In this document: positions 1 through 64,000 of the stretch, piece after piece | Numbering within the stretch: the first letter of the stretch is position 1 | How the letters are laid out: every line of letters starts with the position of its first letter | Assembly: GCA_963837465.1 (NCBI GenBank) | Contig: CAWINB010000004.1 | Coordinates: 266,853-330,852, forward strand | Direction: 5' to 3' | Source: Candidatus Doudnabacteria bacterium | GTDB lineage: Bacteria > Patescibacteriota > Doudnabacteria > UBA920 | Length of the DNA: 64,000 nucleotides | Translations under genes and position numbers: made by a program | Notes under the pieces: model-generated | The model's database searches: none | What the model was told of the DNA's origin: nothing | Seen by the model: the letters and a program-made list of their open reading frames with translations, nothing else

Positions 1-1287
1 ATAGAAGGCGGCCGCGAGCTTTTTGGCGGCGTTTCCGTTAACACTTCCAAGAATGCCGCGGTGGCCTTATTGTGCGCCAGCTTGCTTAACCGCGGCAAGA
101 CAATTTTAAAAAATGTGCCAAAAATAGAAGAGGTTTATCGCGTAATAGAGGTATTGGTCAGTATTGGGGTTTCCGTTAAGTGGCAGGGTAATAACGTGGA
201 AATCCAGCCGGGAAAAACAATCAAAATAAATAATATAGATAAAGTAGCGGCCATAAAAACCAGGAGCGTGTTAATGCTGCTCGGGCCGCTTTCTCACTTA
301 CTTAAACAGTTCAGCCTGCCTTTGGCCGGCGGCTGTAAATTGGGAGAGCGGACCGTGCGCCCGCATTTGTTTGGGCTGGAAAAGCTCGGCGTGCGCATTA
401 AAACCCATCACGACCATTACGCCGTAACATCGGCAAAGCTTACAGCTTCCGATGTAGTGCTGTACGAAATGGGCGATACGGTAACAGAAAATGTTTTAAT
501 GGCCGCGGCAAAAATTTCCGGTACCACAACCATCAAGCTGGCATCGGCCAATTATATGGTGCAGGATCTATGCCACTTTTTACAGGTTTTGGGAATAAAA
601 ATAGATGGCATTGGCACTTCCACTTTGGTTATCCATGGCAAGCCTGTTATAAACCACAGAGTGGAATACTATTTGAGCGAAGATCCCATAGAAGCTATGC
701 TGTTTTTGTCGCTGGCTGCCACAACCAACTCATCTGTAATAATAGAAAGATGTCCGGTAGATTTTTTGCAATTGGAACTTTTAAAACTGGAAAAAATGGG
801 CTTTAAATATAAAATTTTAAAAAATTACAAAAGCCATAACGCTATTACCAATTTGGTTGATATAAAAACTTTCCCTTCCAAACTCACCGCGCTGGAAGAA
901 AAAATCCACCCGCTAACCTCCAATGCCGGAATAAATATAGATAACCTGCCGTTTTTTGTGCCTATTGCCACGCAGGCCAAAGGAACAACTTTAATTCACG
1001 ACTGGGTTTACGAAAACCGCGCCATTTATTATATGGAACTTAACAAACTCCGGGCCAATATAATTTTGGCCGATGCCCACCGCGCCTACGTGGAGGGCCC
1101 AACCGAACTAAAAGGCGAAGAAGTCATCTGTCCCCCTGCCCTGCGTCCCGCCGCGATAATTTTGATAGCCATGCTGGCCGCCCGCGGCACCTCCATCCTC
1201 CGCAACGTCTACAGCATAAACCGCGGCTACGAAAACCTGGTCCAGCGATTGCAATCGCTCGGCGCCAAGATAGAAATACTAAGATAG
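1..1287 (+). CDS. murA: UDP-N-acetylglucosamine 1-carboxyvinyltransferase MurA, 5' end truncated by window edge
   Basis: Frame +1 is open from nt 1 (IEGGRELFGG...). The translation matches the MurA fold end to end (GKTILKNVPKIEEV, C-terminal LRPAAIILIAMLAARG). Confidence 0.9.
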   Translation: MEGGRELFGGVSVNTSKNAAVALLCASLLNRGKTILKNVPKIEEVYRVIEVLVSIGVSVKWQGNNVEIQPGKTIKINNIDKVAAIKTRSVLMLLGPLSHLLKQFSLPLAGGCKLGERTVRPHLFGLEKLGVRIKTHHDHYAVTSAKLTASDVVLYEMGDTVTENVLMAAAKISGTTTIKLASANYMVQDLCHFLQVLGIKIDGIGTSTLVIHGKPVINHRVEYYLSEDPIEAMLFLSLAATTNSSVIIERCPVDFLQLELLKLEKMGFKYKILKNYKSHNAITNLVDIKTFPSKLTALEEKIHPLTSNAGINIDNLPFFVPIATQAKGTTLIHDWVYENRAIYYMELNKLRANIILADAHRAYVEGPTELKGEEVICPPALRPAAIILIAMLAARGTSILRNVYSINRGYENLVQRLQSLGAKIEILR

Positions 1288-1343
1288 CTTTTAAACTTCG
1301 CTTATAACATCAAAACCTTTAAAGCTTCCTGTAATAGCCAGGC

Positions 1344-1889
1344 CTATAATTTTTCCTTTGCGCAATCCCTTTTTTTCACTTGCCTGGCGGTTTCGTTAAG
1401 GGTTGCGCCGGAGCCGACGGCGTCGTCTATAATAAGGATGTTTTGGTAGCTTCCGGCATCTTCAACAATAATAGTTTTAGCCGCGTTCTCAACTCTGTCC
1501 CCGAGTTTATTCAGGGTTTTTTGGGGAATCGCGATGGTATTTTTTATTTTGGTTACAGCTAATGTCCTTATGGGCAGATTAAGGGATTTCTCCAGTTCTT
1601 TCATTAACTGCACTTCGCGTTTAACCGTAGGCGGCACAAACAACACGCCGTCGATTTTGTATTTTTTTGCCAAAGACAGAACTCGCGGCCTTATATCCTT
1701 TATTAGGCTCTTAATAAGGTTTTTGTTTTGGCTTTGCTTGGCGTACAACAGTATTTGGCCGAGCTTGGTCTTGCCAAAACGTTCTATGCTGTAAAAATCC
1801 AAATAAAATAGTTTATCCAAAAATATTTTCGGGAATGTTTGTTTCATTTTATCCATTCCGTCAATCAGGGGCCTGTTGCCAAATGTCAT
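1344..1889 (-). CDS. ComF-family phosphoribosyltransferase-domain protein
   Basis: C-terminal PRTase motif IIDDAVGSGATLNETARQV. Size and layout resemble ComFC/GntX. Confidence 0.65.
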   Translation of the reverse strand: MTFGNRPLIDGMDKMKQTFPKIFLDKLFYLDFYSIERFGKTKLGQILLYAKQSQNKNLIKSLIKDIRPRVLSLAKKYKIDGVLFVPPTVKREVQLMKELEKSLNLPIRTLAVTKIKNTIAIPQKTLNKLGDRVENAAKTIIVEDAGSYQNILIIDDAVGSGATLNETARQVKKRDCAKEKL

Positions 1890-2070
1890 TTTGGTTAAAA
1901 ATTCATAATTTTGGTCATTCGACCAAAAAAATTTATCAGCTTAACTAAAAGTTAAACGTCAAAATTTGTTTTGACCGACTGCCTCAAAATTCTTAATTTT
2001 TACCTCAAAAGCCCATTTGGCAACAGGCCCATCAGAAGTTTTCATAGTAACCAATATTATAACACAAAAA

Positions 2071-2100
2071 GTTCCTAGTACACTAGGAACTAGGAACTTT
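2071..2100 (-). terminator. Hairpin plus T-run downstream of the TrmB-like gene
   Basis: Palindrome gttcctagt..actaggaac, followed by a T-run on the minus strand directly after the stop at 2110. Confidence 0.5.
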
Positions 2101-2109
2101 TATATGACA

Positions 2110-2853
2110 TTATGTTATCTCCACGCTTTTTGCCCCCCTCCATGAAAGCTCGTAAGCCTGGCGCATAGCATCGGCAATGGCTTTGCTTTCTATAACAATG
2201 GCCATTTTTTCCGCAAAATTCATAAAGGCCAGTTTATTGTTGTAGATGTTAACTTCTATGCCGGTGGTCATCAATTCAGGCGGGACCGCGATGGTTTCCG
2301 AAAGTTCTTGCTTATCATGATGCTTGTTTTTACGTATCCAAATAGATCCTGCCGGAGCTATCCTTCTGGCACGCATATTCAGTTTGACCCGCTGGTTAAT
2401 ATAATCGCCGCTGTAACCGGGCAGGTCTTTAAAATAATCGTCGGTCAGCCACATCAAAATTTCATTGGGCTTTTCCCGCAAAGTATCTTCAAAAACATTT
2501 TTAATTCCCTCAATGCTTTCGTAAAAAGTAACTTTGGGCCTAACCTCATTTTTATTATATATAGCTTCCAATTCGGGCATGGAATTTCTTATGCCTTGTT
2601 CCATTTCTTTAACCAAGAGCAATAACCTTTGCGGTGGTTCGGGCACAAACCTGGTCTTGCCTTTTATTTTAGTTTTTCCCACCACACCGCGGCTAATAAG
2701 ATAGCTTAAAACCGAGTAAGCCGTGGTTCGTTTAACTTTGGCTGTTTCGGCAATGGTCTGGGCACTGGATATTCCACATTCCAGAGCGGCCAGGTAAATC
2801 TTGATTTCGTTTTCCGAGAAACCTAATTTTTTAAGTAATTGATAAGTTTTCAT
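2110..2853 (-). CDS. TrmB-family HTH transcriptional regulator
   Basis: N-terminal MKTYQLLKKLGFSENEIKIYLAALECG winged-helix typical of TrmB. The long ORF extends to 2901; the start at the MKT codon is preferred. Confidence 0.65.
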   Translation of the reverse strand: MKTYQLLKKLGFSENEIKIYLAALECGISSAQTIAETAKVKRTTAYSVLSYLISRGVVGKTKIKGKTRFVPEPPQRLLLLVKEMEQGIRNSMPELEAIYNKNEVRPKVTFYESIEGIKNVFEDTLREKPNEILMWLTDDYFKDLPGYSGDYINQRVKLNMRARRIAPAGSIWIRKNKHHDKQELSETIAVPPELMTTGIEVNIYNNKLAFMNFAEKMAIVIESKAIADAMRQAYELSWRGAKSVEIT

Positions 2854-3015
2854 ATATAATGTCGAATAATTCGTCATTATTATAGTATAAAAAAGGCTCA
2901 ATTGTAAAGAGCTTTTAATACCTAAGACGATTTTTTAGTCAATTATGACTAAAATCATTGACAAAATTAGTAATTTTGTGGTAATTTAATATGTCTTTTA
3001 GTTAATATTAAGCTT

Positions 3016-3948
3016 GTGATTATGAATTGGACATTAGAAATCGACCCCTTATTTCAAACCGCGGGTCTAAAAACTAAGGGCACGGTCTTAATGAACGAGA
3101 ACACTTATGACTTTGACCCTAAAAATCCAAAGGACAGTTGGCTGTATCCGGTATTTTTAGGCCTTCGGGAATTAAAGAGGCAGGGTTTTACAGCTGAAAG
3201 CTTCGCGACCATTGGCACAGGATCGGGCATAGACTCCATTGGGGCGTATGAACTTTTTAGTCCAAAAGAAATTTATCAGGTAGATATACATCCCAATATA
3301 CCTGACATAGCGGACAAAAATGCCAAAGCCTTAATTCGAGGCAGGACAAAAATTAAAACATTTTTAGGTGATTTGTGCCAGCCGTTGATAAAAAGGGGTA
3401 TTAAGGTGGATTTAGCTTACGCCAACATTCCGAATATCCCGTCTCAAGAGTCCGTATTTTATAAAAAGGTCGCGGCTTCCAAGTTTATGGTCCGTGATTA
3501 CGAAGACTGTCCGGAGGTTTTTAAAAAATGGTGCTTGTCTTTGCAGTACCTGTTTTTAAAACAGGCCAAACAAATTCTTAAGCCAGGCGGCGTAGTCGTT
3601 AATGCCGTTGGCGCCCGAGTTCCGTATGAAATTCTAGAGCAGCTTTATGGCAGCTTGGGATATAAAACCAGCGAACTTACCAGCTTATACAAAATCCAAA
3701 GCGAACCGGAAGATACCTTGGCAGGATACGCCAAAGATGAAGTTGACGGGGTTGAGTTTGACTTTTACGATCACGAATTGGCTCAGCCATTTTGGCAAAA
3801 AAATTTGGAAAATAAAAACTTAAACACTCCCCGTCTAAAAGAGGCTTTAAAGCCTTTTAGGATTAGCGCCACCCAAGCCCTGTCGATTTTTGAAAATAAA
3901 GGCAAACAAGCAGGACATATTTGCGGTATTTTTAAATCAGTTCTCTAG
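3016..3948 (+). CDS. Putative class I SAM-dependent methyltransferase
   Basis: Rossmann motif I TIGTGSGIDSIGAYEL followed by an acidic residue. No precise family assignment is possible by eye. Confidence 0.4.
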   Translation: MIMNWTLEIDPLFQTAGLKTKGTVLMNENTYDFDPKNPKDSWLYPVFLGLRELKRQGFTAESFATIGTGSGIDSIGAYELFSPKEIYQVDIHPNIPDIADKNAKALIRGRTKIKTFLGDLCQPLIKRGIKVDLAYANIPNIPSQESVFYKKVAASKFMVRDYEDCPEVFKKWCLSLQYLFLKQAKQILKPGGVVVNAVGARVPYEILEQLYGSLGYKTSELTSLYKIQSEPEDTLAGYAKDEVDGVEFDFYDHELAQPFWQKNLENKNLNTPRLKEALKPFRISATQALSIFENKGKQAGHICGIFKSVL

Positions 3949-3952
3949 GTTT

Positions 3953-4858
3953 ATGCTTAAAAACATTTTACAAGCTATTGGCAATACTCCCTTAGTCCAA
4001 GTTGGTTTTGATACACCAGCCCGGGTCTTCGCTAAACTGGAATATCTAAACCCCGGCGGCAGTATTAAAGACAGATCAGCCTTATATATGGTTGAGGAGG
4101 CAGAAAAATCCGGTTTGCTAAAACCCGGGGGTACCATTATTGAGGCTTCGTCCGGAAATCAGGCTATTGCTCTGGCCATGATTGGAGCCATAAAAAAATA
4201 TAAAGTCATAATTACAGCGCCGGAAATAATTAGCCAAGAAAAACTCGCAGCTATTAAAGCTTACGGCGCGGAGGTTGTAATATGCCCAACATCAAGCTTT
4301 AGAGACCCAAAAAGTTACCATAGTTTGGCCGATAAAATTTTGGCCCAAACACCAAACAGCTTTATGCCTGACCAATATAGAAACATAAAAAACCAGGAAA
4401 CTCATTATAAGTTCACAGGGCCTGAAATTTGGGAACAAACCAAACACAAAGTCACTCATTTTTTTGCCGCGGCCGGTACCGGCGGTACGGTTAGCGGTGT
4501 TGGTAAATTTTTAAAAGAGCAAAATCCGGGTATAAAAATATTGGCTGTGGATGCGGCCGCGTCTTTTCACGCAACCAAAGGCAATCCAAAGCCTTATGCC
4601 ATAGAAAGTATGGGCATAGATTATGACTCGCCTCTTTTAAGCAACAATATTGTAGATGAATTCCTTACAGTTACGGATGAGCAAGCCTTTGATATGCTTA
4701 GAACCATGTCCCATGATTATGGATTTTTAATTGGTACCAGCAGCGGAGCAGCGGCCTTTGCTGCTGCTGAATACGCAAAAAAGTTGAACGGCGACGATTT
4801 GGCCGTTATAATTTTTGGCGATTCCGGACGGGCGTATCTTTCGAAAAATTATTATTAA
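3953..4858 (+). CDS. PLP-dependent cysteine synthase / cystathionine beta-synthase family enzyme
   Basis: PLP lysine motif GGSIKDRSALYM and glycine loop GTGGT. The start is moved to MLKNILQAIGNTPLV to avoid overlap with the upstream gene. Confidence 0.8.
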   Translation: MLKNILQAIGNTPLVQVGFDTPARVFAKLEYLNPGGSIKDRSALYMVEEAEKSGLLKPGGTIIEASSGNQAIALAMIGAIKKYKVIITAPEIISQEKLAAIKAYGAEVVICPTSSFRDPKSYHSLADKILAQTPNSFMPDQYRNIKNQETHYKFTGPEIWEQTKHKVTHFFAAAGTGGTVSGVGKFLKEQNPGIKILAVDAAASFHATKGNPKPYAIESMGIDYDSPLLSNNIVDEFLTVTDEQAFDMLRTMSHDYGFLIGTSSGAAAFAAAEYAKKLNGDDLAVIIFGDSGRAYLSKNYY

Positions 4859-4966
4859 TACTGGTTTATATACCCAATAATCATCTATAAAAAAGCTTGG
4901 CCTTAATGGGCCACGCTTTTTTAACATCACGGGAAATTTTAATTTTGTGATACAATTAAAGCAGTT

Positions 4967-5797
4967 ATGAAAAATCAACAACCCCACCACATCCACCACT
5001 ACCATCGCCATATGAGCATTAGTTATCCCGTGTCTTTGAGGCAGAGGGTTTATACGTTGCTGGTTGTGCCGGTGGTTTTGCTGGTGGCGGCTTTTTTTGT
5101 AATTTCCAGGCTGGGCGGGCACGCGGCGGCGCAGATTGCGGGTATTGGCTGGGGGTTTGTGCTTTCGGCGCTGGCTGTAACTTTTGTGCGGTTGCTTTTG
5201 GCTTATGTTTTAGCCTTGGCCCTGGCGATCCCGCTGGCTTTGCTGATTGAATATAATCCGCATGCGGAAAAAATATTTTTACCGCTGTTTGACGTAATGC
5301 AGTCCGTGCCTGTGCTGGCATTTTTCCCGGTGGTGATTATCTTTTTCGTCCACTATAATTTGTACAATTCCGCCGCGGTGTTTATTTTGCTTATTACAAT
5401 GATGTGGAGCATAATTTTTAGCGTGGTAGGCGGTTTGCGGGTTGTGCCGCAGGACATAAAAGACGCCGGCCGAGTTTTTCATATCCAGGGGTTTGATTAT
5501 TGGAAAAAAGTTTTGCTGCCCGCTGTTTTTCCTTACATTGTCACCGGCTCGCTGTTGGCCTGGGCCGGCGGCTGGAACATAATCATTGTGGCCGAAGTTT
5601 TACACACCTATATTCCCGGCGGCTCCAGCGCCCAGGATTTGTTCGGCATCGGTAGCTTGCTGGTCGCGGCCTCCGCCGGCGGCCAGCAGCGGGTATTTTT
5701 TATGACCCTGCTGGTTTTGGTGATTTTTGTGGCTCTGTTAAATTTATTCGTCTGGCAGAGACTGCTAAAGTACGCGGAGAAATTTAAGTTTGAGTAA
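4967..5797 (+). CDS. ABC transporter permease (SsuC/TauC-type)
   Basis: Multi-transmembrane protein with the binding-protein-dependent transport signature region. It is followed by its ATPase gene. Confidence 0.75.
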   Translation: MKNQQPHHIHHYHRHMSISYPVSLRQRVYTLLVVPVVLLVAAFFVISRLGGHAAAQIAGIGWGFVLSALAVTFVRLLLAYVLALALAIPLALLIEYNPHAEKIFLPLFDVMQSVPVLAFFPVVIIFFVHYNLYNSAAVFILLITMMWSIIFSVVGGLRVVPQDIKDAGRVFHIQGFDYWKKVLLPAVFPYIVTGSLLAWAGGWNIIIVAEVLHTYIPGGSSAQDLFGIGSLLVAASAGGQQRVFFMTLLVLVIFVALLNLFVWQRLLKYAEKFKFE

Positions 5798-5991
5798 CTA
5801 TAATTTTAACCACGCTTGCGTGGTGAATATATAGCATGAATCCGCCGAAACCTGTTTAGTTTATCAGATGGTTTGCTTCGCGGCAAGATTTGGAAAATGG
5901 AAAACGGATAATATTAGGGCGAAGGCGGAGAGTAACCGTGGTCTGTAGCGCGCCGATTTATCGGCTGTATTATTTAAAGACAACTGTAAAT

Positions 5992-6708
5992 ATGGAAAAT
6001 CTACAACCAATAATATCTTTTACCAACGTCGGAAAAATTTACCCCGGCGGGAGCGTGGGTTTAAAGGATGTCAGTTTTAGCGTCAATCCCGAAGAGTTTT
6101 TTGTGCTGGTCGGGCCTTCGGGCTGCGGCAAGTCCACTATACTTAAAATTATCGCGGGGCTTGAAAAGTCCACCCAGGGAACAGTAAAAAAACCGGACGA
6201 TGTTTCCATGGTTTTTCAAAGCGGCGCGCTTTTTCCCTGGCTGGATGTTTACGAAAATGTGGCTTTGGGACTGCGCGCCAAAAACGAAAGCCAAAGGAAA
6301 ACAGAACAGCAATGCGAAAAATATATTGCCATGACCGGCCTTACGGAATTTGTAAAAAAATACCCGCGCGACCTCTCCGGCGGACAGAAACAGCGTGTGG
6401 GCATTGCCCGCGCCCTGGCGGTTGAGCCAAAAGTCTTGCTGCTCGATGAGCCGTTCTCGGCTTTGGACACAGCCACTACGGAAGAACTGCACAGGGATCT
6501 TATTAAAATCTGGCAGGCCACCAAAAAAACCATTGTTATGGTTTCCCATTCCATAGAAGAAGCCGTGGCCCTGGCCGACCGCGTAATGCTTATGAAAGCC
6601 GGCAGTATTGAACAAACCTTCCAAATAAAACTCCCCTACCCCCGCCGCGAAAAAGAAACCGAATTTATGCACGAAGTCCAAACCATCCGGAAAAAGTTTT
6701 TTGAATAA
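5992..6708 (+). CDS. ABC transporter ATP-binding protein
   Basis: Walker A GPSGCGKST, signature LSGGQKQRV and Walker B LLLDEPFSALD. The start is at MENLQP rather than the upstream ORF-track start. Confidence 0.85.
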   Translation: MENLQPIISFTNVGKIYPGGSVGLKDVSFSVNPEEFFVLVGPSGCGKSTILKIIAGLEKSTQGTVKKPDDVSMVFQSGALFPWLDVYENVALGLRAKNESQRKTEQQCEKYIAMTGLTEFVKKYPRDLSGGQKQRVGIARALAVEPKVLLLDEPFSALDTATTEELHRDLIKIWQATKKTIVMVSHSIEEAVALADRVMLMKAGSIEQTFQIKLPYPRREKETEFMHEVQTIRKKFFE

Positions 6709-6995
6709 ATCTTTCCCAGTGCTTATTCGTGCGAATAAGCACTGTATCAAACTATAATAAAATAAGCTCTGTAAAGGAGCTTATTTTATTAATGTAAGGT
6801 CGTTGTTTAAAATTATAGGCTGCATGGCCTGAAGTTCGGCCGTATAAGATAATTCGGGCAAAGGATTTAAGCAGTAGAGCTTTTTGTTTAAGACATGGGC
6901 AAAGCCCATTTCTAAAAAAGTATGTAGCCGCAAATTATGATTTTCATATGCCATTTATTATTTTTTTAATCTCTCTGTAGGATTGATCAAGGCTT

Positions 6996-7307
6996 TTAAA
7001 TAAACTCAATACGCAATCCCAGCCTGAACGCCCTGGCGATTTTTTGTAAAGTATCGGTGGTAAAATTTTGCTTACCGGCTTCCAGTCTCGCTATATTGCT
7101 TTGGGTGGTGCCAAGCTTTTTCGCGAGTTGGGATTGGGATAGCCCTTGTTTTTTACGTAATTGCAGGATTTTGTATGCAATTTGCAATTGCTTGCTAACT
7201 TCACCGTAGTATTTTTTTGCTTCGGGGTTTTTAAGAAGCTTCTCACGGTATAAGTCATAGTTAGTAGGTTTTTTATTCATACAGTTTAGTATACGGTCGT
7301 TCACCAA
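6996..7307 (-). CDS. XRE-family helix-turn-helix DNA-binding protein
   Basis: LSQSQLAKKLGTTQSNIARLEAGKQNFT is a canonical HTH_3 motif. Confidence 0.7.
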   Translation of the reverse strand: MVNDRILNCMNKKPTNYDLYREKLLKNPEAKKYYGEVSKQLQIAYKILQLRKKQGLSQSQLAKKLGTTQSNIARLEAGKQNFTTDTLQKIARAFRLGLRIEFI

Positions 7308-7334
7308 ATGTCAATCTCGCTTATCCACAAGTTT

Positions 7335-7592
7335 TTATGCCGTCAGCGTTAAAACCTGTTTTCTGTTTCTCGGCCACTTTTTTACTTCCGCTTCCCGTTT
7401 TAAAGCTTTACTCCAGGAACGGAATTTTTCATTATAAACAATTTTTCCGCCGCCGTGGGATATTACGTATTTGGAGCCTTTGCCGGAATTATGCGCCAAC
7501 TCGCGCGATTTTAAATCCCTGGTACTGCCGCAATAAAGCGTGCCATCCTTGCATTTTAAAATATAAAAGTAGAACATTTTTTTGTGGACCAT
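7335..7592 (-). CDS. Small GIY-YIG nuclease-family protein (YhbQ/UPF0213-like)
   Basis: FYFYILKCKDGTLYCGSTRDLKSRELAHNSG matches the GIY-YIG core. It is 85 aa and lies 27 nt upstream of the HTH gene on the same strand. Confidence 0.7.
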   Translation of the reverse strand: MVHKKMFYFYILKCKDGTLYCGSTRDLKSRELAHNSGKGSKYVISHGGGKIVYNEKFRSWSKALKREAEVKKWPRNRKQVLTLTA

Positions 7593-7656
7593 TTCGGCGC
7601 AGGTGAAAAATCTATTTACCTTTGGTAAAAGAGATTTACAAAAATATATTAAATTC

Positions 7657-7968
7657 TCATATAGATGGGCTTGTCTTTGTTTCTGAAAATAATCCTGGTT
7701 GAGGCTTTTCAGCCATCTTAGTCAGGGCATGGTCAATAGCTTTGGTATAGGCTGTCGGTTGAAACCTAAGAGCTATATGCGTTCCTGGGAGCGGATAAAA
7801 ACCGTCCACACTATTTTTTGTAAGCTTATTGTGAATTTTTTCAGTCGGAACTATTTTGCTGTCCACAGAGTGAATGATTGATATTTTGATTCCCTTGGCT
7901 CTTAAATCAGCTATAAGTTTTTCTGCATCGGCCGCGGCTATTGCCTTTACGGCACCGTTCCTAGCTTA
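7657..7968 (-). pseudogene. C-terminal remnant of an alpha/beta hydrolase gene
   Basis: The minus-strand frame is open from a stop at about 7968 and reads ...SIIHSVDSKIVP...GTHIALRFQP, which resembles a hydrolase C-terminus carrying the catalytic His. The N-terminal two thirds are missing. Confidence 0.45.
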
Positions 7969-8040
7969 GGTAATAATTTATACAGCTTTCAAGAAAAAGT
8001 ACACTGGAGAGTGTCTGGGTGATTGGAGGATATACCGGTA

Positions 8041-8757
8041 TTAGCAATTAACATACTTAATGGGAAACTGCGCCCCCTTTGCAAAATATTTATCTACCTT
8101 ACCTGGAATGTATTTGTCCCTTATGTCTTGATTGCCTTTAATAGCACTAAACCGCCAGCGTTCCTTTTCTTTTATATAAGACCAAGCTTGTATTTGATAA
8201 ATTTCCTTAACGAGTCCTCTATAAACTGCAAAAGCAAATTGAGGTTGGATAATATGGCGTTTTGGATTAACTGGCCAATCGCCACGAGTAATATTATATA
8301 AGTCGGCTGAAGACATTTCACGATTATAGGTGCGATTTAAGTTTATTAAGATGCTTGGCTCTTCAATTTCTTTTTCCTGTGCCGAATATTTTTCAATAAC
8401 ATCGTAATCGGTCATTTTCCCACGATCGTCAGATTCGTGACCCATTACCATATTGCCTGGGAGATTTTTAAGACCAACAAAATCAATCAAAGCCGCCTCA
8501 ACTTCAAAGGCTTCTTTTTCTGTTAAGCCGTGTCGTATTATGCTATGCCTAACTTGTTGTCCCGAATTAATAATGTCTAATATAATCTTATGATTGGAGC
8601 TTTTAATAGCCTCCTTCTCTACCTCTCGTGCATGGTTATAAACTCTATTTCCTAAACCTTTGCCAATATAAAAGGCATCGCCACTGTCTGGATTCTCCAA
8701 GCAGTAAACATAATATTTTAATCTTTCAATAACGGATTGTGAGAATTTTTTTGACAT
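8041..8757 (-). CDS. GIY-YIG domain protein with an uncharacterized C-terminal domain
   Basis: N-terminus YYVYCLENPDSGDAFYIGKGLGNRVYNH is a GIY-YIG motif. The protein is 238 aa. Confidence 0.6.
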   Translation of the reverse strand: MSKKFSQSVIERLKYYVYCLENPDSGDAFYIGKGLGNRVYNHAREVEKEAIKSSNHKIILDIINSGQQVRHSIIRHGLTEKEAFEVEAALIDFVGLKNLPGNMVMGHESDDRGKMTDYDVIEKYSAQEKEIEEPSILINLNRTYNREMSSADLYNITRGDWPVNPKRHIIQPQFAFAVYRGLVKEIYQIQAWSYIKEKERWRFSAIKGNQDIRDKYIPGKVDKYFAKGAQFPIKYVNC

Positions 8758-8829
8758 ACAAAAAGGGCCACCCCGGGTTGTTTGGAAAAGTGATTTTCAA
8801 GCGATTGCAAATCGTACTAGATTGCAACC

Positions 8830-8903
8830 TGGTGGACCTGGGGGGAATCGGACCCCCGCCTCGGCAATGCGAATGCCGCGTAATACCACTTTACTACAGG
8901 CCC
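8830..8903 (-). tRNA. tRNA-Ala (anticodon CGC), CCA encoded
   Basis: Hand-folded cloverleaf on the minus strand: acceptor GGGCCUG with the G3:U70 Ala identity pair, anticodon loop UUCGCAU, T-arm GGGGG/CCCCC. Confidence 0.8.
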
Positions 8904-8905
8904 AT

Positions 8906-8945
8906 GTTGGAATTTTCCGCCGGAGGCGGATCCGCCTCCGGCGGA
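8906..8945. repeat. GGATCC-centred perfect palindrome, copy a (ttttCCGCCGGAGGCGGATCCGCCTCCGGCGGaaa)
   Basis: 28-bp perfect palindrome with ttttcc/ggaaa flanks. The same element recurs at 12343, 35046 and 62629. Confidence 0.85.
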
Positions 8946-9102
8946 AAGATTTAGGATTTATGATTTGAAGATTTCCGTTTTCGCCAGGAATTCGCAGGAC
9001 AAGCCTTGCGCCATTGAAGATTTAGGATTTGCAAACCACCGCATAATTTTAGCCGATTATGCTAAAGTAGTAAACCCCGCGGCAAATCCGCGCTCGTATT
9101 TT

Positions 9103-9753
9103 CTACAGCTTAACCAGCAAGAGCTGGGCTTCGCCGTTGTTTGGACAGCCATCATTATCTATTCCCTCATTAAATAAGTCCTGTTCAACAGACGGAGACA
9201 GGGTAAAGCCGCTGCCGGATTCTATGCCGAGGTAAATTCCGGCTGGCACGTTACAGCCGTTGCGGGTCGTTACGGTGTCCCAGTAGTTATAATCGTATTC
9301 GCCTCCCCAAGGAGTAGTTAAGGGCCATTGGGCAATATAAGGGCCGTCGCCGTTGCCCGAAACTTGGCTCATCCAGTTGGCTGGAACATATGATGGGTAA
9401 GGGTTGGTGTTGGTGTCGCAGTTTATCCAAACGCCGCAGACGCAGGAAGGCTGGTTGGCTGCAACATTGCAATCCTGGGTGGGATTGGCGGTGTTGTATG
9501 GCAAAGGCTTGGAAAGTCCCGGGTCCCAGCCGCGGTTAACATCGGGCGGATAAAAGCCGTTCTCGTTGTAATACAACTCCAAAGCTATCTGAAGTTGCTT
9601 GATGGTGGCCTGTGCCGTTACATCGCGGGCTTTTTCCCTCTCGTTGGACAGGGCTACAATAATTACGGAAGCCAGCAGCCCGATAATCGCGATAACTACA
9701 AGAAGCTCTATCAGGGTGAATCCTTGTTTTGTATTTTTTGTTTTAAAATTCAT
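9103..9753 (-). CDS. Type IV pilin / pseudopilin with prepilin N-terminal methylation motif
   Basis: KQGFTLIELLVVIAIIGLLASVII is the class III signal. The C-terminal region is Cys-rich. The start is placed at MNFKTKN. Confidence 0.8.
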   Translation of the reverse strand: MNFKTKNTKQGFTLIELLVVIAIIGLLASVIIVALSNEREKARDVTAQATIKQLQIALELYYNENGFYPPDVNRGWDPGLSKPLPYNTANPTQDCNVAANQPSCVCGVWINCDTNTNPYPSYVPANWMSQVSGNGDGPYIAQWPLTTPWGGEYDYNYWDTVTTRNGCNVPAGIYLGIESGSGFTLSPSVEQDLFNEGIDNDGCPNNGEAQLLLVKL

Positions 9754-9837
9754 CGCAAAACGCCGTTGTTTTTTTATTTCTTCCATGGAAATTTAGCCAT
9801 GGTATTATTATACCTTGTTTTTTGCTAAAATAATTAT

Positions 9838-10308
9838 ATGTTTAAATTAAAAATTATCGCTTTGGGTAAATTCAAGGAAAAGGCTTACAGGGAACTGGAA
9901 GCGGAGTTTTTAAAGCGCCTGTCCCCTTTTGCGAAAATTAAAGTTGTGGAAATCGCCGAGGAAGCTTATCGCAAGAATGATGATATTGAACGCGTTAAGC
10001 AAAAAGAGGCGGAAAAAATTATAAAACAATTGCCGGAGAATGGAGTAGTTATGCTGCTTGAGGAAAAAGGCACTCCCCGCAACTCTCTTGAATTCGCCCA
10101 GTTTTTGGAAAGAATCGGCTCTCTGGGAAAAGAACTGGTATTTGTAATCGGCAGCGGCGTTGGCTTGCATGAATCGCTAAAACGATATTCCAATTATTCC
10201 GTTTCGCTCTCTCCACTGACATTTCCACACAACATGGCCAGGGTGATTTTGGAAGAGCAACTTTACCGGGCTTGTACGATTTTGGCGCGTAAGGAATACC
10301 ATAAATAG
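9838..10308 (+). CDS. rlmH: 23S rRNA (pseudouridine1915-N3)-methyltransferase RlmH (SPOUT)
   Basis: 156 aa. The YbeA/RlmH pattern is present: the ...LLEEKG...VFVIGSGVGL... motif. Confidence 0.8.
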   Translation: MFKLKIIALGKFKEKAYRELEAEFLKRLSPFAKIKVVEIAEEAYRKNDDIERVKQKEAEKIIKQLPENGVVMLLEEKGTPRNSLEFAQFLERIGSLGKELVFVIGSGVGLHESLKRYSNYSVSLSPLTFPHNMARVILEEQLYRACTILARKEYHK

Positions 10309-10325
10309 GATTTAAGCTAGAGGTG

Positions 10326-11720
10326 TCAGGGTTTAGGCAAATCCCCTTTTTGGGGATTTTTTAGTTCGGCCGCTATCATAGCTAAAATAAACCACAGTAG
10401 CAACTGAGTTTGGTCCAGGGTGTAAAAGTAGTGGTCAAATTGCATTAGGGCGAGAAAAGAAATAAGGATGGCGAGGAGTGACGAGTAACGGGTAACGATT
10501 GACGAGTCTGGTTCCGATGTTAACCTTTTTGTAAGTAGCCATAGGTGCTGTAAAAATATCCAAAGCAGGATTAAGGCTGCCGGGATGCCTATTTCCGCGG
10601 CGGCGATTATAAAGTAATTGTGTACCGGCTGTTTTTCCCAGAGTTGGAGGGTTTTTCCGGAATATTGTTCCATATGAAGCAGGCTCTCCCCTAGCCCAAT
10701 CCCAAAAATGGGATTTTTTAATGCCATTTTTACCCCGGTAACATCGTAAAGCTTTCTGTTAACGGTAAATGCGTCGGAAAACGTAGCCCGTGTCATTATG
10801 TAGGGCCTAAAAATTAAAAATGACGCCAGTAAGAAGGTTAGTGTCATTATTATGGGGATCAAAACCCTATTTGTCTTTACAGCTACTGGATTTTTCTTTA
10901 TACGTGACCAAAATATCAGGCCAAAGAAAATTATTAGCCCAAAAGCTAAAGCCACGTAGGCTCCCCTTGAAAAGGTTACCGTTAGAGCCAAAATGTTCAA
11001 AAATAACAAAATATAGTAAATAATCCTAGATTTTAGCGTATTTGCTGTTAAGATAAGGTCTAGAATTACAAAAATTCCTGCCACAAGCAAGGCTGAAAGT
11101 GCGTTTGGATGTGGAAATGTGCCATAAGCGCGAATATGTGATGTTTCACCTGAAACAATTTTAGCAATTCCTACTATATTTAAGCCAATATGCTCTTCTC
11201 CAAGTTTATATAGCCCAATTGATTTTTGGGTTATAAATTGTATTAAGGCAATTATTGCTTCCAAGCCGCAAAGCCAGGCAAAAAGCTTGTAAATTTGGGT
11301 TTTTGGCTCAAATTCCTTAATAATTACCACAAATGTTCCATATGCAACAATTAATTCTACCCACCTTATAAACAAATAAGCATTTAGCCTTGTATTTAAG
11401 CTAAAATGTACCAAAAAACCTAGAAAAACCGCAAAAATAAGCCATTTTCCTAATTTTAGAGCATCCCAAAACTCTCTGGGATGCGTAAAAAGTACCAAAA
11501 CAAAAGTGATAAATATTAAAATATCGCTTAAATATAGGGAAAAAGATGTAAAATCTGAATATTCCCCTATTAAATAAGCCTCTTTTGTTAAAAAAACATG
11601 GCGAACAGGGAAGAAAATGCTTATTATTAGCAACATCAGAGCCGTTTTTAAATAAATTTGACTATTTTTTATATTTATGATATAATTTAATATTATGAAA
11701 AATTGTGCCCGTGAAATCAA
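10326..11720 (-). CDS. O-antigen ligase (Wzy_C) family polytopic membrane protein
   Basis: About 12 hydrophobic helices and the TFSRGAYVALAFGLIIF motif typical of the O-antigen ligase/polymerase family. An alternative internal start near 11639 is possible. Confidence 0.55.
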   Translation of the reverse strand: MISRAQFFIILNYIINIKNSQIYLKTALMLLIISIFFPVRHVFLTKEAYLIGEYSDFTSFSLYLSDILIFITFVLVLFTHPREFWDALKLGKWLIFAVFLGFLVHFSLNTRLNAYLFIRWVELIVAYGTFVVIIKEFEPKTQIYKLFAWLCGLEAIIALIQFITQKSIGLYKLGEEHIGLNIVGIAKIVSGETSHIRAYGTFPHPNALSALLVAGIFVILDLILTANTLKSRIIYYILLFLNILALTVTFSRGAYVALAFGLIIFFGLIFWSRIKKNPVAVKTNRVLIPIIMTLTFLLASFLIFRPYIMTRATFSDAFTVNRKLYDVTGVKMALKNPIFGIGLGESLLHMEQYSGKTLQLWEKQPVHNYFIIAAAEIGIPAALILLWIFLQHLWLLTKRLTSEPDSSIVTRYSSLLAILISFLALMQFDHYFYTLDQTQLLLWFILAMIAAELKNPQKGDLPKP

Positions 11721-11795
11721 AATTAAAACTTACTAAGACTATTTTAACATAGTTGTTTTTTTGTTATACTTTTCAAAGTGTTGTTTTAAAAATTT

Positions 11796-11871
11796 GCTCT
11801 CGTAGCTCAATGGATTAGAGCAGTAGCGTCCTAAGCTATTGATGTTGGTTCGATTCCAGCCGAGGGCACCA
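11796..11871 (+). tRNA. tRNA-Arg (anticodon CCT), CCA encoded
   Basis: Cloverleaf: acceptor GCUCUCG, D-arm GCUC/GAGC, anticodon loop GUCCUAA, T-arm GUUGG/CCAGC. Confidence 0.8.
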
Positions 11872-11924
11872 CTCACTTCGCTCGTGGCCTGCGGCCGAAA
11901 AAAGTTTGCTATAATTATTTTTTT

Positions 11925-12269
11925 ATGATAGACCCGGATTTAAAAATACAACTGGATCAAATAAATCAAAATTTAGTTGCTATAGAAAAGAACAAGAGCG
12001 GGGGAGTTTGGCGCTCGTTTTTTAACGGAATGTTTGGGGCTTTTGGGTATTTGGTGGGGATTGTCATAGTTGTTATTTTGGCGGGTTGGTTTTTAAATAA
12101 AACGGGTTTAATAATGCCGTTCCAGGAACAGTGGCAAAAGTTCCAGAATTTTATGTACCAGGCGGAAAATACCATGAGCGCGACCCAGCAGCAAAGCCAG
12201 CAGGGGAGCATACAAAACGGACAAGTTTATACTTTGCCCAACGGGCAAAAAGTGCAGGTGGTGCAATAG
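11925..12269 (+). CDS. Hypothetical small membrane protein with Gln-rich tail
   Basis: One transmembrane helix (FGYLVGIVIVVILAGWFL). No recognisable domain. Confidence 0.4.
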   Translation: MIDPDLKIQLDQINQNLVAIEKNKSGGVWRSFFNGMFGAFGYLVGIVIVVILAGWFLNKTGLIMPFQEQWQKFQNFMYQAENTMSATQQQSQQGSIQNGQVYTLPNGQKVQVVQ

Positions 12270-12342
12270 CCCTTGAAAAGTTCGGTGAAAGTGTGTAAAA
12301 TTATTCGGTGGTTTATAAATCTCGCATCTTCAATCACAAATC

Positions 12343-12378
12343 TTTCCGCCAAGGGCGGATCCGCCTTTGGCGGAAAAT
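12343..12378. repeat. GGATCC-centred palindrome, copy b (imperfect)
   Basis: tttccGCCAAGGGCGGATCCGCCTTTGGCggaaa, immediately upstream of tRNA-Ala(GGC). It is flanked by aaatcctaaat. Confidence 0.7.
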
Positions 12379-12392
12379 CCTAAATTTAATAC

Positions 12393-12466
12393 GGGCCTGT
12401 AGTATAATGGTAATACGGGACTATGGCATAGTTCAGTCGGGGGTCCGATTCCCCCCAGGTCCACCA
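12393..12466 (+). tRNA. tRNA-Ala (anticodon GGC), CCA encoded
   Basis: Acceptor GGGCCUG with G3:U70, anticodon loop AUGGCAU. The 3' half is identical to the Ala-CGC gene. Confidence 0.8.
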
Positions 12467-13929
12467 AAAGAAACTCTCTGGCGATTAGCCACCGCCTTAA
12501 AATCATCTTTCCAAATAAACACAATACTTTTATCACCATTTTCAGTCTTCCACTCAGTGGTTTCCACTAAAGACTTAATAAGCTGACGCTTTTCTTCAGG
12601 GGTTCCTTTCCGATACGTCTGAGTAGGCCTTTTAAGCATTTTTCCAAGCCCGATAATATAATCCATTACATCACTGTCAGCCCGTTCTAAAGCCATTCTG
12701 CGTTCACATAAATCTTGTTCCTTATTAAGTAGTTCAGAATTTTTTACCTTAAATTCATTTTCGGTAATAGTGTTATTCAGACATAGCGTCAGTAGGGCGC
12801 TTTTTTCGTTTTTAAGCTTAGCCGTTTCCAGGTCAACATTTTGGATCTGATTTTTTTGGTCATTTTTTAAATCTTCACGGAATGCTTGGACGGCTTTTAA
12901 AAACTGTGCGGCTTCTTTGTCATCAAATTCCAGCAATTGCAATTGTTTTGCGAACTCATTTTCTACCCATTCCTCTCTAATGTTACACTTACAATCCAAA
13001 TTCCTGCAGGCATAGTAGCGGTATTTATGATGCGAGGAAATGGAACGCAAGGGCTTACCGCAAACACGGCATTTAAGCAGGCCGGAAAACTGGTAAACGA
13101 ACTTTCGGTGGTGCTTGTAACTTTTGTCATCTAAAATTTCCTGCACTTGGTCAAACAATTTTTTGCTTATCAGGGCTTTATGGCTACCTTTTTTTAGCCC
13201 TCCTTTAAACCTGAAAAATCCGTAATAAAAAGGATTGCGTAAAATTTTATACAAAGCCTTGGAGGGCAAAACCTTTGACGGACGTTTCGTAGTAGCCTTA
13301 GTTTTTAGCCCCATATCGGTCAATTTTTTACGCAATTCCTCTATGCTGGTATCGCCATTGGAAAAAATTTCAAACGCCCTGCAAACCATTCGTCCGTAAA
13401 TTGGGTCAGGCTCTTTGTTGCCCCTGCCGACTGAACAGTAGCCGAGCGGGGGAGACATAGGTGATCTTCCATCTTCAACCATGCCATTAATGCCCTTGTG
13501 AATTTCTTGTTTAAGGTTATGCAGATAATACTTTGCTATACCAAATGAAATAGCTGAAAAACCCCAATTAGACTGAGTGCTATTTAGGTTATCTGCAACA
13601 AAATGAATTTCAAACCCTTCTAAAACTAAATCATCACAAACCGCAGCATCATGAAAATTTCTGGCAAATCTATCCAACTTATGCAGGATTAAACCTTTCG
13701 GCTTATAATGCCGCATGTCATTTATCATTTGGTTGAATATTGGACGCTTGTTGTCTTTTGCACTTTGAACTTCTATATATGGTTTGGAGTTTAGCTGAAA
13801 ATTGTTGCGCTTTGCGTATTCCCTAATCTGCCGTTCTTGTTCATCCAAAGAGGCTCCCTCGCTCTGCTCCTCGCTGGAGACACGGACGTAAAAGTAGAAG
13901 AGGCCGTTATGATTATTTTTTTCTGTCAT
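12433..13929 (-). CDS. Large serine recombinase (resolvase catalytic domain + recombinase domain + zinc ribbon)
   Basis: N-terminal YVRVSSEEQ..SLDEQ resolvase motif and a Cys cluster (CRVCGKPL..CRNLDCKC). The C-terminal codons run into the tRNA-Ala 3' end. Confidence 0.85.
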   Translation of the reverse strand: MTEKNNHNGLFYFYVRVSSEEQSEGASLDEQERQIREYAKRNNFQLNSKPYIEVQSAKDNKRPIFNQMINDMRHYKPKGLILHKLDRFARNFHDAAVCDDLVLEGFEIHFVADNLNSTQSNWGFSAISFGIAKYYLHNLKQEIHKGINGMVEDGRSPMSPPLGYCSVGRGNKEPDPIYGRMVCRAFEIFSNGDTSIEELRKKLTDMGLKTKATTKRPSKVLPSKALYKILRNPFYYGFFRFKGGLKKGSHKALISKKLFDQVQEILDDKSYKHHRKFVYQFSGLLKCRVCGKPLRSISSHHKYRYYACRNLDCKCNIREEWVENEFAKQLQLLEFDDKEAAQFLKAVQAFREDLKNDQKNQIQNVDLETAKLKNEKSALLTLCLNNTITENEFKVKNSELLNKEQDLCERRMALERADSDVMDYIIGLGKMLKRPTQTYRKGTPEEKRQLIKSLVETTEWKTENGDKSIVFIWKDDFKAVANRQRVSFGGPGGNRTPD

Positions 13930-14116
13930 ATTTTTTCAGCGTAAAGCTGATCTTTCTGAATTCAGCCTTGGCGAAGTTTAAGGCGCAGAGTAGGGAATAA
14001 GCTCGGCCAAAATCTTTTTGCATTATGCATCTGTTTCTGTCACTTTCTAGTTCAGCTATCTTAGAGCTACATTTTTTTAACCATTCCCATTTTTCTTGCT
14101 TTGACTTAAATTTCAT
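13913..14116 (-). CDS. Hypothetical small basic protein upstream of the recombinase (possible directionality factor, speculative)
   Basis: 67-aa ORF overlapping the recombinase start by 17 nt. No motif recognised. Confidence 0.3.
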   Translation of the reverse strand: MKFKSKQEKWEWLKKCSSKIAELESDRNRCIMQKDFGRAYSLLCALNFAKAEFRKISFTLKKYDRKK

Positions 14117-14352
14117 TTTAAAAAATAAAAAACCACCAGAGCTAAAACCTTTGAGTTGCTTAGACCTAAAGGTTGCTCTAGTGGTGTTATAACTATAGCA
14201 AAATCTTCGCAGGTTTTATACCTTAGGTCTAAGCAATATTAATTTTATACCGTCTAGCTAGTCTGTAAATGGTCAAATCAAAACTAACGTTTTTATTACG
14301 TTTCTAAGTCTTTTAGCTTTTTAGTGTATATATTTATTAAAAGGCTAAAAAA

Positions 14353-16149
14353 CTAGACTTCTTGTTCTCTGTCTGCAAGCGCTGATGACAGTTTGTAAGT
14401 TTTCTTGCCCTTAGCACCTTTTGATTCAAAAATTAGTTTTTCTTCCAGCAAAGCTTTTAGCGCATCATGGACGGCGTTAGCTCCGAGCTTATCTTTTAAG
14501 AGTTTTACTATTTCCTGTCGGGATAGCGTAGTGCCTCCAACAAGAAGCTCAAGGATTTTAGCTTTGGCAACATCTCTTTTTACTTCTTCCTTGAATTCAC
14601 CGACATAGTCAAAACCGAGCTTATCGCCCTGCTGGTTAATGCGAAGCTGAAACGGCTTTAATTCCTCGCCACCGCGTATTTTATTTTGGGAAAAAGTAAG
14701 CGATTTTTCGTTAAAGTTCCGGTCAATCATCAAGTGGGCTTCCACGGCAGCCAGAATGTCGCTAGAGCCACGCATGCTTTGAGAACCTGACCTGCTTTGA
14801 CCAGGCTGTTCTTTTCGGTGATGATGGGTCAGCAGTATCGTAATGCTTTCCCTCAGTAACGGACTAAAACTGTTGAAAAATTCTGCCATTTGCTTGGCGT
14901 CATTTTCCTCTTTTCCATGCACACGCACTAAACTGTCAAAGCAAACAAGTTTGATGTTATGTTCCTTTACAAATTCCAATAGCTTTTCTATATGCTGTTT
15001 GTTATCAACCCGAAATTCGCTTTTAATCCAAAAATAAATCTCCTTACCCTGCTCATGGCCAAGCATTCTTAGTCTGCGTTTAATTTCTCCCCGCTTGTTT
15101 TCCTCATCAATGATCAGCACGTTGCCTTGAGTGGTATTAAAGTGGGAAAAAACGGGTAATCCACTGGCTACAGACTCCGCAAGATGCAACTCAACCCAAG
15201 TTTTAAAACTACGAGGGGCAGCGGATAGGACGGTTATGGCACCAGAAGGAATTAAGCCTTGCACTAACCAAGGAGGTTCTTGTTCAGTTTCTTTTAATAA
15301 GTCATCGGCCAAGATCGGCTGGGTTGCAAATGCTGGCGTCTGTTGGTTATTTTTAAGCTTTCCTCTCTCCTTGTCTCCAATTGAATAGAATACTTGGCCT
15401 AGTTCATCTTCAGGCATTGGCGGAGTATTTTTTTGGTTCCAATCCTGCATATATGGCCATACGACATCAAACCATTTAGCTTCAGGCAGATAATGCATTA
15501 ATTCGCCTGCAATTTGGGCAGCTGAGGAATTACGCTTGCCTTCCGCAACTCCCTTATGAATATTTTGCTCAACTTCTTCCTGGTCATTCTTAACGCCATT
15601 GGCGACTTCATTTTTTATTTCTTTCTTAATAGCTGATATTTCTTTTGGCGAATCACCGTTATTGGCATTTTCCCATTCAAGATACAAAGTTAAAGGGAAT
15701 TCCGCTAACTCTGCATCGTCAAAACTTTTAATCCATTCGTAAATACCCTTTTTTGTTTTTGAAGGGGCTACGATAATGTAGCCCGCCTCTCCTCTGATGT
15801 CCGTTAATTCTCTGATTCTGGTTTTATTGCCTAAGACATAATCTTTTGGAAATTTAAAGAAGTAGTGTCTGCCGTCTCCGCCACTTTTTGCCGTAACAGT
15901 ATCAGGAAGTTCGGGTATAGGCGCACCTTTCTCAAAATCCAAGACCGCTAAACCAGACAGCTTGCCAGTAATGACAGCTATCCCGCTGACATCAGGCCTA
16001 CTAAACCATTCTTTAATTTTTTCTTCTGTAGGTAATTGAGTTTGGTATTTTTTCCAACTTACTAACGGCTTCTTGTCTTGATCTACAGGAAGCAAAGAAA
16101 ACCCTCGTTTTAAGTATGACAATGCCGCCTGTAAAGGTGGCATAAACAT
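14353..16149 (-). CDS. Bifunctional primase-polymerase (Prim-Pol N-terminal) fused to an AAA_25/RepA-like ATPase
   Basis: N-terminal LLPVDQDKKPLVSWKKYQ..GIAVITGKLSGLAVLDFE matches Prim-Pol. The C-terminal half has VLIIDEENK plus a RecA-like P-loop region and HHHRKEQ. Confidence 0.7.
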   Translation of the reverse strand: MFMPPLQAALSYLKRGFSLLPVDQDKKPLVSWKKYQTQLPTEEKIKEWFSRPDVSGIAVITGKLSGLAVLDFEKGAPIPELPDTVTAKSGGDGRHYFFKFPKDYVLGNKTRIRELTDIRGEAGYIIVAPSKTKKGIYEWIKSFDDAELAEFPLTLYLEWENANNGDSPKEISAIKKEIKNEVANGVKNDQEEVEQNIHKGVAEGKRNSSAAQIAGELMHYLPEAKWFDVVWPYMQDWNQKNTPPMPEDELGQVFYSIGDKERGKLKNNQQTPAFATQPILADDLLKETEQEPPWLVQGLIPSGAITVLSAAPRSFKTWVELHLAESVASGLPVFSHFNTTQGNVLIIDEENKRGEIKRRLRMLGHEQGKEIYFWIKSEFRVDNKQHIEKLLEFVKEHNIKLVCFDSLVRVHGKEENDAKQMAEFFNSFSPLLRESITILLTHHHRKEQPGQSRSGSQSMRGSSDILAAVEAHLMIDRNFNEKSLTFSQNKIRGGEELKPFQLRINQQGDKLGFDYVGEFKEEVKRDVAKAKILELLVGGTTLSRQEIVKLLKDKLGANAVHDALKALLEEKLIFESKGAKGKKTYKLSSALADREQEV

Positions 16150-16185
16150 TTAAAAGCAGTTATTAAAATTTGGGGTATTAAAAAA

Positions 16186-16476
16186 TTGGGACAAGAGTTG
16201 CTATGTGTGGAGTTTTTTCCTTATCATTCTTTTAGATTTAAATACTCCTCGAAACTTAAGGTTCCTTCTCAAGTTTTTGCTTTCAATCTAGTGAGGCAAG
16301 CTATGAAAAAGAGCCAACCTATTATCATCATGAGGAGTGCTAAACTGTGGTACAGTCAAGTTAAAGATTTAAAAACTTACAAATACAAAACTATCTTACA
16401 TAATCCCCAAAATCCCTGTGTCACTCCAAACAATATGCGCCGTGGAAAATTTAAAGAAATCTTCCAGTCAAAATAA
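16186..16476 (+). CDS. Hypothetical protein
   Basis: ORF only. An internal start at MKKSQP (16309) is plausible. Confidence 0.25.
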   Translation: MGQELLCVEFFPYHSFRFKYSSKLKVPSQVFAFNLVRQAMKKSQPIIIMRSAKLWYSQVKDLKTYKYKTILHNPQNPCVTPNNMRRGKFKEIFQSK

Positions 16477-16488
16477 AACTTCTGAATT

Positions 16489-16926
16489 ATGAACGATATA
16501 AAACTTGCAATTGAAGATGACTCTGAATTATTGCGGAAATATGGATTGGCAGTAGCTTGTAATAATTCTGTTGAGTATTTATTAGGTCAATATCTAATAT
16601 TAGTCAGTAAATTAAACCAAGCGGATATAGAAACTGTAAATGATTTATTGGATTTTACAGCCTTAAAAAAGAAGGTCGAGCTAAGTGCTAAATTTTTTAA
16701 AAATAAGGAAATTGTAAAATATTTGAATGAAGCTGTGCAGGATAGAAATTTACTTGCTCACGGAGTAAGCGCAAGTACTAACAACCAACACATTTTAATG
16801 CTAAAACGTAAAAATGTTGATTTAGACCAGGAATTACTAGACAAAATAATTAAAAGAGATAAAAATATTTTAGGAATGCTTTATGCAGAAATATTATCAG
16901 CAGGTTTTAAACTTAAGAGTCCCTGA
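16489..16926 (+). CDS. Hypothetical protein with an Rx4H motif (HEPN-like candidate)
   Basis: 145 aa, predicted alpha-helical. The motif QDRNLLAHG fits the minimal HEPN Rx4-6H signature; no other support. Confidence 0.35.
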   Translation: MNDIKLAIEDDSELLRKYGLAVACNNSVEYLLGQYLILVSKLNQADIETVNDLLDFTALKKKVELSAKFFKNKEIVKYLNEAVQDRNLLAHGVSASTNNQHILMLKRKNVDLDQELLDKIIKRDKNILGMLYAEILSAGFKLKSP

Positions 16927-16944
16927 TAAACTAACCTAAATAAC

Positions 16945-17136
16945 ATGCAATTAGATAAAAAATCCACTGAATCTTTTAGAGAGTCATATAAAAAAAGAGG
17001 TTGGGATATGACTGACGCAGAGGCTGAACAAATGAGCATAACCTTAGGCAATTACCTGGAAACAGTTGTATCAATTTATGAAGAAGGTCCAGCATTAAAA
17101 AAAGGGAGTCAAACAACTCCAACGGTTAATTTTTGA
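16945..17136 (+). CDS. Hypothetical small protein
   Basis: 63-aa ORF immediately after the HEPN-like ORF. Confidence 0.25.
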   Translation: MQLDKKSTESFRESYKKRGWDMTDAEAEQMSITLGNYLETVVSIYEEGPALKKGSQTTPTVNF

Positions 17137-17406
17137 GTATTTAAGATATTTTCGTAAATTTGCTTTACTAATGCGAGATAGTGTTTCCACCTATGCCGTA
17201 AGCCTCCACCAAAAGCAAAAGTTTTCCAAAAATTCGTTTTGTGCCTGTAAACATTGATTTTATAGGCTTTCCAAACTCGTCAGATTGATGCTTTTGGGAA
17301 GCCTTTTAAAATTATTTGGCTTAGGGTAAACTGAAAGTGTGGTTCTCTTTCTCCTCAGGTTATCCTAAAGAGAATTAATTTTTTCGATACGCTAATTTAT
17401 TTTACT

Positions 17407-18222
17407 ATGAGAAATGGACTTGAGGGCGGAACGCCTCCTGCGGATTCAACCATAGAAACAAAAGCAAAAAAATGGGAACGGAGAGTTGAAGGCTTTAGAA
17501 AAGCTTACCCCCACATTACAGATGTGCTTAATTACTCTGATCGTCTCCAAGGTGCTAATTCTGGAGACGTTGTTGATATGACAAAAACAGAAGGAGATGC
17601 GGTTGCCGTGGTAAATACGGACACCGGCACTGTTATTTCAAAAAATCGGGAGGCGGTAACAGAAAAGTTATACGGCTGTGCCGGGATTTTTATTGACGGC
17701 CCCGATTGTAATGAAATGGTTCACATGACTCCCAGTTCTAGTTTAGGATATAAATATCATAAATATTCTGCGGAACAACAACCTACCTATGTTGCACGCA
17801 ATGTTGATAAAATCATTTCTTCTCTTCCCGAGAGAACTTCATTAGAACAATGCAGGGCAGTAATTGTGGTAAATATTGCTGACGAATCTTACCCCAAGCG
17901 TAACGATTACCATTATGAAAAACAGTATGCGGCATGGGATAGATTGAAAAAACAGTTTGAAGATTTGGGTCTAAAAAATATTAAAATTGTTGAAGTGCCC
18001 ATGGATGAATCGGCTTTGTATTACACGCCAGAAAGACCGGATAAAATATTGGTTATGGGTCGAAAGATTGGCATAAATCCTGATGGCAGTTATGACAAAA
18101 GCCAAGAAAAAACAGTTGATGAAATATGGGTATCTTTGGATCCAAGAGAAACTGCAGATTATGGAATAAAAAGACCTATGGCAGAGCCAGAGGAGACTTC
18201 ATCATTCAATCAAGCTGCTTAA
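17407..18222 (+). CDS. Hypothetical protein
   Basis: 271-aa ORF with no recognisable motif. It lies between the element and tRNA-Pro. Confidence 0.4.
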   Translation: MRNGLEGGTPPADSTIETKAKKWERRVEGFRKAYPHITDVLNYSDRLQGANSGDVVDMTKTEGDAVAVVNTDTGTVISKNREAVTEKLYGCAGIFIDGPDCNEMVHMTPSSSLGYKYHKYSAEQQPTYVARNVDKIISSLPERTSLEQCRAVIVVNIADESYPKRNDYHYEKQYAAWDRLKKQFEDLGLKNIKIVEVPMDESALYYTPERPDKILVMGRKIGINPDGSYDKSQEKTVDEIWVSLDPRETADYGIKRPMAEPEETSSFNQAA

Positions 18223-18456
18223 TCTGTTGGTGCTCAAGATCATTTCGTAAATCTCCCTGACCAAAGCCAGATAAGTTTTCCACATATACCGTAAACCCCC
18301 GCCACAAAAAAGGCCTTCCCAAGTGGAAGGTCTTTTTTGGCCAGCTGTCGCGTAAAGCTATGGCTGACACAGGCTTCGGCAAATCTTCTTTTGCCGGTTG
18401 TCGTTTTATTCGCTTGCTGGTCTAAGGCGTGAGCCGGACGAAGCCTTGGCGAAGTC

Positions 18457-18530
18457 TGGTCGGGATGCTGGGAATCGAACCCAGTCTCCACGCACCCGAA
18501 GCGTGTGTACTACCGGTATACTACATCCCG
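18457..18530 (-). tRNA. tRNA-Pro (anticodon CGG), CCA encoded
   Basis: Minus-strand cloverleaf: acceptor CGGGAUG, anticodon loop UUCGGGU with G37, T-arm CUGGG/CCCAG. Confidence 0.8.
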
Positions 18531-18719
18531 TCGTCGCAATTGGCCGCGAGCTTTCGTCTTTTGCTTTAAGCAAAAGACTCCAACTCTCCGCAATTGCTCC
18601 TCTTTCCCAAAAATCCCTTAATGTAACCTCAGACGGATTTTTGGGAACCCTTTTATCAATGGCAAAATCCCATATATTATATACTGTTAAAATACTTTGA
18701 GCAATGGTATTATTAGCTT

Positions 18720-19511
18720 ATGAATAAGCAATTGGTCTGTAAAAACCTTTTAGTAAGCTATTCGGAAGAAGCCCGAAAAGATTTTTTCACTACTATATTA
18801 TTTTTGCACGGCTGGCGTTCTAGCAAGGATGTTTGGCGCGGGGTCGTGTTAAGGATTAAGGATTCCTCCTTCACTAAAGTTTTGGCGGACAAGAAAGGAT
18901 TAAGGATTTACGCTTTGGATTTCCCTGGCTTTGGCGGTTCCCAAATGCCGCCGCGGGCCATGACGGTGGGGGATTACGCGAATATGGTCGCGGAGTTTAT
19001 CAAAAAATTGGATTTAAAAAACGTAATAATAGTGGGGCATTCGTTTGGGGGAAGGGTGGGGATTAAATTGGCCGCAGTTCATCCGGAATTAACCGGTAAA
19101 TTGGTTTTAGTTGACAGCGCCGGGTTTGCCATGGAAGGAACCAAAAAAAGTTTGATGGGAGCCGCTGCCAAAATCGTCAAACCCTTTTTTAAGGCCAAAT
19201 TCATGCAGCCGTTCAGAAGAAAAATTTATAAGCAAATCGGCGCCGAAGATTACCTGGCCACTCCGGAACTGCAAAAAACTTTTGTGAATGTTGTTGGCGA
19301 GGATTTAACCGAAGATATGAAAAAGATAAAATGTCTCACGCTAATCATCAACGGCGAAAATGATCAAGACACGACGGTTGAATTTGGCAAAAGGATGCAG
19401 TCCTTAATTCCAAAGTCCAGATTCCAAATCATTCCAAACGCCGGGCACTTTAGTTTTATAGATCAGCCCGAGGAATTTATCAGTTTAATTTCAAATTTTA
19501 TTAAACAATGA
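18720..19511 (+). CDS. Alpha/beta-fold hydrolase
   Basis: Nucleophile elbow GHSFGG and C-terminal GHF motif. Confidence 0.8.
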   Translation: MNKQLVCKNLLVSYSEEARKDFFTTILFLHGWRSSKDVWRGVVLRIKDSSFTKVLADKKGLRIYALDFPGFGGSQMPPRAMTVGDYANMVAEFIKKLDLKNVIIVGHSFGGRVGIKLAAVHPELTGKLVLVDSAGFAMEGTKKSLMGAAAKIVKPFFKAKFMQPFRRKIYKQIGAEDYLATPELQKTFVNVVGEDLTEDMKKIKCLTLIINGENDQDTTVEFGKRMQSLIPKSRFQIIPNAGHFSFIDQPEEFISLISNFIKQ

Positions 19512-19554
19512 TAAACGAATGCTAATTCTCACGAATTAGCATTCGCAATGACAT

Positions 19555-21000
19555 ATGACCTTTGATCCTTACAGGCTAATAAAATATCATCTCTATTTGC
19601 TCCAAATGGAGAATTACGAACTGGGACGGTTTTGGCAGCTGCTTTTTGGGCGTGGCTGGTTCCCAAAAAAAGAGCGGAGAAAAAACTTAGTTTGGACAGG
19701 CAAAGCGGTACTGCTTTTTATTTTGGCTGAGATTTTTATTTTGGCCGCGGCTCTTGTGTTGCTGCTCAAAGGGTTTTATACGCCCTATGCTTTGTGGTGG
19801 CAAAAAGCCTTTACGTTTTTGGTTGTAGTTTACATTTTGGATTTTTTCACCCCTGTTTTTTTAACCGCTGCGGTTTTAATTTTATGGCCGTTTGATTTTA
19901 CGGCCAAGCAGATAATTGTCGGACGGGCCAAATCAAAAATCAAAAATCAAAAATCAAAAATCAAAATTATCGGTATCGCGGGAAGCTACGGCAAGACTAC
20001 GATGAAGGAAGTGTTGAAAGAGGTTTTGGGTTCAAAGTTCAAGGTTTTAGCCGCTCCTGATAGTATCAATACACCTGTGGGCATTGCGCGGTGGATTTCA
20101 GATAAAGTTGAGGCTTCCGCGGAAATATTAATAGTGGAAATGGGGGAGCATTACAGGGGTGATATCAGGGAGATTTGCGGTATTGCAAAACCGGATATCG
20201 CGGTTGTGACCGGAATTAACCAATCGCATTTGGAGCGTTTTAAGACGATGGAAAATTTAACGGCTACAATTTTTGAAATAGTTTCCTGCGCCGGCCCGGG
20301 CGCCAAAATCCTGGTCAACGGCGATGATAAAAACGTAACGGCGGGTTATAAAAAGTTTGCTTCGCCGGACCGCGAAGTTACGGAGTATCAAGCGTCAAAT
20401 ATCAAACATCCGGCATTCAATGCGGAAAAGTTGGCCTGGGATTTTGAGCTGGACGGAGTTGGCAGAACATCGGTGGATTTATTGGGCGGATACGCGCTGG
20501 GCAACATTGACGCGGCGGCAAAAATCTCGCGGGAACTTGGAATGACGGGCGAGCAAATAAAAGCAGGCATCGCAAAAATTAAGCCCGTTGAACATCGTCT
20601 CCAGCCGCTTAAGGGAGCGGGCGATGTCTTAATAATAGACGACGCTTATAACGGTAATCCCGACGGCGCGGCCGAAGCCATAAAAGTTTTGTCGCGTTTT
20701 TCAGGCAGGCGAAAAGTTTATATTACGCCGGGGCTGGTGGAAATGGGTTCCGAATCGGCGGATATCCATAGGGCCATAGGGAGGCAGCTGGCGGAAGTTG
20801 CGGATGTTGTGGTATTAATTAAGAACAGTGTGACACCGTGGATAGAAGAGGGTGTTAAGGCGGGTAACAGGAAGCCGGAAGCCGGAAGCCGTATTCTGTG
20901 GTTTGCTACCGCGCAAGAGGCGCATTCATCTTTGAGAAATATTTTAAAGCCCGGGGATGTGGTGGTGTTTCAGAATGACTGGGGAGACAACTATTTATAA
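19555..21000 (+). CDS. murF: MurF-like Mur ligase (UDP-MurNAc-tripeptide--D-Ala-D-Ala ligase family) with an unusual N-terminal 3-TM extension
   Basis: P-loop GIAGSYGKTT and the DSINTPVGIA (GNxNNxIGxP-like) motif. A Mur ligase C-terminal domain follows. The first roughly 130 aa are hydrophobic helices, not the usual MurF N-domain. Confidence 0.65.
   Translation: MTFDPYRLIKYHLYLLQMENYELGRFWQLLFGRGWFPKKERRKNLVWTGKAVLLFILAEIFILAAALVLLLKGFYTPYALWWQKAFTFLVVVYILDFFTPVFLTAAVLILWPFDFTAKQIIVGRAKSKIKNQKSKIKIIGIAGSYGKTTMKEVLKEVLGSKFKVLAAPDSINTPVGIARWISDKVEASAEILIVEMGEHYRGDIREICGIAKPDIAVVTGINQSHLERFKTMENLTATIFEIVSCAGPGAKILVNGDDKNVTAGYKKFASPDREVTEYQASNIKHPAFNAEKLAWDFELDGVGRTSVDLLGGYALGNIDAAAKISRELGMTGEQIKAGIAKIKPVEHRLQPLKGAGDVLIIDDAYNGNPDGAAEAIKVLSRFSGRRKVYITPGLVEMGSESADIHRAIGRQLAEVADVVVLIKNSVTPWIEEGVKAGNRKPEAGSRILWFATAQEAHSSLRNILKPGDVVVFQNDWGDNYL
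19931..19966. repeat. Heptanucleotide tandem repeat (tcaaaaa x5) inside the murF-like coding region
   Basis: Period-7 repeat seen directly. It encodes KSKIKNQKSKIKI at the junction of the membrane domain and the ligase domain. Confidence 0.85.
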
Positions 21001-21033
21001 TGAGCAAAAACGATAAAAATAACCTCCGGCCCA

Positions 21034-22174
21034 ATGCTTAAAAAGATTCTGCAAAAAATATCGGAGCCGCGTATTGAGTATCAGCCGCTTATTGAGGTTA
21101 GGGTTTTTAAGGATGCCTTGCTCCATAACCTCAGCCAGTACCAAAAAAAATACTCCCGGCTCAAGTTCGCGCCGGTGCTTAAAAGCAACGCTTACGGCCA
21201 CGGTTTAATCCCGGCGGCAAAAATATTGGACGTCCAGGCGCTGCCTTTTTTTATGGTGGATTCGTTTTATGAAGCTTTATTGATAAGGCGCGAGGGCGTA
21301 AAAACCAAAATTTTAATATTGGGTTACAGCCGGCAGGAGCAAATTTTAAACAACAAACTCAAAAATTGCAGTTTCGGCATTATAGATTTTGAACAATTAA
21401 AAAGCATCATCGCCAAATTAAAGCGTCCGCAGAGCTTTCATTTAAAAATAGATACCGGCATGCACAGGCAGGGGATACTGATTGATCAAGTTAAGGAAGC
21501 CATAGAGCTAATCAAGAACAACCCCAATTTTATTTTAGAAGGTGTTTGCAGCCATTTGGCGGACGCGGACGGCGAAACAAAAGATTTTACAAAAGGACAA
21601 ATAGCCAAATGGAACGGGCTGGTAAAAATTTTTAGACAGGAATTTGGCCAAATAAAATACTTCCACGCTTCCAACACCGCGGGCGCGGCTTACGCCGCGG
21701 AAATTGACGCTAATGTCAGCCGCCTGGGCCTGGGCCTTTACGGCATCAATACTTCGGAGTTTGAAAAACTGGATTTGAAACCCGCTTTGGAAATGGTTTC
21801 CATTATAAGCTCCTTAAAAACCATTTCGGCCGGGGAAAAAGTCGGTTACGGCATTACGTTTGAGTCATCGCGTCCGATGATTGTTGCCACCGTGCCGGTG
21901 GGGTATAATGAAGGCGTGGACAGGCGCTTGTCCAATAAGGGTTGTTTTAAAGTCGGCAATGTATTTTGTCCGCTTGCAGGGCGGGTGAGTATGAATATGA
22001 GCAGCATAGATGTGTCTGAACGCGCCGGCAACCAGGCTGGAAGATGAAGTTGTAATAATTAGTAAAAATCCGAAAGATAAAAATTCAGCGGAAAACTTGG
22101 CAAAAATGTGTGAGCGCGTTCCGTACGAAATTTTGGTGCATATTCCCCAGTCTCTAAGAAGGATTGTGGTGTAA
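21034..22174 (+). CDS. alr: Alanine racemase, interrupted by an apparent frameshift near 22030-22040
   Basis: PLP lysine motif VLKSNAYGHG. Frame 1 stops at 22047 after ..DVSERAGNQAGR. The canonical C-terminus LEDEVVIISKNP...YEILVHIPQSLRRIVV continues in frame 2 to 22174. Confidence 0.75.
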
Positions 22175-22232
22175 TAGCAATCCGCGGAGTTGCAGTCCCT
22201 CTCATGAACATTTACGGCCCAATATCAATCAT

Positions 22233-23423
22233 ATGAATAAAAACATCGGCGTATTTTTTGGTTCCGGTTCAACCGAGCATGATATTTCCATAATCACCGC
22301 GCAGTTGGTAATCGCGGGTCTTAAAGGTTTGGGTTACCAGGTTACACCGGTCTACATTACCAAAGCGGGCAAGTGGATGATAGGGGAAGATTTGGGTAAC
22401 TTAAAATTGTTTACCGATCCCCAAAAAAAAGTTGAAGACGAGAAAAAATATTTTGAATATTATTTGGATTTGGAAACATCGGTCGGCAAACTGGTTTTTA
22501 GGCGTAAAGGGTTTACCGGAAAATTTATTACTGTTGATTTGGCTTTCCCGGCCTTGCACGGAACTTTTGGCGAAGACGGCACAATCCAAGGCGTGTTTGA
22601 AATGCTCGGTGTCCCTTACGTGGGCTGCGGCGTGGCGGCTTCGGCTGTGGCTATGGATAAGGCGCTGACTAAAATTGTCATGCAACAAAAAAATATTCCT
22701 ACGACTAAGTTCCTGGATTTTACCAAAGCCGAATGGGATAGCGATAAATCCGAAATCATAAATCACATAAATCAAAACTTAACCTGGCCGTTATTTGTTA
22801 AGCCGGCGCACCTTGGGTCTTCCATAGGCATTGCCAAAGTAAAAGATGTTAAAGATTTGGAAAATAAAATAGAGGTCGCCCTGCATTATGACGAAAAAGT
22901 TTTGGTGGAGGAGTCCGTGGAAAATTTAATGGACGTAACCTGCTGCTTAATCGGCAACAGCAGTCCGCGCCCTTCACTTTTACAGGAATCAATTTTTAAG
23001 GAAGATTTATTTAATTTTGACGACAAGTATATACTCGGCGGCGGCGCGCAAATTGGCAAAGGCCAGAACAGTCTGGTTATTCCGGCCAGGTTAGACGCAA
23101 GCCAGACGTTGGCCATCCAGCAAACTGCCATAAAAGTTTATAAAGTTTTGGGCTGCAGCGGCATTGCGCGCGTGGATTTTTTATACAACAAACAGACCAA
23201 GGAATTTTTTGCCAACGAGGTTAATCCCATGCCCGGAACACTGTACCATCATTTATGGAAAGCCAGCGGTTTGGAATTGGATCATCTGTTGGCCGAGTTG
23301 ATAAAACTAGCTGAAGAAAAATACGAGCAAAAGCGCCAAATAAGTTTTAGTTTTGAATCCAGCGTGCTTACGCAACTGGGCGGAGTTAAGGGCGGCGCGA
23401 AAATTAAACCGCAGGCAATTTAG
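22233..23423 (+). CDS. ddl: D-alanine--D-alanine ligase
   Basis: N-terminal GVFFGSGSTEHDISI and ATP-grasp motifs. The start is chosen at MNKNIG. Confidence 0.85.
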   Translation: MNKNIGVFFGSGSTEHDISIITAQLVIAGLKGLGYQVTPVYITKAGKWMIGEDLGNLKLFTDPQKKVEDEKKYFEYYLDLETSVGKLVFRRKGFTGKFITVDLAFPALHGTFGEDGTIQGVFEMLGVPYVGCGVAASAVAMDKALTKIVMQQKNIPTTKFLDFTKAEWDSDKSEIINHINQNLTWPLFVKPAHLGSSIGIAKVKDVKDLENKIEVALHYDEKVLVEESVENLMDVTCCLIGNSSPRPSLLQESIFKEDLFNFDDKYILGGGAQIGKGQNSLVIPARLDASQTLAIQQTAIKVYKVLGCSGIARVDFLYNKQTKEFFANEVNPMPGTLYHHLWKASGLELDHLLAELIKLAEEKYEQKRQISFSFESSVLTQLGGVKGGAKIKPQAI

Positions 23424-23512
23424 ACTGTTTCATCCAAAAGCGGTCATAAGATGGTGAAACCTAGGTTAGGCAACGCCTGTTTTACATTGAACTTGCGGAA
23501 AATGGATTATTT

Positions 23513-24259
23513 ATGATTGCCATGAACCTGAGATATGAAAAACAAAAACTTAAGCAAGGTTATAATTATGTAATCGGCTGTGACGAAGTCGGGCGCGGTT
23601 GTTTGGCCGGGCCTGTTGTGGCTGCGGCAGTGATTTTTAATCACTCAAGTGGACCAAAATGGCTTTCCCAAATTAATGACAGCAAAAAACTTTCGCCGGA
23701 AAAGCGTGAGTATCTTTGCGAAAAAATTAAATTACACGCCTTGTGGAGCATAGGCGAGGTTTCATCCGAAGTTGTAGATGAAATAAATATCCATAATGCC
23801 AGTTTGCTGGCTATAAAAAAGGCGATTGAGGGACTGATGAGTGTGCCCATCCCGGAATTTTTCAGGGCCTTATCTGAAAAATATCCGGGATCCAGTTCGT
23901 TGCTTAGTTCTGGATCCCTGCTCCATCCTTCACATAAAGCTTCGGCGGACACGGTCGGGGGCCGGGGTGGGACACGCGAATTATTCCTGTCCGTTGACGG
24001 AAAATTCAAAGTCCCGGGCTTGGACATGGACCAGGAAGCAATTATAGAAGGCGACGGTAAAATTTTATCCATAGCCGCGGCTTCTATTGTAGCAAAAGTT
24101 TATCGAGATGATTTGATGAAAAATTTTGACAACCAATACTCCGGTTATGAATTTGCCAGGCATAAAGGCTACGCCACCGAATATCATCGTTCTATGGTTC
24201 TAAAGCACGGACTGTCTCCAATTCATCGCGTAACTTTTTGCCAAAATCTTTTGGTATAA
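23513..24259 (+). CDS. rnhB: Ribonuclease HII carrying an in-frame insertion of about 40 aa
   Basis: GCDEVGRGCLAGPVVAAAV active-site region. An insertion between PEFF and LSVDGKF is encoded by a palindrome-containing segment at 23864-23987. Confidence 0.8.
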   Translation: MIAMNLRYEKQKLKQGYNYVIGCDEVGRGCLAGPVVAAAVIFNHSSGPKWLSQINDSKKLSPEKREYLCEKIKLHALWSIGEVSSEVVDEINIHNASLLAIKKAIEGLMSVPIPEFFRALSEKYPGSSSLLSSGSLLHPSHKASADTVGGRGGTRELFLSVDGKFKVPGLDMDQEAIIEGDGKILSIAAASIVAKVYRDDLMKNFDNQYSGYEFARHKGYATEYHRSMVLKHGLSPIHRVTFCQNLLV

Positions 24260-24369
24260 TAAAGTGCGGCCGCATTTTATTATACCAACATCAAACAGCG
24301 CAAGCACGCCGCTGACAAACAGCGGTTTTTGATTTATACTATGAGGAGCCACGTTGCTCAAACCCACAC

Positions 24370-24459
24370 GGAGAGGTGCGAGAGTGGTTGAATCGGACGG
24401 TCTCGAAAACCGTTAGCTCCGCAAGGGGCTCGAGGGTTCGAATCCCTCCCTCTCCGCCA
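24370..24459 (+). tRNA. tRNA-Ser (anticodon CGA), long variable arm, CCA encoded
   Basis: Acceptor GGAGAGG/CCUCUCC, anticodon loop CUCGAAA, extended variable stem. Confidence 0.8.
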
Positions 24460-24541
24460 TCGCTTCGCTGAAGCGAAGCTAAGGCTGACAAAGTCCGCCC
24501 TTAGATTAGCGAAAGCGAGCATTCATAACAAAGATAAAAAT

Positions 24542-24685
24542 ATGTTTTACGTTTACAGTTTAAAATGCAGAGAAGGGTGCTATATTGGTTGTACTGATGA
24601 CTTGAAAGACAATTGGGCTGATAAAAAATTTGTTGAAGATTGGGATAATGTTACTTCTAAAGGGAACCCGACCAGACCTGAATAG
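24542..24685 (+). pseudogene. Truncated GIY-YIG (YhbQ-like) gene fragment next to tRNA-Ser
   Basis: 48-codon ORF MFYVYSLKCREGCYIGCTDDLKDNW... keeps only the first GIY-YIG half-motif. Confidence 0.4.
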
Positions 24686-24719
24686 CTGGATATTTTAACC
24701 TCGGTCATCGCGGCCAGTT

Positions 24720-24914
24720 ATGAATCCGGAAGCTCGAATAGGTTGCGGCTCCGGGCAGGCAGAGGAAATTATTTTTAGGAAGTGTCCTCAGGCAAAAATA
24801 ATTGGCGTCGATTCTTCGGGGCCGATGCTGGAAATTGCCCAAAAAAGATTGGCTGATAATCAAAACTTTCAAGCCGTAAACAAAGACGTCTCGAAATTAA
24901 AATTTAATCTATGA
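24720..24914 (+). pseudogene. Fragment of a SAM-dependent methyltransferase gene
   Basis: GCGSGQAEEII...IIGVDSSGPMLEIAQKRL is motif I/II of a class I methyltransferase. The ORF is only 64 aa. Confidence 0.4.
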
Positions 24915-25426
24915 GCCTATATTTTTTACTCTTCGGTGATTTTTTGCTGCAGGAACCAATTTCGGCCGGGGCTCTTTTGTTGGAAGGCTATCAGCACCAT
25001 TATAATGTTTGGATAATCCATTTACTTTTTGTTATTGCCACGGTGCTTGATACCGCCTGCTTTTACTACTTGGGTGTATTTTTCCATAAAAAATTTTCTC
25101 ACGGCAAATTGGTTTTATACACTAAAAATAAAGCTGAAGCGTTTTTAAAATTTGCCGGCAAAAACGGCCAAAGAATCGCCCTGTTTGTTTACGGACCCAT
25201 TATATTCCCGATATCGGCTTTTATTGCCCCGTGGCTTGAAATATCTTTTTGGGACGCCTTGGTGTTCTTGTTTCTGGGTGATTTGGTTTTCTGGTACGGA
25301 AGCGAATGGCTGGTGGTTTTTGGAGTAAAAAGTTTTATACCCGATCCCCAGTGGGCGCTGTATTCGGTGCTGATAATTTTTACATTACTGGCTTTTGGGA
25401 CAAAATATTTTAGAAAAAGGCCCTAA
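24911..25426 (+). CDS. Hypothetical polytopic membrane protein
   Basis: Four or five predicted transmembrane helices. No motif recognised. Confidence 0.45.
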   Translation: MSLYFLLFGDFLLQEPISAGALLLEGYQHHYNVWIIHLLFVIATVLDTACFYYLGVFFHKKFSHGKLVLYTKNKAEAFLKFAGKNGQRIALFVYGPIIFPISAFIAPWLEISFWDALVFLFLGDLVFWYGSEWLVVFGVKSFIPDPQWALYSVLIIFTLLAFGTKYFRKRP

Positions 25427-25469
25427 AAAAGACTTTGCTAAGTAGTTGCTATTTAATAAACCCAAGTTG

Positions 25470-25502
25470 AAACCGGCGACATTTTACAGTCGCCGGTTTT
25501 TG
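25470..25502 (+). terminator. Rho-independent terminator
   Basis: Stem aaaccggcgac/gtcgccggttt with an 8-nt loop, followed by a T-run. Confidence 0.6.
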
Positions 25503-25803
25503 CGCACAAAAAGAGTCCCGTCTCCGCGTGTCGCAAGCCTCCTCTCCCAGCGGAATAAGGGGGAAGAGGCTAATTTTATGCAAAAAACTTTCCTCTTCCC
25601 GAAAGGGATCAAAATGGCTTTCTTCTTGGTCACGACGGCCACGCTGCCGTCGTCCCATAAAACAAACTCAACCACCTTTTTAATTCTCATTGAATCCTCC
25701 TTTATAAGGCCAATAAAGCAGGATAGTTAGTAATTTAAACTTAATCAAAAAATAAACAAAACTTTACAAATTTATCACAAAATGTTATATTTATAACAAT
25801 CTT

Positions 25804-26454
25804 ATGAGAACAATAGCCGGGCTTACAGAAAATCAAATTAAGCAATCCCCATTTCTTGAGGAGGCTTTGGGTTTGGGTATTATTAACCTTACTGCTTTGG
25901 CCAGAAGGCTGAAACCGCGGATTGAGGAAAAGAATCTTAAAAAAACCAGTGTCGGGGCCGTCGCCATGGCTTTGCAGCGGCTGGGCGGTAAATTAAAAAA
26001 ACAATCCGCGGGCAAAATTAAAATTTTATTGCCAAAAGATTTAACTTTGCGATCCAACATTACCGAATACGTTTTTGGACTCTCCCCATCGTTTGGCCGC
26101 CTGCAGCAGGAATTAATCAGCGGCTTAAAAATCCAGAAAGAAGTCTATATAACGACGGCGCAGGGGATATCGGAAGCGACTATTTTTGTAAGCAGTGGCG
26201 TAGCAAATAAACTCGAGCTTTTATTTAAAAAAGAAAAATTATTGTTTAAGCTGGAAAATCTTTCCATAATTATTTTAAGATTTTCCGAAAATACTATCCG
26301 CATGCCAGGCGTGTATTATAATATCCTCAAGGCCCTGGCTTGGGAAGGCGTGCCGGTTAATGAGGTGATTTCGGTGGGTAACGAGTTGTCATTGGTTTTT
26401 GAGTACAGCCAAATCGACAGAGCTTTTGCTGTCATTCAGCAACTTATTAAATAA
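25804..26454 (+). CDS. Hypothetical protein
   Basis: 216-aa ORF with no recognisable catalytic motif. Confidence 0.45.
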   Translation: MRTIAGLTENQIKQSPFLEEALGLGIINLTALARRLKPRIEEKNLKKTSVGAVAMALQRLGGKLKKQSAGKIKILLPKDLTLRSNITEYVFGLSPSFGRLQQELISGLKIQKEVYITTAQGISEATIFVSSGVANKLELLFKKEKLLFKLENLSIIILRFSENTIRMPGVYYNILKALAWEGVPVNEVISVGNELSLVFEYSQIDRAFAVIQQLIK

Positions 26455-26459
26455 AGCTT

Positions 26460-27611
26460 ATGAATAAAAAGAACTTAATTATTTTTTATCTCTACAGTTT
26501 CTTTGGCGGGTTTTATATTGCCAACGGTACTACGGTTTTGTTTGAACGCGTTTTGGGGTTTTCATATTCCAGGGTGTTTACGCTGGGCGCGGTTTATATG
26601 TTGATGTTTGTAATTTTTAATGTACCGGCCGGCGCGTTGGCCGACATTATCGGGCGCAAAAAAACTTTAATTTCAGGAAGCTTGGTACTGGTACTGGCTT
26701 CTTTGGCAACCGGAATCAGCAGGAATTTTATCCAAGTCCTGCTGAGCTTTTTTTTGTGGTCTTTGGGCTTTTCTTTAATTACGGGCGCGGACGAAGCCAT
26801 GCTTTACGACTCGCTTAATAATGAAAACGCTTATTCCAAATCCTGGGGGCGGGCCAGTTTTTACAGCCTGCTCGGCCTGGCCTTGGCCGGCATTTTGGGC
26901 CCGCTGCTGTTTTCCAAAAATTTCCGCTTTCCTTATTTGTTTTCCGCGGTGCCTTTTTTTCTGTCCGCCCTCTGTCTGCTGTTTTTTTCCGAAAATTCTC
27001 CCAAGTCCAGCCTGACTTTAACGCATCATCTGTCCCAAACTTACCAGGGAATAAAAATTGCCTTTAGCAATAAGTACGTGCTGTGGGCCATTGGAGTTTT
27101 GGCGCTGGTATTTGGTTCAATGTATACTTTTACCAATTCCTACCAGCCGTATTTACGGCAAATTGGCTTTTCCATTAAAGCCTTCAGTGTTATTTTGCCT
27201 TTAATGTTTATCCTGCAGGCTGCGGGCGGCCCCTTAGCCGGAAAGATTTACAGCAAAAACAGCGAAAATAAAATTTTTATTGCCGGCCTTTTGGCCATAG
27301 CCTTGAGCTTTGCGATTTTAGGGTTTTTTAACAGCAAGTTTAACCTGGCAGTATTATTGGCTTACAGTTTGGTGCAGGGCGTTATCCAGCCGGTCATAAG
27401 CACTTATACCAACCGGTTTGTGGAAACCAAATTCCGGGCCACGGTGGTTTCCGCGCAAAGCATGGTGGCAACGGTTGCCGCGGCTTTGCTGTTATTTTTA
27501 TTCGGATTTTTGTCAGGGCCTTTGGGCCTGGATAATTTGTTAATGCTTTTGGGCGTCTTGGTCCTGGTTTTTGGCGCGATGCTGTTGGTATTTAAGCCGG
27601 CAACGGAATAA
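26460..27611 (+). CDS. MFS transporter
   Basis: 12 hydrophobic helices. The loop GRKKTL between TM2 and TM3 matches the MFS signature. Confidence 0.75.
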   Translation: MNKKNLIIFYLYSFFGGFYIANGTTVLFERVLGFSYSRVFTLGAVYMLMFVIFNVPAGALADIIGRKKTLISGSLVLVLASLATGISRNFIQVLLSFFLWSLGFSLITGADEAMLYDSLNNENAYSKSWGRASFYSLLGLALAGILGPLLFSKNFRFPYLFSAVPFFLSALCLLFFSENSPKSSLTLTHHLSQTYQGIKIAFSNKYVLWAIGVLALVFGSMYTFTNSYQPYLRQIGFSIKAFSVILPLMFILQAAGGPLAGKIYSKNSENKIFIAGLLAIALSFAILGFFNSKFNLAVLLAYSLVQGVIQPVISTYTNRFVETKFRATVVSAQSMVATVAAALLLFLFGFLSGPLGLDNLLMLLGVLVLVFGAMLLVFKPATE

Positions 27612-27617
27612 TTTTTT

Positions 27618-28715
27618 ATGGCAGGAAAAAAAGTTTTAATCCTTCATAGCTCAGTGGGGCTTGGGCATAAAAGCATTGCCGAGAATATCGGGTTTTATTT
27701 GCAAGCGGCCGGGTACGAGGTAAAAATCCACAATGCCCATAAAACCCAAAGCGTAAAACTGGTCGGCATCAGCGCCGGAATTTATAACTGGATGGTGGAA
27801 CGCGCGCCGTTTGTTTGGAGCTGGCTGTATAATACCGGCTGGTTCATCAGCGCCACTCTGCCGCTGCGCGATGCCGCGGCAGGCTTAAATTATAAAAACA
27901 TTCTTGAGGTTATAAATAATTTCCAGCCGGACGCGGTGGTATCCACCCATACCACAACCTCGGCCGTGCTAGATTATTTGAAAGCTAAAAAGTTATATAA
28001 CAAAAAATTTGGTATTGCCTTTAGTGACTTTCATCTGCACCGCTACTGGCTTTACCCCAGGGCGGATTTTTATCTGGCGAACACAGAAGATCAAAAACGG
28101 GAAATGGCGCAGCTTGGCATAAACCCGGCAAAAATTTTTGTCTGCGGAGTAACGCTTAAGCCAAAAGCCGCGGTGGATGTGGCGGCTATCAAAAATCAAT
28201 TGTCGATAAAAGAGGGTGAAAAAGTCGCGCTGATCTCAAGCGGATCCATGGGTACCGGCCTTGATGCCGATTTTATTGATGCCCTGGCAAGCCAAACCGG
28301 AACCAAGTTGGTGATTGTTTGCGGTAAAAATGAACGGGCGCGGCAAAACTTGGAAAAAAAATTCAGCGGCCGGGAAAACGTCGCGGTCCTGGGATATTAT
28401 TCGCCCATGGATAACCTCTATGCCATAGCGGACATTTTTATTACAAAACCCGGCGGGCTTTCGACGGCGGAAGCTTTGTTCTGGAGGCTGCCGCTTTTGG
28501 TTTATTATCATTTGCCCGGCCAGGAAGAACACAACTATAGTTACCTGCTGCAAAAAAAACTTATAATGCCCAAGAGCGGCAACATCGCGGCGCAGGCTGA
28601 GCATGAACTGCGTACGGGAGCATTCAAGCAATCGCTGGCGGCAAATCCTGAAGCCGGACGCATCTTTAATAATGGACAAGCGGTTGTTGAAGCAGTAAGT
28701 AAGCGGCTGGCTTAA
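27618..28715 (+). CDS. GT28-family glycosyltransferase (MGDG synthase / UgtP-like)
   Basis: N-terminal KVLILHSSVGLGHKS and a C-terminal GT-B nucleotide-binding region. Confidence 0.65.
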   Translation: MAGKKVLILHSSVGLGHKSIAENIGFYLQAAGYEVKIHNAHKTQSVKLVGISAGIYNWMVERAPFVWSWLYNTGWFISATLPLRDAAAGLNYKNILEVINNFQPDAVVSTHTTTSAVLDYLKAKKLYNKKFGIAFSDFHLHRYWLYPRADFYLANTEDQKREMAQLGINPAKIFVCGVTLKPKAAVDVAAIKNQLSIKEGEKVALISSGSMGTGLDADFIDALASQTGTKLVIVCGKNERARQNLEKKFSGRENVAVLGYYSPMDNLYAIADIFITKPGGLSTAEALFWRLPLLVYYHLPGQEEHNYSYLLQKKLIMPKSGNIAAQAEHELRTGAFKQSLAANPEAGRIFNNGQAVVEAVSKRLA

Positions 28716-28859
28716 ATCCGCCGCACGGTCTTTAGCCCCTTTTTGGCCAATATATTAAGTTTCATAACCTTAATCCATGCCTTAAAACAGGTTTGACGTA
28801 ATTTTTTTAATGGTTTAATATACCAATATATTGGACTTTAACCCAGCCACCAAAGGCTA

Positions 28860-29025
28860 AAGAAACAGTCCAAAAAGTTCATTTCGGCTGTAATCCCATA
28901 ATTTCGGCTGTTTGTCATAAAAATTTTTTCCGCTTAGCTCTCTGGCTAAACATCAAAAATTCTTTATGCCAATCGTCACGTAATTCTGGAATTCCATCAC
29001 GAAAGCGACTTTCCGCGCTGTTTCT
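28860..29025. repeat. 166-bp MITE-like intergenic repeat, copy 1, with 7-8 bp terminal inverted repeats (agaaacag...ctgtttct)
   Basis: About 95% identical to 49215-49380. The element starts agaaacag and ends ctgtttct. Confidence 0.7.
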
Positions 29026-29079
29026 AAAACCAGCGGTGATATCCCACCTTTTATTAAGAGGGAAATTAACTTTACAACA

Positions 29080-29682
29080 ATGCCCAAAAAGGAAAAAACC
29101 TCATTTTTTGGAAAAATTATGGGCGGTAACGTAACCGAAGACAATATGAGCCAAAATGTAACTGTTTCACAATATCAAAGCGAACCCCTGGAAGCCGAAG
29201 AGCTTGCTCCGGATGATGTCGTGGAAGACCAGGAATTGGAAATGGAAGAAGAGCAACAGCGGGAAGTTCCGGTAAGGCAGCCTGTTAAAGAACCCCAGGC
29301 TAACGGTAATGGCAACGGCAACGGCAACAACGAGGAATGGCTAAACGATTTTGAAGGCCAGCTTAATATAGACATGTACCAGACCAAGGACAATGTCATT
29401 ATTAAATCCACTATTGCCGGCGTGCGCCCCGAAGACATAGATATTACGGTGGCCAACGATATGGTGACAATAAAAGGCAGCCGCAAGAAAGAAGAAAACA
29501 TCGCCCAGGATGACTACTTTTACCAGGAATGCTACTGGGGCAATTTCTCCCGCTCGGTAATAATCCCCGTAGACATAGACAGCGAACAAATTGAGGCGGA
29601 TTTAAAAGATGGAATCTTAACCGTAATTATTCCCAAGGCGGCTAAGGCGAAGACGAAGAAGGTTAAGGTTAAGGGAATGTAA
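29080..29682 (+). CDS. Hsp20/alpha-crystallin family small heat-shock protein with acidic N-terminal extension
   Basis: The C-terminal 100 aa form an alpha-crystallin domain (...VRPEDIDITVANDMVTIKG..ADLKDGILTVIIPK). An NGNGNGNGN linker is present. Confidence 0.8.
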   Translation: MPKKEKTSFFGKIMGGNVTEDNMSQNVTVSQYQSEPLEAEELAPDDVVEDQELEMEEEQQREVPVRQPVKEPQANGNGNGNGNNEEWLNDFEGQLNIDMYQTKDNVIIKSTIAGVRPEDIDITVANDMVTIKGSRKKEENIAQDDYFYQECYWGNFSRSVIIPVDIDSEQIEADLKDGILTVIIPKAAKAKTKKVKVKGM

Positions 29683-29744
29683 TAGCTGGACGGAATACAC
29701 GGATAGGGCACAGAGGACACGGAAAAAAACGAAAATTTAGAGAA

Positions 29745-29774
29745 AACCCCGCTCGTTACGGAGCGGGGTTTTAT
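29745..29774 (+). terminator. Rho-independent terminator after the Hsp20 gene
   Basis: aaccccgctcgttacggagcggggtt followed by ttat. Confidence 0.7.
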
Positions 29775-29786
29775 GATGGGTATTAT

Positions 29787-30029
29787 CTATTTAGCCAGTA
29801 CAAAATTTTTTTGGAGCGGATGGGGTAATTTTGCAAAAACCAACTTCTTTGCCTGGCTTAAAAATTTACTGGCTTCCAGAAGTTCGGTGAGAACAGGATT
29901 ATTTTTTTTATCAAAATGTACTATTAAATTACCCATTTCCTGAGCATATTCAATAGGCTGCTTACCGGTTTCCCACATAAGCACGTCAGCTTCGGGTTCG
30001 TATGAAATTTTAATTTTTTGCTTCTTCAT
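29787..30029 (-). CDS. DUF2283-like small protein (putative antitoxin partner)
   Basis: KISYEPEADVLMWE matches the DUF2283 pattern. The ATGA overlap with the upstream ORF indicates translational coupling. Confidence 0.5.
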   Translation of the reverse strand: MKKQKIKISYEPEADVLMWETGKQPIEYAQEMGNLIVHFDKKNNPVLTELLEASKFLSQAKKLVFAKLPHPLQKNFVLAK

Positions 30030-30274
30030 AAATATTGTTTCGCGCGGCCCGGATAAAATGTAATAACTTTAAAATTTCCAGCCTCTCGTTTATATACTAC
30101 CCGTAAAACATGAGTTTTGTCAATTTTTCTCTGGGCGATAAATAAAGGCAGTCTGGATAAATCACGAGAATCCGGATTTATAACGGTACGCGCTACCTGC
30201 AGTTTGGAAACTAAAAATTTATGGCGTTTTAAGATATTGAATTTTTCAGTCGCGTGTTTGGTAAAAACAATCAT
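30026..30274 (-). CDS. DUF4258-like small protein (putative toxin partner)
   Basis: 82 aa, overlapping stop/start with the DUF2283-like ORF. This pairing is recurrently reported as a two-gene module. Confidence 0.5.
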   Translation of the reverse strand: MIVFTKHATEKFNILKRHKFLVSKLQVARTVINPDSRDLSRLPLFIAQRKIDKTHVLRVVYKREAGNFKVITFYPGRAKQYL

Positions 30275-30405
30275 ACTCTAATTTTAACACAAAAAAAATG
30301 CCCTGTACCATCCATCCTCGCGGATTTTGGTACAGGGCGAGACTTTCGCTTACGGTTAACATCGGGGCTTTGGCGTCGGTAAAACTGTGATTTGGATTTA
30401 TTCAG

Positions 30406-31002
30406 CTAAAACCACTTACCAGTACTTTCAGAGTATAGGTTAAAGTTTTCATCCAGCTCGAGTCCGTAGCCGCTGAAGTCGTAGCCGTCTTCCGTTTTCC
30501 AAAGTTTGAGCCACGACTGGCCACGATACAGGAATTGCATGTCAATCAGTTTGATATTGCCGTCTTTTACAAATCGCATTAGCGCATCATGGAATAACGC
30601 GCCGACATCGCCTTTCCTTAGAGTAATCTGGCTACCAAGCGGGAAATCGGGGATTCTTCTCGCTTCAGACCAACAACCATCACTCCAAGAATTGGCTCTG
30701 AGGCTGTTTTCTTTTTGAGAGGTGTAAGCAGTATATCTGATAGAGCAAGGAGAAAATCCTATTTCTTCCAATCCGCTCCCCCTGTTGGTAAAGATCACCT
30801 TGCGGTAATAAGTTGGTTCGTGGTGCTCTGGTCGAAAAAGAAGTCGAAGAGTGGTGTGCCCGAACTTAATTGTTGGGTTGTCGATGAATTCTCGCTTTGA
30901 GTTCCACCACTCATTTAGGTAATAAATAATAGCTTGTGGCCATTCATTGGACGGAAATCGTCGCGAACCTGCTACTACGATGGAAAGACCCGGTTTATTC
31001 AT
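30406..31002 (-). CDS. Hypothetical protein
   Basis: 198-aa ORF, Trp/Arg-rich, no recognised motif. Confidence 0.45.
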   Translation of the reverse strand: MNKPGLSIVVAGSRRFPSNEWPQAIIYYLNEWWNSKREFIDNPTIKFGHTTLRLLFRPEHHEPTYYRKVIFTNRGSGLEEIGFSPCSIRYTAYTSQKENSLRANSWSDGCWSEARRIPDFPLGSQITLRKGDVGALFHDALMRFVKDGNIKLIDMQFLYRGQSWLKLWKTEDGYDFSGYGLELDENFNLYSESTGKWF

Positions 31003-31150
31003 ATTTCCTCCTAGTCTGTTAGAGTATCATTTACTTTTATCATTTATGTCAATTTTGTATGACCAGATTTATTAAAGCTTAGATTGGTGCTTTTAAAAAA
31101 AGGCTATTTATGTTAAAATTTAGTTGTCAGAATTATATGACATATAAAAT

Positions 31151-31912
31151 ATGGAAGAAGAACTGCAAAAATTGGGCTTAAATGAGCATGAGGCCAGGGT
31201 TTATTTGGCAGCTTTGGGTTTGGGGGCTTGTTCGGCCGGGCAGATAGCCGAGCAAACAGGCATAAAACGGCCAACGGTTTATTTGGCTTTGGAAAATTTA
31301 AGCAAACAGGGATTAATGTCGGAAAGTTTTGCCGGAAAGAAAAGGTTGTTTGAGGCGGAGAAACCGCAGAAATTGGAGAAGTTGACCAAGCGGATGCGGC
31401 GGCAGGTTGTGGACGCGGAAATTTTATTGGAAAGTATTTTGCCGGGACTTATTAACCTGCCAAAACAATACGCCGAGGAGCCAAAAGTAAGTTTTTATTC
31501 CGGGATTGAAGGCTTAAAAAATATCGCCCTGGAAATATCCGCCTGTAAGTCTTCCTGGTATTTTTTTGGCTCCGGCGCGAAAATTTTGGAAAAATTAATT
31601 AAGTCCAAACGAATGGATGTTTTGCATGATTCTTGGGCTTTGCGCAACAGCCCCAACCGTCCGAAAATTTACATAATTACCGACAACGGAGTTTTTGCTT
31701 TGGGGAAAGAATGGGAACAAACAAAAACCCCTTGGCGGGAGATGAAAATTTTGCCCGGTATTATTAATGTTGGTTCTGGCTTTATCATCTACGAAGATAA
31801 ACTGGCTGTGTTGAGCCTAGAAAATAAACCTTTTGTAGCAGTAATAAAAAGTAAGGAAGTTGTGGAAGTGGTTAAGGTTATGTACCAGTTGATTTGGAAA
31901 AGCCTGGTATAA
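31151..31912 (+). CDS. TrmB-family HTH transcriptional regulator (second copy)
   Basis: LNEHEARVYLAALGLGACSAGQIAEQTGIKRPTVYLALENL, same domain layout as the 2110-2853 gene. Confidence 0.65.
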   Translation: MEEELQKLGLNEHEARVYLAALGLGACSAGQIAEQTGIKRPTVYLALENLSKQGLMSESFAGKKRLFEAEKPQKLEKLTKRMRRQVVDAEILLESILPGLINLPKQYAEEPKVSFYSGIEGLKNIALEISACKSSWYFFGSGAKILEKLIKSKRMDVLHDSWALRNSPNRPKIYIITDNGVFALGKEWEQTKTPWREMKILPGIINVGSGFIIYEDKLAVLSLENKPFVAVIKSKEVVEVVKVMYQLIWKSLV

Positions 31913-31950
31913 TATTTGACTTTGTTTGTTGATGCGTCTAAAGTATTAGT

Positions 31951-32163
31951 ATGACACAGGCGATTATTACAAAAATCGACAAAGGTTCGGTGGCTTTGCC
32001 CAAGGCTTGGAAAGGCAGCAAGGTATTTTTGCGTGTCACAGGCGACCGGGCGACTATTACCAGACTGAATAATTCAAAAGCGATTTTTTCCGCCGATGAA
32101 GTAAAAGACTTGCGGAAACTGGGAAATAAAGTTAGCGAGTCGGTACTTAAAAAATTCTTGTAG
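31951..32163 (+). CDS. Small putative antitoxin (AbrB/SpoVT-like swapped-hairpin candidate)
   Basis: 70 aa, 8 nt upstream of the PIN-domain gene. Confidence 0.4.
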   Translation: MTQAIITKIDKGSVALPKAWKGSKVFLRVTGDRATITRLNNSKAIFSADEVKDLRKLGNKVSESVLKKFL

Positions 32164-32170
32164 ACGTAAT

Positions 32171-32599
32171 TTGTTTATGAAAGTTGTGGCTGACACGAAC
32201 GTAGTTGTTTCAATGCTGCTTTGGGGTAAATCCTTAGAGCGGCTTTTTGTTATGGTTAATAACAGGAAGATAATTTTGTGTTTTTCCCCTGCTACGGTTG
32301 ACGAGCTGTTTCGGGTTATCCATTATCCAAAAATAATCAGGCAGGCTGACAAGTTGGCGGTTCCTGTTGAAGCCCTGGTTGACAAGCTGCTTACCTTTTC
32401 TTTTATATGTCATCCGAAGACAAAAATTACAAAAATATCCGAAGACGAAAGCGATAACAGAATATTGGAAACTGCCTTAACGTCCAATGCCTACTGTATT
32501 ATTTCCGGTGATGGTCACTTATTGCAGCTAAGAAATTATAAAGATATCCCTATTTATTTACCCGCCCAATTTTTACGATTGGTTTCTTATGGTGCATAA
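32171..32599 (+). CDS. PIN-domain protein (putative VapC-like toxin)
   Basis: N-terminal VVADTNVVVS, and later ...TALTSNAYCIISGDGHL, giving the acidic residues of a PIN fold. Confidence 0.6.
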   Translation: MFMKVVADTNVVVSMLLWGKSLERLFVMVNNRKIILCFSPATVDELFRVIHYPKIIRQADKLAVPVEALVDKLLTFSFICHPKTKITKISEDESDNRILETALTSNAYCIISGDGHLLQLRNYKDIPIYLPAQFLRLVSYGA

Positions 32600-32720
32600 G
32601 TTATTTTAGACAGCCTTAGGTTTTGGCTAAGGAAAATGCCAGTTTTAACTTAAGTAAAAAAAATGCTAAAATGAGGAAGACTTTTATCTAGCGGAAATAA
32701 ACTGCATTTTCAAAACCAAT

Positions 32721-34977
32721 ATGGCTAAGCGGAAAAAAATACAGGATAAAGAAGGCAGAAAAAAAACCAAACCTGCTCTTAATCTTTCGTACGAGACCAA
32801 GCGCGGGATTATGGTGGTGGTGTTCGTGGTTTTGGCGCTGGTTGCGGTTTTAAGCATCGCCGGGGTTGCGGGGAGTTTGGGCCAGGAGATGCTATGGGGA
32901 TTGTCGCTGGTGTTTGGGCTTATGACTTACGTGGTCCCCTTGATTTTGCTCAGCGTGGCTGTGTCCATATATAAGCAGGATTTGGAAAGACAGGGCCGCG
33001 GCCACAATTTTTACTGGCGCATTTATTTGGGCGCCCTGATTTTGGCAGGCAGTATTGCCGGTTTAGTTCACATTTTTTATTTAAACAGCCAAACCGACGC
33101 GTTTGCCCTAGCCGCCCAGGGAAGAGGCGGCGGCTATTTGGGGGCGGTTTTTTCGTCCCTGCTTTATGTCCACTTGGGTTTTTGGGCCGGTTGTTTGATT
33201 TTATTGGCTTTGGTTTTAATAGGTATGCTGGTGACGTTTGATGTGCCGCTTGGGTCGTTGTGGCCGAAGTCGGAAGAGAAAGAAAATATAGAAGACAGAA
33301 TAAAGAAGACAGAAGACAGTGAATCGGTGGCGGATGTTAAGCTCGCGCCGTTAAAAATCAATGCCATGGGCAAAGAGGGTTTTATTGAGGAAAAGGTTAT
33401 GGATAAAAATCCCAAACTCGCGGATAATAACCTTAAAGAAGATGTTAAATTAAAAACCCAGACCATCCAAACCAAAGCCATCAACACTCCCAAAAACCAG
33501 GCGGTGCAATTGGAGGCTATGACCGTGGAAGACCGCAAAGACTGGAAACTGCCTAATTTTGATATTTTAGACGATAATCATACCGAAGTGGACAGCGGCA
33601 ACATAGAAGTCAACGTGGCCATAATTAAAAAAACCCTGTCCGACTTTGGCATAGAAGTGGAAATGGGCGAGGTTAACGTTGGGCCGACTGTTACGCAATA
33701 CACCCTGCGTCCCGCTACCGGCGTAAAATTGTCGCAAATCGCCGGCCTGCAAAATGATCTGGCCCTGGCTTTGGCCGCTTCCAGCCTGCGTATGGAACTG
33801 CCCATTCCGGGCAAGGCTTTAGTCGGCATAGAAGTCCCGAATAAATCCACGGCCATTGTCCGTTTGCGGGAAGTTATGCAGACCGAAGGTTTTGTTAGCC
33901 ATAAAAGCAAACTGGCCCTGGCTTTGGGCCGCGATGTGGCCGGACATGCTATGGTGGTGGATTTGGCTAAAATGCCGCATTTGCTTATTGCCGGCGCCAC
34001 GGGCACGGGTAAAAGCGTAGCCATTAACAGCCTGTTTATTTCTTTGCTTTACCGCAATACGCCACAGGATGTAAAGTTTATAGTCATTGATCCAAAGCGG
34101 GTGGAAATGACTCCTTACAACGGCATCCCGCATTTGCTGACACCGGTTGTCATTGACCACGAAAAAGCCGTTAACGCGCTAAAGTGGGCGGTGGCCGAAA
34201 TGGACAGGCGCTACAAACTTTTATCCGAAGCCGGCAAGCGCAATATTTCGGAATATAACGAGCACGCGCCCCTGCCAATGCCTTATATCGTGATTTTGGT
34301 GGATGAGCTGGCGGATTTGATGGCCGTGGCTCAAGCCGATGTGGAAGCCACAATCGTACGCTTGTCGCAAATGGCGCTGCGCCATAGGCATCCATTTGGT
34401 TTTAGCCACCCAGCGGCCGTCGGTTGAGATTATCACCGGGCTGATTAAAGCCAACATTACTTCGCGCGTAGCATTTGCCGTGGCTTCGCAAATAGACAGC
34501 CGTACCATTTTGGATTCCTCGGGAGCGGAAAAATTGCTGGGCAACGGCGACATGCTGTATACATCCGCTGAATTTAACAAACCCAAGCGCGTGCAGGGCG
34601 CCTACATTGGCGAAAAGGAAGTTAAAAAAGTGGTGGATTTTTTTAAGGCGCAAACCGGAGCTGTTATTTACAACGAGGAAATTGTGGAAAAACCCAAAAG
34701 GCCCTTGGGTATTCCGGGTATGGAAAGCGAAGACGGCGGCGATAATGACCCGCTTTTGGCGGAAGCCACGGAGGAAGTCAAACGGGCCGGCAAAGCGTCA
34801 GCCTCTTTACTGCAAAGACGTCTGCGCGTAGGCTACGCCCGGGCCGCCCGACTGTTGGATATTATGGAACAAAAAGGCATAATCGGTCCCGGCGAAGGCG
34901 CCAAGCCGCGGGAAGTTTACGGCGTGATTCCGCCGGATGAAAAAGCGGAGTACGGGATAGAAGAGGGGATGCGGTAA
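32721..34977 (+). CDS. ftsK: DNA translocase FtsK/SpoIIIE, split by an apparent frameshift near 34375-34395
   Basis: N-terminal transmembrane helices, Walker A AGATGTGKS, Walker B ILVDELADL. Frame 3 stops at 34427 after RLSQMA. Frame 1 continues with GIHLVLATQRPSVEIITGLIKANI and the C-terminal gamma domain. Confidence 0.8.
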
Positions 34978-35045
34978 TTTCAAATTTCAAATATCAAAAC
35001 AAAAGCCGGCCGACCCAATATCAAAATTAAGGCATCGCGTCCGCA

Positions 35046-35086
35046 TTTGTAATTTTCCGCCGGAGGTGGTTCCGCCTTTGGCGGAG
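35046..35086. repeat. GGATCC-family palindrome, copy c (degenerate, centre ggttcc)
   Basis: ttttCCGCCGGAGGTGGTTCCGCCTTTGGCGGag, flanked by inverted atttcaaat/atttgaaat motifs. Confidence 0.65.
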
Positions 35087-35110
35087 ATATTTGTAATTTG
35101 AAATTTTGTC

Positions 35111-36067
35111 ATGATTTTTGAAAAGAAGAAAATAAGAATCGAAACCTTAAGCGAATATTTGGCCGAAGCCAGGCGCGATTTAAACCTGAGCCTTGAACAA
35201 GTCGCCCAAAAAACATCCATTAAGCCGGAATTTTTAAATGCCCTGGAAAGCGGCCAGTTTAAAATTTTGCCAGCCGATGTTTATGTATTCGGCTTTTTAA
35301 GTCGGCTGGCGGAAATTTACTCCGCCAACTCCAGGGAACTGATTGCCCAGTATCAAAAAGAAAAAGGCATCCAGCGGCAGATTGGGAAGATTGATAGCCC
35401 GATCGGGTTGCCGTGGTATAAAAAATACTTCGGACGAATAGTGGTCACGCCCAAGCTCGTAACCTTGTTTTTAGGCCTGGCCTTCGTGGCTTTGACAGTG
35501 GTTTATATTGTTTGGCAGGTTTTTTCCATCAACAAGACGCCGAACCTGAAAATATTTTCCCCGGCCAATAACAGCGTTATCCAGGGTTCCTCTCTGCGGA
35601 TTTCCGGCCAGACAGACTCCGGAATGACCGTATCCATAAACGGGGAAAAGATTTTTGTGGATAATCAGGGCAATTTTCAAACTCCGGTCAGCCTGACCCC
35701 GGGACCCAAGACTATTACTGTCACGGCCGAAAATCATTTTGGCAAATCTACCAGCCAAACTTTGAACGTCACAGGGGCGGAAACTGCCGCGACAAACACC
35801 GTATTCAGTTTAAAAGTTGATTTTACCGGACCGGTGACTTTAAACGTCGCGGCAGACGGCCAGCCTGGCCAAACCTTGAATTTTGGCAAAGGCGGGAGCG
35901 AAACTTTTACCGCCAGCCAGGAAATACTTCTTTCCACTTCGGATGCCGGAGCCACTATAATTACTTTAAACGGACAATCTTTGGGAGCTATGGGCAAGTC
36001 CGGGGAAAAATTAACCAATATTGCTTTTTCGCCCCAGTATAACCCCCCATCCGTCGGCCATAAATAA
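35111..36067 (+). CDS. RodZ-like protein (N-terminal XRE HTH, one TM, C-terminal beta-rich domain)
   Basis: The HTH LSLEQVAQKTSIKPEFLNALESG, a single transmembrane helix, then a Thr/Gly-rich C-terminal domain. Confidence 0.6.
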   Translation: MIFEKKKIRIETLSEYLAEARRDLNLSLEQVAQKTSIKPEFLNALESGQFKILPADVYVFGFLSRLAEIYSANSRELIAQYQKEKGIQRQIGKIDSPIGLPWYKKYFGRIVVTPKLVTLFLGLAFVALTVVYIVWQVFSINKTPNLKIFSPANNSVIQGSSLRISGQTDSGMTVSINGEKIFVDNQGNFQTPVSLTPGPKTITVTAENHFGKSTSQTLNVTGAETAATNTVFSLKVDFTGPVTLNVAADGQPGQTLNFGKGGSETFTASQEILLSTSDAGATIITLNGQSLGAMGKSGEKLTNIAFSPQYNPPSVGHK

Positions 36068-36214
36068 GCCAAGTTATCCACAATAATAAAATTGACAATA
36101 GGTGAACGTTCGTTTATAATGTAATAAATTAGCTATTTTAAAAATTAAACAACCATAAAATATGGCAAGTTATTGCTTTAAATACTGTCATGTTTATGCG
36201 CAAAATAGATCTTT

Positions 36215-37294
36215 ATGCCTAAGCAAACATCAAAAACACCTATTGCTGATTCCGGCAAGTGGAAGGCGGTTACGAGCGCCATTGACCAAATTCAGGAAAA
36301 ATTTGGCGCTGGCAGCATTATGAAACTTTCGGATTCCAAAACCATGGATGTTGAGTCCGTGCCCACGGGGAGCATTAGTTTGGATTTGGCTCTGGGCGTA
36401 GGCGGTATTCCCAAAGGCCGTGTTATAGAAATTTACGGTCCGGAAAGTTCGGGCAAAACCACTTTAACTTTACATATGATAGCCGAGGTGCAAAAGCGGG
36501 GGGGCTTGGCCGCTTTTATAGATGCTGAGCACGCTCTTGATCCGGAATATGCCAAGCGCATCGGTGTAAAACTGGAAGACTTGCTTATCAGCCAGCCGGA
36601 CAACGGCGAGCAGGCTTTGGATATTTGTGAAACTTTGGTTCGTTCCAATGGGCTGGACTTAATTGTCATAGATTCCGTGGCCGCGTTAACGCCCCGCAAT
36701 GAAATAGAAGGCGAAATGGGCGATAGCCATATGGGGCTTCATGCCAGGTTAATGTCGCAGGCCCTGCGAAAACTTACGGCCATTATAAGCAAAACCAACA
36801 CTACGGTTATTTTTATCAACCAAATTCGGATGAAGATTGGCGTAATGTTCGGTAATCCGGAAACCACCACTGGCGGCAACGCGCTAAAGTTTTACGCTTC
36901 GGTAAGGATAGAAGTGCGAAGGAGCGCGCAAATAAAAAACGGTGACAGAATTATCGGCAACCGGACCAAAGCCAAAATTGTAAAAAATAAAGTCGCTCCG
37001 CCGTTTAAGGTCGCGGAGTTTGATATTATGTACAACGAAGGGATTTCCGCGGCCGGAGACTTGCTGGATACGGGAGTATTGGTCGGAGCCATAGAAAAAA
37101 GCGGCAACACTTACAGCTTCGGCGACGTAAAATTCGGCGTCGGCAAGGAAGCCTCCAAGACATTTTTGAAAGAAAACGCCAAAGTCTTTAAAGATGTGGA
37201 CAAAGCCGTCCGCGACAAAGTAAAAGCCGGGGAAATACCCATGGCTCAAAAGCCCGCAGAGGAAGAAAGCGAAGAAGCCGAGGGTGAAAAATAA
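36215..37294 (+). CDS. recA: Recombinase RecA
   Basis: [13 protein letters not shown] Walker A, plus the L1/L2 loops. Full length with an acidic C-terminal tail. Confidence 0.95.
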
Positions 37295-37305
37295 TTTTGT
37301 ATTTG

Positions 37306-37339
37306 ACCTGAGGTTGTAATTTATAACCTCAGGTTTTTT
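37306..37339 (+). terminator. Rho-independent terminator after recA
   Basis: acctgaggtt..aacctcaggt stem followed by a T-run. Confidence 0.7.
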
Positions 37340-37355
37340 GATTAAAGCGCTAAGA

Positions 37356-37901
37356 ATGAAAAACAAAAATCAAAATTTAAGAATGGAGTTAACGGTTCCG
37401 ATAGAATTAATTGAGCGGCGGATTTATGTTATCCGTGGTCAGAAAGTCATGCTTGATCAGGATTTGGCTTTGCTTTATCAGGTGGGGGTTAAAGTCTTAA
37501 ACCAGGCAGTGAGGAGAAATATTTACAGATTTCCCGGTGACTTTATGTTTAAGCTCAGCTTAGCGGAAACTAAATTTCTAAGGTCACAAATTGTGACCTT
37601 AGAAACAGGACGGGGAAGATATTCTAAGTATTCTTTTTACGCTTTTACAGAACAAGGAGTAGCCATGTTGTCGTCGGTATTAAGAAGTCCCAGAGCAATT
37701 TCCGTAAACATTGCTATCATGCGGGCCTTTGTTAAGCTTAGGGAAATTATGTCCACGCATAAGGATCTGGCCAGGAAAATGGAAAAGCTTGAACAAGGAC
37801 AAAAGAAACAACAATTGGACATCGCCCTAATTTTTAAAGTTATTGAAAAGTTCCTAAAAACCCCTCCAAAATCCCAAACTACAATTGGTTTTAGGACTTA
37901 A
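37356..37901 (+). CDS. ORF6N-domain DNA-binding protein (KilA-N-like)
   Basis: IRGQKVMLDQDLALLYQVGVKVLNQAVRRNIYRFPGDFMFKL matches the ORF6N consensus. The ATG at 37356 is preferred over the upstream TTG. Confidence 0.6.
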   Translation: MKNKNQNLRMELTVPIELIERRIYVIRGQKVMLDQDLALLYQVGVKVLNQAVRRNIYRFPGDFMFKLSLAETKFLRSQIVTLETGRGRYSKYSFYAFTEQGVAMLSSVLRSPRAISVNIAIMRAFVKLREIMSTHKDLARKMEKLEQGQKKQQLDIALIFKVIEKFLKTPPKSQTTIGFRT

Positions 37902-37994
37902 TTTTTGTAAAAATAGGAATTAGACAACTTTTGTCTTCTAAATAAAAGTATTATAATATCTTTACGTGACAAGCAATTAATAACTTTATGAACC

Positions 37995-39032
37995 ATGTAT
38001 AAGTACTATTTTTCCATTGATTACTCTGAAGGTGCTCATCCGAGCATCATAGATTTACTGAGCAAAACGAACCTTGAGCAGGAGCCGGGTTATGGCGAGG
38101 ACAAATTTTGTGAGCAGGCAAAAGGGTTAATTAAAAAGGCTTTAGGCGGTACAGATCCGGACATTCATTTTGTAACTTCGGGTACCCAAGCCAATATGGT
38201 TGTCCTATCTTCAATCCTAAGGCCTTATGAATCAGTCATCGCTCCGGAGTCCTCACATATCAATGTACATGAAACCGGAGCTATAGAAGCCACAGGTCAC
38301 AAGATTAATCTTGTGACTACTCTAGACGGCAAATTAACTGTTGATATGATTAGGAAGGTTGTAGAGGAGCACAACTTTGACCAGATGGTAAAACCGAGGG
38401 TTGTGCATTTAACACATCCTACCGAACTTGGAACAATTTATAACAAAACCGAGCTCATAAATATTTCCAAATACTGTCACGAAAACGGCTTATATGTCTA
38501 CATTGATGGTGCGAGATTGGCTATGGCTATAGAAAGCCACGATTCAGATTTAACATTGCCGGAAATATCCAAGTTAGTAGATGTATTTTATATTGGGGGT
38601 ACTAAAAATGGCGCATTGATAGGCGAAGCTATTGTTATTAACAATAATGAACTAAAAGAAAACTTTAGGTATCATATGCGACAGCGAGGCGCTTTGCTTT
38701 CCAAAGGCAGGGTCTTAGGCATACAGTTTGTCGGTTTATTTACTGATGACTTATATTTTAAGCTAGCTAAACATGCCAACGATATGGCAACAAAATTGTC
38801 AGAAGCTATTAAAGGATTTGGATTTGGTTTTTTAACAACTACCCAGGCCAATCAGGTTTTTCCTGTTCTACCTAATGATCTCATTTCTAAATTAGAAAAA
38901 ATGTATGCCTTTTTCGTTTGGAGCAAAGTGAATGAAAATCATTCTTCTGTCAGACTAGTTACATCATGGGCCACGAAAGAAACGATGGTCGAAGAGTTTA
39001 TTAAAGACCTGCAGAAGTTAATAAAAAAATAG
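37995..39032 (+). CDS. Low-specificity threonine aldolase / beta-eliminating lyase family PLP enzyme
   Basis: TSGTQANMVVLSS and a later GGTKNG PLP-lysine region typical of threonine aldolase. Confidence 0.65.
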   Translation: MYKYYFSIDYSEGAHPSIIDLLSKTNLEQEPGYGEDKFCEQAKGLIKKALGGTDPDIHFVTSGTQANMVVLSSILRPYESVIAPESSHINVHETGAIEATGHKINLVTTLDGKLTVDMIRKVVEEHNFDQMVKPRVVHLTHPTELGTIYNKTELINISKYCHENGLYVYIDGARLAMAIESHDSDLTLPEISKLVDVFYIGGTKNGALIGEAIVINNNELKENFRYHMRQRGALLSKGRVLGIQFVGLFTDDLYFKLAKHANDMATKLSEAIKGFGFGFLTTTQANQVFPVLPNDLISKLEKMYAFFVWSKVNENHSSVRLVTSWATKETMVEEFIKDLQKLIKK

Positions 39033-39090
39033 TACTCCAAATTTTTATCCAGGCAAAAAAGTTTATTATGTGCCTTAATCCCGTCTTCCA

Positions 39091-39120
39091 AAACCCGCCA
39101 TTATACAATGGCGGGTTTTT
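39091..39120 (+). terminator. Rho-independent terminator
   Basis: aaacccgcca..tggcgggttt followed by tt. Confidence 0.7.
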
Positions 39121-39187
39121 GATGCGGCAACGATATATTAAACAACAATTTTCCTGTTCAGGCGGCTTATGTTAGAATTAACCAGTT

Positions 39188-41563
39188 ATGGAACAATCAG
39201 ATAAAATTTACTGCAGTTTGGATATTGAGACTTCGGGATTTGATCCAAAGACTTGCGAGGTTTTGGAGGTGGGGTTTGTATTTTTTGAAATCGGTGACAG
39301 CGGCGTAAAGATTGTTGAAGAGTGGACCCAGGTTTTTAAGCCAAGCCAGCCGGTGACCGCGCAAATTTTGGGTTTGACGGGCATTAGCCAGAAAGAATTG
39401 GATGAGGCGCCGCCTTTTTCCGGGTTTCGTGAATTTTTGCGGGAAAAATTTGGGAGTGCCGTAATTTTGGGCCATAATGTGGTCTTTGACATAAAGTTTT
39501 TGGAAGGCTTTGGCATAAAATTTTCCGGGGAAATTATAGACACCCTTGACTTGGTACAGTGGATTTTGCCGACGCATCATAGCTACAACCTGGAAAATTT
39601 GATGCATACTTTCGGCATCAGCCACAAAGAAGCCCACAGGGCTTTGGCCGACAGCCGGGCTACGCTCAAGCTTTTGGAAAAACTGCTCCAGATCTACCGC
39701 GGTTTTCCGGAGATGTTGAAGCGGCAAATTCAAAAATTGATTGAGCCTCATAATTTTTCCTGGCAGAGCTTGCTTGCCGTAAGTCTGCCGCCTGTATCGT
39801 TTGAGGAATTTTCAGAAGATGAACCGGTAAAAAAAATAAAAAGTTCAGAAAATACAAAAATCGGTTTTAACTTTGAAGCTAAGGAAATCCTCAACTTTCC
39901 ATTGGGTCAAAATTATGTTGGGTTTTTGGCCCAGGCTTTAAAAAAAATATCAGGCGCCGCCCTGTTGGTTGTCCCCAAGCCGCAGGAAGTTTTAAACCTG
40001 TATCGCCAGGGGTTGGTTGATCATCCCGTGTTTTTGCCGGAGTCCAGTTTTGACGGGGAAAAATTCAGCCGTTTGCTAAAAAAGCCGTCGCTGTCTCCGG
40101 AAGAAGTAAAATTTATCCTGAAGATTCTGGTCTGGAAAAGAACCAACTGGCAGAGCCAAAGCCTGCTGGATCTGAATCTGTCGTTTTTCGGCGGCCAGTT
40201 TAAAAGTTTGATTTCCGGCGGAAAACTTGTTGAACAAAACACCAAAGGACTCTTGGCCTGCGACCAGACAACCTTTTTGGAACTTTCCGCCCGGGGTTTA
40301 TATTCCCAACGCCAGGTGGTGGTCTGCGGGCTGAATGAATTTGAATCTGCCATAACGGCTAATATCGGCACTAAAATCAGCTGGGGTTATATTAATTATC
40401 TTCTCAGGTCTTTTTATAATTTTGAACTTGAACTGGGAGAAGAAAAATATAAAACTCCGGCGCGGGAAGCTTTGGCCGCGGGCGACTTGTTTTTTGGTTT
40501 GGTTAACGCTCTGCTGCAATCCGACCCGCCGGGATTTGTTTATTATAAAATTTCCCGGCAGAGCGAAAGTGAAGACAGTTACCAAAAAATAAAAGGCGCG
40601 GCCGAAAATTACGCCTCCAAGTTGTCCCGCGCGAACGAAATTTTCCAATCGGACCAGGTAGCCGCGTTCTCCGCCAGCTTGCCGGACTTTTTTAAACTTG
40701 AAGCCAACCGAGTTAAATGGATTGAAATTTCCCCAAACCGCTGCGCTTTTTTAAGCCAGCCGCTGGATATAACGGAAATAGTCCAAAAGGTTTTAATGCC
40801 TTTTCCAAATCTTGGTTTCGCCGATTGTTTGGATAGTAAAGTTTTGCCGGAATTTTTTTCCTGGCGGCTTGGGTTGGGGGATTTTAAATTCAGGCAATTT
40901 TTGCCGCAAGCAATTAAGACAGGCGTCAGCCCCAAGTCCGCGCGGGGGGATTTGTTTAACGGTGTAAAAAGCCCGCATGTCGGCAGCGGCAGAAAAATTA
41001 ATTATCATTGTCTGGCCAAGCCTCCCCAGCTTTCCGAACTGGCTGAACTTGCAGACAAAAAGGACGCTTTGCCGGCCGCTATTTTATTTGCCGGCCCGCT
41101 CCAGGTACGGGAATTTTACGACCAAAACTATCAGGCTTTAAAAACCACCGCCACTGTGCTGGCCCAGAATAATTCCGGCGGCAGCAATAAAATTTTCCGC
41201 AACTTTTCCATCCGCCAAAACAGCCTTTTATTATGCACCGACAAATTCGTTTTAAAACATTTGACTTCGGCAAATTCCCTGGCTCCGGTAAGCCATCTTA
41301 AGGTAAAAACCCTGGTCTTGTGTCGTTTGCCGTTTGACCAGTTCACGCACCCTTACCAGGAAGCCCTGGGCCAAACCTTGTCCAATGCTTTTGAAGACTA
41401 CTCGCTGCCAAAAGCTTTGTATAATTTCCACAGCCTGTTAAAGTTTTTTTACACCCCGGAACTTAAGGATATTTACATAATTGACGCGAAACTGGCAAAA
41501 CCTTACGCTAAAATTTTTAAAGATTACTTCCAAACCATCCCTAATGCGGTATTTAAGGAGTAA
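39188..41563 (+). CDS. DnaQ-like (DEDDh) 3'-5' exonuclease domain fused to an uncharacterized C-terminal region of about 600 aa
   Basis: The N-terminal 170 aa carry Exo I SLDIETSG, Exo II HNVVFD and Exo III HRALAD motifs. No Walker A or DEAH motif was seen in the remainder. Confidence 0.6.
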   Translation: MEQSDKIYCSLDIETSGFDPKTCEVLEVGFVFFEIGDSGVKIVEEWTQVFKPSQPVTAQILGLTGISQKELDEAPPFSGFREFLREKFGSAVILGHNVVFDIKFLEGFGIKFSGEIIDTLDLVQWILPTHHSYNLENLMHTFGISHKEAHRALADSRATLKLLEKLLQIYRGFPEMLKRQIQKLIEPHNFSWQSLLAVSLPPVSFEEFSEDEPVKKIKSSENTKIGFNFEAKEILNFPLGQNYVGFLAQALKKISGAALLVVPKPQEVLNLYRQGLVDHPVFLPESSFDGEKFSRLLKKPSLSPEEVKFILKILVWKRTNWQSQSLLDLNLSFFGGQFKSLISGGKLVEQNTKGLLACDQTTFLELSARGLYSQRQVVVCGLNEFESAITANIGTKISWGYINYLLRSFYNFELELGEEKYKTPAREALAAGDLFFGLVNALLQSDPPGFVYYKISRQSESEDSYQKIKGAAENYASKLSRANEIFQSDQVAAFSASLPDFFKLEANRVKWIEISPNRCAFLSQPLDITEIVQKVLMPFPNLGFADCLDSKVLPEFFSWRLGLGDFKFRQFLPQAIKTGVSPKSARGDLFNGVKSPHVGSGRKINYHCLAKPPQLSELAELADKKDALPAAILFAGPLQVREFYDQNYQALKTTATVLAQNNSGGSNKIFRNFSIRQNSLLLCTDKFVLKHLTSANSLAPVSHLKVKTLVLCRLPFDQFTHPYQEALGQTLSNAFEDYSLPKALYNFHSLLKFFYTPELKDIYIIDAKLAKPYAKIFKDYFQTIPNAVFKE

Positions 41564-42039
41564 TCCATAAAGTATCCCGTGACAACATGCAAAACCCTGT
41601 TTTACTAAAGTTTTGATGGCTTTCTTGCTACAAAGGTATAGTCCCCAAGTTATCCACACATTATCCTAAGCCTTAAAAATGTTAATTTAGCATGTTTAGC
41701 GCTAATAAATGCTTTAAATAAGCAGAATTGATACTAAAAAGCCTTCTCTTATTGACAAATCAATATAAGCCTGATATTATAAATGTATAGTTAATTTGTG
41801 GGTAACTTTGGAAACCAAAAGTTCTTTAACAATTTTTACAGTCAATATCAAACTGGACAAAGGAAAATGGCTTTTAAAAGGTTAAAAGCGTTTTTCCTTT
41901 AAACTTCTCGTCAAAGCCTGTCCAATCCAGGCTGTTTGAAAAACAAAAACAAAAATATGCAGGTCAGATGTTCTTACCGAACAACTGGCAAATTATATTC
42001 CAAAATAGGATATAATTATTGTTAAGGTCCATAAAACGA

Positions 42040-42240
42040 CCAGAAGAGAAGTTTGAAGTGCAGTTTGAAATCAGATTGGAATTCAGACGCTCTCCCGTAT
42101 CTTACGATCGGGAAGGCCGGAATTCGACAGAGTGTTGCCTGCTACTCAAGGTTTAGGGTCTAAATAGTTTAGGTCTTAAATCTTGAGTGGCACGTAGCCG
42201 ATCGAAACCCGGTTACAGGCCCCTCCGCAACCTATTTTTT
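42040..42240 (+). ncRNA. Candidate structured RNA of unknown class in a 765-bp gene-free interval
   Basis: Nested complementary segments: gatcgg/ccgatc and actcaag/cttgagt. A GGAAUUCGACAGAG box resembles the tmRNA 5' consensus, but no matching 3' T-arm was found. Confidence 0.2.
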
Positions 42241-42328
42241 TAAATAACGTTGGCCCGATGGGGCCTTTTACTATTGTATAAAAAATTTAAATCATATATA
42301 ATAAATCTATCTTAATTAAGACCATTTT

Positions 42329-42634
42329 ATGCCAACACAACAATTTATAGAACAAATGAAGCAAAAGTTGCTGGATCACCAAAAAAAACTGCTCGGTGAT
42401 TTGGCCCGCCTAAACCCCAATGAACATTTAGGGGAAGATTTGGACTCCAACGCCCAGGAGGTGGAAGACAACGAAGTCAGCCAGGATATAATCGCCCGCG
42501 TAGAGGCGGATTTAGCAAAAATAGAAAAGGCCCTAGCCAAAATTCAGAACGGCACATACGGCACCGACGACGAAGGCAGGGAAATTCCCCAGGACAGGCT
42601 GAATGTTTTGCCGTGGGCTGATAAATCCATATAA
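42329..42634 (+). CDS. DksA/TraR-like protein lacking the Cys4 zinc finger
   Basis: Coiled-coil N-terminus with acidic tip residues, then a C-terminal TYGTDDEGREIPQDRLNVLPWA. No cysteines. Confidence 0.45.
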   Translation: MPTQQFIEQMKQKLLDHQKKLLGDLARLNPNEHLGEDLDSNAQEVEDNEVSQDIIARVEADLAKIEKALAKIQNGTYGTDDEGREIPQDRLNVLPWADKSI

Positions 42635-42657
42635 AATCAAGGTTTAATTTTTACAAA

Positions 42658-43095
42658 ATGCAGGAAGATGCCCCACAAAAAAATGCCGCTGTCTTTTTAA
42701 AGCCCGGCGTTTTTTTTGTATTTTTAATAGTATTGGATCAACTGGCAAAGCATTTTGCCGAACATATATTCTTCAACGACCGTTTCGCTTTTAGCCTGCC
42801 CGTGCCAGAACCGCTGATGTACATTATTTACTTCCTGGTCACGGCCGGAATTATTTATTACATTGCCGGGCATTATAAAAATTTCCCCCCAAGTTCCGCC
42901 GCCGCCTGGGTATTAATTTTAGCCGGCGCCTTATCCAACATCGGGGAAAGGATTCTGCTCGGCAGAGTACGGGATTTTATTTATATCAGCTTTTACCGCT
43001 GGACAGGAGTTTATAATTTGGCGGACGGATATATAATCGTTGGAATAACAATTTTATTAATGGCTCGTAATAATGACAAAAATAATAAAAATTAA
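42658..43095 (+). CDS. lspA: Lipoprotein signal peptidase (signal peptidase II)
   Basis: Four transmembrane helices, NIGERILLGRVRDFIYI and VYNLADGYI, equivalent to the FNxAD box. Confidence 0.7.
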   Translation: MQEDAPQKNAAVFLKPGVFFVFLIVLDQLAKHFAEHIFFNDRFAFSLPVPEPLMYIIYFLVTAGIIYYIAGHYKNFPPSSAAAWVLILAGALSNIGERILLGRVRDFIYISFYRWTGVYNLADGYIIVGITILLMARNNDKNNKN

Positions 43096-43170
43096 AAAAA
43101 TGACAAAAATAGGCTGCGGTTAATATTTGCTCACTTTTGTCATTCTTGTCATTTTTGCTCATTTCTTTTT

Positions 43171-44676
43171 ATGATTTCAAAAGTTTTTAGCGCCGCGGTT
43201 TTAGGCCTGGACGCGGAGTTGATAGAAGTAGAGGCCGACGTGACCAACGGGCTTCCCGCCACGGTTATAGTGGGTCTCCCGGATACCGCCGTGCAGGAAA
43301 GCCGTGAACGTGTTAAGGCCGCGATTAAAAATTCCGGCTGCAGCTATCCGCCCACGCGCGTCAGCGTTAACCTGGCACCGGCCGACGTGCCCAAACTCGG
43401 CACCCATTTTGATTTGCCCATTGCTTTATGCGTGCTTATGGCATCTGAGCAGTTGGACTGTATAAATACCGGCAAGATATTTTTGGGAGAGCTTTCGCTG
43501 GACGGGCAACTGCGTGCCGTGCCCGGAGTTTTGGCCGTTGCGATAACGGCAAAGCGGCTCGGAATTAAGGAACTTTTTGTCCCCAAGTCCAATGCCAAAG
43601 AAGCGGCTTTGGTCGGGGGGATAAAAATTTATCCGGTGGACAACTTAAAGCAGCTGCTCGGGCATTTGATGGGACTTGAACTTTTGCCGATAGAGCCGGA
43701 AGCTCAGCCGCAAAAGATTTTAAAAAATTTTCAGGCGGCGCTGGATATGAAAGATGTCGCCGGACAGGAATTGGCTAAGCGGGCCTTGGAAATAGCGGCT
43801 TCAGGCTCGCATAATATCCTGCTTTCCGGACCCCCGGGGTCGGGAAAGACTTTACTTGCCCGGGCGTTGTCCGGAATTTTGCCGGACCTGTCTTTGGACG
43901 AAGCGTTGGAGCTGACAAAAATTTACAGCATTGGCGGCAAACTCCAGGGGAGTTTTATTTCCAGCCGGCCGGTACGCAGTCCGCACCATACCACTTCCAA
44001 TGTAGCCTTGGTTGGAGGAGGCGCCAATCCCAAACCCGGAGAAATAACTTTAGCCCACCGCGGTGTTTTATTTTTGGACGAATTTCCGGAATTTCCGCGT
44101 AACGTTTTAGAAGCTTTGCGCCAGCCTTTGGAAGACGGGGTGGTCACGGTCTCGCGGGCCAGCGGCACTTTTACTTTTCCGGCCAAATTTACTTTGGTGG
44201 CGGCGCAGAATCCGTGCCCGTGCGGTTATTTGGGAGATGCGGCAAAAAAATGCGTCTGCGGCCCGGGACAGATTTTTAAATACCAGAAAAAAATTTCCGG
44301 CCCCCTGCTGGACAGAATAGATCTTCACGTGGAAGTGCCGCGCCTGCCTTATGAAAAAATGGCGGATGCCACGGCGGCTGAAAAATCTGATGGCATAAAA
44401 AAAAGAGTGGAGCATGCCCGGGAAGTTCAGCGCCTGCGTTTTGGTAAAAGCAAAACCAACAGCGAAATGAATTTAGTGGAAATAAAACAATACTGCAAAC
44501 TGGGAGATGCCGAGCAGGAAATGCTAAAACAAGCCATGAAAACCTACAACTTTTCCGGCCGCTCCCTCCACCGCATCCTAAAAGTCTCCCGCACCATAGC
44601 CGACCTGGCCTCCGCCGAAACCATCACCACCCAACACCTGGCCGAAGCCATAATGTATAGGCCGAAAAGTGAATAA
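43171..44676 (+). CDS. YifB/ComM-family Mg-chelatase-like AAA+ ATPase
   Basis: N-terminal Lon-like domain, Walker A GPPGSGKT, Walker B LFLDEF, and the Cys cluster CPCGYLGDAAKKCVC. Confidence 0.85.
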   Translation: MISKVFSAAVLGLDAELIEVEADVTNGLPATVIVGLPDTAVQESRERVKAAIKNSGCSYPPTRVSVNLAPADVPKLGTHFDLPIALCVLMASEQLDCINTGKIFLGELSLDGQLRAVPGVLAVAITAKRLGIKELFVPKSNAKEAALVGGIKIYPVDNLKQLLGHLMGLELLPIEPEAQPQKILKNFQAALDMKDVAGQELAKRALEIAASGSHNILLSGPPGSGKTLLARALSGILPDLSLDEALELTKIYSIGGKLQGSFISSRPVRSPHHTTSNVALVGGGANPKPGEITLAHRGVLFLDEFPEFPRNVLEALRQPLEDGVVTVSRASGTFTFPAKFTLVAAQNPCPCGYLGDAAKKCVCGPGQIFKYQKKISGPLLDRIDLHVEVPRLPYEKMADATAAEKSDGIKKRVEHAREVQRLRFGKSKTNSEMNLVEIKQYCKLGDAEQEMLKQAMKTYNFSGRSLHRILKVSRTIADLASAETITTQHLAEAIMYRPKSE

Positions 44677-44686
44677 GTATCAATTT

Positions 44687-44718
44687 AAAACAGTCCTTAT
44701 TAATAAGGACTGTTTTAA
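44687..44718 (+). terminator. Rho-independent terminator
   Basis: aaaacagtccttatt/aataaggactgtttt. Confidence 0.7.
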
Positions 44719-44769
44719 ACAATTTCTGCCTGGTTATTTTTACATCCTGCCAAAGGCGAAGTTTTATAT

Positions 44770-45102
44770 ATGAGCACGCTGGGGCTTTCCCAGGAAGTTT
44801 TTAAAAAAACTTTCAGAAAAATGGATATGATTCCACTGTCGGAAAATTACCATATGCGTGAATTGGTGGATGAAAGTCCGGAAGGCAGGGCTTACGCGGA
44901 AAAAGTAAAAAATAATTTCAGGCAGGTAAAGCTGATTCCCAAAACATTTTTGCCCTTTGAAGTGGATATTGGGATTTTTGCCGATAAAGTATTAATAACT
45001 TCTTTAAAAAAAGAATATTTTACTGTCAGTATTGAAAGCGCGGAAATCAGCCGGGCGTTTAGGCAGTTGTTTGAGGCGATGTGGCAACTATCTCTCAATT
45101 AA
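44770..45102 (+). CDS. Hypothetical protein
   Basis: 110-aa ORF. Confidence 0.4.
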   Translation: MSTLGLSQEVFKKTFRKMDMIPLSENYHMRELVDESPEGRAYAEKVKNNFRQVKLIPKTFLPFEVDIGIFADKVLITSLKKEYFTVSIESAEISRAFRQLFEAMWQLSLN

Positions 45103-45125
45103 GTGTCAAGGGTGACCCTTGACAC
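45103..45125. repeat. Palindrome gtgtcaagggtgacccttgacac (copy 1), terminator-like with a T-run
   Basis: Perfect 23-nt palindrome. An identical copy lies at 50730-50752. Confidence 0.65.
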
Positions 45126-45191
45126 TGCTGTTTTGTAAAGCCATATTCCGGTTTGCAGGTAAAAATAATGGTTTTGTAGTATAATATAGTT

Positions 45192-46088
45192 ATGCAAAAA
45201 ATCAAAAAAGCAATTATTCCGGCGGCGGGGTTTGGGACAAGGTTTTTGCCGGCCACCAAGGCTATGCCTAAGGAGATGTTGCCTATTGTAGATAAGCCGA
45301 TTATCCAGTATGTGGTGGAAGACGCGGTGAGCGCGGGGATTGAAGATATAATTATAGTCACCGGCTGGCACAAACGAACCATTGAAGACCATTTTGACTA
45401 TCCTTTTGAATTGGAAAAAAGACTGCTTGAGGCGGGCAAAAACGAACAAGCGGAACAAGTCCGCAAAATCGCGGAAATGGCGAATTTTTATTACGTAAGG
45501 CAAAAAGGGCCGTTGGGCAATGCCACGCCGATTTGGAACGCGCGCAAATTTATCGCAGACGAACCTTTTTTGGTTTTGTGGGGCGATGATTTTATAGACG
45601 CCAACCCCAGCCGTTCCCAACAGCTGGCAGACGCTTACACAAAATTAGGCGGCAGCGCGGTTTTAGGCAGCATTAGAATGGACGGCGAGGAAGACTATAA
45701 GCGCTATGGCTACGCGGCGGGAAAAGAAAAAGAGGCGGGCATTTTAAAAATAGAGCAAATTATTGAAAAACCGGGCGTTGGTATGATAAACTCGGACTAT
45801 GCCGTGGTCTCCGGCGCGGTTTACAGCCCGGAAATATTTGAGGCCATAGAAGAGAGTATGCGCCGCTTGGAAAATAGCAGCATGCCCCATGAACTGGTTT
45901 ACGTGGATGCCATAAATATTTTATTGGAACAAAAAAAAGATTGCTACGCCGTGGAAATTAAAAACGGCAAGTACTATGACACAGGCAACAAGCTGGAGTA
46001 CCTAAAAGCCGTGGTGGAGTTCGGTTTGAAGCATGACGAGCTGAAAGAGGAGTTTGGAGAATATTTGAGGCATTTGAATCAGGAATAA
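45192..46088 (+). CDS. galU: UTP--glucose-1-phosphate uridylyltransferase
   Basis: KAIIPAAGFGTRFLPATKAMPKEMLPIVDKP is the canonical GalU N-terminus. Confidence 0.85.
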   Translation: MQKIKKAIIPAAGFGTRFLPATKAMPKEMLPIVDKPIIQYVVEDAVSAGIEDIIIVTGWHKRTIEDHFDYPFELEKRLLEAGKNEQAEQVRKIAEMANFYYVRQKGPLGNATPIWNARKFIADEPFLVLWGDDFIDANPSRSQQLADAYTKLGGSAVLGSIRMDGEEDYKRYGYAAGKEKEAGILKIEQIIEKPGVGMINSDYAVVSGAVYSPEIFEAIEESMRRLENSSMPHELVYVDAINILLEQKKDCYAVEIKNGKYYDTGNKLEYLKAVVEFGLKHDELKEEFGEYLRHLNQE

Positions 46089-46157
46089 TGAATTATGAGT
46101 TACGGGGAACTTAATGCCCCCTAATTCATAATTCCAAATTTATAATTCGTAAAATAC

Positions 46158-47462
46158 ATGAAACCAAAAATAAAAAATAAATATACAAAAATCGTCGCGG
46201 CGCTAATATCTGTCAGCCTTCTGTCCGCCGGTTGCGGCGGCGGTTCGTCCGGCGCGGGCAGCAGCCGCGTGGTGCTTAATTTTTGGGATCCTTTTGAAAG
46301 CAGCCAGGATTTACAGCCGTTGATTGCCCAGTACGAACAAAAACATCCCAACGTACAGGTTGTTTACACGCAGAAGGATATTACCACTTATCCAGATGAC
46401 CTTATAAACGCGCTGGCTTCCGGCAGCGGACCGGATATTTTTGCCATCAACAACAACTGGCTGCCGCAGTACCTCAACAAAGTTACGCCGGCTCCCAGCA
46501 ACATTATTTCCTATACCGACTACAAGACCGCTTTTGTGGACGCGGCGGTAAACGATTTTACGCTCAACCAGCAGGTTTACGGAGTGCCTTTGTACGTAGA
46601 TTCCCTGGGACTTTATTATAATAAAGATATTTTAGGCAGCGCCGGTATTGCCGTGCCGCCGCAAACCTGGGACCAGCTTTCCGCGGATGCGCAAAAAATC
46701 AAACGCGCCGACAGTACCGGCTACTTTACCTTGAGCGGTTTGGCCGCCGGCACCAACGACAACGTCAACCGCGCCGTGGACATTTTATATTTGTTGATGC
46801 TGCAACAGGGAGCGGTGCCTTATACTGCCGACGGCACCCAGCCGACTTTTGCCAACACCGTACAGCAGAACGGACAGAGCGCCAACCCGGGACTGACTGC
46901 CTTAAATTTTTATACCTCTTTTGCCAATCCTTACAGCCAAAATTATAACTGGAACGCGCGCAGCGATTACTCCATAGATGCGTTCGCCAACGGCCGCGCC
47001 GCCTTTTTGTACAGCTATTCCTATACCGCTGCCACCATCAAACAAAAAAATCCCAACTTAAATTTTGACGTCGCTCCCGTGCCGCAGCCAAATTTAAACC
47101 AGCCGGCGGTTAATTTTGCCAATTACTGGGGCGAGGTGGTAAGCAAGCAGAGCAAAAACAGCGCCTGGGCCTGGGATTTTTTGAATTTTTTGACCAGCAA
47201 AGCCTCTCTGGACAAATATTACGCCAGCGACAAAGAACCTTCTTCCCGCAATGACCTTATAGCTTTGCAGATCCAGGATCCGGACATTGGCGTTTTTGCC
47301 AACGCCAACTTAACGGCCAAGACTTTTTACAAACCAGACCAGGTAAAAATAGACGACATCTTCGGGGAAATGATAGACAACATCATCTTAAAAGGCATGA
47401 CCTCCCAGCAGGCCCTGACCCAGGCGCAGGAGGAGGCGCAGACGGTGAACGCGGGGCAGTAA
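46158..47462 (+). CDS. ABC transporter substrate-binding lipoprotein (family 1 SBP, sugar-type)
   Basis: Lipobox LLSAGC followed by a Gly/Ser linker. The VVLNFWDPFES..YEQKHPNV pattern is typical of a family 1 SBP. Confidence 0.7.
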   Translation: MKPKIKNKYTKIVAALISVSLLSAGCGGGSSGAGSSRVVLNFWDPFESSQDLQPLIAQYEQKHPNVQVVYTQKDITTYPDDLINALASGSGPDIFAINNNWLPQYLNKVTPAPSNIISYTDYKTAFVDAAVNDFTLNQQVYGVPLYVDSLGLYYNKDILGSAGIAVPPQTWDQLSADAQKIKRADSTGYFTLSGLAAGTNDNVNRAVDILYLLMLQQGAVPYTADGTQPTFANTVQQNGQSANPGLTALNFYTSFANPYSQNYNWNARSDYSIDAFANGRAAFLYSYSYTAATIKQKNPNLNFDVAPVPQPNLNQPAVNFANYWGEVVSKQSKNSAWAWDFLNFLTSKASLDKYYASDKEPSSRNDLIALQIQDPDIGVFANANLTAKTFYKPDQVKIDDIFGEMIDNIILKGMTSQQALTQAQEEAQTVNAGQ

Positions 47463-47465
47463 GAA

Positions 47466-47675
47466 AATTATTCTAATTAACCTAATTGTTCTAAGTACTC
47501 TAAATAATGTCCAATGTCGAAAGTCCCAGTGGCCGAAAATTTGATCTTGAATTTAATTTTCAATAAAATATACCAAAAAGTAACTAATAAAGACAGCCAC
47601 GACTAGACATTTGGCATTGGACATTGGTGCTTTTTAGGGCACTTAGAACAATTAGGATAATTAGAAATTTAGCAC
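47466..47675. repeat. Long imperfect inverted repeat (about 26-bp arms, roughly 150-bp spacer) upstream of the secreted-protein array
   Basis: ttctaattaacctaattgttctaagt ... acttagaacaattaggataattagaa, with inner aatgtccaatgtc/gacattggacatt pairs. Confidence 0.5.
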
Positions 47676-47708
47676 AAAAAGGTATATAATGAGGTTGTAT
47701 TTATCCAA

Positions 47709-48173
47709 ATGAAACAAAAATTACTGCTAGTTTTAATTATTTTTGGTTTTATAACCGTACCTCTTTTAGTCTCGGCCCACGGGCTGGTTCCCTGCGGCGG
47801 GATTAACGAGAACCCCTGCACGGTTACGGATATTTTTGTTCTGATTGCCAGGGCCACCAACTGGCTTATTGCCGTGGCCGGGTTGTATGCGGTTTACCAG
47901 ATAATCAATCAGGGTTTTTATCTCATAATTTCCGTGGGCAATGAGGAAGCTATTACGGCAAGAAAAAATGCTTTAACCAATGTTGTTATTGGTTTTGTGC
48001 TTATATTATTTGCCTACATGTTTGTTAATACTGTAGTCAATGTTTTATTGACCAGAAGTTTGACCCCTGCCAATCATCCTGAATGCAAACTGGACTTAAC
48101 CAACCCTTTAAATTACCTGACCATAAACCAGAATCCATGCACCAACCTGCCCGATACGGGATTGCACCAATAA
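47709..48173 (+). CDS. Small secreted protein, paralog 1 of the GNEE..EKGK double-TM (pilin-like) family
   Basis: Signal peptide MKQKLLLVLIIFGF..SAHG, conserved C-terminal module ISVGNEEAITARKNALTNVVIGFVLILFAY, and a Cys-containing tail. Confidence 0.6.
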   Translation: MKQKLLLVLIIFGFITVPLLVSAHGLVPCGGINENPCTVTDIFVLIARATNWLIAVAGLYAVYQIINQGFYLIISVGNEEAITARKNALTNVVIGFVLILFAYMFVNTVVNVLLTRSLTPANHPECKLDLTNPLNYLTINQNPCTNLPDTGLHQ

Positions 48174-48186
48174 AATAAAAAATAAA

Positions 48187-48609
48187 ATGAAACAAAATTT
48201 TAAAAAAATATTTTTGTTTGCCGGAATGGCGGTTTTTAATGTTTTAATTTTAAGCGCGTTGCCTTTTAGCGCGGGCGCGACGTTTAACTGCACGACTTAC
48301 CAAAACCAATTTACCCTAAGCACTACTACCAGTGGCACGGTCGTAAACATCTCAACCGGCTATCCCGTCTACTGCTCGGCCGGCGACTTGGCGGTGCAGG
48401 TTATTAATTACCTTTCGGCTATATCCGGGACGGTGGTAATAATATTTTTAATCATTGGCGGGTTTTTGTATGTAACTTCCGCCGGCAACGAGGAGCAGTC
48501 GGAAAAAGCCAGGAAGATCATAACCAATTCCATTATTGGCCTGGTGGTAATTATTTTGGCCTTTACGATAGTAAAAGTGGTTTCGAGTTTGCTGACGCTT
48601 GGGCATTAA
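48187..48609 (+). CDS. Small secreted protein, paralog 2
   Basis: MKQ signal peptide, C-terminal IIGGFLYVTSAGNEEQSEKARKIITNSIIGLVVIILAFTIV. Confidence 0.6.
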   Translation: MKQNFKKIFLFAGMAVFNVLILSALPFSAGATFNCTTYQNQFTLSTTTSGTVVNISTGYPVYCSAGDLAVQVINYLSAISGTVVIIFLIIGGFLYVTSAGNEEQSEKARKIITNSIIGLVVIILAFTIVKVVSSLLTLGH

Positions 48610-48805
48610 CCCGCAGTACATTCGCGTTGGCATCCCATAAACGGGCCAACTGCGGTTGTTGTTTTTCCATCAAAATTTTCCGATTAACCCGATTCTCAGG
48701 CTGTTCTGATTTTTAAGGCGATATTTTTTGATTCTTATATTTTATGCTATAATTACAGCAACTAAATTTTAGTATCACTACTAAACTTGGAAGGGGGTGA
48801 ACAGA

Positions 48806-49210
48806 TTGAAACAAATAATGCAAAAAATAAATTTTCTTAAAGCGGCGGAAGTTATTTTGGCTGTTTTGCTGGTGTTCGCCCCGTTTTTGGTAACCGCCCA
48901 GTTTAGCCCAAGCAACAACCAGGCTCTTTGCAACGGCACCGGTCTTAATTGTCAGTCTACCAGTGTTAACGGCCTCATCCAAACCGTAATAGACTGGCTT
49001 TTGGGGATAGCTTTTGCTCTTGCCGTGCTGTTTTTGATAATCGGCGGCTTTTGGTACATCACTTCCGCCGGTAACGAAGAAACCGCGGAAAAAGGTAAAA
49101 GTACGGCCATTAACGCTATTATTGGTATTGTAATAATTATTTTGTCTTACGTTATTATTAACGTAATCTCCAACCTTGTCGCCAGCCCCAACTCTACCAC
49201 CGCGCCGTAA
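48806..49210 (+). CDS. Small secreted protein, paralog 3
   Basis: TTG start giving MKQIMQ with the SD ggaagggggtga. C-terminal IIGGFWYITSAGNEETAEKGKSTAINAIIGIVIIILSYVI. Confidence 0.6.
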   Translation: MKQIMQKINFLKAAEVILAVLLVFAPFLVTAQFSPSNNQALCNGTGLNCQSTSVNGLIQTVIDWLLGIAFALAVLFLIIGGFWYITSAGNEETAEKGKSTAINAIIGIVIIILSYVIINVISNLVASPNSTTAP

Positions 49211-49214
49211 AGAT

Positions 49215-49380
49215 AAGAAACATTCCAAAAAGTCCATTTCGGCTGTAATCCCATAATTTCGGCTGTTTGTCATAAAAATTTTTTCCGCTTAGCTCTCTGG
49301 CTAAACATCAAAAATTCTTTATGCCAATCGTCACGTAATTCTGGAATTCCATCACGAAAGCGACTTTTCGTACCGTTTCT
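49215..49380. repeat. 166-bp MITE-like intergenic repeat, copy 2
   Basis: About 95% identical to 28860-29025, in the same orientation. Confidence 0.7.
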
Positions 49381-49495
49381 TTGATACCTGTTCGGAAATA
49401 ATTTTAACAGATGTGCCCCAAGTTTACATTAGCTTGGGGCCAGGCCCGAGAGCGAAAGTTTTTTACTTTCGGACCTGTGATTATTAAGCGATGCC

Positions 49496-49912
49496 ATGAA
49501 ACAAAAAATAATATCAAAAATTAAATTTATAAAATACACACTAACTTTGGCGGCCTTGTTTGTTCCTGTTCTGGCTTCGGCCCAAAGCAACGCGGTAACC
49601 GGAGGCCTGCAAAATGCCACGGGCCTGCAGTCACTTTTCGGCACAGGCGGCTTGAATAATTCCCAGAGCTTGAGTGATCTTATAGTTAATGTCGTAAGGT
49701 TACTGCTGACTTTTTCCGGTGTGATAGCCATACTGTTTGTAATCATTGGCGGTTTCCAGTACGTAACCTCCGGCGGTAACGAAGAAACTGCGGAAAAAGG
49801 CAAAAAAACGGTAATCAACGCCATCATCGGCATTATTCTGATAATCCTTTCCTACGTTATTATAAACGTCATTGCCAATACGGTGAGTAGTAATAGTGGG
49901 TATGGGTTTTGA
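49496..49912 (+). CDS. Small secreted protein, paralog 4
   Basis: Signal peptide ..VLASAQ. C-terminal IIGGFQYVTSGGNEETAEKGKKTVINAIIGIILIILSYVI. Confidence 0.6.
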   Translation: MKQKIISKIKFIKYTLTLAALFVPVLASAQSNAVTGGLQNATGLQSLFGTGGLNNSQSLSDLIVNVVRLLLTFSGVIAILFVIIGGFQYVTSGGNEETAEKGKKTVINAIIGIILIILSYVIINVIANTVSSNSGYGF

Positions 49913-49958
49913 TGGGCTTTAATTAATTTTTTACAAAGTATCATCCGCCGGAGCTTTA

Positions 49959-50624
49959 GTGAAGATAAATAAAGACTTTAAAATGTTTCAAATAAATCAA
50001 AATAAAGGTTTTATTTTTCAGTTTTTTGTTTTAACTATTTTAAGCTTGTTGTTTTTTGCTTTTTTTGATACTGCCTTGGCCCAAACGGCTGGTACTGCCA
50101 CGGCAGGCACTCCTTGCGCGGTTGTTGGGACACAAGATATCTGTGGTGCTGGCTTGATATGCTGCCTTGGTACGTCGGGAAGTAATAATACCTGTCAGGC
50201 TGTCCAACAGTGCAATGGCGGGACCAATACACCTACTCCTACTCCTCAAATACCATCTTCCATTACTAACATATCTCCCTTTACAGCACCTTGTCCGCAG
50301 AACTACTCTTTACTTAACGGCCTCTGTCTGCCATCCCAAGCACCTTTTGGAACCACGGGACTTGCTGGCGCTACCAGCCTTTCGGCTCTTTTGGTCTATG
50401 TCATTCAAATCCTTTTAACCTTTGCCGGAGTTTTGGCGGTGTTAATGCTGGTGGTCGGCGGTTACTGGTATATGGCGGCCGGCGGTAATGAGGAACTAGC
50501 GGAAAAAGGAAAGAAAACCATTATCAATTTTGTGCTTGGCTTGGTTATCATTATTATGGCTTACACGCTCGTGGCCATTCTTTCCGGAGCGCTTACGGGT
50601 AATACCGGTTTTCCTAATCTATAG
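49959..50624 (+). CDS. Small secreted protein, paralog 5 (longer Cys/Thr/Pro-rich variable region)
   Basis: Signal peptide ..ALAQ, six Cys in the variable region, C-terminal VVGGYWYMAAGGNEELAEKGKKTIINFVLGLVIIIMAY. Confidence 0.6.
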   Translation: MKINKDFKMFQINQNKGFIFQFFVLTILSLLFFAFFDTALAQTAGTATAGTPCAVVGTQDICGAGLICCLGTSGSNNTCQAVQQCNGGTNTPTPTPQIPSSITNISPFTAPCPQNYSLLNGLCLPSQAPFGTTGLAGATSLSALLVYVIQILLTFAGVLAVLMLVVGGYWYMAAGGNEELAEKGKKTIINFVLGLVIIIMAYTLVAILSGALTGNTGFPNL

Positions 50625-50729
50625 AGAAATATTCAAAGCCGCTTCCTGGATTTTTATTGGAGACGGCTTTTACGTTGCCAGATAGCATATAAAACTGTTA
50701 AAATAAATAAATTGTTTCGGATAACGGCA

Positions 50730-50752
50730 GTGTCAAGGGTGACCCTTGACAC
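50730..50752. repeat. Palindrome gtgtcaagggtgacccttgacac (copy 2), 5 nt upstream of tRNA-Leu
   Basis: Identical to 45103-45125. Confidence 0.65.
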
Positions 50753-50757
50753 TATTT

Positions 50758-50844
50758 GGGGACGTGGCGGAATTGGCATACGCACAGCGCTTAGGACGCT
50801 GCTCCTGAAAAGGATTGTGGGTTCAAATCCCACCGTCCCCACCA
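50758..50844 (+). tRNA. tRNA-Leu (anticodon TAG), long variable arm, CCA encoded
   Basis: Acceptor GGGGACG/CGUCCCC, anticodon loop CUUAGGA, extended variable arm. Confidence 0.8.
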
Positions 50845-50974
50845 TTGAATTAACCACCACCATATAGCAATGGTGATGGTTATCATCAAGCCGGTCAATT
50901 ATCACTCTTGCCAACCTACTGATAATTTAATATACTGTTAGAACTTACAGACTTAATAAACTTATCACAATCAC

Positions 50975-52861
50975 ATGGGAAAAATTGTAAAAAATATTGT
51001 CCTTATTTTAATCGGTTTTCTTATAATCACCGCGATTTTTGCCGCTTTTAGCCAGAACACCAAAGTTACCCCTGTGCCGATTTCCGACATAGCCACCCTA
51101 CTCAGCCAGAACAAAGTGGACACTCTTACGGTTACGGACACCACGGTTACAGCCAAGCTTAAAAATAGCGATACGGAAGACCAGGCCACGGTAATCAGCA
51201 ACACCGACGTAATTAGTTTTTTTAAGGATACCGGAGTATCAGCTGGCAGCCTGATGCCGAATGAGGTAAAAATTGTCTACGACAACGGCAGCACGGCCGC
51301 CGGAATTGCCGACGCTATTCTGCCGTTTTTAATCCCGTTTATTCTGGTTTCTCTGTTTGTTTATTTTATGATGCGCCAGGTTCAGGGCAGCAACAATCGC
51401 GCGCTTAGCTTTGGACAAAGTTCGGTAAAGCTTAACGACGAGCGCAAAAACCGCGTCAAGTTCAGCGATGTTGCGGGCGCCAAAGAAGCCAAGGAAGAGT
51501 TAAAAGAAATAGTGGAATTTTTAAGGTTCCCCCAAAAGTTTTTGTCCTTGGGCGCCAAAATTCCCAAAGGGGTGCTGCTTTTAGGAAGTCCGGGCGTGGG
51601 AAAAACCTTGCTGGCCCGCGCCGTGGCTGGCGAAGCCAACGTGCCGTTTTTTCATATATCCGGTTCGGAATTTGTGGAAATGTTTGTGGGCGTGGGAGCT
51701 TCGCGCGTGCGGGATTTGTTTAAAAAAGCCAAAAAGAACGCTCCCTGCATAATTTTTGTGGATGAAATAGACGCGGTCGGACGCCAGCGCGGAGCGGGCG
51801 TGGGCGGAGGCCATGACGAGCGCGAACAGACGCTGAACCAGATTCTGGTGGAAATGGACGGTTTTGAAACCGATACCAACGTTATTGTTATGGCCGCCAC
51901 CAACAGGCCGGACGTGTTGGACCCGGCTCTTTTGAGACCCGGACGATTTGACCGCCAGGTATTTTTGGACCTGCCGGACATAAAAGACCGCGAAGAAATT
52001 TTAAAAGTCCACTCCAAGAACAAGCCTTTGGCCAAAGATGTCAACTTGCGCAAAATCGCCGAGCGCACGCCGGGTTTTTCCGGCGCCGACCTGGCCAATT
52101 TGATTAACGAAGCCGCTATTTTTGCCGCCAGGCAGGACAAAAAAGAAATTACGGCCTACGAGCTTAAGGAATCCATTGAAAAGGTTATGATGGGACCCCA
52201 GCGCAAAAGTATGGTAATGTCCGCCCAGGAAAAGGAACTGACGGCGTACCATGAGGGCGGCCACGCGCTTATTGGCAGCGTATTGCTATATTCCGATCCG
52301 GTTCACAAAGTATCCGTTATCTCCCGCGGTCGCGCTTTGGGTTACACCATGAAACTGCCGGTGGAAGACAAGCATACCCACACCCGCCAGAGCTTTTTTG
52401 ACGAAATCGCGGCTTTGCTGGGAGGTTACGCCGCGGAAAAATTGGTGTTCAATGAACTGACCACCGGCGCCTCCAATGACCTGAAAGTTGCCACCGGCAT
52501 GGCCAGGAAGCTGGTTATGAATTACGGCATGAGCGAGGAGATTGGGCCTATTGCCCTGGGCGAACAGCATGACATGGTATTTTTGGGCAGGGAAATCTCC
52601 GAACAGAGAAACTACAGCGAATCCGTGGCTAAAACCATAGACGAGGAAGTTTCCAAGATTATGAAAGCCGGACTTTCCCGCGCCACCGAACTTTTAATCA
52701 AATACAAAAGCTATTTGGATATCATAGCTCAAAGGCTGGTTAAAGAAGAAACTTTGGAGCAGGAACAGTTTTATGAGATTGTTAAAGATATCATTCCGGC
52801 CGGAAAAAAGACCGTCCCGGAGTTTGACGTTACGGAAGCTCCGGCCCCAAACCCGCTATGA
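50975..52861 (+). CDS. ftsH: ATP-dependent zinc metalloprotease FtsH
   Basis: Walker [12 protein letters not shown] region, and the zinc-binding motif HEGGHAL. Confidence 0.95.
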
Positions 52862-52889
52862 GCCTGGTTAATAATATCTCGGAGTTGGT

Positions 52890-53651
52890 ATGCCCAAATT
52901 GCGACAAATCGCCTATGACTCATTCGTGTCCACCGGCTGTTACCCGCGTCGGTGGACTTTGGCATTAATCCAGGTAATTGCTTTTTCCTTAGTCGGCGAG
53001 CTGGCCCGTCCCCGCTGGTTGGTCTCTCCTTTTTTATTCTGGCTTTTAGCCGGGGCTGCGGTGCTTGGGCCCGTAACGGCCCGGCTTTGGCTGGAAATAG
53101 AAGCCGCGGAATCAAAAGTTCCAAAGCCTGTGCCGGCAAATATTTTTATTCAAAGCTGCGCCACCGCGACTGCTGTTATATTTTGCTCTGTCGGACTCAG
53201 TATAGCCGCCCGTTTTGTTGACGGGACTTGGATTTTTTTGGCCCTTGTTTCCAGCCTGATTGCCGCCACCGCGACTCTGGCAATGCTTTACGCGGTTTTA
53301 TGCGCCCAGCCGTTTGACAGGTCTTTAGCCCTGGCTTTATCAACCTGGAACAAAAAAATTTCCCTGGCCGCGGCCGCGGCCTTTATTCTGATACTGGCGC
53401 AGGGCGTTAGTTTTGCCCTGGTCCACGGGGTGTTTCTAAACTTCCTTTCTTTGTCAGGGTTTTCAGTTTTTACCCATTCTGCTACAATATGGGTATTGCT
53501 TTTAGCCTTGGTTTTTGTTGTTGTTTTGGCCGCGGCTTTTTTAAACTGTTTTTTGGTGCTTTTGTTCCTGGAAACCATCAGGAGGGAAAAAGAACCGGAA
53601 AGCCTGAAAAATGACGTTGTTAAACTGGTGGCATTGGAAGCTGAAAGGTGA
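52890..53651 (+). CDS. Hypothetical polytopic membrane protein
   Basis: Six or seven hydrophobic helices. No motif recognised. Confidence 0.45.
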   Translation: MPKLRQIAYDSFVSTGCYPRRWTLALIQVIAFSLVGELARPRWLVSPFLFWLLAGAAVLGPVTARLWLEIEAAESKVPKPVPANIFIQSCATATAVIFCSVGLSIAARFVDGTWIFLALVSSLIAATATLAMLYAVLCAQPFDRSLALALSTWNKKISLAAAAAFILILAQGVSFALVHGVFLNFLSLSGFSVFTHSATIWVLLLALVFVVVLAAAFLNCFLVLLFLETIRREKEPESLKNDVVKLVALEAER

Positions 53652-53667
53652 TTTTGCGATAAACCCC

Positions 53668-53744
53668 GGACGCGTAGCTCAGTTGGTTAGAGCGACTCGT
53701 TGACGTCGAGTAGGTCCCCCGTTCGAATCGGGCCGCGTCCACCA
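53668..53744 (+). tRNA. tRNA-Val (anticodon GAC), CCA encoded
   Basis: Acceptor GGACGCG/CGCGUCC, anticodon loop UUGACGU. Confidence 0.8.
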
Positions 53745-53834
53745 TAGAAATAATTAATCATTGACAATTGACTTTTAACTGTTGCTTCCGTTCCGCAGCC
53801 GTCAAAGGTCAAATGTCAAAAGTAAAATCTACTT

Positions 53835-54530
53835 TTGATGCCATCTTTAGACCAGAAAGAGCTGGAAAAAATCCTCGGGCTTAAACTTAATAACCCGGAC
53901 ATTTACCTTTCCGCGTTTACCCACCGGTCCTACCTCAACGAGAACCGCGGTTTCCACCTGCCCCATAACGAACGCCTGGAGTTTTTAGGCGACGCGGTTT
54001 TGGAACTTGCGGCCACGGAATACCTATATCGTAACTACCCCCATCCGGAAGGGGAGCTGACCAACTTTAGGAGCGCGCTGGTCAATTATAAAATGCTCAG
54101 CCTGATTGCTTCACGCCTTGGATTTGAAAAATTTTTATTGATGTCGCGCGGCGAAGCCAGGGATACCGGCCGCGCCAGGCAGGTAATTTTAGCCAACTGC
54201 ATAGAGGCGGTGCTTGGGGCAATGTATCTGGATGCCGGCTACCAGGAGACCACCAACTTTATCGCCAGGGAAATTCTGGTGGAATTGCCGGCGATTATTA
54301 CCGGCGGCAGTTATATGGATGCCAAATCCAAACTTCAGGAGTTAGTACAGGAAAAACGCGGCATAACCCCAACTTACGGAGTAGTTTCCGAAACCGGCCC
54401 GGATCATAATAAGTTATTTGTAGTAGCCGCCTTAGTCGGCCAAACCGAAGTCGGCCGCGGCCAGGGACCAAGTAAGCAGGAAGCGGAACTTGCGGCGGCG
54501 GAAAACGCATTGAAAAATAATAATTTTTAA
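53835..54530 (+). CDS. rnc: Ribonuclease III
   Basis: The RNase III signature ERLEFLGDAVLEL, and a C-terminal dsRBD. Confidence 0.9.
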   Translation: MMPSLDQKELEKILGLKLNNPDIYLSAFTHRSYLNENRGFHLPHNERLEFLGDAVLELAATEYLYRNYPHPEGELTNFRSALVNYKMLSLIASRLGFEKFLLMSRGEARDTGRARQVILANCIEAVLGAMYLDAGYQETTNFIAREILVELPAIITGGSYMDAKSKLQELVQEKRGITPTYGVVSETGPDHNKLFVVAALVGQTEVGRGQGPSKQEAELAAAENALKNNNF

Positions 54531-54704
54531 GTGAAGTTTTATAAAACAAAAATAGAAATATTAGCCGGTACCGATTATAGAGAAATTTATACTAAGGCCA
54601 AAGCCATATTTTTGCAAATTTAAAAAGAAAAGCAAGCGCGAGCCTTATGTAAGGTCGGCCTACTTTAACGGCGATAAAATATTTTAGATTATTTTTGGGA
54701 ACAT

Positions 54705-54938
54705 TTGCACCAGAACAATTCAGCTGACAGGTTCAGAAGGCTAAAATTTTACCAGTGCGCATTGGAATTAATAAAGAATAATAAAAACGATCCTATAACG
54801 GTTCAAAATCCCAATCGTCCGAATGAGGTTTTCCACAGGTTTTTTGGCAGAAGCGCCGATGGACAAGAATTTATAACCCAAATTAAAGAAAATAAAAGAA
54901 CAGATCAAAAGTTTTTTATATCAGTTTTTCCAAAATAA
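54705..54938 (+). CDS. Hypothetical small protein
   Basis: 77-aa ORF only. Confidence 0.25.
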   Translation: MHQNNSADRFRRLKFYQCALELIKNNKNDPITVQNPNRPNEVFHRFFGRSADGQEFITQIKENKRTDQKFFISVFPK

Positions 54939-55081
54939 AAAAACCCTCCGCCAATTGTAATCACAGTAACTGTGAGTCACGGCCGAAAGCTTTTTCGCAA
55001 AGTCCTCCGCAAGTGTGGTGCAAAAACCACGGGGTTGAGAATTTATAGTATAATTTTAACAAGAAATAAGTATTTGTCAAT

Positions 55082-57709
55082 ATGTACCTGAAACGCCTGG
55101 AAATCCACGGATTTAAATCTTTCGCCCAAAAAACCACTATGGAGTTCAGTAGCGGCGTTATTGCTATTGTTGGGCCCAACGGTAGCGGTAAGTCCAATGT
55201 GGCGGATTCCCTAAGGTGGGTTTTGGGCGAACAGAGCCCCAAAATAATCCGCGGCAAAAAAAGCGACGATGTAATTTTCGCCGGCAGTGATAAAAAGACC
55301 CGGCAGGGTTTTGCCGAAGTCACCGCGACTTTTGATAACAGCGATAACCGCATTCCGGTGGATGCCTCCGAAGTCAGCATCGGCCGCAGGATTGACAGGA
55401 GCGGTGAAAGCGAATATTTGCTCAACGGCAATAAAGTAAGGCTTTTGGATATTGTGGATTTGGTTTTAAAAAGCAATATTGGAACTTCCAGGTACACTGT
55501 TATCGGCCAGGGCACCATTGACCAGATGATTTTGCAGGGACCGGGCGAAATTAAAAATTTGCTGGACGAGGCCAGCGGAGTAAAAAGCTATTACCTCAAG
55601 CGCGAAAAAACTTTAAGACGTTTGGAGCAGACAGCGCAAAATTTAATGCGCGCCGAAGACCTTATCGCGGAAATAGAACCGAGGCTGAAATCTTTAAGGA
55701 GACAGGCAAAAAAAATGGAAGCGCGGGCCGAAGTTGAACAGGAGCTGAAAATTTACCAGCGGGAATTTTTTAGCGGCGCTTTTTGGCAGCTTAGGCACGG
55801 CTTGGATGGCATTTTAACGCAGCTGCAGTATACCGGCCGGCAAAAGAAAGTTTTGGAAGACCGGTCCGCGGTTTTGCGCGGGCAGGCGGAAGTTTTGGAA
55901 TCTGGAGTTCAGCAGGGCGGGGGGAAGTTTGACGCGGTTCAGGAAGAAATGGCTAAACTGCAAAGCCAAAAGAATAAGCTGTTGGAGGATTTAAGCTTGG
56001 TCCGCGGCAAAATGCAAAGCCAAAAGACCGCGGTTTCCGGCGACGCCCAAAGCCTGCAGGTTGAGGCGCACACAGCCGCCGGAAAAATTGAAGAAGTAAC
56101 GGCCAAAATCCTGCAAATTCAGGCAGAACATCAGCAAGCAGAAAAAGGTTTTGTAGCCCAGTTTCAGTTTCTGGAAGCGGTCAACAAAAAGCTTGATGAG
56201 TTGTCGCAAAAGTTAAGCCAGCCGACGCAAATTGACTGGAGCGTTTTGGGTAGAGAGCTGGAGGTTTTGGAAAATATCTGGAATGATTTTTATAACAATC
56301 TTCCCGCGGCCCAAAATCTGGACGAAATAAAATTAAAAGCCCGGGGTTTAAACAGCGGGTTTTTAAAGTTTAAGACCGCGGCCAAAGCGGCGGTTTTGGA
56401 CCCCCAGGCCGGAATGCTTATAATAAAACAGGAATTGGACGGTTTGTTTAAGCAAAAGGAGCAGTTAAGCGGCGCCGTTAACGCGGCACAGCTTGATATG
56501 AGCAAAAACAAAATCGCGCTGGATTTTTCCCAAAGGGAGCTTTCGGGCCTGCGGCAGCAAAAATTCCACCTGGATTTGGAACTGAAAAAAGCCCAAAGCA
56601 GTTCGCCGGATGAATTTTGGAATGATCTTTTAAGCGAGGAGCAAAAAATAAAAATTTTGGTTGACGCTTTGGGCGCGGAAATAATCAAAGTGGAAAATAT
56701 TTTAAGGGAATATTACGCTTCGGAAGACGCCAGACAGAAAATCCTGCGTGAAACCGAAAATTCATTCAGGGATTTGCAGGACCAGCTTTCCGGGGTCAAA
56801 GACCGGGAATCGTTAATTAATATAGAAAAGGCCAAAATTGACACCCAAATGCAGGTCTTGGCCGAGGAAGTAAAAAGAATTTTGGGCGAGCGGGAGTGGC
56901 AGGGTTTTGCCGACATTAAAATGGAAAACCAAACCGCGGATTTGGAAGCCAAAATTATGCGGCTGAAAAACCAGCTGGATACCATCGGCGGAATGGATGA
57001 CTTAACCTTAAAGGAGTATCAGGAAACCGAGGCGCGGCATACCAATTTGAGCGCTCAGGTTAACGATTTAAAGCAGGGGGTCACGGACTTGCAGCAAATT
57101 ATAGACGAATTGGACGGCCACATAAAGCAAAGGTTTAACGAGTCTTTCCATAAGATTAACGAAAAATTTGAATTTTATTTCCGGGTGTTATTCAACGGCG
57201 GGCGGGCGTACTTAAGCCCGGTAAAAAATGAGGAAGACGAGTCGATTTCTGCCGAATCCACCGAAGACGCATCGGAGAGCGCGGTCAATGAATCGGAAAC
57301 ATTAAGACCCGAAGAAAAATTATTACAAAAATACGGCAAGGCTTCTTCCGGTATTACTGGCATAGATATTAAAGCCACGCCGCCGGGCAAAAAGCTGGCC
57401 AGCATCCAGGCGCTGAGCGGCGGCGAACGGGCTCTTACTTCCATAGCCCTGTTGTGCGCTTTGCTGTCCTGCTTTCCCTCTCCTTTTGTGGTCCTAGACG
57501 AAGTTGACGCGGCTTTGGACGACGCCAACACCATACGTTTTGGCCAAATCCTGGGAACTCTTGCCCACCAAACCCAATTTGTTACCATTACCCACAACCG
57601 CGAAACCATGTCCCAGGCCAATATTTTGTATGGGGTAACTATGGGGGATGATGGGGTATCTAAGCTGTTGTCGGTTAAACTTGAGCAGGCGAAGGAGTTT
57701 GCTAAATAA
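55082..57709 (+). CDS. smc: SMC-family chromosome segregation ATPase (short, 875 aa)
   Basis: N-terminal Walker A GPNGSGKSN. C-terminal signature LSGGERALTSIAL with D-loop VLDEVDAALD. Long coiled coils. Confidence 0.8.
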   Translation: MYLKRLEIHGFKSFAQKTTMEFSSGVIAIVGPNGSGKSNVADSLRWVLGEQSPKIIRGKKSDDVIFAGSDKKTRQGFAEVTATFDNSDNRIPVDASEVSIGRRIDRSGESEYLLNGNKVRLLDIVDLVLKSNIGTSRYTVIGQGTIDQMILQGPGEIKNLLDEASGVKSYYLKREKTLRRLEQTAQNLMRAEDLIAEIEPRLKSLRRQAKKMEARAEVEQELKIYQREFFSGAFWQLRHGLDGILTQLQYTGRQKKVLEDRSAVLRGQAEVLESGVQQGGGKFDAVQEEMAKLQSQKNKLLEDLSLVRGKMQSQKTAVSGDAQSLQVEAHTAAGKIEEVTAKILQIQAEHQQAEKGFVAQFQFLEAVNKKLDELSQKLSQPTQIDWSVLGRELEVLENIWNDFYNNLPAAQNLDEIKLKARGLNSGFLKFKTAAKAAVLDPQAGMLIIKQELDGLFKQKEQLSGAVNAAQLDMSKNKIALDFSQRELSGLRQQKFHLDLELKKAQSSSPDEFWNDLLSEEQKIKILVDALGAEIIKVENILREYYASEDARQKILRETENSFRDLQDQLSGVKDRESLINIEKAKIDTQMQVLAEEVKRILGEREWQGFADIKMENQTADLEAKIMRLKNQLDTIGGMDDLTLKEYQETEARHTNLSAQVNDLKQGVTDLQQIIDELDGHIKQRFNESFHKINEKFEFYFRVLFNGGRAYLSPVKNEEDESISAESTEDASESAVNESETLRPEEKLLQKYGKASSGITGIDIKATPPGKKLASIQALSGGERALTSIALLCALLSCFPSPFVVLDEVDAALDDANTIRFGQILGTLAHQTQFVTITHNRETMSQANILYGVTMGDDGVSKLLSVKLEQAKEFAK

Positions 57710-57810
57710 ATTTCAAATATCAAATTACAAATTTCAAATGTCCGGTGACGGTGTTTGAAATTTTACTGATTGGATTTCATTTGAAATTTGGTATTTGTAA
57801 TTTGATATTT
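57708..57810. repeat. Long AT-rich inverted repeat (about 33-bp arms) between smc and dedA, built from tttcaaat/caaattacaaat units
   Basis: aaatttcaaatatcaaattacaaatttcaaatg ... catttgaaatttggtatttgtaatttgatattt. It probably acts as a bidirectional terminator. Confidence 0.6.
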
Positions 57811-57812
57811 TT

Positions 57813-58421
57813 ATGTCTGCTCTCCTTTCTTCTCTCACCAACATCATTATCCATATAATCTCCACCCTTGGTTATGCCGGCGTGGGTTTTTTAATGGCCC
57901 TGCAGACCGTGGCCGTTCCAATTCCGAGTGAAGTTATTTTGCCTTTCGCGGGTTTTTTGGCCGGAACCGGCAGGTTTAATATTTTTATTATCGCGATTGT
58001 CGGCGGACTGGGCAGCTGCATCGGCTCATCGGTTGCTTATTATATTGGCGATTTTGGCGGCCGACCCCTGGTTGCAAAGTACGGAAAATATCTTTTAATT
58101 TTGCACGGCGATTTAAGCCTGGCGGAAAAGTTTTTTACAAAGTTTGACGCAGAAGCCGCCTTTTTTGGCCAGCTACTGCCCATTGTCCGCAGCTTCATAG
58201 GCTTTGCCGCGGGTATAACCAAAGCTCCCTTTAAAAAGTTTTTAGTATACGTGCTTTTGGGTTCCTTTTTGTGGAGCCTTGGGCTTGCTTATTTGGGAGA
58301 GAAATTGGGACAGAATTGGGAAAGTTTACATAGTAAATTCCAGCATTTGGATTTAGCTGTAATTTTTTTAATTGTCATCGGCCTAATATTTTGGATTTAC
58401 CGCCACAGCAAGAGACCATAA
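57813..58421 (+). CDS. DedA-family membrane protein (VTT domain)
   Basis: LPFAGFLAGTG and GRPLVAKYGKYL fit the DedA/SNARE-associated pattern. Confidence 0.75.
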   Translation: MSALLSSLTNIIIHIISTLGYAGVGFLMALQTVAVPIPSEVILPFAGFLAGTGRFNIFIIAIVGGLGSCIGSSVAYYIGDFGGRPLVAKYGKYLLILHGDLSLAEKFFTKFDAEAAFFGQLLPIVRSFIGFAAGITKAPFKKFLVYVLLGSFLWSLGLAYLGEKLGQNWESLHSKFQHLDLAVIFLIVIGLIFWIYRHSKRP

Positions 58422-58459
58422 TACTTTTGAGCGGCCGTCCAAAAGTATTATGGTATTTT
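58416..58459 (+). terminator. Rho-independent terminator after the DedA gene
   Basis: Perfect 14-bp stem ccataatacttttg/caaaagtattatgg with a 10-nt loop, followed by tatttt. Confidence 0.7.
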
Positions 58460-58465
58460 AGTTAA

Positions 58466-58900
58466 AAGAAAAAGACCTGGGCATTTAGCTCAGGCCTGAT
58501 CCGTGACACCCGATTGTGCCACGGAAGATAATGGCAAGCTTTCATGCAAGTTGATCCAAGAGGCATTTAACGGTAAGACTTCTGGAAATCATAGCCGGTC
58601 TTTGCAGGGCGATCTCGTGGACTACGGCGAAGTTAGTTATGATTTCGTCAGTGGAATATCCAATCACACTGTCCGGAGAGAGAGTCAATAAGGGTTTTGT
58701 GGTAGCGTGCAGATCTATCGGCGTCAAAGAATCTGTGATCGCCCATAAATAGGCACACTACACGGCGATGTTCTGGCGGTTGACGATCAATCGGCTAAAT
58801 GCTAGAATATCAGCACGCTCAAGTAGTTATTTAAATGGATTTAAAGATTCTCTGAGTTTGCTGCTTAAGAGATTTTAATTCATTTACGACAATATCTTAA
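58466..58900 (-). ncRNA. Candidate minus-strand non-coding RNA of about 400 nt, unknown class, ending at a hairpin plus U-run
   Basis: A 480-bp gap with no credible ORF. The minus strand ends with a cctgagc..gcccagg hairpin followed by UCUUUUUCUUUU. Long-range complementarity (GGGCGAUC/GAUCGCCC) is present. Confidence 0.25.
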
Positions 58901-58937
58901 TATCCGCAATATCAATTAATACCTTTTAATATTTTCT

Positions 58938-59348
58938 ATGCTAACCATTCGTTTACAACGTACCGGCAAAAAAAACCAGGCTGATTTTAGGATTGTGCTG
59001 GCGGAAAAGGAAGCGCCGGTGCAGAAAAAGTTTGTGGAAATTTTAGGCAGTTATAATCCCCGCAGGAAAACTTTCCAGGTCAGGGAAGAACGGGTTAAAT
59101 ACTGGATTGGCCAAAGGGTGGAGCTAAGCGAAACCATGCATAATCTGTTTGTAACCAAAGGGTTTGTGCAGGGAACAAAAGTAAAAGCTTTCAGCATTCC
59201 CAAAAAGCCCGTTGAACCGGCGGCGGAAGCCAAGGCGGCGGCAACGGAAACTCCGGCTGAAGTTGGGGAAGCGGTTGCCGAAGTTGAAGCTAAGATAGAG
59301 GCTCCTGTCGCGGAAGAATCCAAGTCCGCCGAAACCCCGGCGCAATAG
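58938..59348 (+). CDS. rpsP: 30S ribosomal protein S16 with Ala/Glu-rich C-terminal extension
   Basis: MLTIRLQRTGKKNQADFRIVLAE..ILGSYNP. Confidence 0.9.
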   Translation: MLTIRLQRTGKKNQADFRIVLAEKEAPVQKKFVEILGSYNPRRKTFQVREERVKYWIGQRVELSETMHNLFVTKGFVQGTKVKAFSIPKKPVEPAAEAKAAATETPAEVGEAVAEVEAKIEAPVAEESKSAETPAQ

Positions 59349-59360
59349 TATCAAATATAA

Positions 59361-59392
59361 AAAACTTCCGCCTTTAGGGGCGGAAGTTTTTT
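59361..59392 (+). terminator. Rho-independent terminator after rpsP
   Basis: aaaacttccgcc..ggcggaagtttttt. Confidence 0.75.
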
Positions 59393-59552
59393 ATTGACAC
59401 GCATTTTTGCATCAATTATAATATCCCTAAGATAGCACACGCTAGAAGTAAACCGCGTAAAAGAGACGGGGAGATAAATTCAGCTCCACTGATATATTCT
59501 CTAACGGGGTAAAGGTCGTAGCAGAATTACGCTATCCAGAAATTGCATTTAT

Positions 59553-59945
59553 ATGGAGCAAGATCAGACATTTGTGGAGTTTGTTGTAAAAGCGTTGGTT
59601 GACCATCCCGAGGATGTAAAAACCGAGCGCGTCGTGGATGAAATGGGAGTATTGATTACTCTTCACTTAAACCCCGAAGATATGGGCCAGGTTATTGGCC
59701 GTATGGGCCAGACTGCCAAAGCTATCCGCACTCTTTTAAGAGTCGTTGGCGCCAAGCACAAAGCCCGCGTCAACTTAAAAATTTACGAACCCGAAGGTTC
59801 CCACAGGGGACCGCGCCGCGAAGGCGGTATGGGAATGGGCCACGGGCCGAGCATGGGCCACCAGGGCGGCATGAACGGTTCCATGGGCGGCGGCCAAATG
59901 GGCCAAAGCGTGAGCGATGATTCCATTGACGAGTTTAAACTCTAG
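59553..59945 (+). CDS. KH-domain RNA-binding protein (YlqC-like) with Gly/Met-rich tail
   Basis: VIGRMGQTAKAIRTLL is a KH GXXG loop. This is the conserved position between rpsP and trmD. Confidence 0.75.
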   Translation: MEQDQTFVEFVVKALVDHPEDVKTERVVDEMGVLITLHLNPEDMGQVIGRMGQTAKAIRTLLRVVGAKHKARVNLKIYEPEGSHRGPRREGGMGMGHGPSMGHQGGMNGSMGGGQMGQSVSDDSIDEFKL

Positions 59946-60090
59946 GTTGCGGAAATACGCGGAATTTAACGCGGAAAGACGCTGAATCTAAAATAAATAA
60001 CCCTGCTCGCAAGCCACGTAAAATAAATCTACGTGGCAAGAGTGGGGTTATTTTGTTAAGATGTAATTGATAACGATAACGTGCCACAAG

Positions 60091-60131
60091 GGTTGCCCTT
60101 GTGTTGCACAAGGGCAACCCTTGTGAAGAAG
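60091..60131. repeat. 41-nt perfect inverted repeat overlapping the trmD start
   Basis: cacaagggttgcccttgtg ttg cacaagggcaacccttgtg. Each half is itself nearly palindromic. Confidence 0.8.
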
Positions 60132-60842
60132 AAATTGACCATAAAAATAATAACTTTATTTCCAAAATTCATAGAAAATTTTTTGGAAAATTTTGGCATT
60201 GTCAAAAGGGCGGTCGGTTTGGGGCTTTTGGATATCCGGCCGGTAAATTTAAGGAGTTTTGGTTTAGGCGATCGTCAAGTCGTGGATGACAGGCCTTATG
60301 GCGGGGGTGTGGGGATGGTATTACGTGCTGACGTATTGTTTAAAGCAATGCAAGGGGTAAGGGCTAAGGGGTTAGGGGTTAGAAAGAAACAGAAAGTGAT
60401 TTTGCTTACGCCGCAGGGAAAAAAGTTTGAGCAGAAAGACGCTCATAGGTTGGCAAAATATGACGAGTTAATTTTTGTCTGCGGCAGGTACGAAGGTTTT
60501 GACGAACGCATTAGGCAATTCGCGGACGAGGAAATTTCCATTGGCGATTATATTTTAATGGGCGGCGAACTGCCGGCTTTGGTAATAAGCGAAGCGGTTA
60601 TGCGGCTTAGGCCCGGAATTTTGGGCAAAGATGAATCGTCCGTGGCCGAATCTTTTTCGGAAAATTTGCTTGAGCACCCGCAGTATACAAAGCCGTATGA
60701 GTGGAAAGTAAAAAGTAAAAAGTTAAAAGTTCCCAAAGTTTTACTGACCGGACATCATAAAAATATAGAAGAATTTAGGAATAAAGAATCATATAAGCGC
60801 ACAAAAAAACGTCGGCCGGATTTAATTAAAAATCAAAAATAG
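60123..60842 (+). CDS. trmD: tRNA (guanine37-N1)-methyltransferase TrmD
   Basis: LTIKIITLFPKF N-terminus and the SPOUT fold (...DDRPYGGG...GGELPALV). GTG at 60123 is preferred over the ORF-track start inside the palindrome. Confidence 0.85.
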   Translation: MKKKLTIKIITLFPKFIENFLENFGIVKRAVGLGLLDIRPVNLRSFGLGDRQVVDDRPYGGGVGMVLRADVLFKAMQGVRAKGLGVRKKQKVILLTPQGKKFEQKDAHRLAKYDELIFVCGRYEGFDERIRQFADEEISIGDYILMGGELPALVISEAVMRLRPGILGKDESSVAESFSENLLEHPQYTKPYEWKVKSKKLKVPKVLLTGHHKNIEEFRNKESYKRTKKRRPDLIKNQK

Positions 60843-60845
60843 ATT

Positions 60846-61499
60846 ATGGACCAAACTCAGGACAGGGTGATATATTTAACTTTTGATGACGGGCCGCTTG
60901 AGCCCCACACTTCTAAAATTTTGGATATACTAAAGCAGTACAATGCCAAGGCTGCATTCTTTTTTTGCGGCAAAAATATTGAAAGAAACGCCGGAAGTGT
61001 AGCAAGGGTTGTTTCAGAGGGTCATTCCCTTGGTAACCATACGTACTCGCACGATTTTTGGAAAGTAATTACCGGAAACCTGCTTGGCGAAATTGAGCAG
61101 ACGGAACTGCTAATAAAAAATTATGCGAATATTACATCATTGCTTTACCGTTCTCCCTGGGGTATAACGCTTCCCCGTCTCAGGGCTAATTTATTGGCCG
61201 CAGGTTTTGCCGTTTGTTCCTGGAATATTACGGCTTTTGATTGGTGGCAACCATCCGCGGAATTTATAGCGAGGCACGTTATCGCGAGAGCTTTTCCCGG
61301 GGCCGTGGTGTTGCTCCATGACGGCAACAGAACATTGCCGGGGAACCGGGAAAATACCGTAAAAGCTTTGCCGGTTATTATTAAAGCCCTGCGGGAACAG
61401 GGATATATGTTTAAGCCTCTAAAGCCGGACTGGCATAATCAGCGTGTTTTTTTGAAGGATTTTCTGACAGATATTATCACTGTCTTTAAAAACTATTGA
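60846..61499 (+). CDS. Polysaccharide deacetylase (NodB-domain) family protein
   Basis: YLTFDDGP and the later HTYSH / LLHD motifs. Confidence 0.8.
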   Translation: MDQTQDRVIYLTFDDGPLEPHTSKILDILKQYNAKAAFFFCGKNIERNAGSVARVVSEGHSLGNHTYSHDFWKVITGNLLGEIEQTELLIKNYANITSLLYRSPWGITLPRLRANLLAAGFAVCSWNITAFDWWQPSAEFIARHVIARAFPGAVVLLHDGNRTLPGNRENTVKALPVIIKALREQGYMFKPLKPDWHNQRVFLKDFLTDIITVFKNY

Positions 61500-61511
61500 T
61501 TATCTAAAGGT

Positions 61512-62261
61512 ATGGAAATTAAAAAGTTATACTACTTCTCGATAATTGTTGCCGCCCTTAACGAAGAAAAATATATTGCGGATTGCATTTCAGCATTGAA
61601 GGGCCAAAATTATCGGGGTGAGTTTGATATAATTATTGTCGACAACGGCAGTAATGATAATACCCGCAAAATTGCCCAAAAATTGGGAGTAAGAGTTATC
61701 CCCGAACCTCAAAGAGGCGTCTCTTACGCTTTAATTACCGGTTGCCGCGAAGCAAAAGGGGAAATACTCGCTTTCACAGATGCCGATACCAGGCCACGGG
61801 CCGATTGGCTTTCTAAATTAAACGGGATTTTTAATTCCGGGGAAAATGTAGCAGGAGGCGGCGGAGGTCTTTTTTATTACGATGGCCCAAAATGGGCAAA
61901 TATTCTTTTTCAGGATTTTTTAATCAGGTTTTATGTTAAGTATTTTCAGAAACGACATCAAGGCCTGGCAGGGTGTAATATGGCAGTCCGCGCGGATGTC
62001 TACAAAAAAATAGGAGGGTTTGCTCCTGGATTTAATTGGGGTCAGGACTGGCAAATGGGGAAAAGAGTCAGCCGGTTGGGTAATGTTATTTTTGATCCGG
62101 ATATTGTAGTTAATACGTCTTTCCGCAGGTTTAACGGCCGATATAATAGCCCACTGTTAAAAAATATTTACGCGATTAAAGAATTTTTGGTAGCGGGGGT
62201 CAGGATGCTGCCTTTAATGTATTTGGGGGCAAAGCTTAAACCGCAAAAACCTGTGAGATAA
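61512..62261 (+). CDS. GT2-family glycosyltransferase
   Basis: SIIVAALNEEKYI...IIIVDNGSNDNT..FTDAD (DXD). Confidence 0.8.
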   Translation: MEIKKLYYFSIIVAALNEEKYIADCISALKGQNYRGEFDIIIVDNGSNDNTRKIAQKLGVRVIPEPQRGVSYALITGCREAKGEILAFTDADTRPRADWLSKLNGIFNSGENVAGGGGGLFYYDGPKWANILFQDFLIRFYVKYFQKRHQGLAGCNMAVRADVYKKIGGFAPGFNWGQDWQMGKRVSRLGNVIFDPDIVVNTSFRRFNGRYNSPLLKNIYAIKEFLVAGVRMLPLMYLGAKLKPQKPVR

Positions 62262-62269
62262 ATAATTTT

Positions 62270-63319
62270 ATGCCTACACATGAATTCATCGTCGAAGCCT
62301 TAAAAACGCGCCTGGATAAATATCTCGCGGAGCAAATAAAAGATATTTCCAGGAGCCGGATTCAGCGCGACATAGAGGGTGGCCTTGTGGAGGTTAACGG
62401 GGAATTGATTACAGAAAGCAAATTTGTAGTCAGGCTGGATGACAAAATAGCTTACAGGCAATCGGCAGACAGCAATCGGCAGACAGGACTTAAGCCTACA
62501 GATACTCCGCTGAGGATTTTATACAATAACCACGGCCTGCTCATTGTAGACAAGCCAGCAGGATTAACGGTTCATCCGGGAGCCGGGTTTAAAGGGGAGA
62601 CTTTGGCCAGCGCGCTTTTGTATCATTTTTCCGCCGGAGGCGGATCCGCCTCCGGCGGAAAAAATATCCACTTAGTCGGCGAGGAGCACCGGCCGGGGAT
62701 TGTGCACAGGCTTGATAAAGATACCAGCGGCGTAATTTTGGTGGCCGCTACCCAGGAAATGTACGAACATTTAAAAAACGCTTTCGCGGAACGCAAAGTA
62801 AAAAAAGAATACATAGCCTTGGTTTCCGGCCGGGTGGAAAAGCCGCACGGGTTTATAGAAGCGCCCATTGGCAAAAGCAAAACAGATTTTAGGAAACAGA
62901 CTGCGAAAAATCCGGTGGAGGGCAAGGAGGCGGTAACTGAGTATAAAGTTCTGGAGTATTTAAATCAGAAAAATCGGAAAATCGGAGAATCGGAAAGCTC
63001 GGATCCGACTTCCGATGTATCTGATTTTTCCGATAAATCCGGTGTTGACACTTACACCCTAATTCTGGTAAAATTGCATACAGGCAGAACGCATCAAATT
63101 CGGGTGCATATGGCATTTATTGGACATCCGCTTATGGGCGACAGCTTATACGGCGGGAAAAGAGGTTTTTTAAAAAATCTTACAAGACAATTCCTGCACG
63201 CTAAAAAAATAGAAGTTCAGTTGCCGGACGATTCCTGGATAGAAGCAGAGTCAGAATTTCCGGATGATCTTAAAAAAGTTTTGATTGGGTTAAACAGTAA
63301 AGTTGTTAAACAATTATAA
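62270..63319 (+). CDS. RluA-family (RluD-like) pseudouridine synthase carrying two in-frame insertions
   Basis: S4-like N-terminus and catalytic HRLDKDTSG. Inserts at aa about 119-133 (palindrome copy d) and aa about 232-262 (Ser/Asp-rich). Confidence 0.8.
   Translation: MPTHEFIVEALKTRLDKYLAEQIKDISRSRIQRDIEGGLVEVNGELITESKFVVRLDDKIAYRQSADSNRQTGLKPTDTPLRILYNNHGLLIVDKPAGLTVHPGAGFKGETLASALLYHFSAGGGSASGGKNIHLVGEEHRPGIVHRLDKDTSGVILVAATQEMYEHLKNAFAERKVKKEYIALVSGRVEKPHGFIEAPIGKSKTDFRKQTAKNPVEGKEAVTEYKVLEYLNQKNRKIGESESSDPTSDVSDFSDKSGVDTYTLILVKLHTGRTHQIRVHMAFIGHPLMGDSLYGGKRGFLKNLTRQFLHAKKIEVQLPDDSWIEAESEFPDDLKKVLIGLNSKVVKQL
62629..62662. repeat. GGATCC-centred perfect palindrome, copy d, inside a coding sequence
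   Basis: ttttCCGCCGGAGGCGGATCCGCCTCCGGCGGaaaa, encoding FSAGGGSASGGK in frame. Confidence 0.85.
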
Positions 63320-63384
63320 ATTAACAGAATTAGGAATTAGTCCGCCCAAGGCGGAATACTTCATAATTCATACTTCATGATTTC

Positions 63385-63771
63385 ATGCAAATTGTAAAAA
63401 ATGTCTCCGACAGCCAGTTAAAAACTCTGCCCAGCTTTAAACCGGGCGACACCGTTAAGGTCCACCAGCGGATTAAAGATTATATTGAAGACCAGAAGAC
63501 CAAAAAGGTAACCATAAAAGAACGCGTCCAGGTTTTTGAAGGTTTGGTGATTGCCCGCAAGGGCGGCAGCGGCGTTAACGGTACTTTTATGGTGCGCAAA
63601 ATTTCCTACGGCGTGGGCGTGGAGAGAATCTATCCGCTTCATTCCCCCAACATCGTCAAACTGGAAATCACCAAATCCCCTCAAGTCCGCCACGCCAAAC
63701 TTTACTACGTAAGGGACAGGCAGGACAATACGCCAAGAACCAGAAAAGAAAAAGTTGTAAAAAAGGCTTAA
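63385..63771 (+). CDS. rplS: 50S ribosomal protein L19
   Basis: [39 protein letters not shown]. Confidence 0.9.
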
Positions 63772-63780
63772 TCTCGATAA

Positions 63781-63813
63781 AAAAATTCCCCTCTGTAGGG
63801 GAGTTTTTATTTT
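63781..63813 (+). terminator. Rho-independent terminator after rplS
   Basis: aaaaattcccctc..gaggggagttttt. Confidence 0.75.
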
Positions 63814-64000
63814 GTCCGGTATCGATGAACTTTTTAGGATTTATTCCAAAAAGGCAGGCGTGGATATTAACCCTCATATGCTTAGGCATATGCTTGGCCG
63901 TGATATGGCGGAGAACGGAGCCAACGAGCACAACATTTCTAACGTACTTGGCCACTCGCGCTTGGACAGCTCCAGAATTTACACTATGTTGTTTGGCACG
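63812..64000 (+). pseudogene. C-terminal fragment of a tyrosine recombinase (XerC/XerD/phage-integrase family), running off the window
   Basis: Frame 2 reads ..AGVDINPHMLRHMLGRDMAENGANEHNISNVLGHSRLDSSRIYTML, the catalytic box II (HxLRH ... LGH ... Y). No N-terminal domain lies upstream; rplS ends 40 nt before it. Confidence 0.5.

Follow-up and report, generated by a model that had tools for sequence, protein, structure and literature searches.

Beside a conserved tRNA-Ala(CGC) gene we found a small patch of DNA which very probably combines an acquired CMoRE gene, a lineage-conserved UPF0213 gene, an orphan antitoxin gene and two pseudogenes on a conserved backbone of a Patescibacteria genome, probably a Doudnabacteria one. 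The backbone runs in the order RlmH, pilin, tRNA-Ala(CGC), UPF0213 GIY-YIG gene and then ABC transporter, and the region is a variable patch on it, where these four separate things are found side by side. The locus is an ordinary variable hot spot and neither a new toxin-antitoxin nor a new homing module. All sequence features described in the initial annotation were present in the window, i.e. the whole 64-kb stretch of DNA that was analysed, and its domain calls (both GIY-YIG proteins, the YhbQ-like type, the XRE helix-turn-helix and the hydrolase remnant) proved correct. Its wording of a junk island, however, overstated the decay, since the two nuclease genes and the XRE gene are intact. 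The insertion and decay at tRNA genes which it had suggested were indeed recognisable as a foreign cassette of ~0.8 kb truncating a hydrolase gene, a lost toxin, an internally deleted gene for a 137-aa protein, a decayed GIY-YIG copy at tRNA-Ser and a variable interval between tRNA and GIY-YIG gene.

The tRNA-Ala(CGC) gene (8830-8903, minus strand; ARAGORN, Rfam 64 bits) is the conserved anchor of the locus. It adjoins a small GIY-YIG gene in L002, L004, L005, L010, L011, L017 and L019, too, and the synteny of the two was conserved in at least seven related MAGs, mostly labelled Doudnabacteria. Seven genomes share the gene order tRNA-Arg(cct), O-antigen-ligase-like gene, RlmH, tRNA-Ala(cgc) and GIY-80, as we call the small gene. 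The interval between the tRNA and the GIY-YIG gene, in turn, is variably filled across the relatives.

GIY-80 is a stand-alone GIY-YIG nuclease gene of the UPF0213/YhbQ type on the minus strand. The 85-aa open reading frame (7335-7592) matched PF01541 with an E value of 2e-16 over residues 6-76, but the likely gene is the 80-aa version at 7335-7577, because homologues start at Met6 of the longer frame. Two solved UPF0213 proteins were close matches (PDB 1zg2, E 1.8e-12; 1ywl, E 5.8e-12). The protein consists of a single domain with no extra DNA-binding domain, its homologues are 65-86% identical, and Y5, Y15, G17, R25, H29, N30 and E62 were invariant in 39 homologues, distant ones included; the catalytic residues among these are Y5, Y15, R25, H29 and E62. 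GIY-80 is present in the seven syntenic genomes, which had been picked by searching for GIY-80 itself; across these, its identity (66-84%) tracked that of RlmH (71-78%), and in a neighbour-joining tree genomic location largely followed the GIY phylogeny. Neither public gene call for the strain lists it, and no obvious Shine-Dalgarno sequence was seen. The gene is intact and lineage-conserved, and it appears to be vertically inherited beside tRNA-Ala(CGC).

A second conserved UPF0213 site lies at tRNA-Ser(CGA) (24370-24459, plus strand; ARAGORN and synteny). Here, the copy (24542-24685, plus strand), identified by tblastn and by positional homology to intact copies in the alignment, has decayed to a stub of 24 codons. 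It starts 82 nt after the tRNA gene, and an intact copy occupies the equivalent position in six other genomes. L012, L013, L015, L016 and L020 are syntenic at this site, with RNase HII followed by tRNA-Ser(cga) and then GIY-80; in L009, where RNase HII was not found, GIY-80 likewise follows tRNA-Ser(cga). The initial annotation had called this a truncated YhbQ-like fragment, and within the window it indeed matched residues 1-24 of GIY-80 (tblastn, 58% identity, E 4e-4). Only these first ~24 codons are recognisable, corresponding to the first beta-hairpin (FYVYSLKC..YIGCTDDLK); the stub no longer has the catalytic Arg, His and Glu, and a Pfam scan of the fragment gave no match. A 64-aa fragment of a SAM-dependent methyltransferase (24720-24914, plus strand; Methyltransf_25, E 1e-9, profile positions 4-60 of 97) adjoins it and likewise points to decay at the tRNA-Ser site.

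Linkage to tRNA genes was not restricted to these two sites. Among 35 UPF0213 copies in Patescibacteria loci, 13 lay within 300 nt and 18 within 500 nt of a tRNA gene, in at least eight different tRNA contexts, against a base rate which we estimate at ~10% at most. In some cases a mere ~15 nt separate the tRNA from the start of the UPF0213 gene, and the two would then be co-transcribed. A literature search found no paper describing a UPF0213-tRNA gene linkage. A wider reading, speculative and in our opinion rather unlikely as a whole, would have the stand-alone UPF0213 genes of Patescibacteria systematically tied to tRNA genes (Ala-CGC, Ser-CGA, Glu, Pro, Lys and others), with the short interval around tRNA and nuclease gene as a slot for cassette exchange; the nuclease may create the hot spot in a homing-like manner or act on tRNA or on tRNA-gene DNA. 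Defence and addiction genes would be gained and lost in this slot, such as CMoRE here, AbiE in L021 and Gp49-HigA in L005, L006 and L021.

Taken further, UPF0213 genes would be free-standing selfish nucleases of a homing-like kind which, comparable to T4 SegB, target tRNA-adjacent DNA and thereby make the hot spot. Apart from the frequencies and the diversity of tRNA contexts just given, three observations point this way: L010 and L004 have genes of two distinct small GIY-YIG families next to one another at tRNA-Ala(CGC), the GIY 5' end forms a 51-nt direct repeat (82% identical) on either side of the AbiEi/AbiEii cassette of L021, and the window carries the N-terminal stub at tRNA-Ser. We nevertheless consider this explanation unlikely. 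With its 80 aa, the protein comprises the catalytic domain and no DNA-binding domain; Seg proteins are larger and possess such domains. GIY-80 has diverged to the same degree as rlmH, a housekeeping gene in its neighbourhood, and its genomic position goes with its own phylogeny, a pattern of vertical inheritance. Furthermore, the Bacillota homologues sampled showed no tRNA linkage, and the cargo of the tRNA-GIY interval is not consistently related to defence.

Alternatively, 6750-8830 as a whole might be a single integrative island, now decayed, which site-specific recombination had inserted at the 3' end of tRNA-Ala(CGC). It adjoins a tRNA gene, holds cargo of the defence and toxin-antitoxin type together with pseudogenes, and has a somewhat low GC content (0.35-0.42). 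This is, however, improbable for several reasons. No integrase or recombinase was found between 6750 and 8830, where all open reading frames are accounted for, and among the 16 direct-repeat families, which have the look of short chance matches throughout, there was neither a repeat of the tRNA 3' end nor an att-like repeat. GIY-80, the gene for the 137-aa protein and the ABC ATPase gene belong to the syntenic backbone of relatives, in several of which the tRNA is oppositely oriented beside the same GIY gene. Homology to a foreign cassette, finally, is limited to ~0.8 kb.

The acquired cassette (7956-8751, minus strand) comprises the CMoRE gene and an 85-nt 3' tail. In blastn, identity to L001 was 76.6% over 808 columns, confined to 7956-8751, and stopped where the hydrolase remnant starts. 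L001 carries the closest homologue of the 238-aa protein (77% identity) in a different context, among restriction-modification genes. The GC content of the cassette is 0.367, compared with an open reading frame mean of 0.446 (standard deviation 0.036). We infer that the CMoRE gene was acquired as this ~0.8-kb cassette, at the expense of an alpha/beta-hydrolase gene whose 5' two-thirds were overwritten. What is left of the latter (7657-7959, minus strand) amounts to ~85-100 codons from the C-terminal end of a gene for ~300 aa. The remnant had no Pfam match and no word-based match, but exhaustive HMMER placed it on the last ~85 residues of ~300-aa proteins, with P0241 as best match (E 8.9e-23, 55% identity, residues 213-297 of 301), and seven of the eight full-length proteins scanned among those matched contained Abhydrolase_1. 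A truncated alpha/beta hydrolase, as initially annotated, was thus correct. The remnant lacks the N-terminal two-thirds that bear the nucleophile, and its first in-frame start leaves just 69 aa.

The other pseudogene, with an open reading frame of 57 aa at 6781-6954 (minus strand), was detected by tblastn with the uncharacterised 137-aa protein encoded in L021 (L021:5913-6326). Residues 1-9 correspond to 6947-6921 and residues 91-136 to 6924-6787, at 80% identity; codons ~10-90 were lost by internal deletion and the frame was shifted. In L021 the intact gene lies at the equivalent position, between the XRE and ABC ATPase genes. A palindromic repeat near tRNA-Ala, which had been listed among the signs of insertion and decay, does exist as a perfect palindrome of 34 nt (17+17; inverted repeat, 100% complementary) at 8914-8947, between the pilin gene and the tRNA, where none is expected by chance. 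Its 28-nt core is repeated exactly at 62631-62658, and we regard it as a repeated element and not as part of the island.

The XRE gene (6996-7280, minus strand) encodes a 94-aa protein with matches to HTH_3 (E 1.3e-16) and HTH_37 (E 8.9e-07). Homologues support an ATG start at 7280 and hence a gap of 54 nt to the GIY-80 stop codon; the 27-nt gap reported initially holds for a TTG start (6996-7307). A Gp49-like open reading frame preceded 17 of the 20 closest XRE homologues, five of these frames being confirmed as PF05973, and a GIY-YIG gene preceded none of the 20; the homologues located behind Gp49 genes were 47-69% identical. The order GIY-80, a 26-nt motif, Gp49 toxin and XRE was found in L005, L006 and L021. 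In the 64-kb window, by contrast, tblastn with three Gp49 toxins returned nothing better than E 0.16. From these sequence comparisons, XRE is best described as a HigA-like orphan antitoxin of a toxin-first Gp49(RelE/ParE)-HigA operon that lost its toxin. Such toxin-first Gp49-HTH_37/HigA pairs are established (PMC7157771), and so are orphan antitoxins (PMC7192599).

The conserved 26-nt intergenic motif TTGACATTTGGTGAACGACCGTATAC (7289-7314, minus strand) contains a -35-like hexamer and occurs once in the window, where none is expected by chance. In L005, L006 and L021 it lies just downstream of the GIY-80 coding region and upstream of the Gp49 gene. Our consensus promoter scan omitted it because the spacer to TATACT is 15 nt. 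The motif presumably is the promoter/operator of the former toxin-antitoxin operon, and loss of the toxin would have left it ~8 nt from the antitoxin start codon. Although this motif is common to them, the XRE protein of the window is only 35-36% identical to those of L005, L006 and L021. A simple in-place deletion of the toxin is therefore insufficient and a swap of the cassette is required as well. If expressed, the XRE protein probably still acts as a repressor, and it may possibly serve as an anti-addiction factor. GIY-80 is followed by the motif in four genomes with differing outer flanks, which leaves room for a looser linkage between GIY genes and toxin-antitoxin operons.

It had been proposed that the small GIY-YIG and XRE genes form a two-gene selfish module of the toxin-antitoxin or homing type, with the nuclease as toxin and the HTH protein as antidote or regulator. 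The two genes are indeed adjacent on one strand, 27-54 nt apart, with the GIY gene in the toxin-first position typical of HigBA-type operons and, in four genomes, directly upstream of the toxin-antitoxin promoter motif; there is also precedent for orphan-looking antitoxins which mark new toxins (PMC7192599). Our data nevertheless largely refute the proposal and we see very little chance for it. In three relatives (L005, L006, L021) the Gp49 toxin gene sits between the GIY and XRE genes, and the closest XRE homologues have Gp49 as their partner, in no case a GIY-YIG gene. HTH_3 was found in only three of 76 immediate downstream neighbours of UPF0213 genes (76 genomes), of which two look like large MurA-type proteins encoded on the opposite strand. 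Much as in the refuting outcome that the initial annotation had itself set out, the YhbQ-like gene is syntenic in this lineage and unlinked to an HTH gene in most relatives; in L002, L010, L011, L017 and L019 its synteny is kept with no XRE gene at all. The conserved motif between the two genes, moreover, suggests that XRE has a transcription start of its own.

The 238-aa GIY-YIG protein (8041-8757, minus strand) was assigned to PD-T4-3/CMoRE by PADLOC, phrog, PDB and Foldseek matches. At its N-terminus, Pfam recognised a GIY-YIG domain (PF22945, E 1.1e-13). Residues 3-193 matched positions 4-190 of 256 in the PADLOC PD-T4-3 profile PDLC04031 (E 3.9e-44), and the protein also matched phrog_5356 (E 6.7e-48) and, in phmmer, the solved PD-T4-3 structures 9u75 (chain 9u75_A) and 9u7u (E 1.5e-24). 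An AF2 model (pLDDT 86.5, pTM 0.78) had as its top Foldseek matches four PD-T4-3 entries (9u75/9u7u/9u7z among them) at E 1e-17 over the full length (~264 columns), followed by the GIY-YIG domains of UvrC and I-TevI. By these profile and fold matches, the protein is a full-length PD-T4-3/CMoRE member, and the C-terminal domain, initially annotated as unknown, is the base-sensing domain of this family. UvrC is the nearest structural match to the GIY-YIG domain once PD-T4-3 entries are set aside, but a housekeeping repair nuclease such as an N-terminal UvrC fragment, with no role in defence, is next to inconceivable given the full-length homology to PD-T4-3 that includes the C-terminal sensor domain, UvrC matches that span ~90 residues only (E ~1e-2), a patchy distribution over unrelated phyla at 45-51% identity and the absence of a CMoRE-type gene from the tRNA-Ala position in relatives.

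CMoRE of E. coli (ECOR68, APEC O1, O157:H7) is a type IV restriction endonuclease encoded by a single gene and specific for 5hmC and glucosyl-5hmC, with a Y17/Y19/Y31 motif, a catalytic Arg, a catalytic Glu and Y127 as sensor residue (PMC12923530; PDB 9U7U, 9U75). Family traits are cleavage of 5hmC/5ghmC DNA, protection against phages of the T-even type and assembly into a tetramer. Residues Y16, Y18, Y30, R38, E85 and E87 of our protein were invariant in 52 family members, and Y124 was at least 90% conserved. Y16/Y18/Y30 align with residues 22, 24 and 36 of the 9u75 chain, which are native Y17/Y19/Y31 of the GIYxY-YIG motif, the catalytic R38 and E85/E87 align to GNRVF and YEVEAAL, and Y124 aligns with chain Y132, i.e. 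native Y127, which contacts 5hmC in the E. coli enzyme. It stands as a single component, with cassette homology extending over the gene and 85 nt only and with the tRNA gene and a pseudogene as neighbours. By homology, the C-terminal domain would flip out and sense a modified cytosine, which for the E. coli enzymes is 5hmC or glucosyl-5hmC, and the GIYxY-YIG domain would then cut the modified phage DNA while the unmodified host DNA is spared. Four consecutive acidic residues (DDDD) autoinhibit E. coli CMoRE, and "most" members are said to have such a loop (PMC12923530). The corresponding loop of our protein, AREVEKEAIKSS, has three acidic and three basic residues, a net charge of 0 and a longest acidic run of 1; only three of 52 clade members showed an acidic run of at least three in this lid loop. 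The alpha2-alpha3 lid loop is, furthermore, shorter than in E. coli CMoRE, with a three-residue gap in the phmmer alignment to 9u75. With the acidic lid absent and the loop shorter, regulation and substrate could differ from those of the E. coli enzyme.

These data add an example from Patescibacteria (CPR) to the PD-T4-3/CMoRE family, whose published survey spans 84 genera (PMC12923530). The presence of CMoRE here suggests that phages of ultra-small bacteria may carry modified cytosines, and the missing acidic lid of the clade bears on the avoidance of self-toxicity and on the use of these enzymes as 5hmC tools. To our knowledge, no 5hmC-containing phage of Patescibacteria is known. The locus also illustrates how accessory genes turn over in a compact genome, where a minimal cassette of one gene landed on a hydrolase gene, a toxin disappeared with its antitoxin kept, and paralogues fell into decay. 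What is new here is a further example of known families; the remaining lead is the UPF0213-tRNA linkage in Patescibacteria, whose recurrence offers an inexpensive and testable approach to the function of a very widespread family of small nucleases.

GIY-80 resembles T4 SegB in being a GIY-YIG nuclease gene beside tRNA genes, but differs from it as a bare 80-aa domain that appears to be vertically inherited. SegB itself is a free-standing homing endonuclease of the GIY-YIG type, encoded among the clustered tRNA genes of phage T4 (PMC2330249). The Ssn family (cd10448) comprises single-domain GIY-YIG nucleases which are site-specific for ssDNA and flanked by NTS/SRM hairpin repeats (PMC11893778), these being present in multiple copies per genome. 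GIY-80 is small, stand-alone and devoid of a separate DNA-binding domain as well, but its best structural relatives are UPF0213 proteins and not an Ssn protein, and the published degenerate SRM motif, searched as a regular expression, had no match on either strand of the 64-kb window (shuffles averaged 0.1). With the UPF0213/YhbQ proteins BH0048 (PDB 1ZG2) and EF2693 (1YWL) it shares the single domain of ~80-100 aa and all conserved catalytic positions, at E ~1e-12 to both. Whereas the sampled Bacillota homologues have no tRNA linkage, the Patescibacteria genes repeatedly lie beside tRNA genes (Ala-CGC, Ser-CGA and others). XRE has the HigA-like N-terminal extension and HTH of the Gp49 (PF05973, RelE/ParE superfamily)-HTH_37/HigA modules, and its nearest homologues follow a Gp49 toxin gene; as the toxin gene is absent here, it is an orphan antitoxin rather than part of a toxin-antitoxin module. 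For the 238-aa protein, finally, PD-T4-3/CMoRE was the best HMM, sequence and fold match, with a single gene, the same two-domain architecture over the full length, the GIYxY-YIG motif, catalytic Arg and Glu and the Tyr equivalent to Y127. It differs from E. coli CMoRE in sequence (~29% identity), in length (238 versus ~257 aa), in the DDDD lid, which it lacks like most of its environmental clade, and in its host, a Patescibacteria genome instead of E. coli.

The patch beside tRNA-Ala(CGC) is a conserved backbone of tRNA and UPF0213 genes whose flanks gain and lose accessory genes. It lies on the minus strand and, read from high to low coordinates, starts with the tRNA gene itself (8903-8830), followed by a 238-aa ORF with a GIY-YIG domain (8757-8041), an open frame of about 100 codons without a proper start (7959-7657), a small GIY-YIG ORF (7592/7577-7335), an XRE-HTH ORF (7307/7280-6996) and a 57-aa ORF (6954-6781). 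Beyond the latter come two hairpins and then a convergent ABC-transporter ATPase gene. Elsewhere in the window, a stub ORF of 47 codons (24542-24685, plus strand) begins 82 nt past tRNA-Ser(CGA) and matched residues 1-24 of the small GIY-YIG protein. An Rfam search of the window returned tRNAs only and no other RNA family. The features described in the initial annotation were borne out: Pfam recovered both GIY-YIG domains and the HTH_3 domain, and the palindrome and the GIY stub at tRNA-Ser were found again. The adjacency of the small nuclease gene and the XRE gene also held, but the sizes of 85 aa and 27 nt given there did not: the small nuclease has 80 aa because its homologues start at its Met6, and the intergenic gap is 54 nt because XRE homologues favour the ATG at 7280.

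The small GIY-YIG protein, called GIY-80 here, is of the UPF0213/YhbQ type (PDB 1ZG2 and 1YWL, E ~1e-12), and its catalytic positions were all invariant among 39 homologues. We scanned for GIY-80 in one genome per species and obtained 80 loci. Seven of the closest (L002, L004, L005, L010, L011, L017 and L019), most of them labelled Doudnabacteria, had the backbone of the window at tRNA-Ala(CGC), in the order tRNA-Pro(cgg), tRNA-Ala(ggc), tRNA-Arg(cct), O-antigen-ligase-like gene, RlmH, optional pilin gene, tRNA-Ala(cgc), GIY-80. Identities for GIY-80 in these syntenic loci were 66-84%, parallel to those for RlmH (71-78%), and the copies largely grouped by tRNA site in a neighbour-joining tree of the short GIY-80 proteins. 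Synteny, parallel identities and tree together point to vertical inheritance of GIY-80. In five of these seven loci, 47-393 nt separated the tRNA from the GIY gene, against 1253 nt in the window, since there the cassette of the 238-aa protein and a hydrolase remnant sit within it. In relatives, the cargo of this interval did not consistently consist of defence genes; unknown ORFs and a DsrE-like protein were among it. L010 carried a second, distinct small GIY-YIG protein between tRNA-Ala(CGC) and GIY-80 (4672-4998; 108 aa, MTIKFHYVYILRS...; PF01541, E 2e-18), of which L004 had a shortened 74-aa version in the same place (582-806). The tRNA-Ala(CGC) gene itself was flanked by RlmH or pilin on one side and by GIY-80 on the other in the seven loci and the window alike, pointing away from GIY-80 in three (L002, L005, L019) and towards it in five (L004, L010, L011, L017 and the window, 8830-8903). 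It seems that the tRNA gene alone has undergone repeated inversion.

A second site showed the same association. The order RNase HII, tRNA-Ser(cga), GIY-80 occurred in five other genomes, and in a sixth (L009) GIY-80 followed tRNA-Ser(cga) with no RNase HII gene detected. In the window, RNase HII and tRNA-Ser(cga) were followed by a 24-codon stub of GIY-80 and a methyltransferase fragment. The latter (24720-24914, plus strand), directly after the stub, encodes 64 aa of a SAM-dependent methyltransferase and covers positions 4-60 of the 97 of the Methyltransf_25 profile; an intact 230-aa methyltransferase lay downstream of GIY-80 in L010. Two loci had GIY-80 starting only 15-16 nt past tRNA-Ser(cga) (L015 at 2181, L020 at 5001), a spacing that leaves no space for a promoter of its own and suggests that the gene may be co-transcribed with the tRNA there. 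Further UPF0213 copies were seen by tRNA-Pro(cgg) in L005 (974-1192, minus strand) and by tRNA-Glu(ttc) in L018 (2381-2581). Among Patescibacteria loci, a tRNA gene lay no more than 300 nt away from 13 of 35 copies and no more than 500 nt away from 18 of 35, in at least eight distinct tRNA contexts; the base rate for such proximity, at most about 10%, is an estimate from about 45 tRNA genes and 900 genes per genome, not a measurement. The Bacillota homologues sampled showed no such linkage. We searched the literature for YhbQ, UPF0213 or GIY-YIG/tRNA linkage in Patescibacteria and found no paper describing it.

A homing-like or tRNA-related role of UPF0213 proteins is possible. A classical homing endonuclease, however, fits poorly with the apparent vertical inheritance of GIY-80 and with its lack of any DNA-binding domain. 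Another observation concerned L021, where a 1.5-kb AbiEi/AbiEii cassette (type IV toxin-antitoxin/abortive infection) lies between the two copies of a 51-nt direct repeat, 82% identical (3446-3496 and 5000-5050), which match the 17 codons at the 5' end of the UPF0213 gene. It looks as if a cassette with its own GIY copy had recombined into the resident one. The GIY-80 protein of the window was not present in a collection of 5.8 billion proteins, where the closest match was 86% identical, and the called genes of an identical Logan contig (L162) list the genes of the 238-aa protein and XRE only. GIY-80 of this strain (7335-7592, minus strand) thus appears to lack an annotation in public records, possibly owing to its overlap with an antisense ORF of 89 aa (7337-7606, plus strand).

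The XRE gene (6996-7280) is an antitoxin gene whose toxin partner is missing from the window. In L005, L006 and L021, GIY-80 was followed by a 26-nt motif (TTGACnnnnnGTRAACGAnnGTATAC), a Gp49/PF05973 toxin gene and a 90-aa XRE gene. The window has the motif at 7314-7289 with the XRE start codon about 8 nt further, so close that an XRE transcript starting at the motif would be leaderless, and the toxin gene is absent; no Gp49-like sequence was found anywhere in the window. The 20 closest homologues of the window XRE (47-69% identity) came from metagenomic loci, and in 17 of them a Gp49-like ORF preceded the XRE gene, mostly of 116-139 aa and in one case cut by the contig end; five of these ORFs were confirmed as PF05973 (E 1e-20 to 1e-24). 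The other three comprised a shortened toxin, a small ORF that from its sequence looks RelE/ParE-like, and a locus at a contig edge. Gp49-HigA modules with the toxin gene in first position are well documented, as is the frequent occurrence of orphan antitoxins (PMC7157771, PMC7192599), and the window XRE gene is such an orphan. The initial annotation had proposed a selfish module of a YhbQ-like gene and the XRE gene. This reading did not survive: none of the 20 XRE homologues follows a GIY-YIG gene, the Gp49 gene intervenes in L005, L006 and L021, and GIY-80 keeps its place by tRNA-Ala(CGC) in seven loci, which is not to assert that it is a housekeeping gene. Across 76 genomes, only three downstream neighbours of UPF0213 genes carried HTH_3, two of which look like large proteins of the MurA type encoded on the opposite strand. 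Such MurA-like proteins (EPSP_synthase family, about 500-517 aa) were present in L011 (4533-6077), L017 (5984-7507), L019 (5266-6777) and L002 (7877-9430), all on the minus strand, and begin with an HTH sequence of the XRE type (MK..QQKIGQFIAEVRE.KGFTQ..FAK.LKTSQSAVARME.GQQN...), an unusual fusion of a cell-wall enzyme to an HTH.

Simple deletion of the toxin in place is an incomplete model, since the metagenomic loci with the nearest relatives of the window XRE lack the 26-nt motif ahead of their Gp49 toxins. As the window XRE is, moreover, only 35-36% identical to the XRE proteins of L005, L006 and L021, a cassette swap must have preceded or accompanied toxin loss. A consensus promoter scan of the window did not list the motif because its spacer is 15 nt, and the count of promoter-like sites was within about 2 sd of shuffles. 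In L094, a close XRE homologue is preceded only by a 55-aa N-terminal Gp49-like stub (1452-1619), an independent case of toxin decay with the antitoxin retained. The 57-aa ORF is the leftover of a 137-aa gene, which is intact in L021 between the XRE and ABC ATPase genes; residues 1-9 and 91-136 persist with 80% identity in different frames. The 137-aa protein belongs to a family without recognisable annotation, with no significant match in Pfam, NCBIfam or PDB sequence searches.

The 238-aa protein is a member of the PD-T4-3 family with a variant regulatory loop. It matched the PADLOC PD-T4-3 model (E 3.9e-44), phrog_5356 (E 6.7e-48) and the solved E. coli PD-T4-3 structures 9U75 and 9U7U (E ~1e-24). 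PD-T4-3 was lately characterised and renamed CMoRE, a type IV restriction endonuclease encoded by one gene, which breaks down DNA with 5hmC or glucosyl-5hmC and combines an N-terminal "GIYxY-YIG" nuclease domain with a C-terminal modified-base sensor, a flexible inter-domain linker and an acidic autoinhibitory loop (PMC12923530). In a 52-member alignment, Y16/Y18/Y30 (counterparts of Y17/Y19/Y31) and the catalytic R38, E85 and E87 were invariant, and Y124, counterpart of the sensor residue Y127, was at least 90% conserved. The AlphaFold model built from this alignment (pLDDT 86.5, pTM 0.78) had four PD-T4-3 entries as top PDB matches (E 1e-17, about 264 aligned columns), followed by UvrC and I-TevI nuclease domains and, far below, weak matches to YTH-type modified-base readers. 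The global TM-score to the PD-T4-3 entries was only about 0.45, which fits the flexible linker. The lid loop, AREVEKEAIKSS, has no net charge and no acidic run and is shorter than that of E. coli, with a three-residue gap in the alignment to the PD-T4-3 structures; such a loop is the rule in its environmental clade, in which just 3 of 52 members show three or more acidic residues in a row. By homology, the substrate would be DNA with modified cytosine.

Among the best 120 of 298 full-length homologues, identity did not exceed 51% with one exception at 77%; named ones were from Anaerolineae, Peptococcaceae, a Microbulbifer species and unclassified bacteria, and the family distribution is patchy. 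The gene of the 77% relative is surrounded by restriction-modification genes, in a context unrelated to the window. DNA homology between both loci is limited to 8751-7956, the gene plus an 85-nt tail, and stops where the hydrolase remnant (7959-7657) begins. The GC content of this cassette is 0.367 versus 0.446 ± 0.036 for window ORFs. The remnant gave nothing in Pfam, NCBIfam, PADLOC or word-indexed homology searches; exhaustive HMMER alone resolved it, aligning it with the C-terminal ~85 residues of proteins of ~300 aa (best E 8.9e-23), and Abhydrolase_1 was present in seven of eight full-length matches scanned. The homology edge, the low GC and the hydrolase C-terminus show that a minimal cassette with a single gene has replaced the 5' two-thirds of an alpha/beta-hydrolase gene. 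Around this cassette, a repeat search found no att-like direct repeats and no second copy of the tRNA 3' end, and no accompanying integrase was found.

The perfect 34-nt palindrome beside tRNA-Ala (8914-8947) has, in its 34-36-nt form TTTTCCGCCGGAGGCGGATCCGCCTCCGGCGGAAA (8913-8947), a second exact copy at 62627-62662. This copy lies within an ORF (62270-63319, plus strand) for a 349-aa RluD-like pseudouridine synthase and is read in frame as FSAGGGSASGGK, an apparent loop insertion. The palindrome was absent from all 161 comparison loci and may be a miniature palindromic repeat tolerating in-frame insertion, like Rickettsia palindromic elements.

All in all, a defence nuclease of the CMoRE type came into the patch by horizontal transfer and is intact, and an antitoxin outlived its toxin; decay produced two pseudogenes in the patch and, at the second tRNA, a dead paralogue. 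From the initial interpretation, insertion and decay by tRNA genes thus stands in part, with no integrase signature at the patch, and the GIY-XRE module falls. A single island or a new module is very unlikely in view of the conserved backbone and the absence of integrase, att sites and a GIY-XRE pairing conserved in relatives. Compared with known systems, GIY-80 differs from Ssn-type nucleases, as a motif search found no SRM motif near its gene, and the XRE gene differs from Gp49-HigA modules (PMC7157771) in having no adjacent toxin. The 238-aa protein lacks one family hallmark of E. coli CMoRE, the acidic autoinhibitory loop, but keeps its nuclease motif and sensor tyrosine.

Follow-up and report, generated by a model that had tools for sequence, protein, structure and literature searches.

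A short GC-rich palindrome recurs in the window, the whole stretch of 64,000 nucleotides that was analysed, which comes from a Candidatus Doudnabacteria genome of the candidate phyla radiation. Four copies had been reported in an earlier note on this DNA, and all four were confirmed at their positions. The features discussed below are the following.

8830-8903, minus strand: tRNA-Ala(CGC), adjacent to the copy at 8914 on its downstream side
8914-8947: perfect 34-bp palindrome, core 8916-8945, loops GGA/TCC, flanks TT and AA; intergenic
12343-12376: stem-intact copy, element at 12345-12374, loops AAG/TTT
12393-12466, plus strand: tRNA-Ala(GGC), adjacent to the copy at 12343 on its downstream side
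35056-35085: degenerate copy with two stem changes (GGTGGTT for GGCGGAT), loops GGA/TTT
62270-63319, plus strand: RluD/RluA-family 23S rRNA pseudouridine synthase gene, with S4 and PseudoU_synth_2 domains
62630-62659, plus strand: copy of the 30-bp element read in frame within the RluD-like gene, where it adds SAGGGSASGG between Phe120 and Lys131
63341-63355: 15-nt unit TCCGCCCAAGGCGGA, present singly between rluD and rplS, amid AT-rich heptamer arrays

The element is 30 bp long and has the form TCCGCC-NNN-GGCGGA-TCCGCC-NNN-GGCGGA, that is, two 15-nt hairpin units placed back to back. In the consensus, a unit TCCGCC-RRA-GGCGGA is followed by its complement, TCCGCC-TYY-GGCGGA, which makes the element an inverted pair. 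It contains no stop codon in any frame. A unit of 38 bp had been proposed earlier; the inserted part is 30 bp (2 x 15 nt), and the runs of T and A around it are target flanks. Together with its own T and A runs, the copy at 62630-62659 forms a perfect 38-bp palindrome (62626-62663).

Two of the four window copies of the element are perfect, where chance would give none. The exact 28-mer is found twice in the window versus 0.00 expected (100 shuffles), and the 15-nt unit TCCGCCNNNGGCGGA eight times versus 0.16 expected, a count that includes the single unit at 63341-63355. This single unit, absent from the earlier note, is retained at the syntenic position in another locus, L121.

Two of the copies do lie beside the two tRNA-Ala genes, as had been stated: one 10 nt upstream of the 5' end of tRNA-Ala(CGC), the other 16 nt upstream of that of tRNA-Ala(GGC). 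The DNA hairpin of the copy at 8914-8947 has an energy of -21.3 kcal/mol (z -6.9). The copy at 12343-12376 belongs to a module paralogous to 8826-9050, so that both are parts of one duplicated module. The two copies are a single paralogous duplication and not two separate insertions. Between the modules the stems are identical at 22/22 positions and the loops differ at 5/6.

The copy at 35056-35085 is flanked by an ORF with an FtsK-gamma domain and by the gene described previously as rodZ-like, which has an HTH_25 match and a weak RodZ_C match. Every mismatch in this copy is compatible with G-U pairing on the plus strand, which is the sense strand, and the RNA energy is -25.4 kcal/mol on that strand versus -15.1 kcal/mol on the minus strand. 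The inverted atttcaaat motifs said to flank it are present, but they are part of AT-rich tandem arrays of period 7, a frequent feature of the spacers of this genome. Intergenic copies of the GC-rich element sit between co-directional genes, in AT-rich spacers.

A relaxed pattern detected the element in at least 118 loci at unrelated genomic sites. All of these loci lie in metagenome-assembled genomes (MAGs), and they hold about 127 copies. Homolog names confirm Patescibacteria and Omnitrophota as hosts, and one and the same sequence is found in different phyla. Kiritimatiellae, Ignavibacteria, Planctomycetes and others are given as hosts by record titles alone; the title of L012, 'Gammaproteobacteria', is a wrong label. 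The palindrome family reaches far beyond the Doudnabacteria genome, which could not be shown earlier from the letters alone. A search for carriage by phages gave 2 matches in 2.9 million viral contigs. In Rfam searches of the whole window, only tRNAs reached the gathering score and no covariance model matched the element. No description of the element was found in the literature; searches, one of them with the 12-mer GGCGGATCCGCC itself, led only to cloning primers and to general work on REPs, MITEs and organellar palindromes.

The larger set of copies also shows which part is conserved. A long hairpin with paired loop positions was considered and rejected: the loop triplets are nearly independent of each other, and perfect palindromes number 27/127 versus 17 expected. 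The conserved unit is therefore two small hairpins plus the central AGGCGGATCCGCCT. Outward from GGCGG, the successive flanking positions are A in 97, 61, 83 and 59 percent of copies. Beyond this A run, a search for a longer conserved element yielded a weak enrichment of AAAATC(C) and nothing more, and no cargo-carrying version, with other DNA between two single units, was seen among the loci.

Roughly 40% of the copies are intragenic, and these almost always read S-A-x-G-G-S-A-x-G-G. Of the about 127 copies, 47 lie deep within ORFs of 200 aa or more in the S-A-x-G-G frame; the other two frames account for about 3 to 5 copies in real genes. The hosts are diverse housekeeping genes, including those for DnaG, UvrB, aminoacyl-tRNA synthetases and DnaJ. 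At the second loop codon, Ser exceeds Phe/Leu by 32 to 11 in coding copies, versus 72 to 70 in non-coding ones (p = 0.008), an excess which indicates that the element is translated. Within genes, these counts show, nearly only copies in the self-symmetric frame persist, and they add a flexible S-A-x-G-G-S-A-x-G-G surface loop.

An example can be found in the RluD-like gene. Its ORF reads ...YHF-SAGGGSASGG-KNIHLVGE around the insert, and an in-frame insertion had been suspected there. Alignment of orthologs agrees: 27/120 carry an insert at this site, and 93/120 have F-K. Filled alleles inspected at the DNA level (the window, L121 and L120) contain the palindromic DNA itself, beyond a Gly/Ser-rich segment, and empty alleles read CAT TTT|AAG and AAG TTT|AAG. 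Two findings could have told against the earlier proposal, a Gly/Ser segment in orthologs without palindromic DNA and a motif that does not recur beyond chance; the orthologous inserts have the palindromic DNA, and the motif recurs beyond chance. In an AF2 model of the RluD-like protein, residues 121-130 are predicted to form a coil of low confidence (mean pLDDT about 54).

Between the RluD-like genes of L119 and L120, identity is 100% on the downstream side of the insert and about 90% on the upstream side. With this breakpoint at the insert, allelic recombination accounts for some of the patchy distribution of the segment among orthologs. A count of at least 21 independent gains or losses at this site was downgraded, since a recombination breakpoint lies exactly at the insert. 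Neither independent insertions nor precise excision is therefore proven.

The RluD-like gene is one of three, with AspS and GH57, in which the segment is missing from most orthologs. In Omnitrophota GH57 about 7/121 are filled, with TTC|AAA in empty and TTC[30 bp]AAA in filled alleles. The two clean junctions, at TTT|AAR and TTC|AAA, show a gain of exactly 30 bases and no target-site duplication. Insertion is usually between TT(T/C) and AAA. In AspS, 2/120 are filled; the site there is ATG|GAG and the insertion came with a loss of 6 bp, which shows that the target preference has exceptions.

Loop triplets record where new copies come from. Both triplets are shared by 9/24 copy pairs from the same genome (6/18 without one larger repeat), versus 4.95% between genomes. 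Sharing that is so much higher within than between genomes means that the element is copied within genomes, and it shows that new copies derive from copies already present there. At four-fold degenerate sites the stems changed at 0/9 and 1/9, and the flanking four-fold sites differ at 59-67%. Invariant stems beside near-saturated flanks fit a selected function as much as a selfish element.

No gene accompanies the element consistently. When 2,403 ORFs from the 118 loci were clustered all against all, no family was spread over more than 5 of these loci. A check for a REP-associated tyrosine transposase had been suggested. In tblastn searches with IS200, IS608 and E. coli RAYT proteins, neither such a gene nor an IS200-type gene was found in the 64-kb window, which is part of an 868-kb contig. 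The same searches of the 118 loci matched a single unrelated IS200, in L068, whose hairpins differ from the 30-bp element, and no RAYT. The GIY-YIG gene beside the copy at 8914 was considered as a partner and rejected, having no relatives near other copies.

Several known systems resemble the element. Rickettsia palindromic elements (RPE), reportedly described by Ogata et al. in 2000, are likewise palindromes found in frame in many unrelated housekeeping genes, translated as extra surface segments, with no linked transposase. In-frame insertion in unrelated protein genes without disruption, the mark of an RPE, is also seen for the 30-bp element. By description, however, RPEs are set apart: they are about 100-150 bp long, are restricted to Rickettsia and do not consist of GC hairpin doublets, whereas this element has 30 bp, occurs in several phyla and uses almost only one self-symmetric frame. 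Passages in PMC10969869 and PMC1779305 mention RPEs.

REPs and REPINs are similar in being short (20-40 bp), GC-rich palindromes with many dispersed copies, often as inverted doublets. They are mobilised in trans by a single-copy RAYT (TnpA-REP) gene, which itself has REPs on its sides. REPs carry a GTAG or CGTC tag (PMC3733652); the element is flanked by T and A runs, with no GTAG or CGTC visible in the flanks inspected, and its large intragenic share differs from the extragenic placement of REPs. IS200/IS605 elements and their palindrome-associated miniature derivatives share hairpin ends and the lack of target-site duplication. They insert next to a fixed short target; that of the element is biased to TT(T/C)|AAA, but was ATG|GAG in AspS. 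Unlike the element, they depend on distinct left and right ends that have guide sequences, and they span tens or hundreds of bases; a length of 30 bases is too short to accommodate the arrangement for guiding and cleavage known from IS608.

Mitochondrial GC clusters and double-hairpin elements (of yeast and Allomyces) are also very short GC-rich double hairpins in AT-rich genomes, located both in spacers and in frame in genes, with mobility inferred. They differ in being organellar and eukaryotic, with other sequences, and some duplicate their target. Other organellar coding palindromes have been described (PMC2670323, PMC6649704). MITEs such as Correia/NEMIS are comparable as non-autonomous, dispersed inverted repeats that are sometimes intragenic, but they span 50-500 bp with target-site duplications, whereas the element is two abutting inverted 15-bp units without duplication. 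Finally, DNA uptake sequences (DUS/USS) are short motifs conserved beyond neutral expectation, with preferred gene frames and frequent inverted pairs. They differ in arising via substitution and biased recombination, not block insertion.

The element is probably a dispersed, non-autonomous, ultra-short insertion element composed of an inverted pair of 15-nt hairpin units. By analogy, it seems best read as a new family comparable to Rickettsia palindromic elements and REP/REPIN. The earlier suggestion of a selfish, REP-like miniature palindrome whose in-frame insertion is tolerated gains support from the comparison of empty orthologs with filled ones that contain the palindromic DNA. The element would move as a folded hairpin or cruciform substrate, handled in trans by an enzyme encoded elsewhere in the genome. 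An HUH/Y1-type enzyme, as in REP-RAYT and IS200/IS605, may be the closest precedent. Gene transfer would have carried the element between phyla, and the stems may stay perfect through templated correction from arm to arm or through turnover at favoured sites.

If this is true, the same 10-residue insert is scattered through essential genes of small-genome uncultivated bacteria, at least in Patescibacteria and Omnitrophota. This would affect gene and protein annotation, ortholog alignment and phylogenies, and also MAG assembly, since a dispersed repeat causes contig breaks. The element would be a minimal system for studying how a bare hairpin doublet is copied and inserted, and a simple marker for transfer between phyla of one habitat. 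Perfect stems and recombination breakpoints at the insert tie it to gene exchange in bacteria whose genetics is only now becoming possible.

A more far-reaching version is conceivable, although the odds are rather against it. It holds that the palindrome is actively mobile across phyla, inserts without duplication at junctions of T and A runs by a novel enzyme or mechanism, and has a recognition function implied by its constancy at the DNA level. The phyla concerned would be Patescibacteria, Omnitrophota and probably PVC and Ignavibacteria, and candidate functions are uptake, segregation and defence marking. If so, no smaller transposable unit would be known, and the palindrome would be a genomic signal that uncultivated bacteria of different phyla have in common.

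It is unlikely, though worth weighing, that the element is instead a functional nucleic-acid signal under selection, spread by recruitment and not by selfish copying. Candidates are the binding site of a conserved dimeric or tetrameric protein, a DNA-uptake-type sequence (the hosts are probably competent) and an RNA hairpin that stabilises or processes transcripts. The invariance at four-fold sites, the identical stems of the tRNA-Ala modules and the identical sequence across phyla all agree with such a signal. So do the copy at 35056, which keeps its full hairpin only on the sense RNA strand, by G-U pairs, and the placement of intergenic copies between co-directional genes, like REP mRNA stabilisers. 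Against this, known uptake and protein-binding sites build up by substitution, not by clean 30-bp insertions in unrelated genes, and most orthologs do well without the element. Copies inherited for longer decay, as in the RluD-site inserts SAKGGSRSAG and SGGAGSRSAG, and A-C mismatches are common at loop positions on the sense strand of coding copies. Nor is the hairpin an intrinsic terminator: on both strands T precedes it and an A run follows, with no T run (U run in RNA) on the 3' side.

Spread with no dedicated enzyme is less probable still. Here, microhomology-guided template switching or end joining at junctions of T and A runs would copy the palindrome with its flanks, and quasi-palindrome template-switch correction would then hold the arms perfect. 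Such correction is said to be established in E. coli by the work of Ripley and the Lovett laboratory. The T/A-run flanks of nearly all copies could give 3-4 nt of microhomology, and the 6-bp loss at one insertion is as expected of break repair. The lack of target-site duplication and of a linked gene, the inheritance of loop triplets within genomes, and variant families in which all four arms are altered together, e.g. CAGCC/GGCTG, also suit this explanation. However, events of this kind are rare and should not lead to the amplification of a single 30-mer in several phyla; the spread of one sequence rather than other hairpins is left unexplained. Nor does any of 5,426 E. coli genomes contain the element, and among PLSDB plasmids there are only two weak partial matches, both in Streptomyces.

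The idea that the copies are artefacts of assembly or of the library, or convergent low-complexity coding sequence rich in Gly and Ser, can practically be dismissed: every match is in a MAG, but one orthologous site is filled, with natural variation, in independent JGI, ENA, NCBI and Logan assemblies, frame and codon choice are under selection at the protein level, and the same DNA, with identical codons for every Ser, Ala and Gly, also occurs in non-coding sequence and outside the S-A-x-G-G frame. A few copies do lie at contig ends (L004, L047, L114), as is expected of a dispersed repeat.

All four palindromes that the earlier note had described in the window are present at their places. Each is built from two inverted 15-nt units, every unit being a 6-bp stem with a 3-nt loop (TCCGCC-NNN-GGCGGA), and together they make an element of 30 bp.

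8914-8947: perfect palindrome, 34 bp, identical to the copy at 62626-62663
12343-12376: stems intact, triplets AAG and TTT replacing GGA and TCC
35056-35085: two stem changes
62626-62663: perfect palindrome, 38 bp, identical to the copy at 8914-8947

The exact 28-mer occurs twice in the window (0.00 expected) and the unit TCCGCCNNNGGCGGA eight times (0.16 expected), including an isolated unit at 63341-63355. Folding of the window copies gives -10 to -23 kcal/mol as single-stranded DNA and -25 to -34 kcal/mol when modelled as RNA of the sense strand; z-scores lie between -3.9 and -7.3. No Rfam entry matches the element.

Evidence for insertion comes from comparing orthologues with and without the element. 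For the RluD-like pseudouridine synthase gene of the window, at 62270-63319(+), 93 of 120 orthologues are empty and read ...ALLYHF-K-DIHLVGE; in the other 27 an insert separates F from K. Most inserts are a complete S-A-x-G-G-S-A-x-G-G. A few consist of just one 5-residue unit or of a decayed remnant, and four are longer. Two of these four, in P0015 and P0102, clearly hold a second element nested within the insert and translated in a different frame. In the DNA, empty alleles read CAT TTT↓AAG GAT and AAG TTT↓AAG GAT (arrow, insertion point), and filled alleles have CAT TTT, the codons TCC GCC RRA GGC GGA and TCC GCC TYY GGC GGA, then AAA. The cleanest case is the GH57 gene of Omnitrophota, where the empty allele has ACC TTC↓AAA AAC AAG and the filled one GCA TTC, the 30 bp, and AAA AAC AAG, with neither duplication nor loss of bases. 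In Patescibacteria, 2 of 120 AspS orthologues are filled, at a site reading ATG↓GAG from which two Lys codons are missing. Over 248 half-sites, counting away from GGCGG, position 1 is A in 97%, position 2 is A in 61% (G 21%, C 14%), position 3 is A in 83% and position 4 is A in 59%. Because the first A is the element's own, the usual target is TT(T/C)↓AAA.

The pattern CCGCCNNNGGCGGATCCGCCNNNGGCGG was searched in a species-representative genome collection and matched at least 118 stretches, all from metagenome-assembled genomes (MAGs). Among the matches listed, the majority are Patescibacteria of many classes and at least 10 are Omnitrophota; other record titles name Kiritimatiellae (three contigs, one MAG), Ignavibacteria (two 1.6-Mb contigs), Lentisphaeria, Planctomycetia, Chloroflexota and more. 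Homologue names confirm Patescibacteria and Omnitrophota as hosts, and the other phyla are assigned by record title and contig size. The window itself comes from a Candidatus Doudnabacteria genome; its RluD-like protein has named close homologues labelled Doudnabacteria. Record titles are no safe guide to taxonomy. One TPA_asm MAG, titled 'uncultured Gammaproteobacteria' (locus L012), encodes an AspS whose close homologues are labelled Patescibacteria or Uhrbacteria; its title is wrong, and those of other TPA_asm records may be no better. The G+C content of host loci spans 30 to 70%. Viral contigs, with 2 matches, are almost free of the pattern, E. coli genomes lack it, and PLSDB plasmids yield only two weak partial matches, both in Streptomyces.

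Across 127 copies, conservation covers the four GGCGG/CCGCC arms and a central AGGCGGATCCGCCT. Loop 1 is mostly RRA and loop 2 TNN, mostly TYY; first-loop A (118 copies) and second-loop T (122) are nearly fixed, and practically no copy has the loops the other way round. The element therefore consists of an asymmetric unit and, after it, the reverse complement of that unit. Perfect palindromes number 27 of 127 against 17 expected (p ~0.01), and the two loops are nearly independent. About half of the bystander copies (those in fetched loci but outside the search-pattern selection) have fully intact stems, the remainder having 1 or 2 changes, and single units are frequent among these loci. Variant double-hairpin elements also occur, at 590-640 in locus L120, 2307 in L082, 43 and 117 in L108, and 756 in L066. 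All four arms are altered together, as in CAGCC...GGCTG; the arms are CAGCC/GGCTG, CACCC/GGGTG and CGGCC/GGCCG, stem changes are compensatory in all four, and the centre is AC. One of them is the insert of L120, an RluD orthologue in which it sits within the main element. These variants point to a wider superfamily. A Kiritimatiellae MAG has a composite repeat of ~190 bp, CATAGGAATTTT-palindrome-ACAATCCGTCTTTGTTGTCATTCCGAGCG..., with the palindrome as its left part, in at least three copies (L006 4570-4760 and 6390-6580; L052 7180-7370).

None of the element's reading frames contains a stop codon. Forty-seven copies well inside long ORFs use the self-symmetric frame TCC GCC NNN GGC GGA twice, and ~3 to 5 copies in real genes, such as a class-V aminotransferase and a laccase-like protein, use the other two. 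A strict TTT↓AAA target rules out one frame, since the empty site would hold TAA. Although two frames are still allowed, the one encoding P-P-x-A-D is nearly absent, from which we infer selection at the protein level. Among coding copies the second loop codon is Ser in 32 and Phe/Leu in 11, against 72 and 70 in non-coding copies (p = 0.008). Host genes are unrelated housekeeping genes, encoding DnaG, UvrB, PheT, AspS-type, CysS and class-I aminoacyl-tRNA synthetases, DnaJ, transketolase, a PolX-type polymerase, HsdR, ArsA, an S41 peptidase, FemAB and GH57. In the AlphaFold model of the window RluD, residues 121-130 are coil between helix 112-120 and the HRLD motif, with pLDDT ~54 (mean 82.6). 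A PheT-like ORF of a Campbellbacteria MAG (L015, 4444-6930(-)) has two copies, and an NlpC/P60 domain lies between its B3_4 and B5 domains.

In the two gene pairs compared, four-fold sites changed much less inside the element than around it.

AspS, L012 against L126: 59% of sites differ outside the element, 0 of 9 inside
RluD, window against L121: 67% differ outside, 1 of 9 inside (a loop position)

A recently transferred patch does not account for this, because on either side the flanking sequences already diverge within four bases of the element. The decay of older copies speaks against a strong cellular role at every site. The conservation may have one of three causes: selection acting on the structure of the DNA or RNA, templated correction of one quasi-palindrome arm by the other, a process known in E. 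coli, or repeated replacement at favoured sites.

Copies in the same genome share both loop triplets in 9 of 24 pairs (6 of 18 without the larger Kiritimatiellae repeat), against 4.95% of pairs between genomes; new copies are therefore made from resident ones. A neighbour-joining tree of RluD orthologues requires at least 21 filled/empty state changes. Comparison of two of these loci, L119 (empty) and L120 (filled), gives 100% identity for the 650 bp on the 3' side of the insert and ~90% for the 360 bp on the 5' side, with identity locally low just past the insert. The insertion site thus coincides exactly with a recombination breakpoint. Allelic exchange therefore carries filled alleles between lineages, and the 21 changes overstate the independent events. 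Precise excision is at most a possible process in RluD.

No gene family recurs near the copies, and no Y1 transposase is found in the window or in 117 of the 118 loci. The sole IS200 has hairpins unlike the element's. It lies at L068 3340-4010 with its own CCACTGG...CCAGTGG and CCACCAGC...GCTGGTGG, inserted in an AGTAATT heptamer array just past a palindrome-bearing CysS gene. The element resembles REP-RAYT and IS200/IS605 in four properties (no target duplication, sequence-biased target, dependence on hairpin-forming ends and proposed mobilisation in trans), and by these resembles cut-and-paste DDE transposition less. The known end architecture of IS608 is too big for 30 bases. An enzyme class for its mobility could be proposed only with low confidence, and a mechanism in which the T/A flanks guide template switching is a viable alternative.

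Rickettsia palindromic elements (RPEs), REP/REPIN doublets and, in mitochondria, GC clusters and double-hairpin elements are the closest functional analogues. The element lacks the GTAG or CGTC tag and the extragenic location that define REPs, has no target duplication and is too short for a MITE, and is of the wrong size for an RPE. No description of it was found in the literature, including by its literal 12-mer. It is rated as belonging with short palindromic repeats able to sit in frame in genes, and is unusual in its minimal size, in favouring a single reading frame and in occurring in more than one phylum.

All three intergenic copies of the window lie between co-directional genes: a pilin-like gene and tRNA-Ala(CGC), a small ORF and tRNA-Ala(GGC), and an FtsK-gamma-domain ORF and a RodZ-like gene. 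Both tRNA-Ala sites read AAAATTATNCGGTGGTTT, then palindrome, then tRNA, and are a single paralogous module in inverted orientation; their 22 stem positions are identical and 5 of 6 loop positions differ. The modules span 8826-9050, with 57 nt extra, and 12296-12470, and the 3.4 kb between them holds the pilin-like gene, further ORFs and tRNA-Arg. A gene with a LEM-3-like GIY-YIG nuclease domain, at 8041-8757(-), adjoins a tRNA-Ala and palindrome; it has no relatives near other element copies.

The 'atttcaaat' motifs reported as flanking one copy do exist, but as part of period-7 AT-rich tandem arrays. This genome's spacers are full of such arrays, which often flank a small GC hairpin as an inverted pair.

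Intergenic period-7 arrays in the window
8948-8966
19930-19966
34976-34998
46122-46152
57708-57810 (inverted pair 57708/57778, 33-nt arms, 85% complementarity)
60705-60730
63356-63382

Across loci, flanks of intergenic palindrome copies are periodic in 32% of cases against 7% of control spacer positions (p = 2e-4, n = 22). The rluD-rplS spacer keeps an array-hairpin-array layout in five Doudnabacteria, with differing central hairpins. A second in-frame palindromic module lies in rluD at 62966-63045, with (AAAATCGG)n, a CGGATCCG centre and inverted CCGA-type repeats. It encodes a low-confidence segment (pLDDT <50 at residues 243-256), at a position of variable length among orthologues, where L119 and L120 have (GAGAATCG)3...(TCCGACC)3. 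Strong palindromes outside the element family are found at 24251-24288 (GCGGCCGC-centred, upstream of tRNA-Ser), 44684-44719 (perfect, 36 bp, AT-rich) and 60085-60125 (perfect 19-nt arms, CACAAGGGTTGCCCTTGTG / CACAAGGGCAACCCTTGTG).

Follow-up and report, generated by a model that had tools for sequence, protein, structure and literature searches.

The 64,000-nt stretch of Candidatus Doudnabacteria DNA that was analysed (the window) carries a predicted integrative element, E1, at the 3' end of a tRNA-Ala(GGC) gene, together with putative relics of two related elements, E2 and E3. The features are as follows:

12393-12466, + strand: tRNA-Ala(GGC), host gene and integration target (ARAGORN; Rfam RF00005, 56.4 bits)
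12460-12470, + strand: attL core TCCACCAAAAG, left copy of an 11-nt direct repeat (exact repeat)
12471-17215: predicted intact element E1, 4745 bp
12433-13929, - strand: large serine recombinase (LSR), integrated-form ORF, 498 aa (Pfam, PHROG, alignment, structure of a homolog)
13913-14116, - strand: 67-aa ORF, overlapping the LSR start by 17 nt
14117-14352: AT-rich intergenic control region, GC about 0.32
14353-16149, - strand: replicase, 598 aa, archaeo-eukaryotic Prim-Pol, PriCT_1 and AAA_25 (RepA/DnaB-like ATPase) (Pfam, PHROG)
16186-16476, + strand: cargo ORF, 96 aa, no family match
16489-16926, + strand: cargo ORF, 145 aa, weak HEPN-like match
16945-17136, + strand: cargo ORF, 63 aa (ORF call; no assigned family)
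17109-17204, - strand: detached LSR 3' segment ("tail") (reconstruction, homologous tails, terminator)
17205-17215, + strand: attR core of E1, right copy of the 11-nt repeat (exact repeat)
17216 to about 18305: E2, putative relic of an older related element
18306-18340: bidirectional terminator hairpin of the host, originally next after tRNA-Ala
18457-18530, - strand: tRNA-Pro(CGG) (ARAGORN, Rfam)
about 7580-8829: E3, putative third relic of the same family, more decayed, at tRNA-Ala(CGC) (8830-8903, - strand)

The LSR ORF overlaps the 3' end of tRNA-Ala(GGC) by 34 nt (12433-12466); residues 1-490 are element-encoded, and the final eight codons and the stop are antisense tRNA-Ala. Pfam assigns to the 498-aa protein the domains Resolvase (PF00239, 1.3e-20), Recombinase (PF07508, 4.9e-11) and Zn_ribbon_recom (PF13408, 3.4e-10), and it also matches the integrase family phrog_95 (6e-80). 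The catalytic serine is S18, in the motif YVRVSS, which aligns with Ser12 of the TP901-1 integrase; Y14, R16, V17, S18 and Q22 are invariant across seven LSR homologs, and the four zinc-ribbon cysteines (C287, C290, C308, C313) are likewise invariant among LSR homologs. The AF2 model of a homolog (P0003) has the LSR fold, with long helices at 336-383 and 389-415, and Foldseek matches this model to structures of the SPbeta, PhiC31, LI and Bxb1 integrases, the best being the SPbeta and PhiC31 complexes, at an identity to solved LSRs of only 14-19%. The E1 recombinase is domain-complete, with the catalytic serine, recombinase and zinc-ribbon domains all in the integrated ORF. Pfam found no Phage_integrase domain in E1, that is, not the tyrosine integrase by which tDNA islands are classically recognized.

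The 67-aa ORF has the same position and overlap in the related loci L002 (68% identity) and L004-L006 (45%); the sequences compared here all come from MAGs or metagenome contigs. It had no match in Pfam, PHROG, NCBIfam or PADLOC. Because of the 17-nt overlap it is possibly translationally coupled to the LSR, and its position makes it a candidate recombination directionality factor or regulator. The adjoining control region, a candidate operator and/or origin, has a promoter-like site (14269-14242, - strand), a perfect 14-nt inverted repeat (14156-14169 and 14223-14236) and two TTTTATACC repeats. The replicase matches Prim-Pol (7e-24), PriCT_1 (3.1e-07) and AAA_25 (3.8e-31) in Pfam, as well as PHROG primase/polymerase families, and its translation shows DFE, GRHYFF, TDIRG, a Walker A-like AAPRSFKT and a Walker B VLIIDEE. 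The ATPase half of the replicase shares 38% identity with the AAA_25 protein encoded by the L003 element. From these domains, E1 probably encodes its own replication initiator and could replicate itself.

Of the cargo ORFs, the 96-aa one shares 39.6% identity, over 91 aa, with a portion of a 232-aa ORF in the L002 element. The 145-aa ORF matches Pfam HEPN_RiboL-PSP with E = 0.0024, under the gathering score, and has an Rx4H motif (R86-H91); with low confidence, it might be a toxin or defence nuclease. The 63-aa ORF convergently overlaps the LSR tail with its 3' end.

Pfam, PHROGs, NCBIfam and PADLOC revealed no capsid, packaging or transfer genes in the 4745 bp of E1, and no terminase, capsid-size redirection or repressor genes among its ORFs besides the recombinase and replicase. 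This gene content bears on whether E1 spreads with a helper, as a phage satellite or prophage remnant would, and not as an autonomous integrative plasmid. PICI-type satellites, too, are built around an integrase and a primase-helicase, the PHROG matches are to phage integrase and primase families, and the defence-type cargo of related elements (SduA_C, restriction-modification genes and an ImmA/HTH pair) resembles that of satellites; however, satellite-type packaging genes are missing from these 4.7 kb and the nearest LSRs among IMG/VR viral contigs reach at most 31% identity, and a helper-dependent E1 is considered unlikely.

The gene assignments agree with the initial annotation, in which the 3' end of tRNA-Ala(GGC) was overlapped by an opposite-strand LSR of 498 aa, with a 67-aa ORF overlapping the recombinase start and a 598-aa fusion of Prim-Pol and AAA_25 (to which Pfam adds PriCT_1) upstream of it on its strand, and then four + strand ORFs (96, 145, 63 and 271 aa). 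A recombinase gene spanning the attachment site was absent from that reading.

Limits of E1 and occupancy of the tRNA site

E1 is bordered on one side by an intact tRNA gene and on the other by a direct repeat of that gene's 3' end; the left core copy comprises the last bases of tRNA-Ala(GGC) and the next 4 nt, and the tRNA is still intact with E1 integrated. In an exact search of the window, TCCACCAAAAG occurs exactly twice, as the two cores, both on the + strand. The chance expectation, estimated over both strands of 64 kb and without correction for a freely chosen word, is about 0.03 further exact copies of an 11-mer, and by itself the repeat is statistically weak. It is accepted as the core because the homology of seven element ends, from four contigs, starts precisely at the 11-mer. 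The shared cores measure 11 nt in E1, 9 nt in L002 (GGTCCACCA) and 6 nt in L004 (CTACCA), and they have in common only the NNACCA end of the tRNA; the crossover site would lie within TCCACCA of the attL core, i.e., in this terminal NNACCA. When five rebuilt attP sites were scanned for dyad symmetry, no convincing centre emerged, in that of E1 or the others. The predicted attP junction of the excised circle reads GTTTCTTTTGGTGGAGGCTTACGGCATAGG and the predicted restored chromosomal site reads CAGGTCCACCAAAAGCAAAAGTTTTCC.

The same 3' half of tRNA-Ala is found, identical, in eight Doudnabacteria/Patescibacteria MAG contigs, and the LSR is absent from the tRNA-Ala locus in five related Candidatus Doudnabacteria/Patescibacteria genomes (L008, L010, L012, L013 and L014). 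The distance from tRNA-Ala to the abhydrolase gene is 186-383 nt in L010, L012 and L013 and 1415 nt in L014, compared with 6254 nt here; in L008, tRNA-Ala and tRNA-Pro lie within about 400 nt, with no LSR. These closest empty sites belong to different species, with flank proteins about 50-59% identical. By protein, identity to the window is 51-59% for the abhydrolase (L010, L012, L013, L014), 45-59% for wzy, 37-51% for the 114-aa ORF and 49-55% for the Mur ligase; the abhydrolase match of L008 (31%, about 2 kb from the tRNA) may not be an ortholog. In a sixth genome, L002, a different element occupies the same tRNA-Ala(GGC), between it and tRNA-Pro/abhydrolase, with a 65%-identical LSR, another replicase and roughly 10 kb of other cargo; host DNA restarts directly after GGTCCACCA, matching the empty site of L010. 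An A-run and a hairpin stand immediately 3' of tRNA-Ala at the empty sites L012, L013 and L014, and also at the right junction of L002. By this comparison, the hairpin at 18306-18340 marks the true host junction, and E1 sits between the CCA end of tRNA-Ala(GGC) and the former terminator of that tRNA.

The 11-mer had initially been offered as a candidate att core delimiting about 4.8 kb, which the homologous ends and the 4745 bp of E1 bear out. Relatives with an element-free tRNA-Ala locus, an alignable catalytic serine and equivalent repeats of the last tRNA bases in other copies, all of which that proposal had looked to, were found. Its statement that tRNA-Pro(CGG) closes the block has to be withdrawn, since this gene is present at empty sites too and is host DNA. 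The span 12393-18530 does hold an intact element; it also takes in the older relic, the terminator and tRNA-Pro.

Exact-protein look-ups returned integrated copies only, including the sole other copy of E1 (L001, three mismatches); neither an excised circle nor an attP junction nor a strain-level empty site was found. This, and a best NCBIfam likeness of the LSR to XisF, far under the family cut-off, would fit a fixed, domesticated island that is immobile and keeps its recombinase for another, XisF-like purpose. Such a state is very improbable against sister species with empty sites, the different element of L002 at the same site, relatives at other tRNAs, and E1 genes that are all intact beside a perfect core repeat.

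The attachment site within the recombinase gene

Within the LSR gene, the core is the antisense of the last tRNA bases, read as the codons F-G-G. When read across the core into the far-end tail, the ORF stays in frame after ...SFGG, becoming GLRHRWKHYLALVKQIYENILNTQKLTVGVV followed by a stop, so the excised form would encode 521 aa, compared with 498 aa in the integrated form. The 31 codons that complete the ORF sit at the opposite end of E1, with a terminator after them: a hairpin of terminator type (17120-17105, - strand) lies on the tail stop codon. The tail is a conserved helix of about 30 aa, predicted at 491-520 in the AF2 model of P0003, a natural 521-aa LSR from a tandem array in which the tail is uninterrupted. 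Homologous tails were found in L002, L003 (two) and L004, in addition to that within P0003; the junction copy of L003 is already a continuous 521-aa ORF, and the reconstructed excised-form ORFs are all in frame (5/5, 516-522 aa). With tblastn, a third, degenerate tail copy was found in the window (7580-7657), and the tail motif had no other occurrence in six frames of 1.75 Mb of related loci. By this reconstruction, attP is located inside the LSR ORF, and integration swaps the end of the integrase's own gene.

Alternatively, the roughly 90 conserved nt of the distal end could be only a DNA arm of attP, untranslated, with the 498-aa protein as the sole functional form. The arms of LSR attP sites are conserved DNA-binding sites, and the nucleotide block AGGTGGAAAAC is nearly invariant. 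Differences between tails by codon position (95/80/131) show a third-position excess that is modest, so the conservation could be partly at the DNA level, as an LSR-binding arm. However, 7/7 tail copies continue in the LSR codon phase past the core, five of them open for at least 27 codons (the seventh, in relic E3, has a W codon changed to a stop), and synonymous codon differences are enriched in the LSR frame alone (50, against 31 and 13 in the other frames). The position of the terminator after the tail stop codon and the existence of uninterrupted LSRs with homologous or analogous tails (P0003, P0157, P0158, P0154, P0162, P0187) also speak against an untranslated arm, and by geometry alone the tail must be translated in the free, circular form; an exclusively DNA-level role is doubtful.

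Older copies and related elements

E2 contains a possible LSR 3'-end remnant (17216 to about 17290, - strand, the last 25 or so codons, ending in VWKAYKINVYRHKTNFWKTFAFGG), the 271-aa ORF (17407-18222, + strand), whose product matches no family and has just two homologs in the databases, a second tail with the frame still open (about 18202-18298, - strand, GLRYMWKTYLALVREIYEMILSTNRLSSLIE followed by a stop) and a degenerate core at about 18296-18311, with a 3-nt insertion and substitutions. In E3 there are a pseudo-tail (7580-7702, + strand), a LEM-3-like GIY-YIG ORF of 238 aa (8041-8757, - strand) and an LSR 3' remnant (8777-8829, + strand, VVWKSDFQAIANRTRLQPGG) reading into tRNA-Ala(CGC). 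Each has both att arms and one cargo gene left, having lost the recombinase and replicase, and both are probably decayed products of repeated use of tRNA-Ala genes. Since E1 inserted beside an older copy, the site used had an outer half that was not original host DNA; recombination with a site half-derived from an older copy is not canonical for LSRs.

E1 and E2 could instead form one 5.8-kb element that extends from tRNA-Ala to about 18305, in which the inner 11-mer and tail (17109-17215) are an internal duplication. It would end at the true host junction, right of the 271-aa ORF, and with the outer tail frame open, a composite excision between attL and the outer site is conceivable. Yet the perfect 11/11 core, a complete tail and a separate terminator all belong to the inner copy, whereas the core of the outer one is degenerate; upstream of the inner core are apparently the last 25 or so codons of another LSR gene, and the layout is that of a tandem array, as seen intact in L003. 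A single element is thus quite improbable, and E1 is taken to end at 17215.

Related LSRs at other tRNAs overlap them in the same reading frame: tRNA-Glu(TTC) by the same 34 nt in L004-L006 and L176, tRNA-Glu(CTC) by 22 nt in L177, and tRNA-Ala(TGC) over the full tRNA length in L003. In L002, L003 and L004 the replicase is replaced by a protein of about 480-504 aa that has no Pfam hit in precomputed contig annotations. An antisense tRNA is overlapped in 29 of 58 metagenomic LSR relatives, compared with 2/75 more distant LSRs from viral contigs, and a strict tRNA-antisense peptide signature was found at the C-terminus of 33/114 and 26/134 homologs, compared with 2 and 4 in internal control windows. 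Reading into an antisense tRNA, as about half of the nearest metagenomic relatives do, is thus a property of the clade. The TIGER survey counted 14 S-Int elements at t(m)RNA genes among 297 and called for experimental proof (PMC7192596), and tRNA goes unmentioned in the main text of a large LSR survey (PMC10083194); according to the published surveys searched, tRNA targeting by serine integrases is rare, unproven and hardly known.

Proposed cycle and comparison with known systems

Here it is proposed, with a probability of roughly 0.85, that E1 is an intact site-specific integrative element of Candidatus Doudnabacteria (Patescibacteria/CPR). The circle would express the 521-aa LSR from an ORF spanning attP, and an LSR dimer on attP would pair with a dimer on attB, made up of the T-arm and acceptor end of the tRNA on one side and the A-rich tract and terminator on the other. 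A 2-bp staggered cut in NNACCA and subunit rotation would then insert the circle. Since nothing but the last tRNA bases would be exchanged, and identical bases would take their place, the tRNA would remain intact. The integrated LSR gene would thereby gain a new end of eight tRNA-antisense codons (498 aa) and lose the C-terminal helix and the terminator. Excision, probably assisted by the 67-aa protein as directionality factor, would restore the full LSR gene, and the Prim-Pol/helicase would then copy the circle, possibly starting in the AT-rich repeat region (14117-14352).

More tentatively, the C-terminal exchange could be a built-in state switch in a clade of LSRs specialised on the universal tRNA CCA end, with the helix-bearing 521-aa form tuned for attP x attB integration. 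In the manner of directionality factors, the amphipathic helix may, for example, work through the coiled coil or the zinc ribbon, and the 498-aa isoform, which lacks a terminator of its own and converges on the tRNA, may be excision-competent or restrained, together with the 67-aa protein. If true, this would be a so far uncharacterised serine-integrase clade, and its specialisation on the CCA end would account for the moves of close relatives between tRNA-Ala and tRNA-Glu and of more distant members among other tRNA species.

The E1 LSR has the same domain order as the large serine integrases of phages and ICEs (SPbeta SprA, A118/LI Int, TP901-1 Int, PhiC31 Int and Bxb1 Int), namely catalytic serine domain, recombinase domain and zinc ribbon with embedded coiled coil, and a short common core is also shared. 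It differs in its target, the 3' end of a tRNA gene and not a protein-coding gene, in an attP within the integrase ORF, in the CPR host, and in an extra C-terminal helix past the zinc ribbon that would be lost upon integration. Islander/TIGER-type islands likewise have an integrase gene adjoining an intact tRNA, whose 3' end recurs as a short direct repeat at the distal boundary, as well as tandem copies at one tRNA and empty sites in related genomes; their tyrosine integrases, however, are unrelated to the serine family of E1.

Small size, an integrase, an own primase-polymerase/ATPase initiator and few cargo genes are shared with the Prim-Pol/helicase integrative plasmids and satellites (actinomycete AICEs, archaeal integrative plasmids, PICIs). 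Unlike these, E1 has a serine and not a tyrosine integrase and lacks transfer, packaging and repressor genes, and its replicase module is exchanged among close relatives.

In SSV1-type fuselloviruses, integration partitions the integrase gene, and the integrated and free forms encode different products. As in E1, attP lies inside the int gene, but these archaeal tyrosine recombinases are split into two large, presumably inactive pieces, whereas in E1 the exchange would be confined to the 31 terminal codons of a serine recombinase gene, with all catalytic and DNA-binding domains kept together in a single ORF. In mycobacteriophage BPs and its relatives, attP is in the 3' part of a gene, and integration gives a product with a different C-terminus (PMC4557955). 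The state of the element is written into a protein isoform in this integration-dependent immunity as it would be in E1; the affected gene there is the repressor and the integrase a tyrosine recombinase, whereas in E1 the affected gene is the recombinase itself. In BPs-type systems the lost segment carries a degradation signal, whereas no degradation tag is evident in the E1 tail.

Genes of the element at tRNA-Ala(GGC)

The initial annotation had proposed a small integrative element at tRNA-Ala(GGC), with a large serine recombinase (LSR) running into the tRNA, a 67-aa ORF, a Prim-Pol/AAA fusion protein and four hypothetical genes. The ORFs, the tRNA overlap and the domains of both large proteins were all recovered; the observation is real, and its interpretation is supported. 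The features of the locus are as follows:

12393-12466, + strand: tRNA-Ala(GGC), from ARAGORN, confirmed by Rfam
12433-13929, - strand: LSR ORF, 498 aa, with Pfam Resolvase, Recombinase and Zn_ribbon_recom domains and, in agreement, a match to integrase phrog_95 (6e-80)
13913-14116, - strand: 67-aa ORF, with a 17-nt overlap with the recombinase start
14353-16149, - strand: replicase ORF, 598 aa, with Pfam Prim-Pol, PriCT_1 and AAA_25 domains and matches to several PHROG primase/polymerase families
+ strand: four ORFs of 96, 145, 63 and 271 aa (the last at 17407-18222)
18457-18530, - strand: tRNA-Pro(CGG), from ARAGORN, confirmed by Rfam

The LSR ORF covers 34 nt of the tRNA-Ala(GGC) 3' end on the opposite strand. 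Its catalytic serine is S18 in YVRVSS, invariant among homologs and aligned with Ser12 of the TP901-1 integrase. The public NCBI/ENA gene call for this protein (P0001) has 471 aa, matching the C-terminal 95% of the ORF; by our own count it starts at Leu28 and would lose the catalytic Ser18, so its start codon was probably mis-called. PADLOC and NCBIfam gave nothing usable on the function of the 67-, 96-, 145-, 63- and 271-aa ORFs, and a UVR-like reading of the 67-aa protein was an impression that no HMM supported. Capsid, packaging and transfer genes are absent from the element. The AT-rich region 14117-14352 contains a perfect 14-nt inverted repeat around a promoter-like site and is a candidate control or origin region.

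Boundaries, older copies and the host locus

The 11-mer TCCACCAAAAG, previously suggested to delimit an element of about 4.8 kb, is present in the window at 12460 and 17205 and nowhere else. The window also has two imperfect direct repeats of ~75 nt, A (17140-17215) and B (18232-18310), each of which shows homology to the distal end of the related element on contig L002. In an alignment of seven distal ends (A, B and C in the window, one each in L002 and L004, and two in L003), homology begins exactly at the core TTTTGGTGGA and extends about 75-90 nt from it, the other side of the core being unrelated among the seven. An A-run and then a terminator hairpin lie 3' of B (18306-18340). The empty sites L012, L013 and L014 have the same arrangement after their tRNA-Ala, as does the right junction of L002, which agrees with the empty L010 at every base. 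Because the seven ends share the core as their start and the A-run and terminator come after B, the alignments place the host junction at about 18305, and the perfect 11-mer at 17205 is the right end of the intact inner element, E1 (12471-17215, 4745 bp).

On the same comparison, the segment from 17216 to about 18305 is E2, the relic of an older copy, which retains a tail (the detached 3' segment of an LSR gene), a degenerate core and the 271-aa ORF. The stretch 17216-17290 could possibly hold the last ~25 codons of the E2 recombinase, the peptide resemblance being weak. The 271-aa ORF was considered as E1 cargo and excluded, since it is flanked by the two tails and so falls beyond the 11-mers that bound E1. 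It has two database homologs only; the closer one, P0142 (66% identity, JGI 3300071358), belongs to another genome, where its neighbours are SPOUT methyltransferase and Wzy_C genes and no recombinase is annotated in the vicinity. There it could likewise be a relic, or else the gene could be a host gene that the element picked up. The same tandem structure is found in L003, with both recombinases intact.

A tblastn search of the whole window with the LSR and tail revealed a third relic, E3 (7580-8903), at tRNA-Ala(CGC) (8830-8903, - strand). It includes:

8777-8829: LSR 3' remnant of about 17 codons, reading into the tRNA
LEM-3-like GIY-YIG ORF of 238 aa
7580-7702: pseudo-tail, with a Trp codon changed to a stop

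The host gene adjoining E3 encodes a small GIY-YIG protein, as at the distal end of the L004 element. The tRNA-Ala CGC (8830-8952) and GGC (12338-12466) regions share about 79% identity over the tRNA and roughly 50 nt upstream, which indicates paralogous loci; both have served as integration sites.

For the host locus, one genome per species was scanned with the 32-nt 3' half of tRNA-Ala(GGC), all comparison sequences being metagenome-derived. Eight contigs were found, five titled Candidatus Doudnabacteria and three from Patescibacteria group or Candidatus Saccharibacteria MAGs. The gene order wzy, 114-aa ORF, tRNA-Ala(GGC), terminator, tRNA-Pro, abhydrolase, Mur ligase is common to L010, L012, L013 and the window; L014 is a short stretch starting just upstream of the tRNA and shows the tRNA-Ala, tRNA-Pro, abhydrolase part only. 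None of these four contigs has a recombinase in the interval from the tRNA to abhydrolase, and L008 is empty too, so that the sought-for uninterrupted locus exists in related genomes. The spacing from tRNA to abhydrolase is 186-383 nt in L010, L012 and L013 and 1415 nt in L014, versus 6254 nt in the window. Flank proteins share about 45-59% identity with those of the window, and the empty-site genomes are therefore sister species, not strains. Exact-protein look-ups with the LSR, the replicase and one flanking gene returned no record or the same strain only, integrated, and neither a circle nor a strain-level empty site. A near-identical contig, L001, is contained in run ERR10755945.

The tRNA-Pro, previously thought to close the block, is found at the empty sites and is thus host DNA. 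Its strand at this position, from tRNA-Ala to abhydrolase, differs among the genomes: minus in L013 as in the window, plus in L002, L008, L010, L012 and L014. It was excluded both as an element boundary and as the product of an LSR-mediated inversion, being present at empty sites with an orientation that varies by species. Since the empty L013 also has it on the minus strand, its orientation is unconnected with the element, and the flip is a small local inversion independent of it.

Other variation was observed around this tRNA. The otherwise empty site of L014 has ~1.2 kb of other DNA (140-1300) with at least one long ORF between tRNA-Ala and tRNA-Pro, so the spot downstream of tRNA-Ala is variable for reasons besides an E1-type element. 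Small GC-rich palindromic units (TTTCCGCCAAGGGCGGA / TCCGCCTTTGGCGGAAA and GAAGCCTTGGCGAAG) are found in the window at 12343-12376 and 18438-18456 and upstream of tRNA-Ala in L010 and L014, and adjoin tRNA genes repeatedly in several Doudnabacteria genomes. L010 also has a hairpin-rich insert of ~85 nt between tRNA-Ala and the terminator; these units and the insert may represent a repeated miniature element.

Related recombinases and the attachment site

Close LSR homologs are few. P0002 (65% identity) is at the same tRNA-Ala(GGC) in L002, between the 114-aa ORF homolog and tRNA-Pro/abhydrolase, in an element whose replicase differs (504 aa, without a family match) and whose other cargo amounts to about 10 kb. 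P0004 (55%, L004-L006) and P0005 (42%, L176) are at tRNA-Glu(TTC), P0008 (39%, L177) at tRNA-Glu(CTC), and the second LSR of L003 at tRNA-Ala(TGC). At both tRNA-Ala(GGC) and tRNA-Glu(TTC) the recombinase ORF enters the antisense of the tRNA by 34 nt in the same frame, ending in ...FGGPGGNRTPD* and ...FGSATENRTPI*, respectively. The 67-aa ORF at the LSR start is kept in L002 (68% identity) and L004 (45%). The replicase module is exchangeable among the relatives: Prim-Pol/PriCT/AAA_25 in the window, AAA_25 alone in one L003 element, and an unrelated protein of about 480-504 aa in L002, L004 and the other L003 element.

The cargo of the related elements is variable and much of it is of defence type. 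It includes SduA_C (Shedu-like), DUF4238 and Imm_superinfect in L002 (1200-7900); a 790-aa SMC_N/ABC ATPase and an M78 peptidase with an HTH partner in L004 (880-7350); an S24 peptidase, a D12 methyltransferase and DUF7690/7687 in L003 (4350-6720); and an N6_Mtase/Eco57I-type enzyme and a second serine recombinase of 260 aa in L177 (4625-9910).

Reading into a tRNA gene extends beyond these homologs. Half (29) of 58 metagenomic relatives with 26-34% identity and a stop codon within the contig extend 12-84 nt into an antisense tRNA (Asn, Ser, Gln, Gly, Arg, Val, His, Trp and Ala), compared with only 2 of 75 LSRs that are more distant and come from viral contigs. Translation of the T-arm antisense gives four-residue peptides such as DSNP, GIEP and NRTP; under a strict definition, these occur within the C-terminal 32 residues in 33/114 and 26/134 homologs, against 2 and 4 when an internal stretch of each protein serves as control. 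These overlaps and the C-terminal excess show that reading into the tRNA gene is a property of this LSR clade.

The core common to both ends is 11 nt in the window; the equivalent cores of the L002 and L004 elements measure 9 and 6 nt, respectively. Each lies on the antisense of the last tRNA bases, and NNACCA is their intersection. On the recombinase strand the core encodes F-G-G, and the distal end in the window then continues the frame into GLRHRWKHYLALVKQIYENILNTQKLTVGVV*, with homologous peptides after the core at every other distal end. Rebuilt excised-form ORFs are in frame in 5/5 cases, with 516-522 aa, and P0003 is a natural 521-aa protein with an uninterrupted tail, its gene running into the next element of a tandem array. 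The tail motif is absent elsewhere in six frames of the 1.75 Mb of fetched loci, and tblastn in the window adds a degenerate third copy. Differences among six tails fall 95/80/131 by codon position, a third-position bias, and 50 are synonymous in the LSR frame versus 31 and 13 in the other two. A terminator-like hairpin lies on the tail stop codon (17120-17105, - strand). The AlphaFold model of P0003 (mean pLDDT 85.6) shows the standard LSR architecture plus a C-terminal helix (491-520, moderate confidence), its best structural matches being the SPbeta, PhiC31, LI and Bxb1 integrases.

Since attP lies within the integrase gene, the protein encoded by a free copy must differ from that of an integrated one. 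By the sequences, integration must swap the last 31 codons for 8 tRNA-antisense codons, from 521 to 498 aa, and part the gene from its terminator. The predicted attP junction of excised E1 is ...AGAGAGTTTCTTTTGGTGGAGGCTTACGGCATAGGTGGAAAC... on the LSR strand, and the predicted chromosomal site restored by excision is ...CCCCCCAGGTCCACCAAAAGCAAAAGTTTTCCAAAAATTCG...; dyad symmetry in the five rebuilt attP sites has its best centre at z about 2.3, outside the block of identity. In 13 distant tRNA-overlapping LSR loci, a direct-repeat search gave 10-12-mers at chance level only, so the tail swap is shown for the close subfamily only (at least 55% identity). L177 (39%) is a weaker case, and no tail was found on the L176 contig. 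A profile search with the LSR C-terminus and tail gave short gene fragments and no new full-length tailed proteins; comparable tails that run on without interruption are present in some distant homologs, among them P0157 (...HWKTLFNEIYGYFIRNP...).

E1 is best read as an integrative replicon, for which a mechanism is proposed here from what is known of LSRs and from its domains. The circle would express the full-length LSR, dimers of which would synapse attP with attB, the latter comprising the tRNA acceptor/T-arm and A-rich downstream DNA, and recombine the two through a 2-bp staggered exchange within NNACCA; the tRNA would stay intact. The integrated copy would make the 498-aa isoform and the 67-aa protein, a positional candidate for the directionality factor of excision, and the Prim-Pol/helicase would copy the excised circle.

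Comparison with known integration systems

The genomes of CPR/Patescibacteria are below 1 Mb, and E1 is among the few well-delimited mobile elements in this group, with relatives carrying defence-type cargo. The window and its relatives provide a clean comparative case, with empty sites, different elements at one site, tandem relics and a defined core, and they show tRNA targeting to be a trait of a sizeable LSR clade that is frequent in metagenomes of groundwater type. For inserting large DNA, serine integrases are the tools of choice, and enzymes recognising a conserved tRNA-gene end would find ready-made targets in many genomes. The tail also raises the question of whether the integration state of a serine integrase is encoded in its own C-terminus.

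Insertion at tRNA genes is classically the domain of tyrosine integrases, and in those of the SSV1 type attP lies inside the integrase gene, which is split by integration. E1 is like a tRNA-gene genomic island, but its integrase is from the other, serine, family. Use of tRNA genes by serine integrases was given in surveys as unknown in 2014 and as rare and unproven in 2020. TIGER placed 14 of 297 S-Int elements in t(m)RNA genes, versus 44.5% for tyrosine integrases, stating that this use "has not been reported previously" and that experimental proof was needed (PMC7192596), and the main text of a large LSR survey does not mention tRNA (PMC10083194). In the available portion of a Mycobacterium prophage survey, tRNA/tmRNA overlap is given at 16 of 23 tyrosine-integrase attB sites and is reported for none of the six serine-integrase sites. 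In mycobacteriophage BPs, attP lies within a gene and integration truncates the repressor (PMC4557955). For a serine integrase, no description of an attP inside a gene with an altered product was found in open-access text. Three things are new here: a clade of serine integrases that target the 3' ends of tRNA genes; an attachment site within the integrase ORF itself, which gives isoforms that depend on the integration state; and a clear example from a CPR bacterium, whose 64-kb window contains copies of three generations. The product altered on integration differs among the three systems, with the gene split in the SSV1 type, the repressor truncated in BPs and, as predicted for E1, the C-terminus of the LSR itself exchanged.
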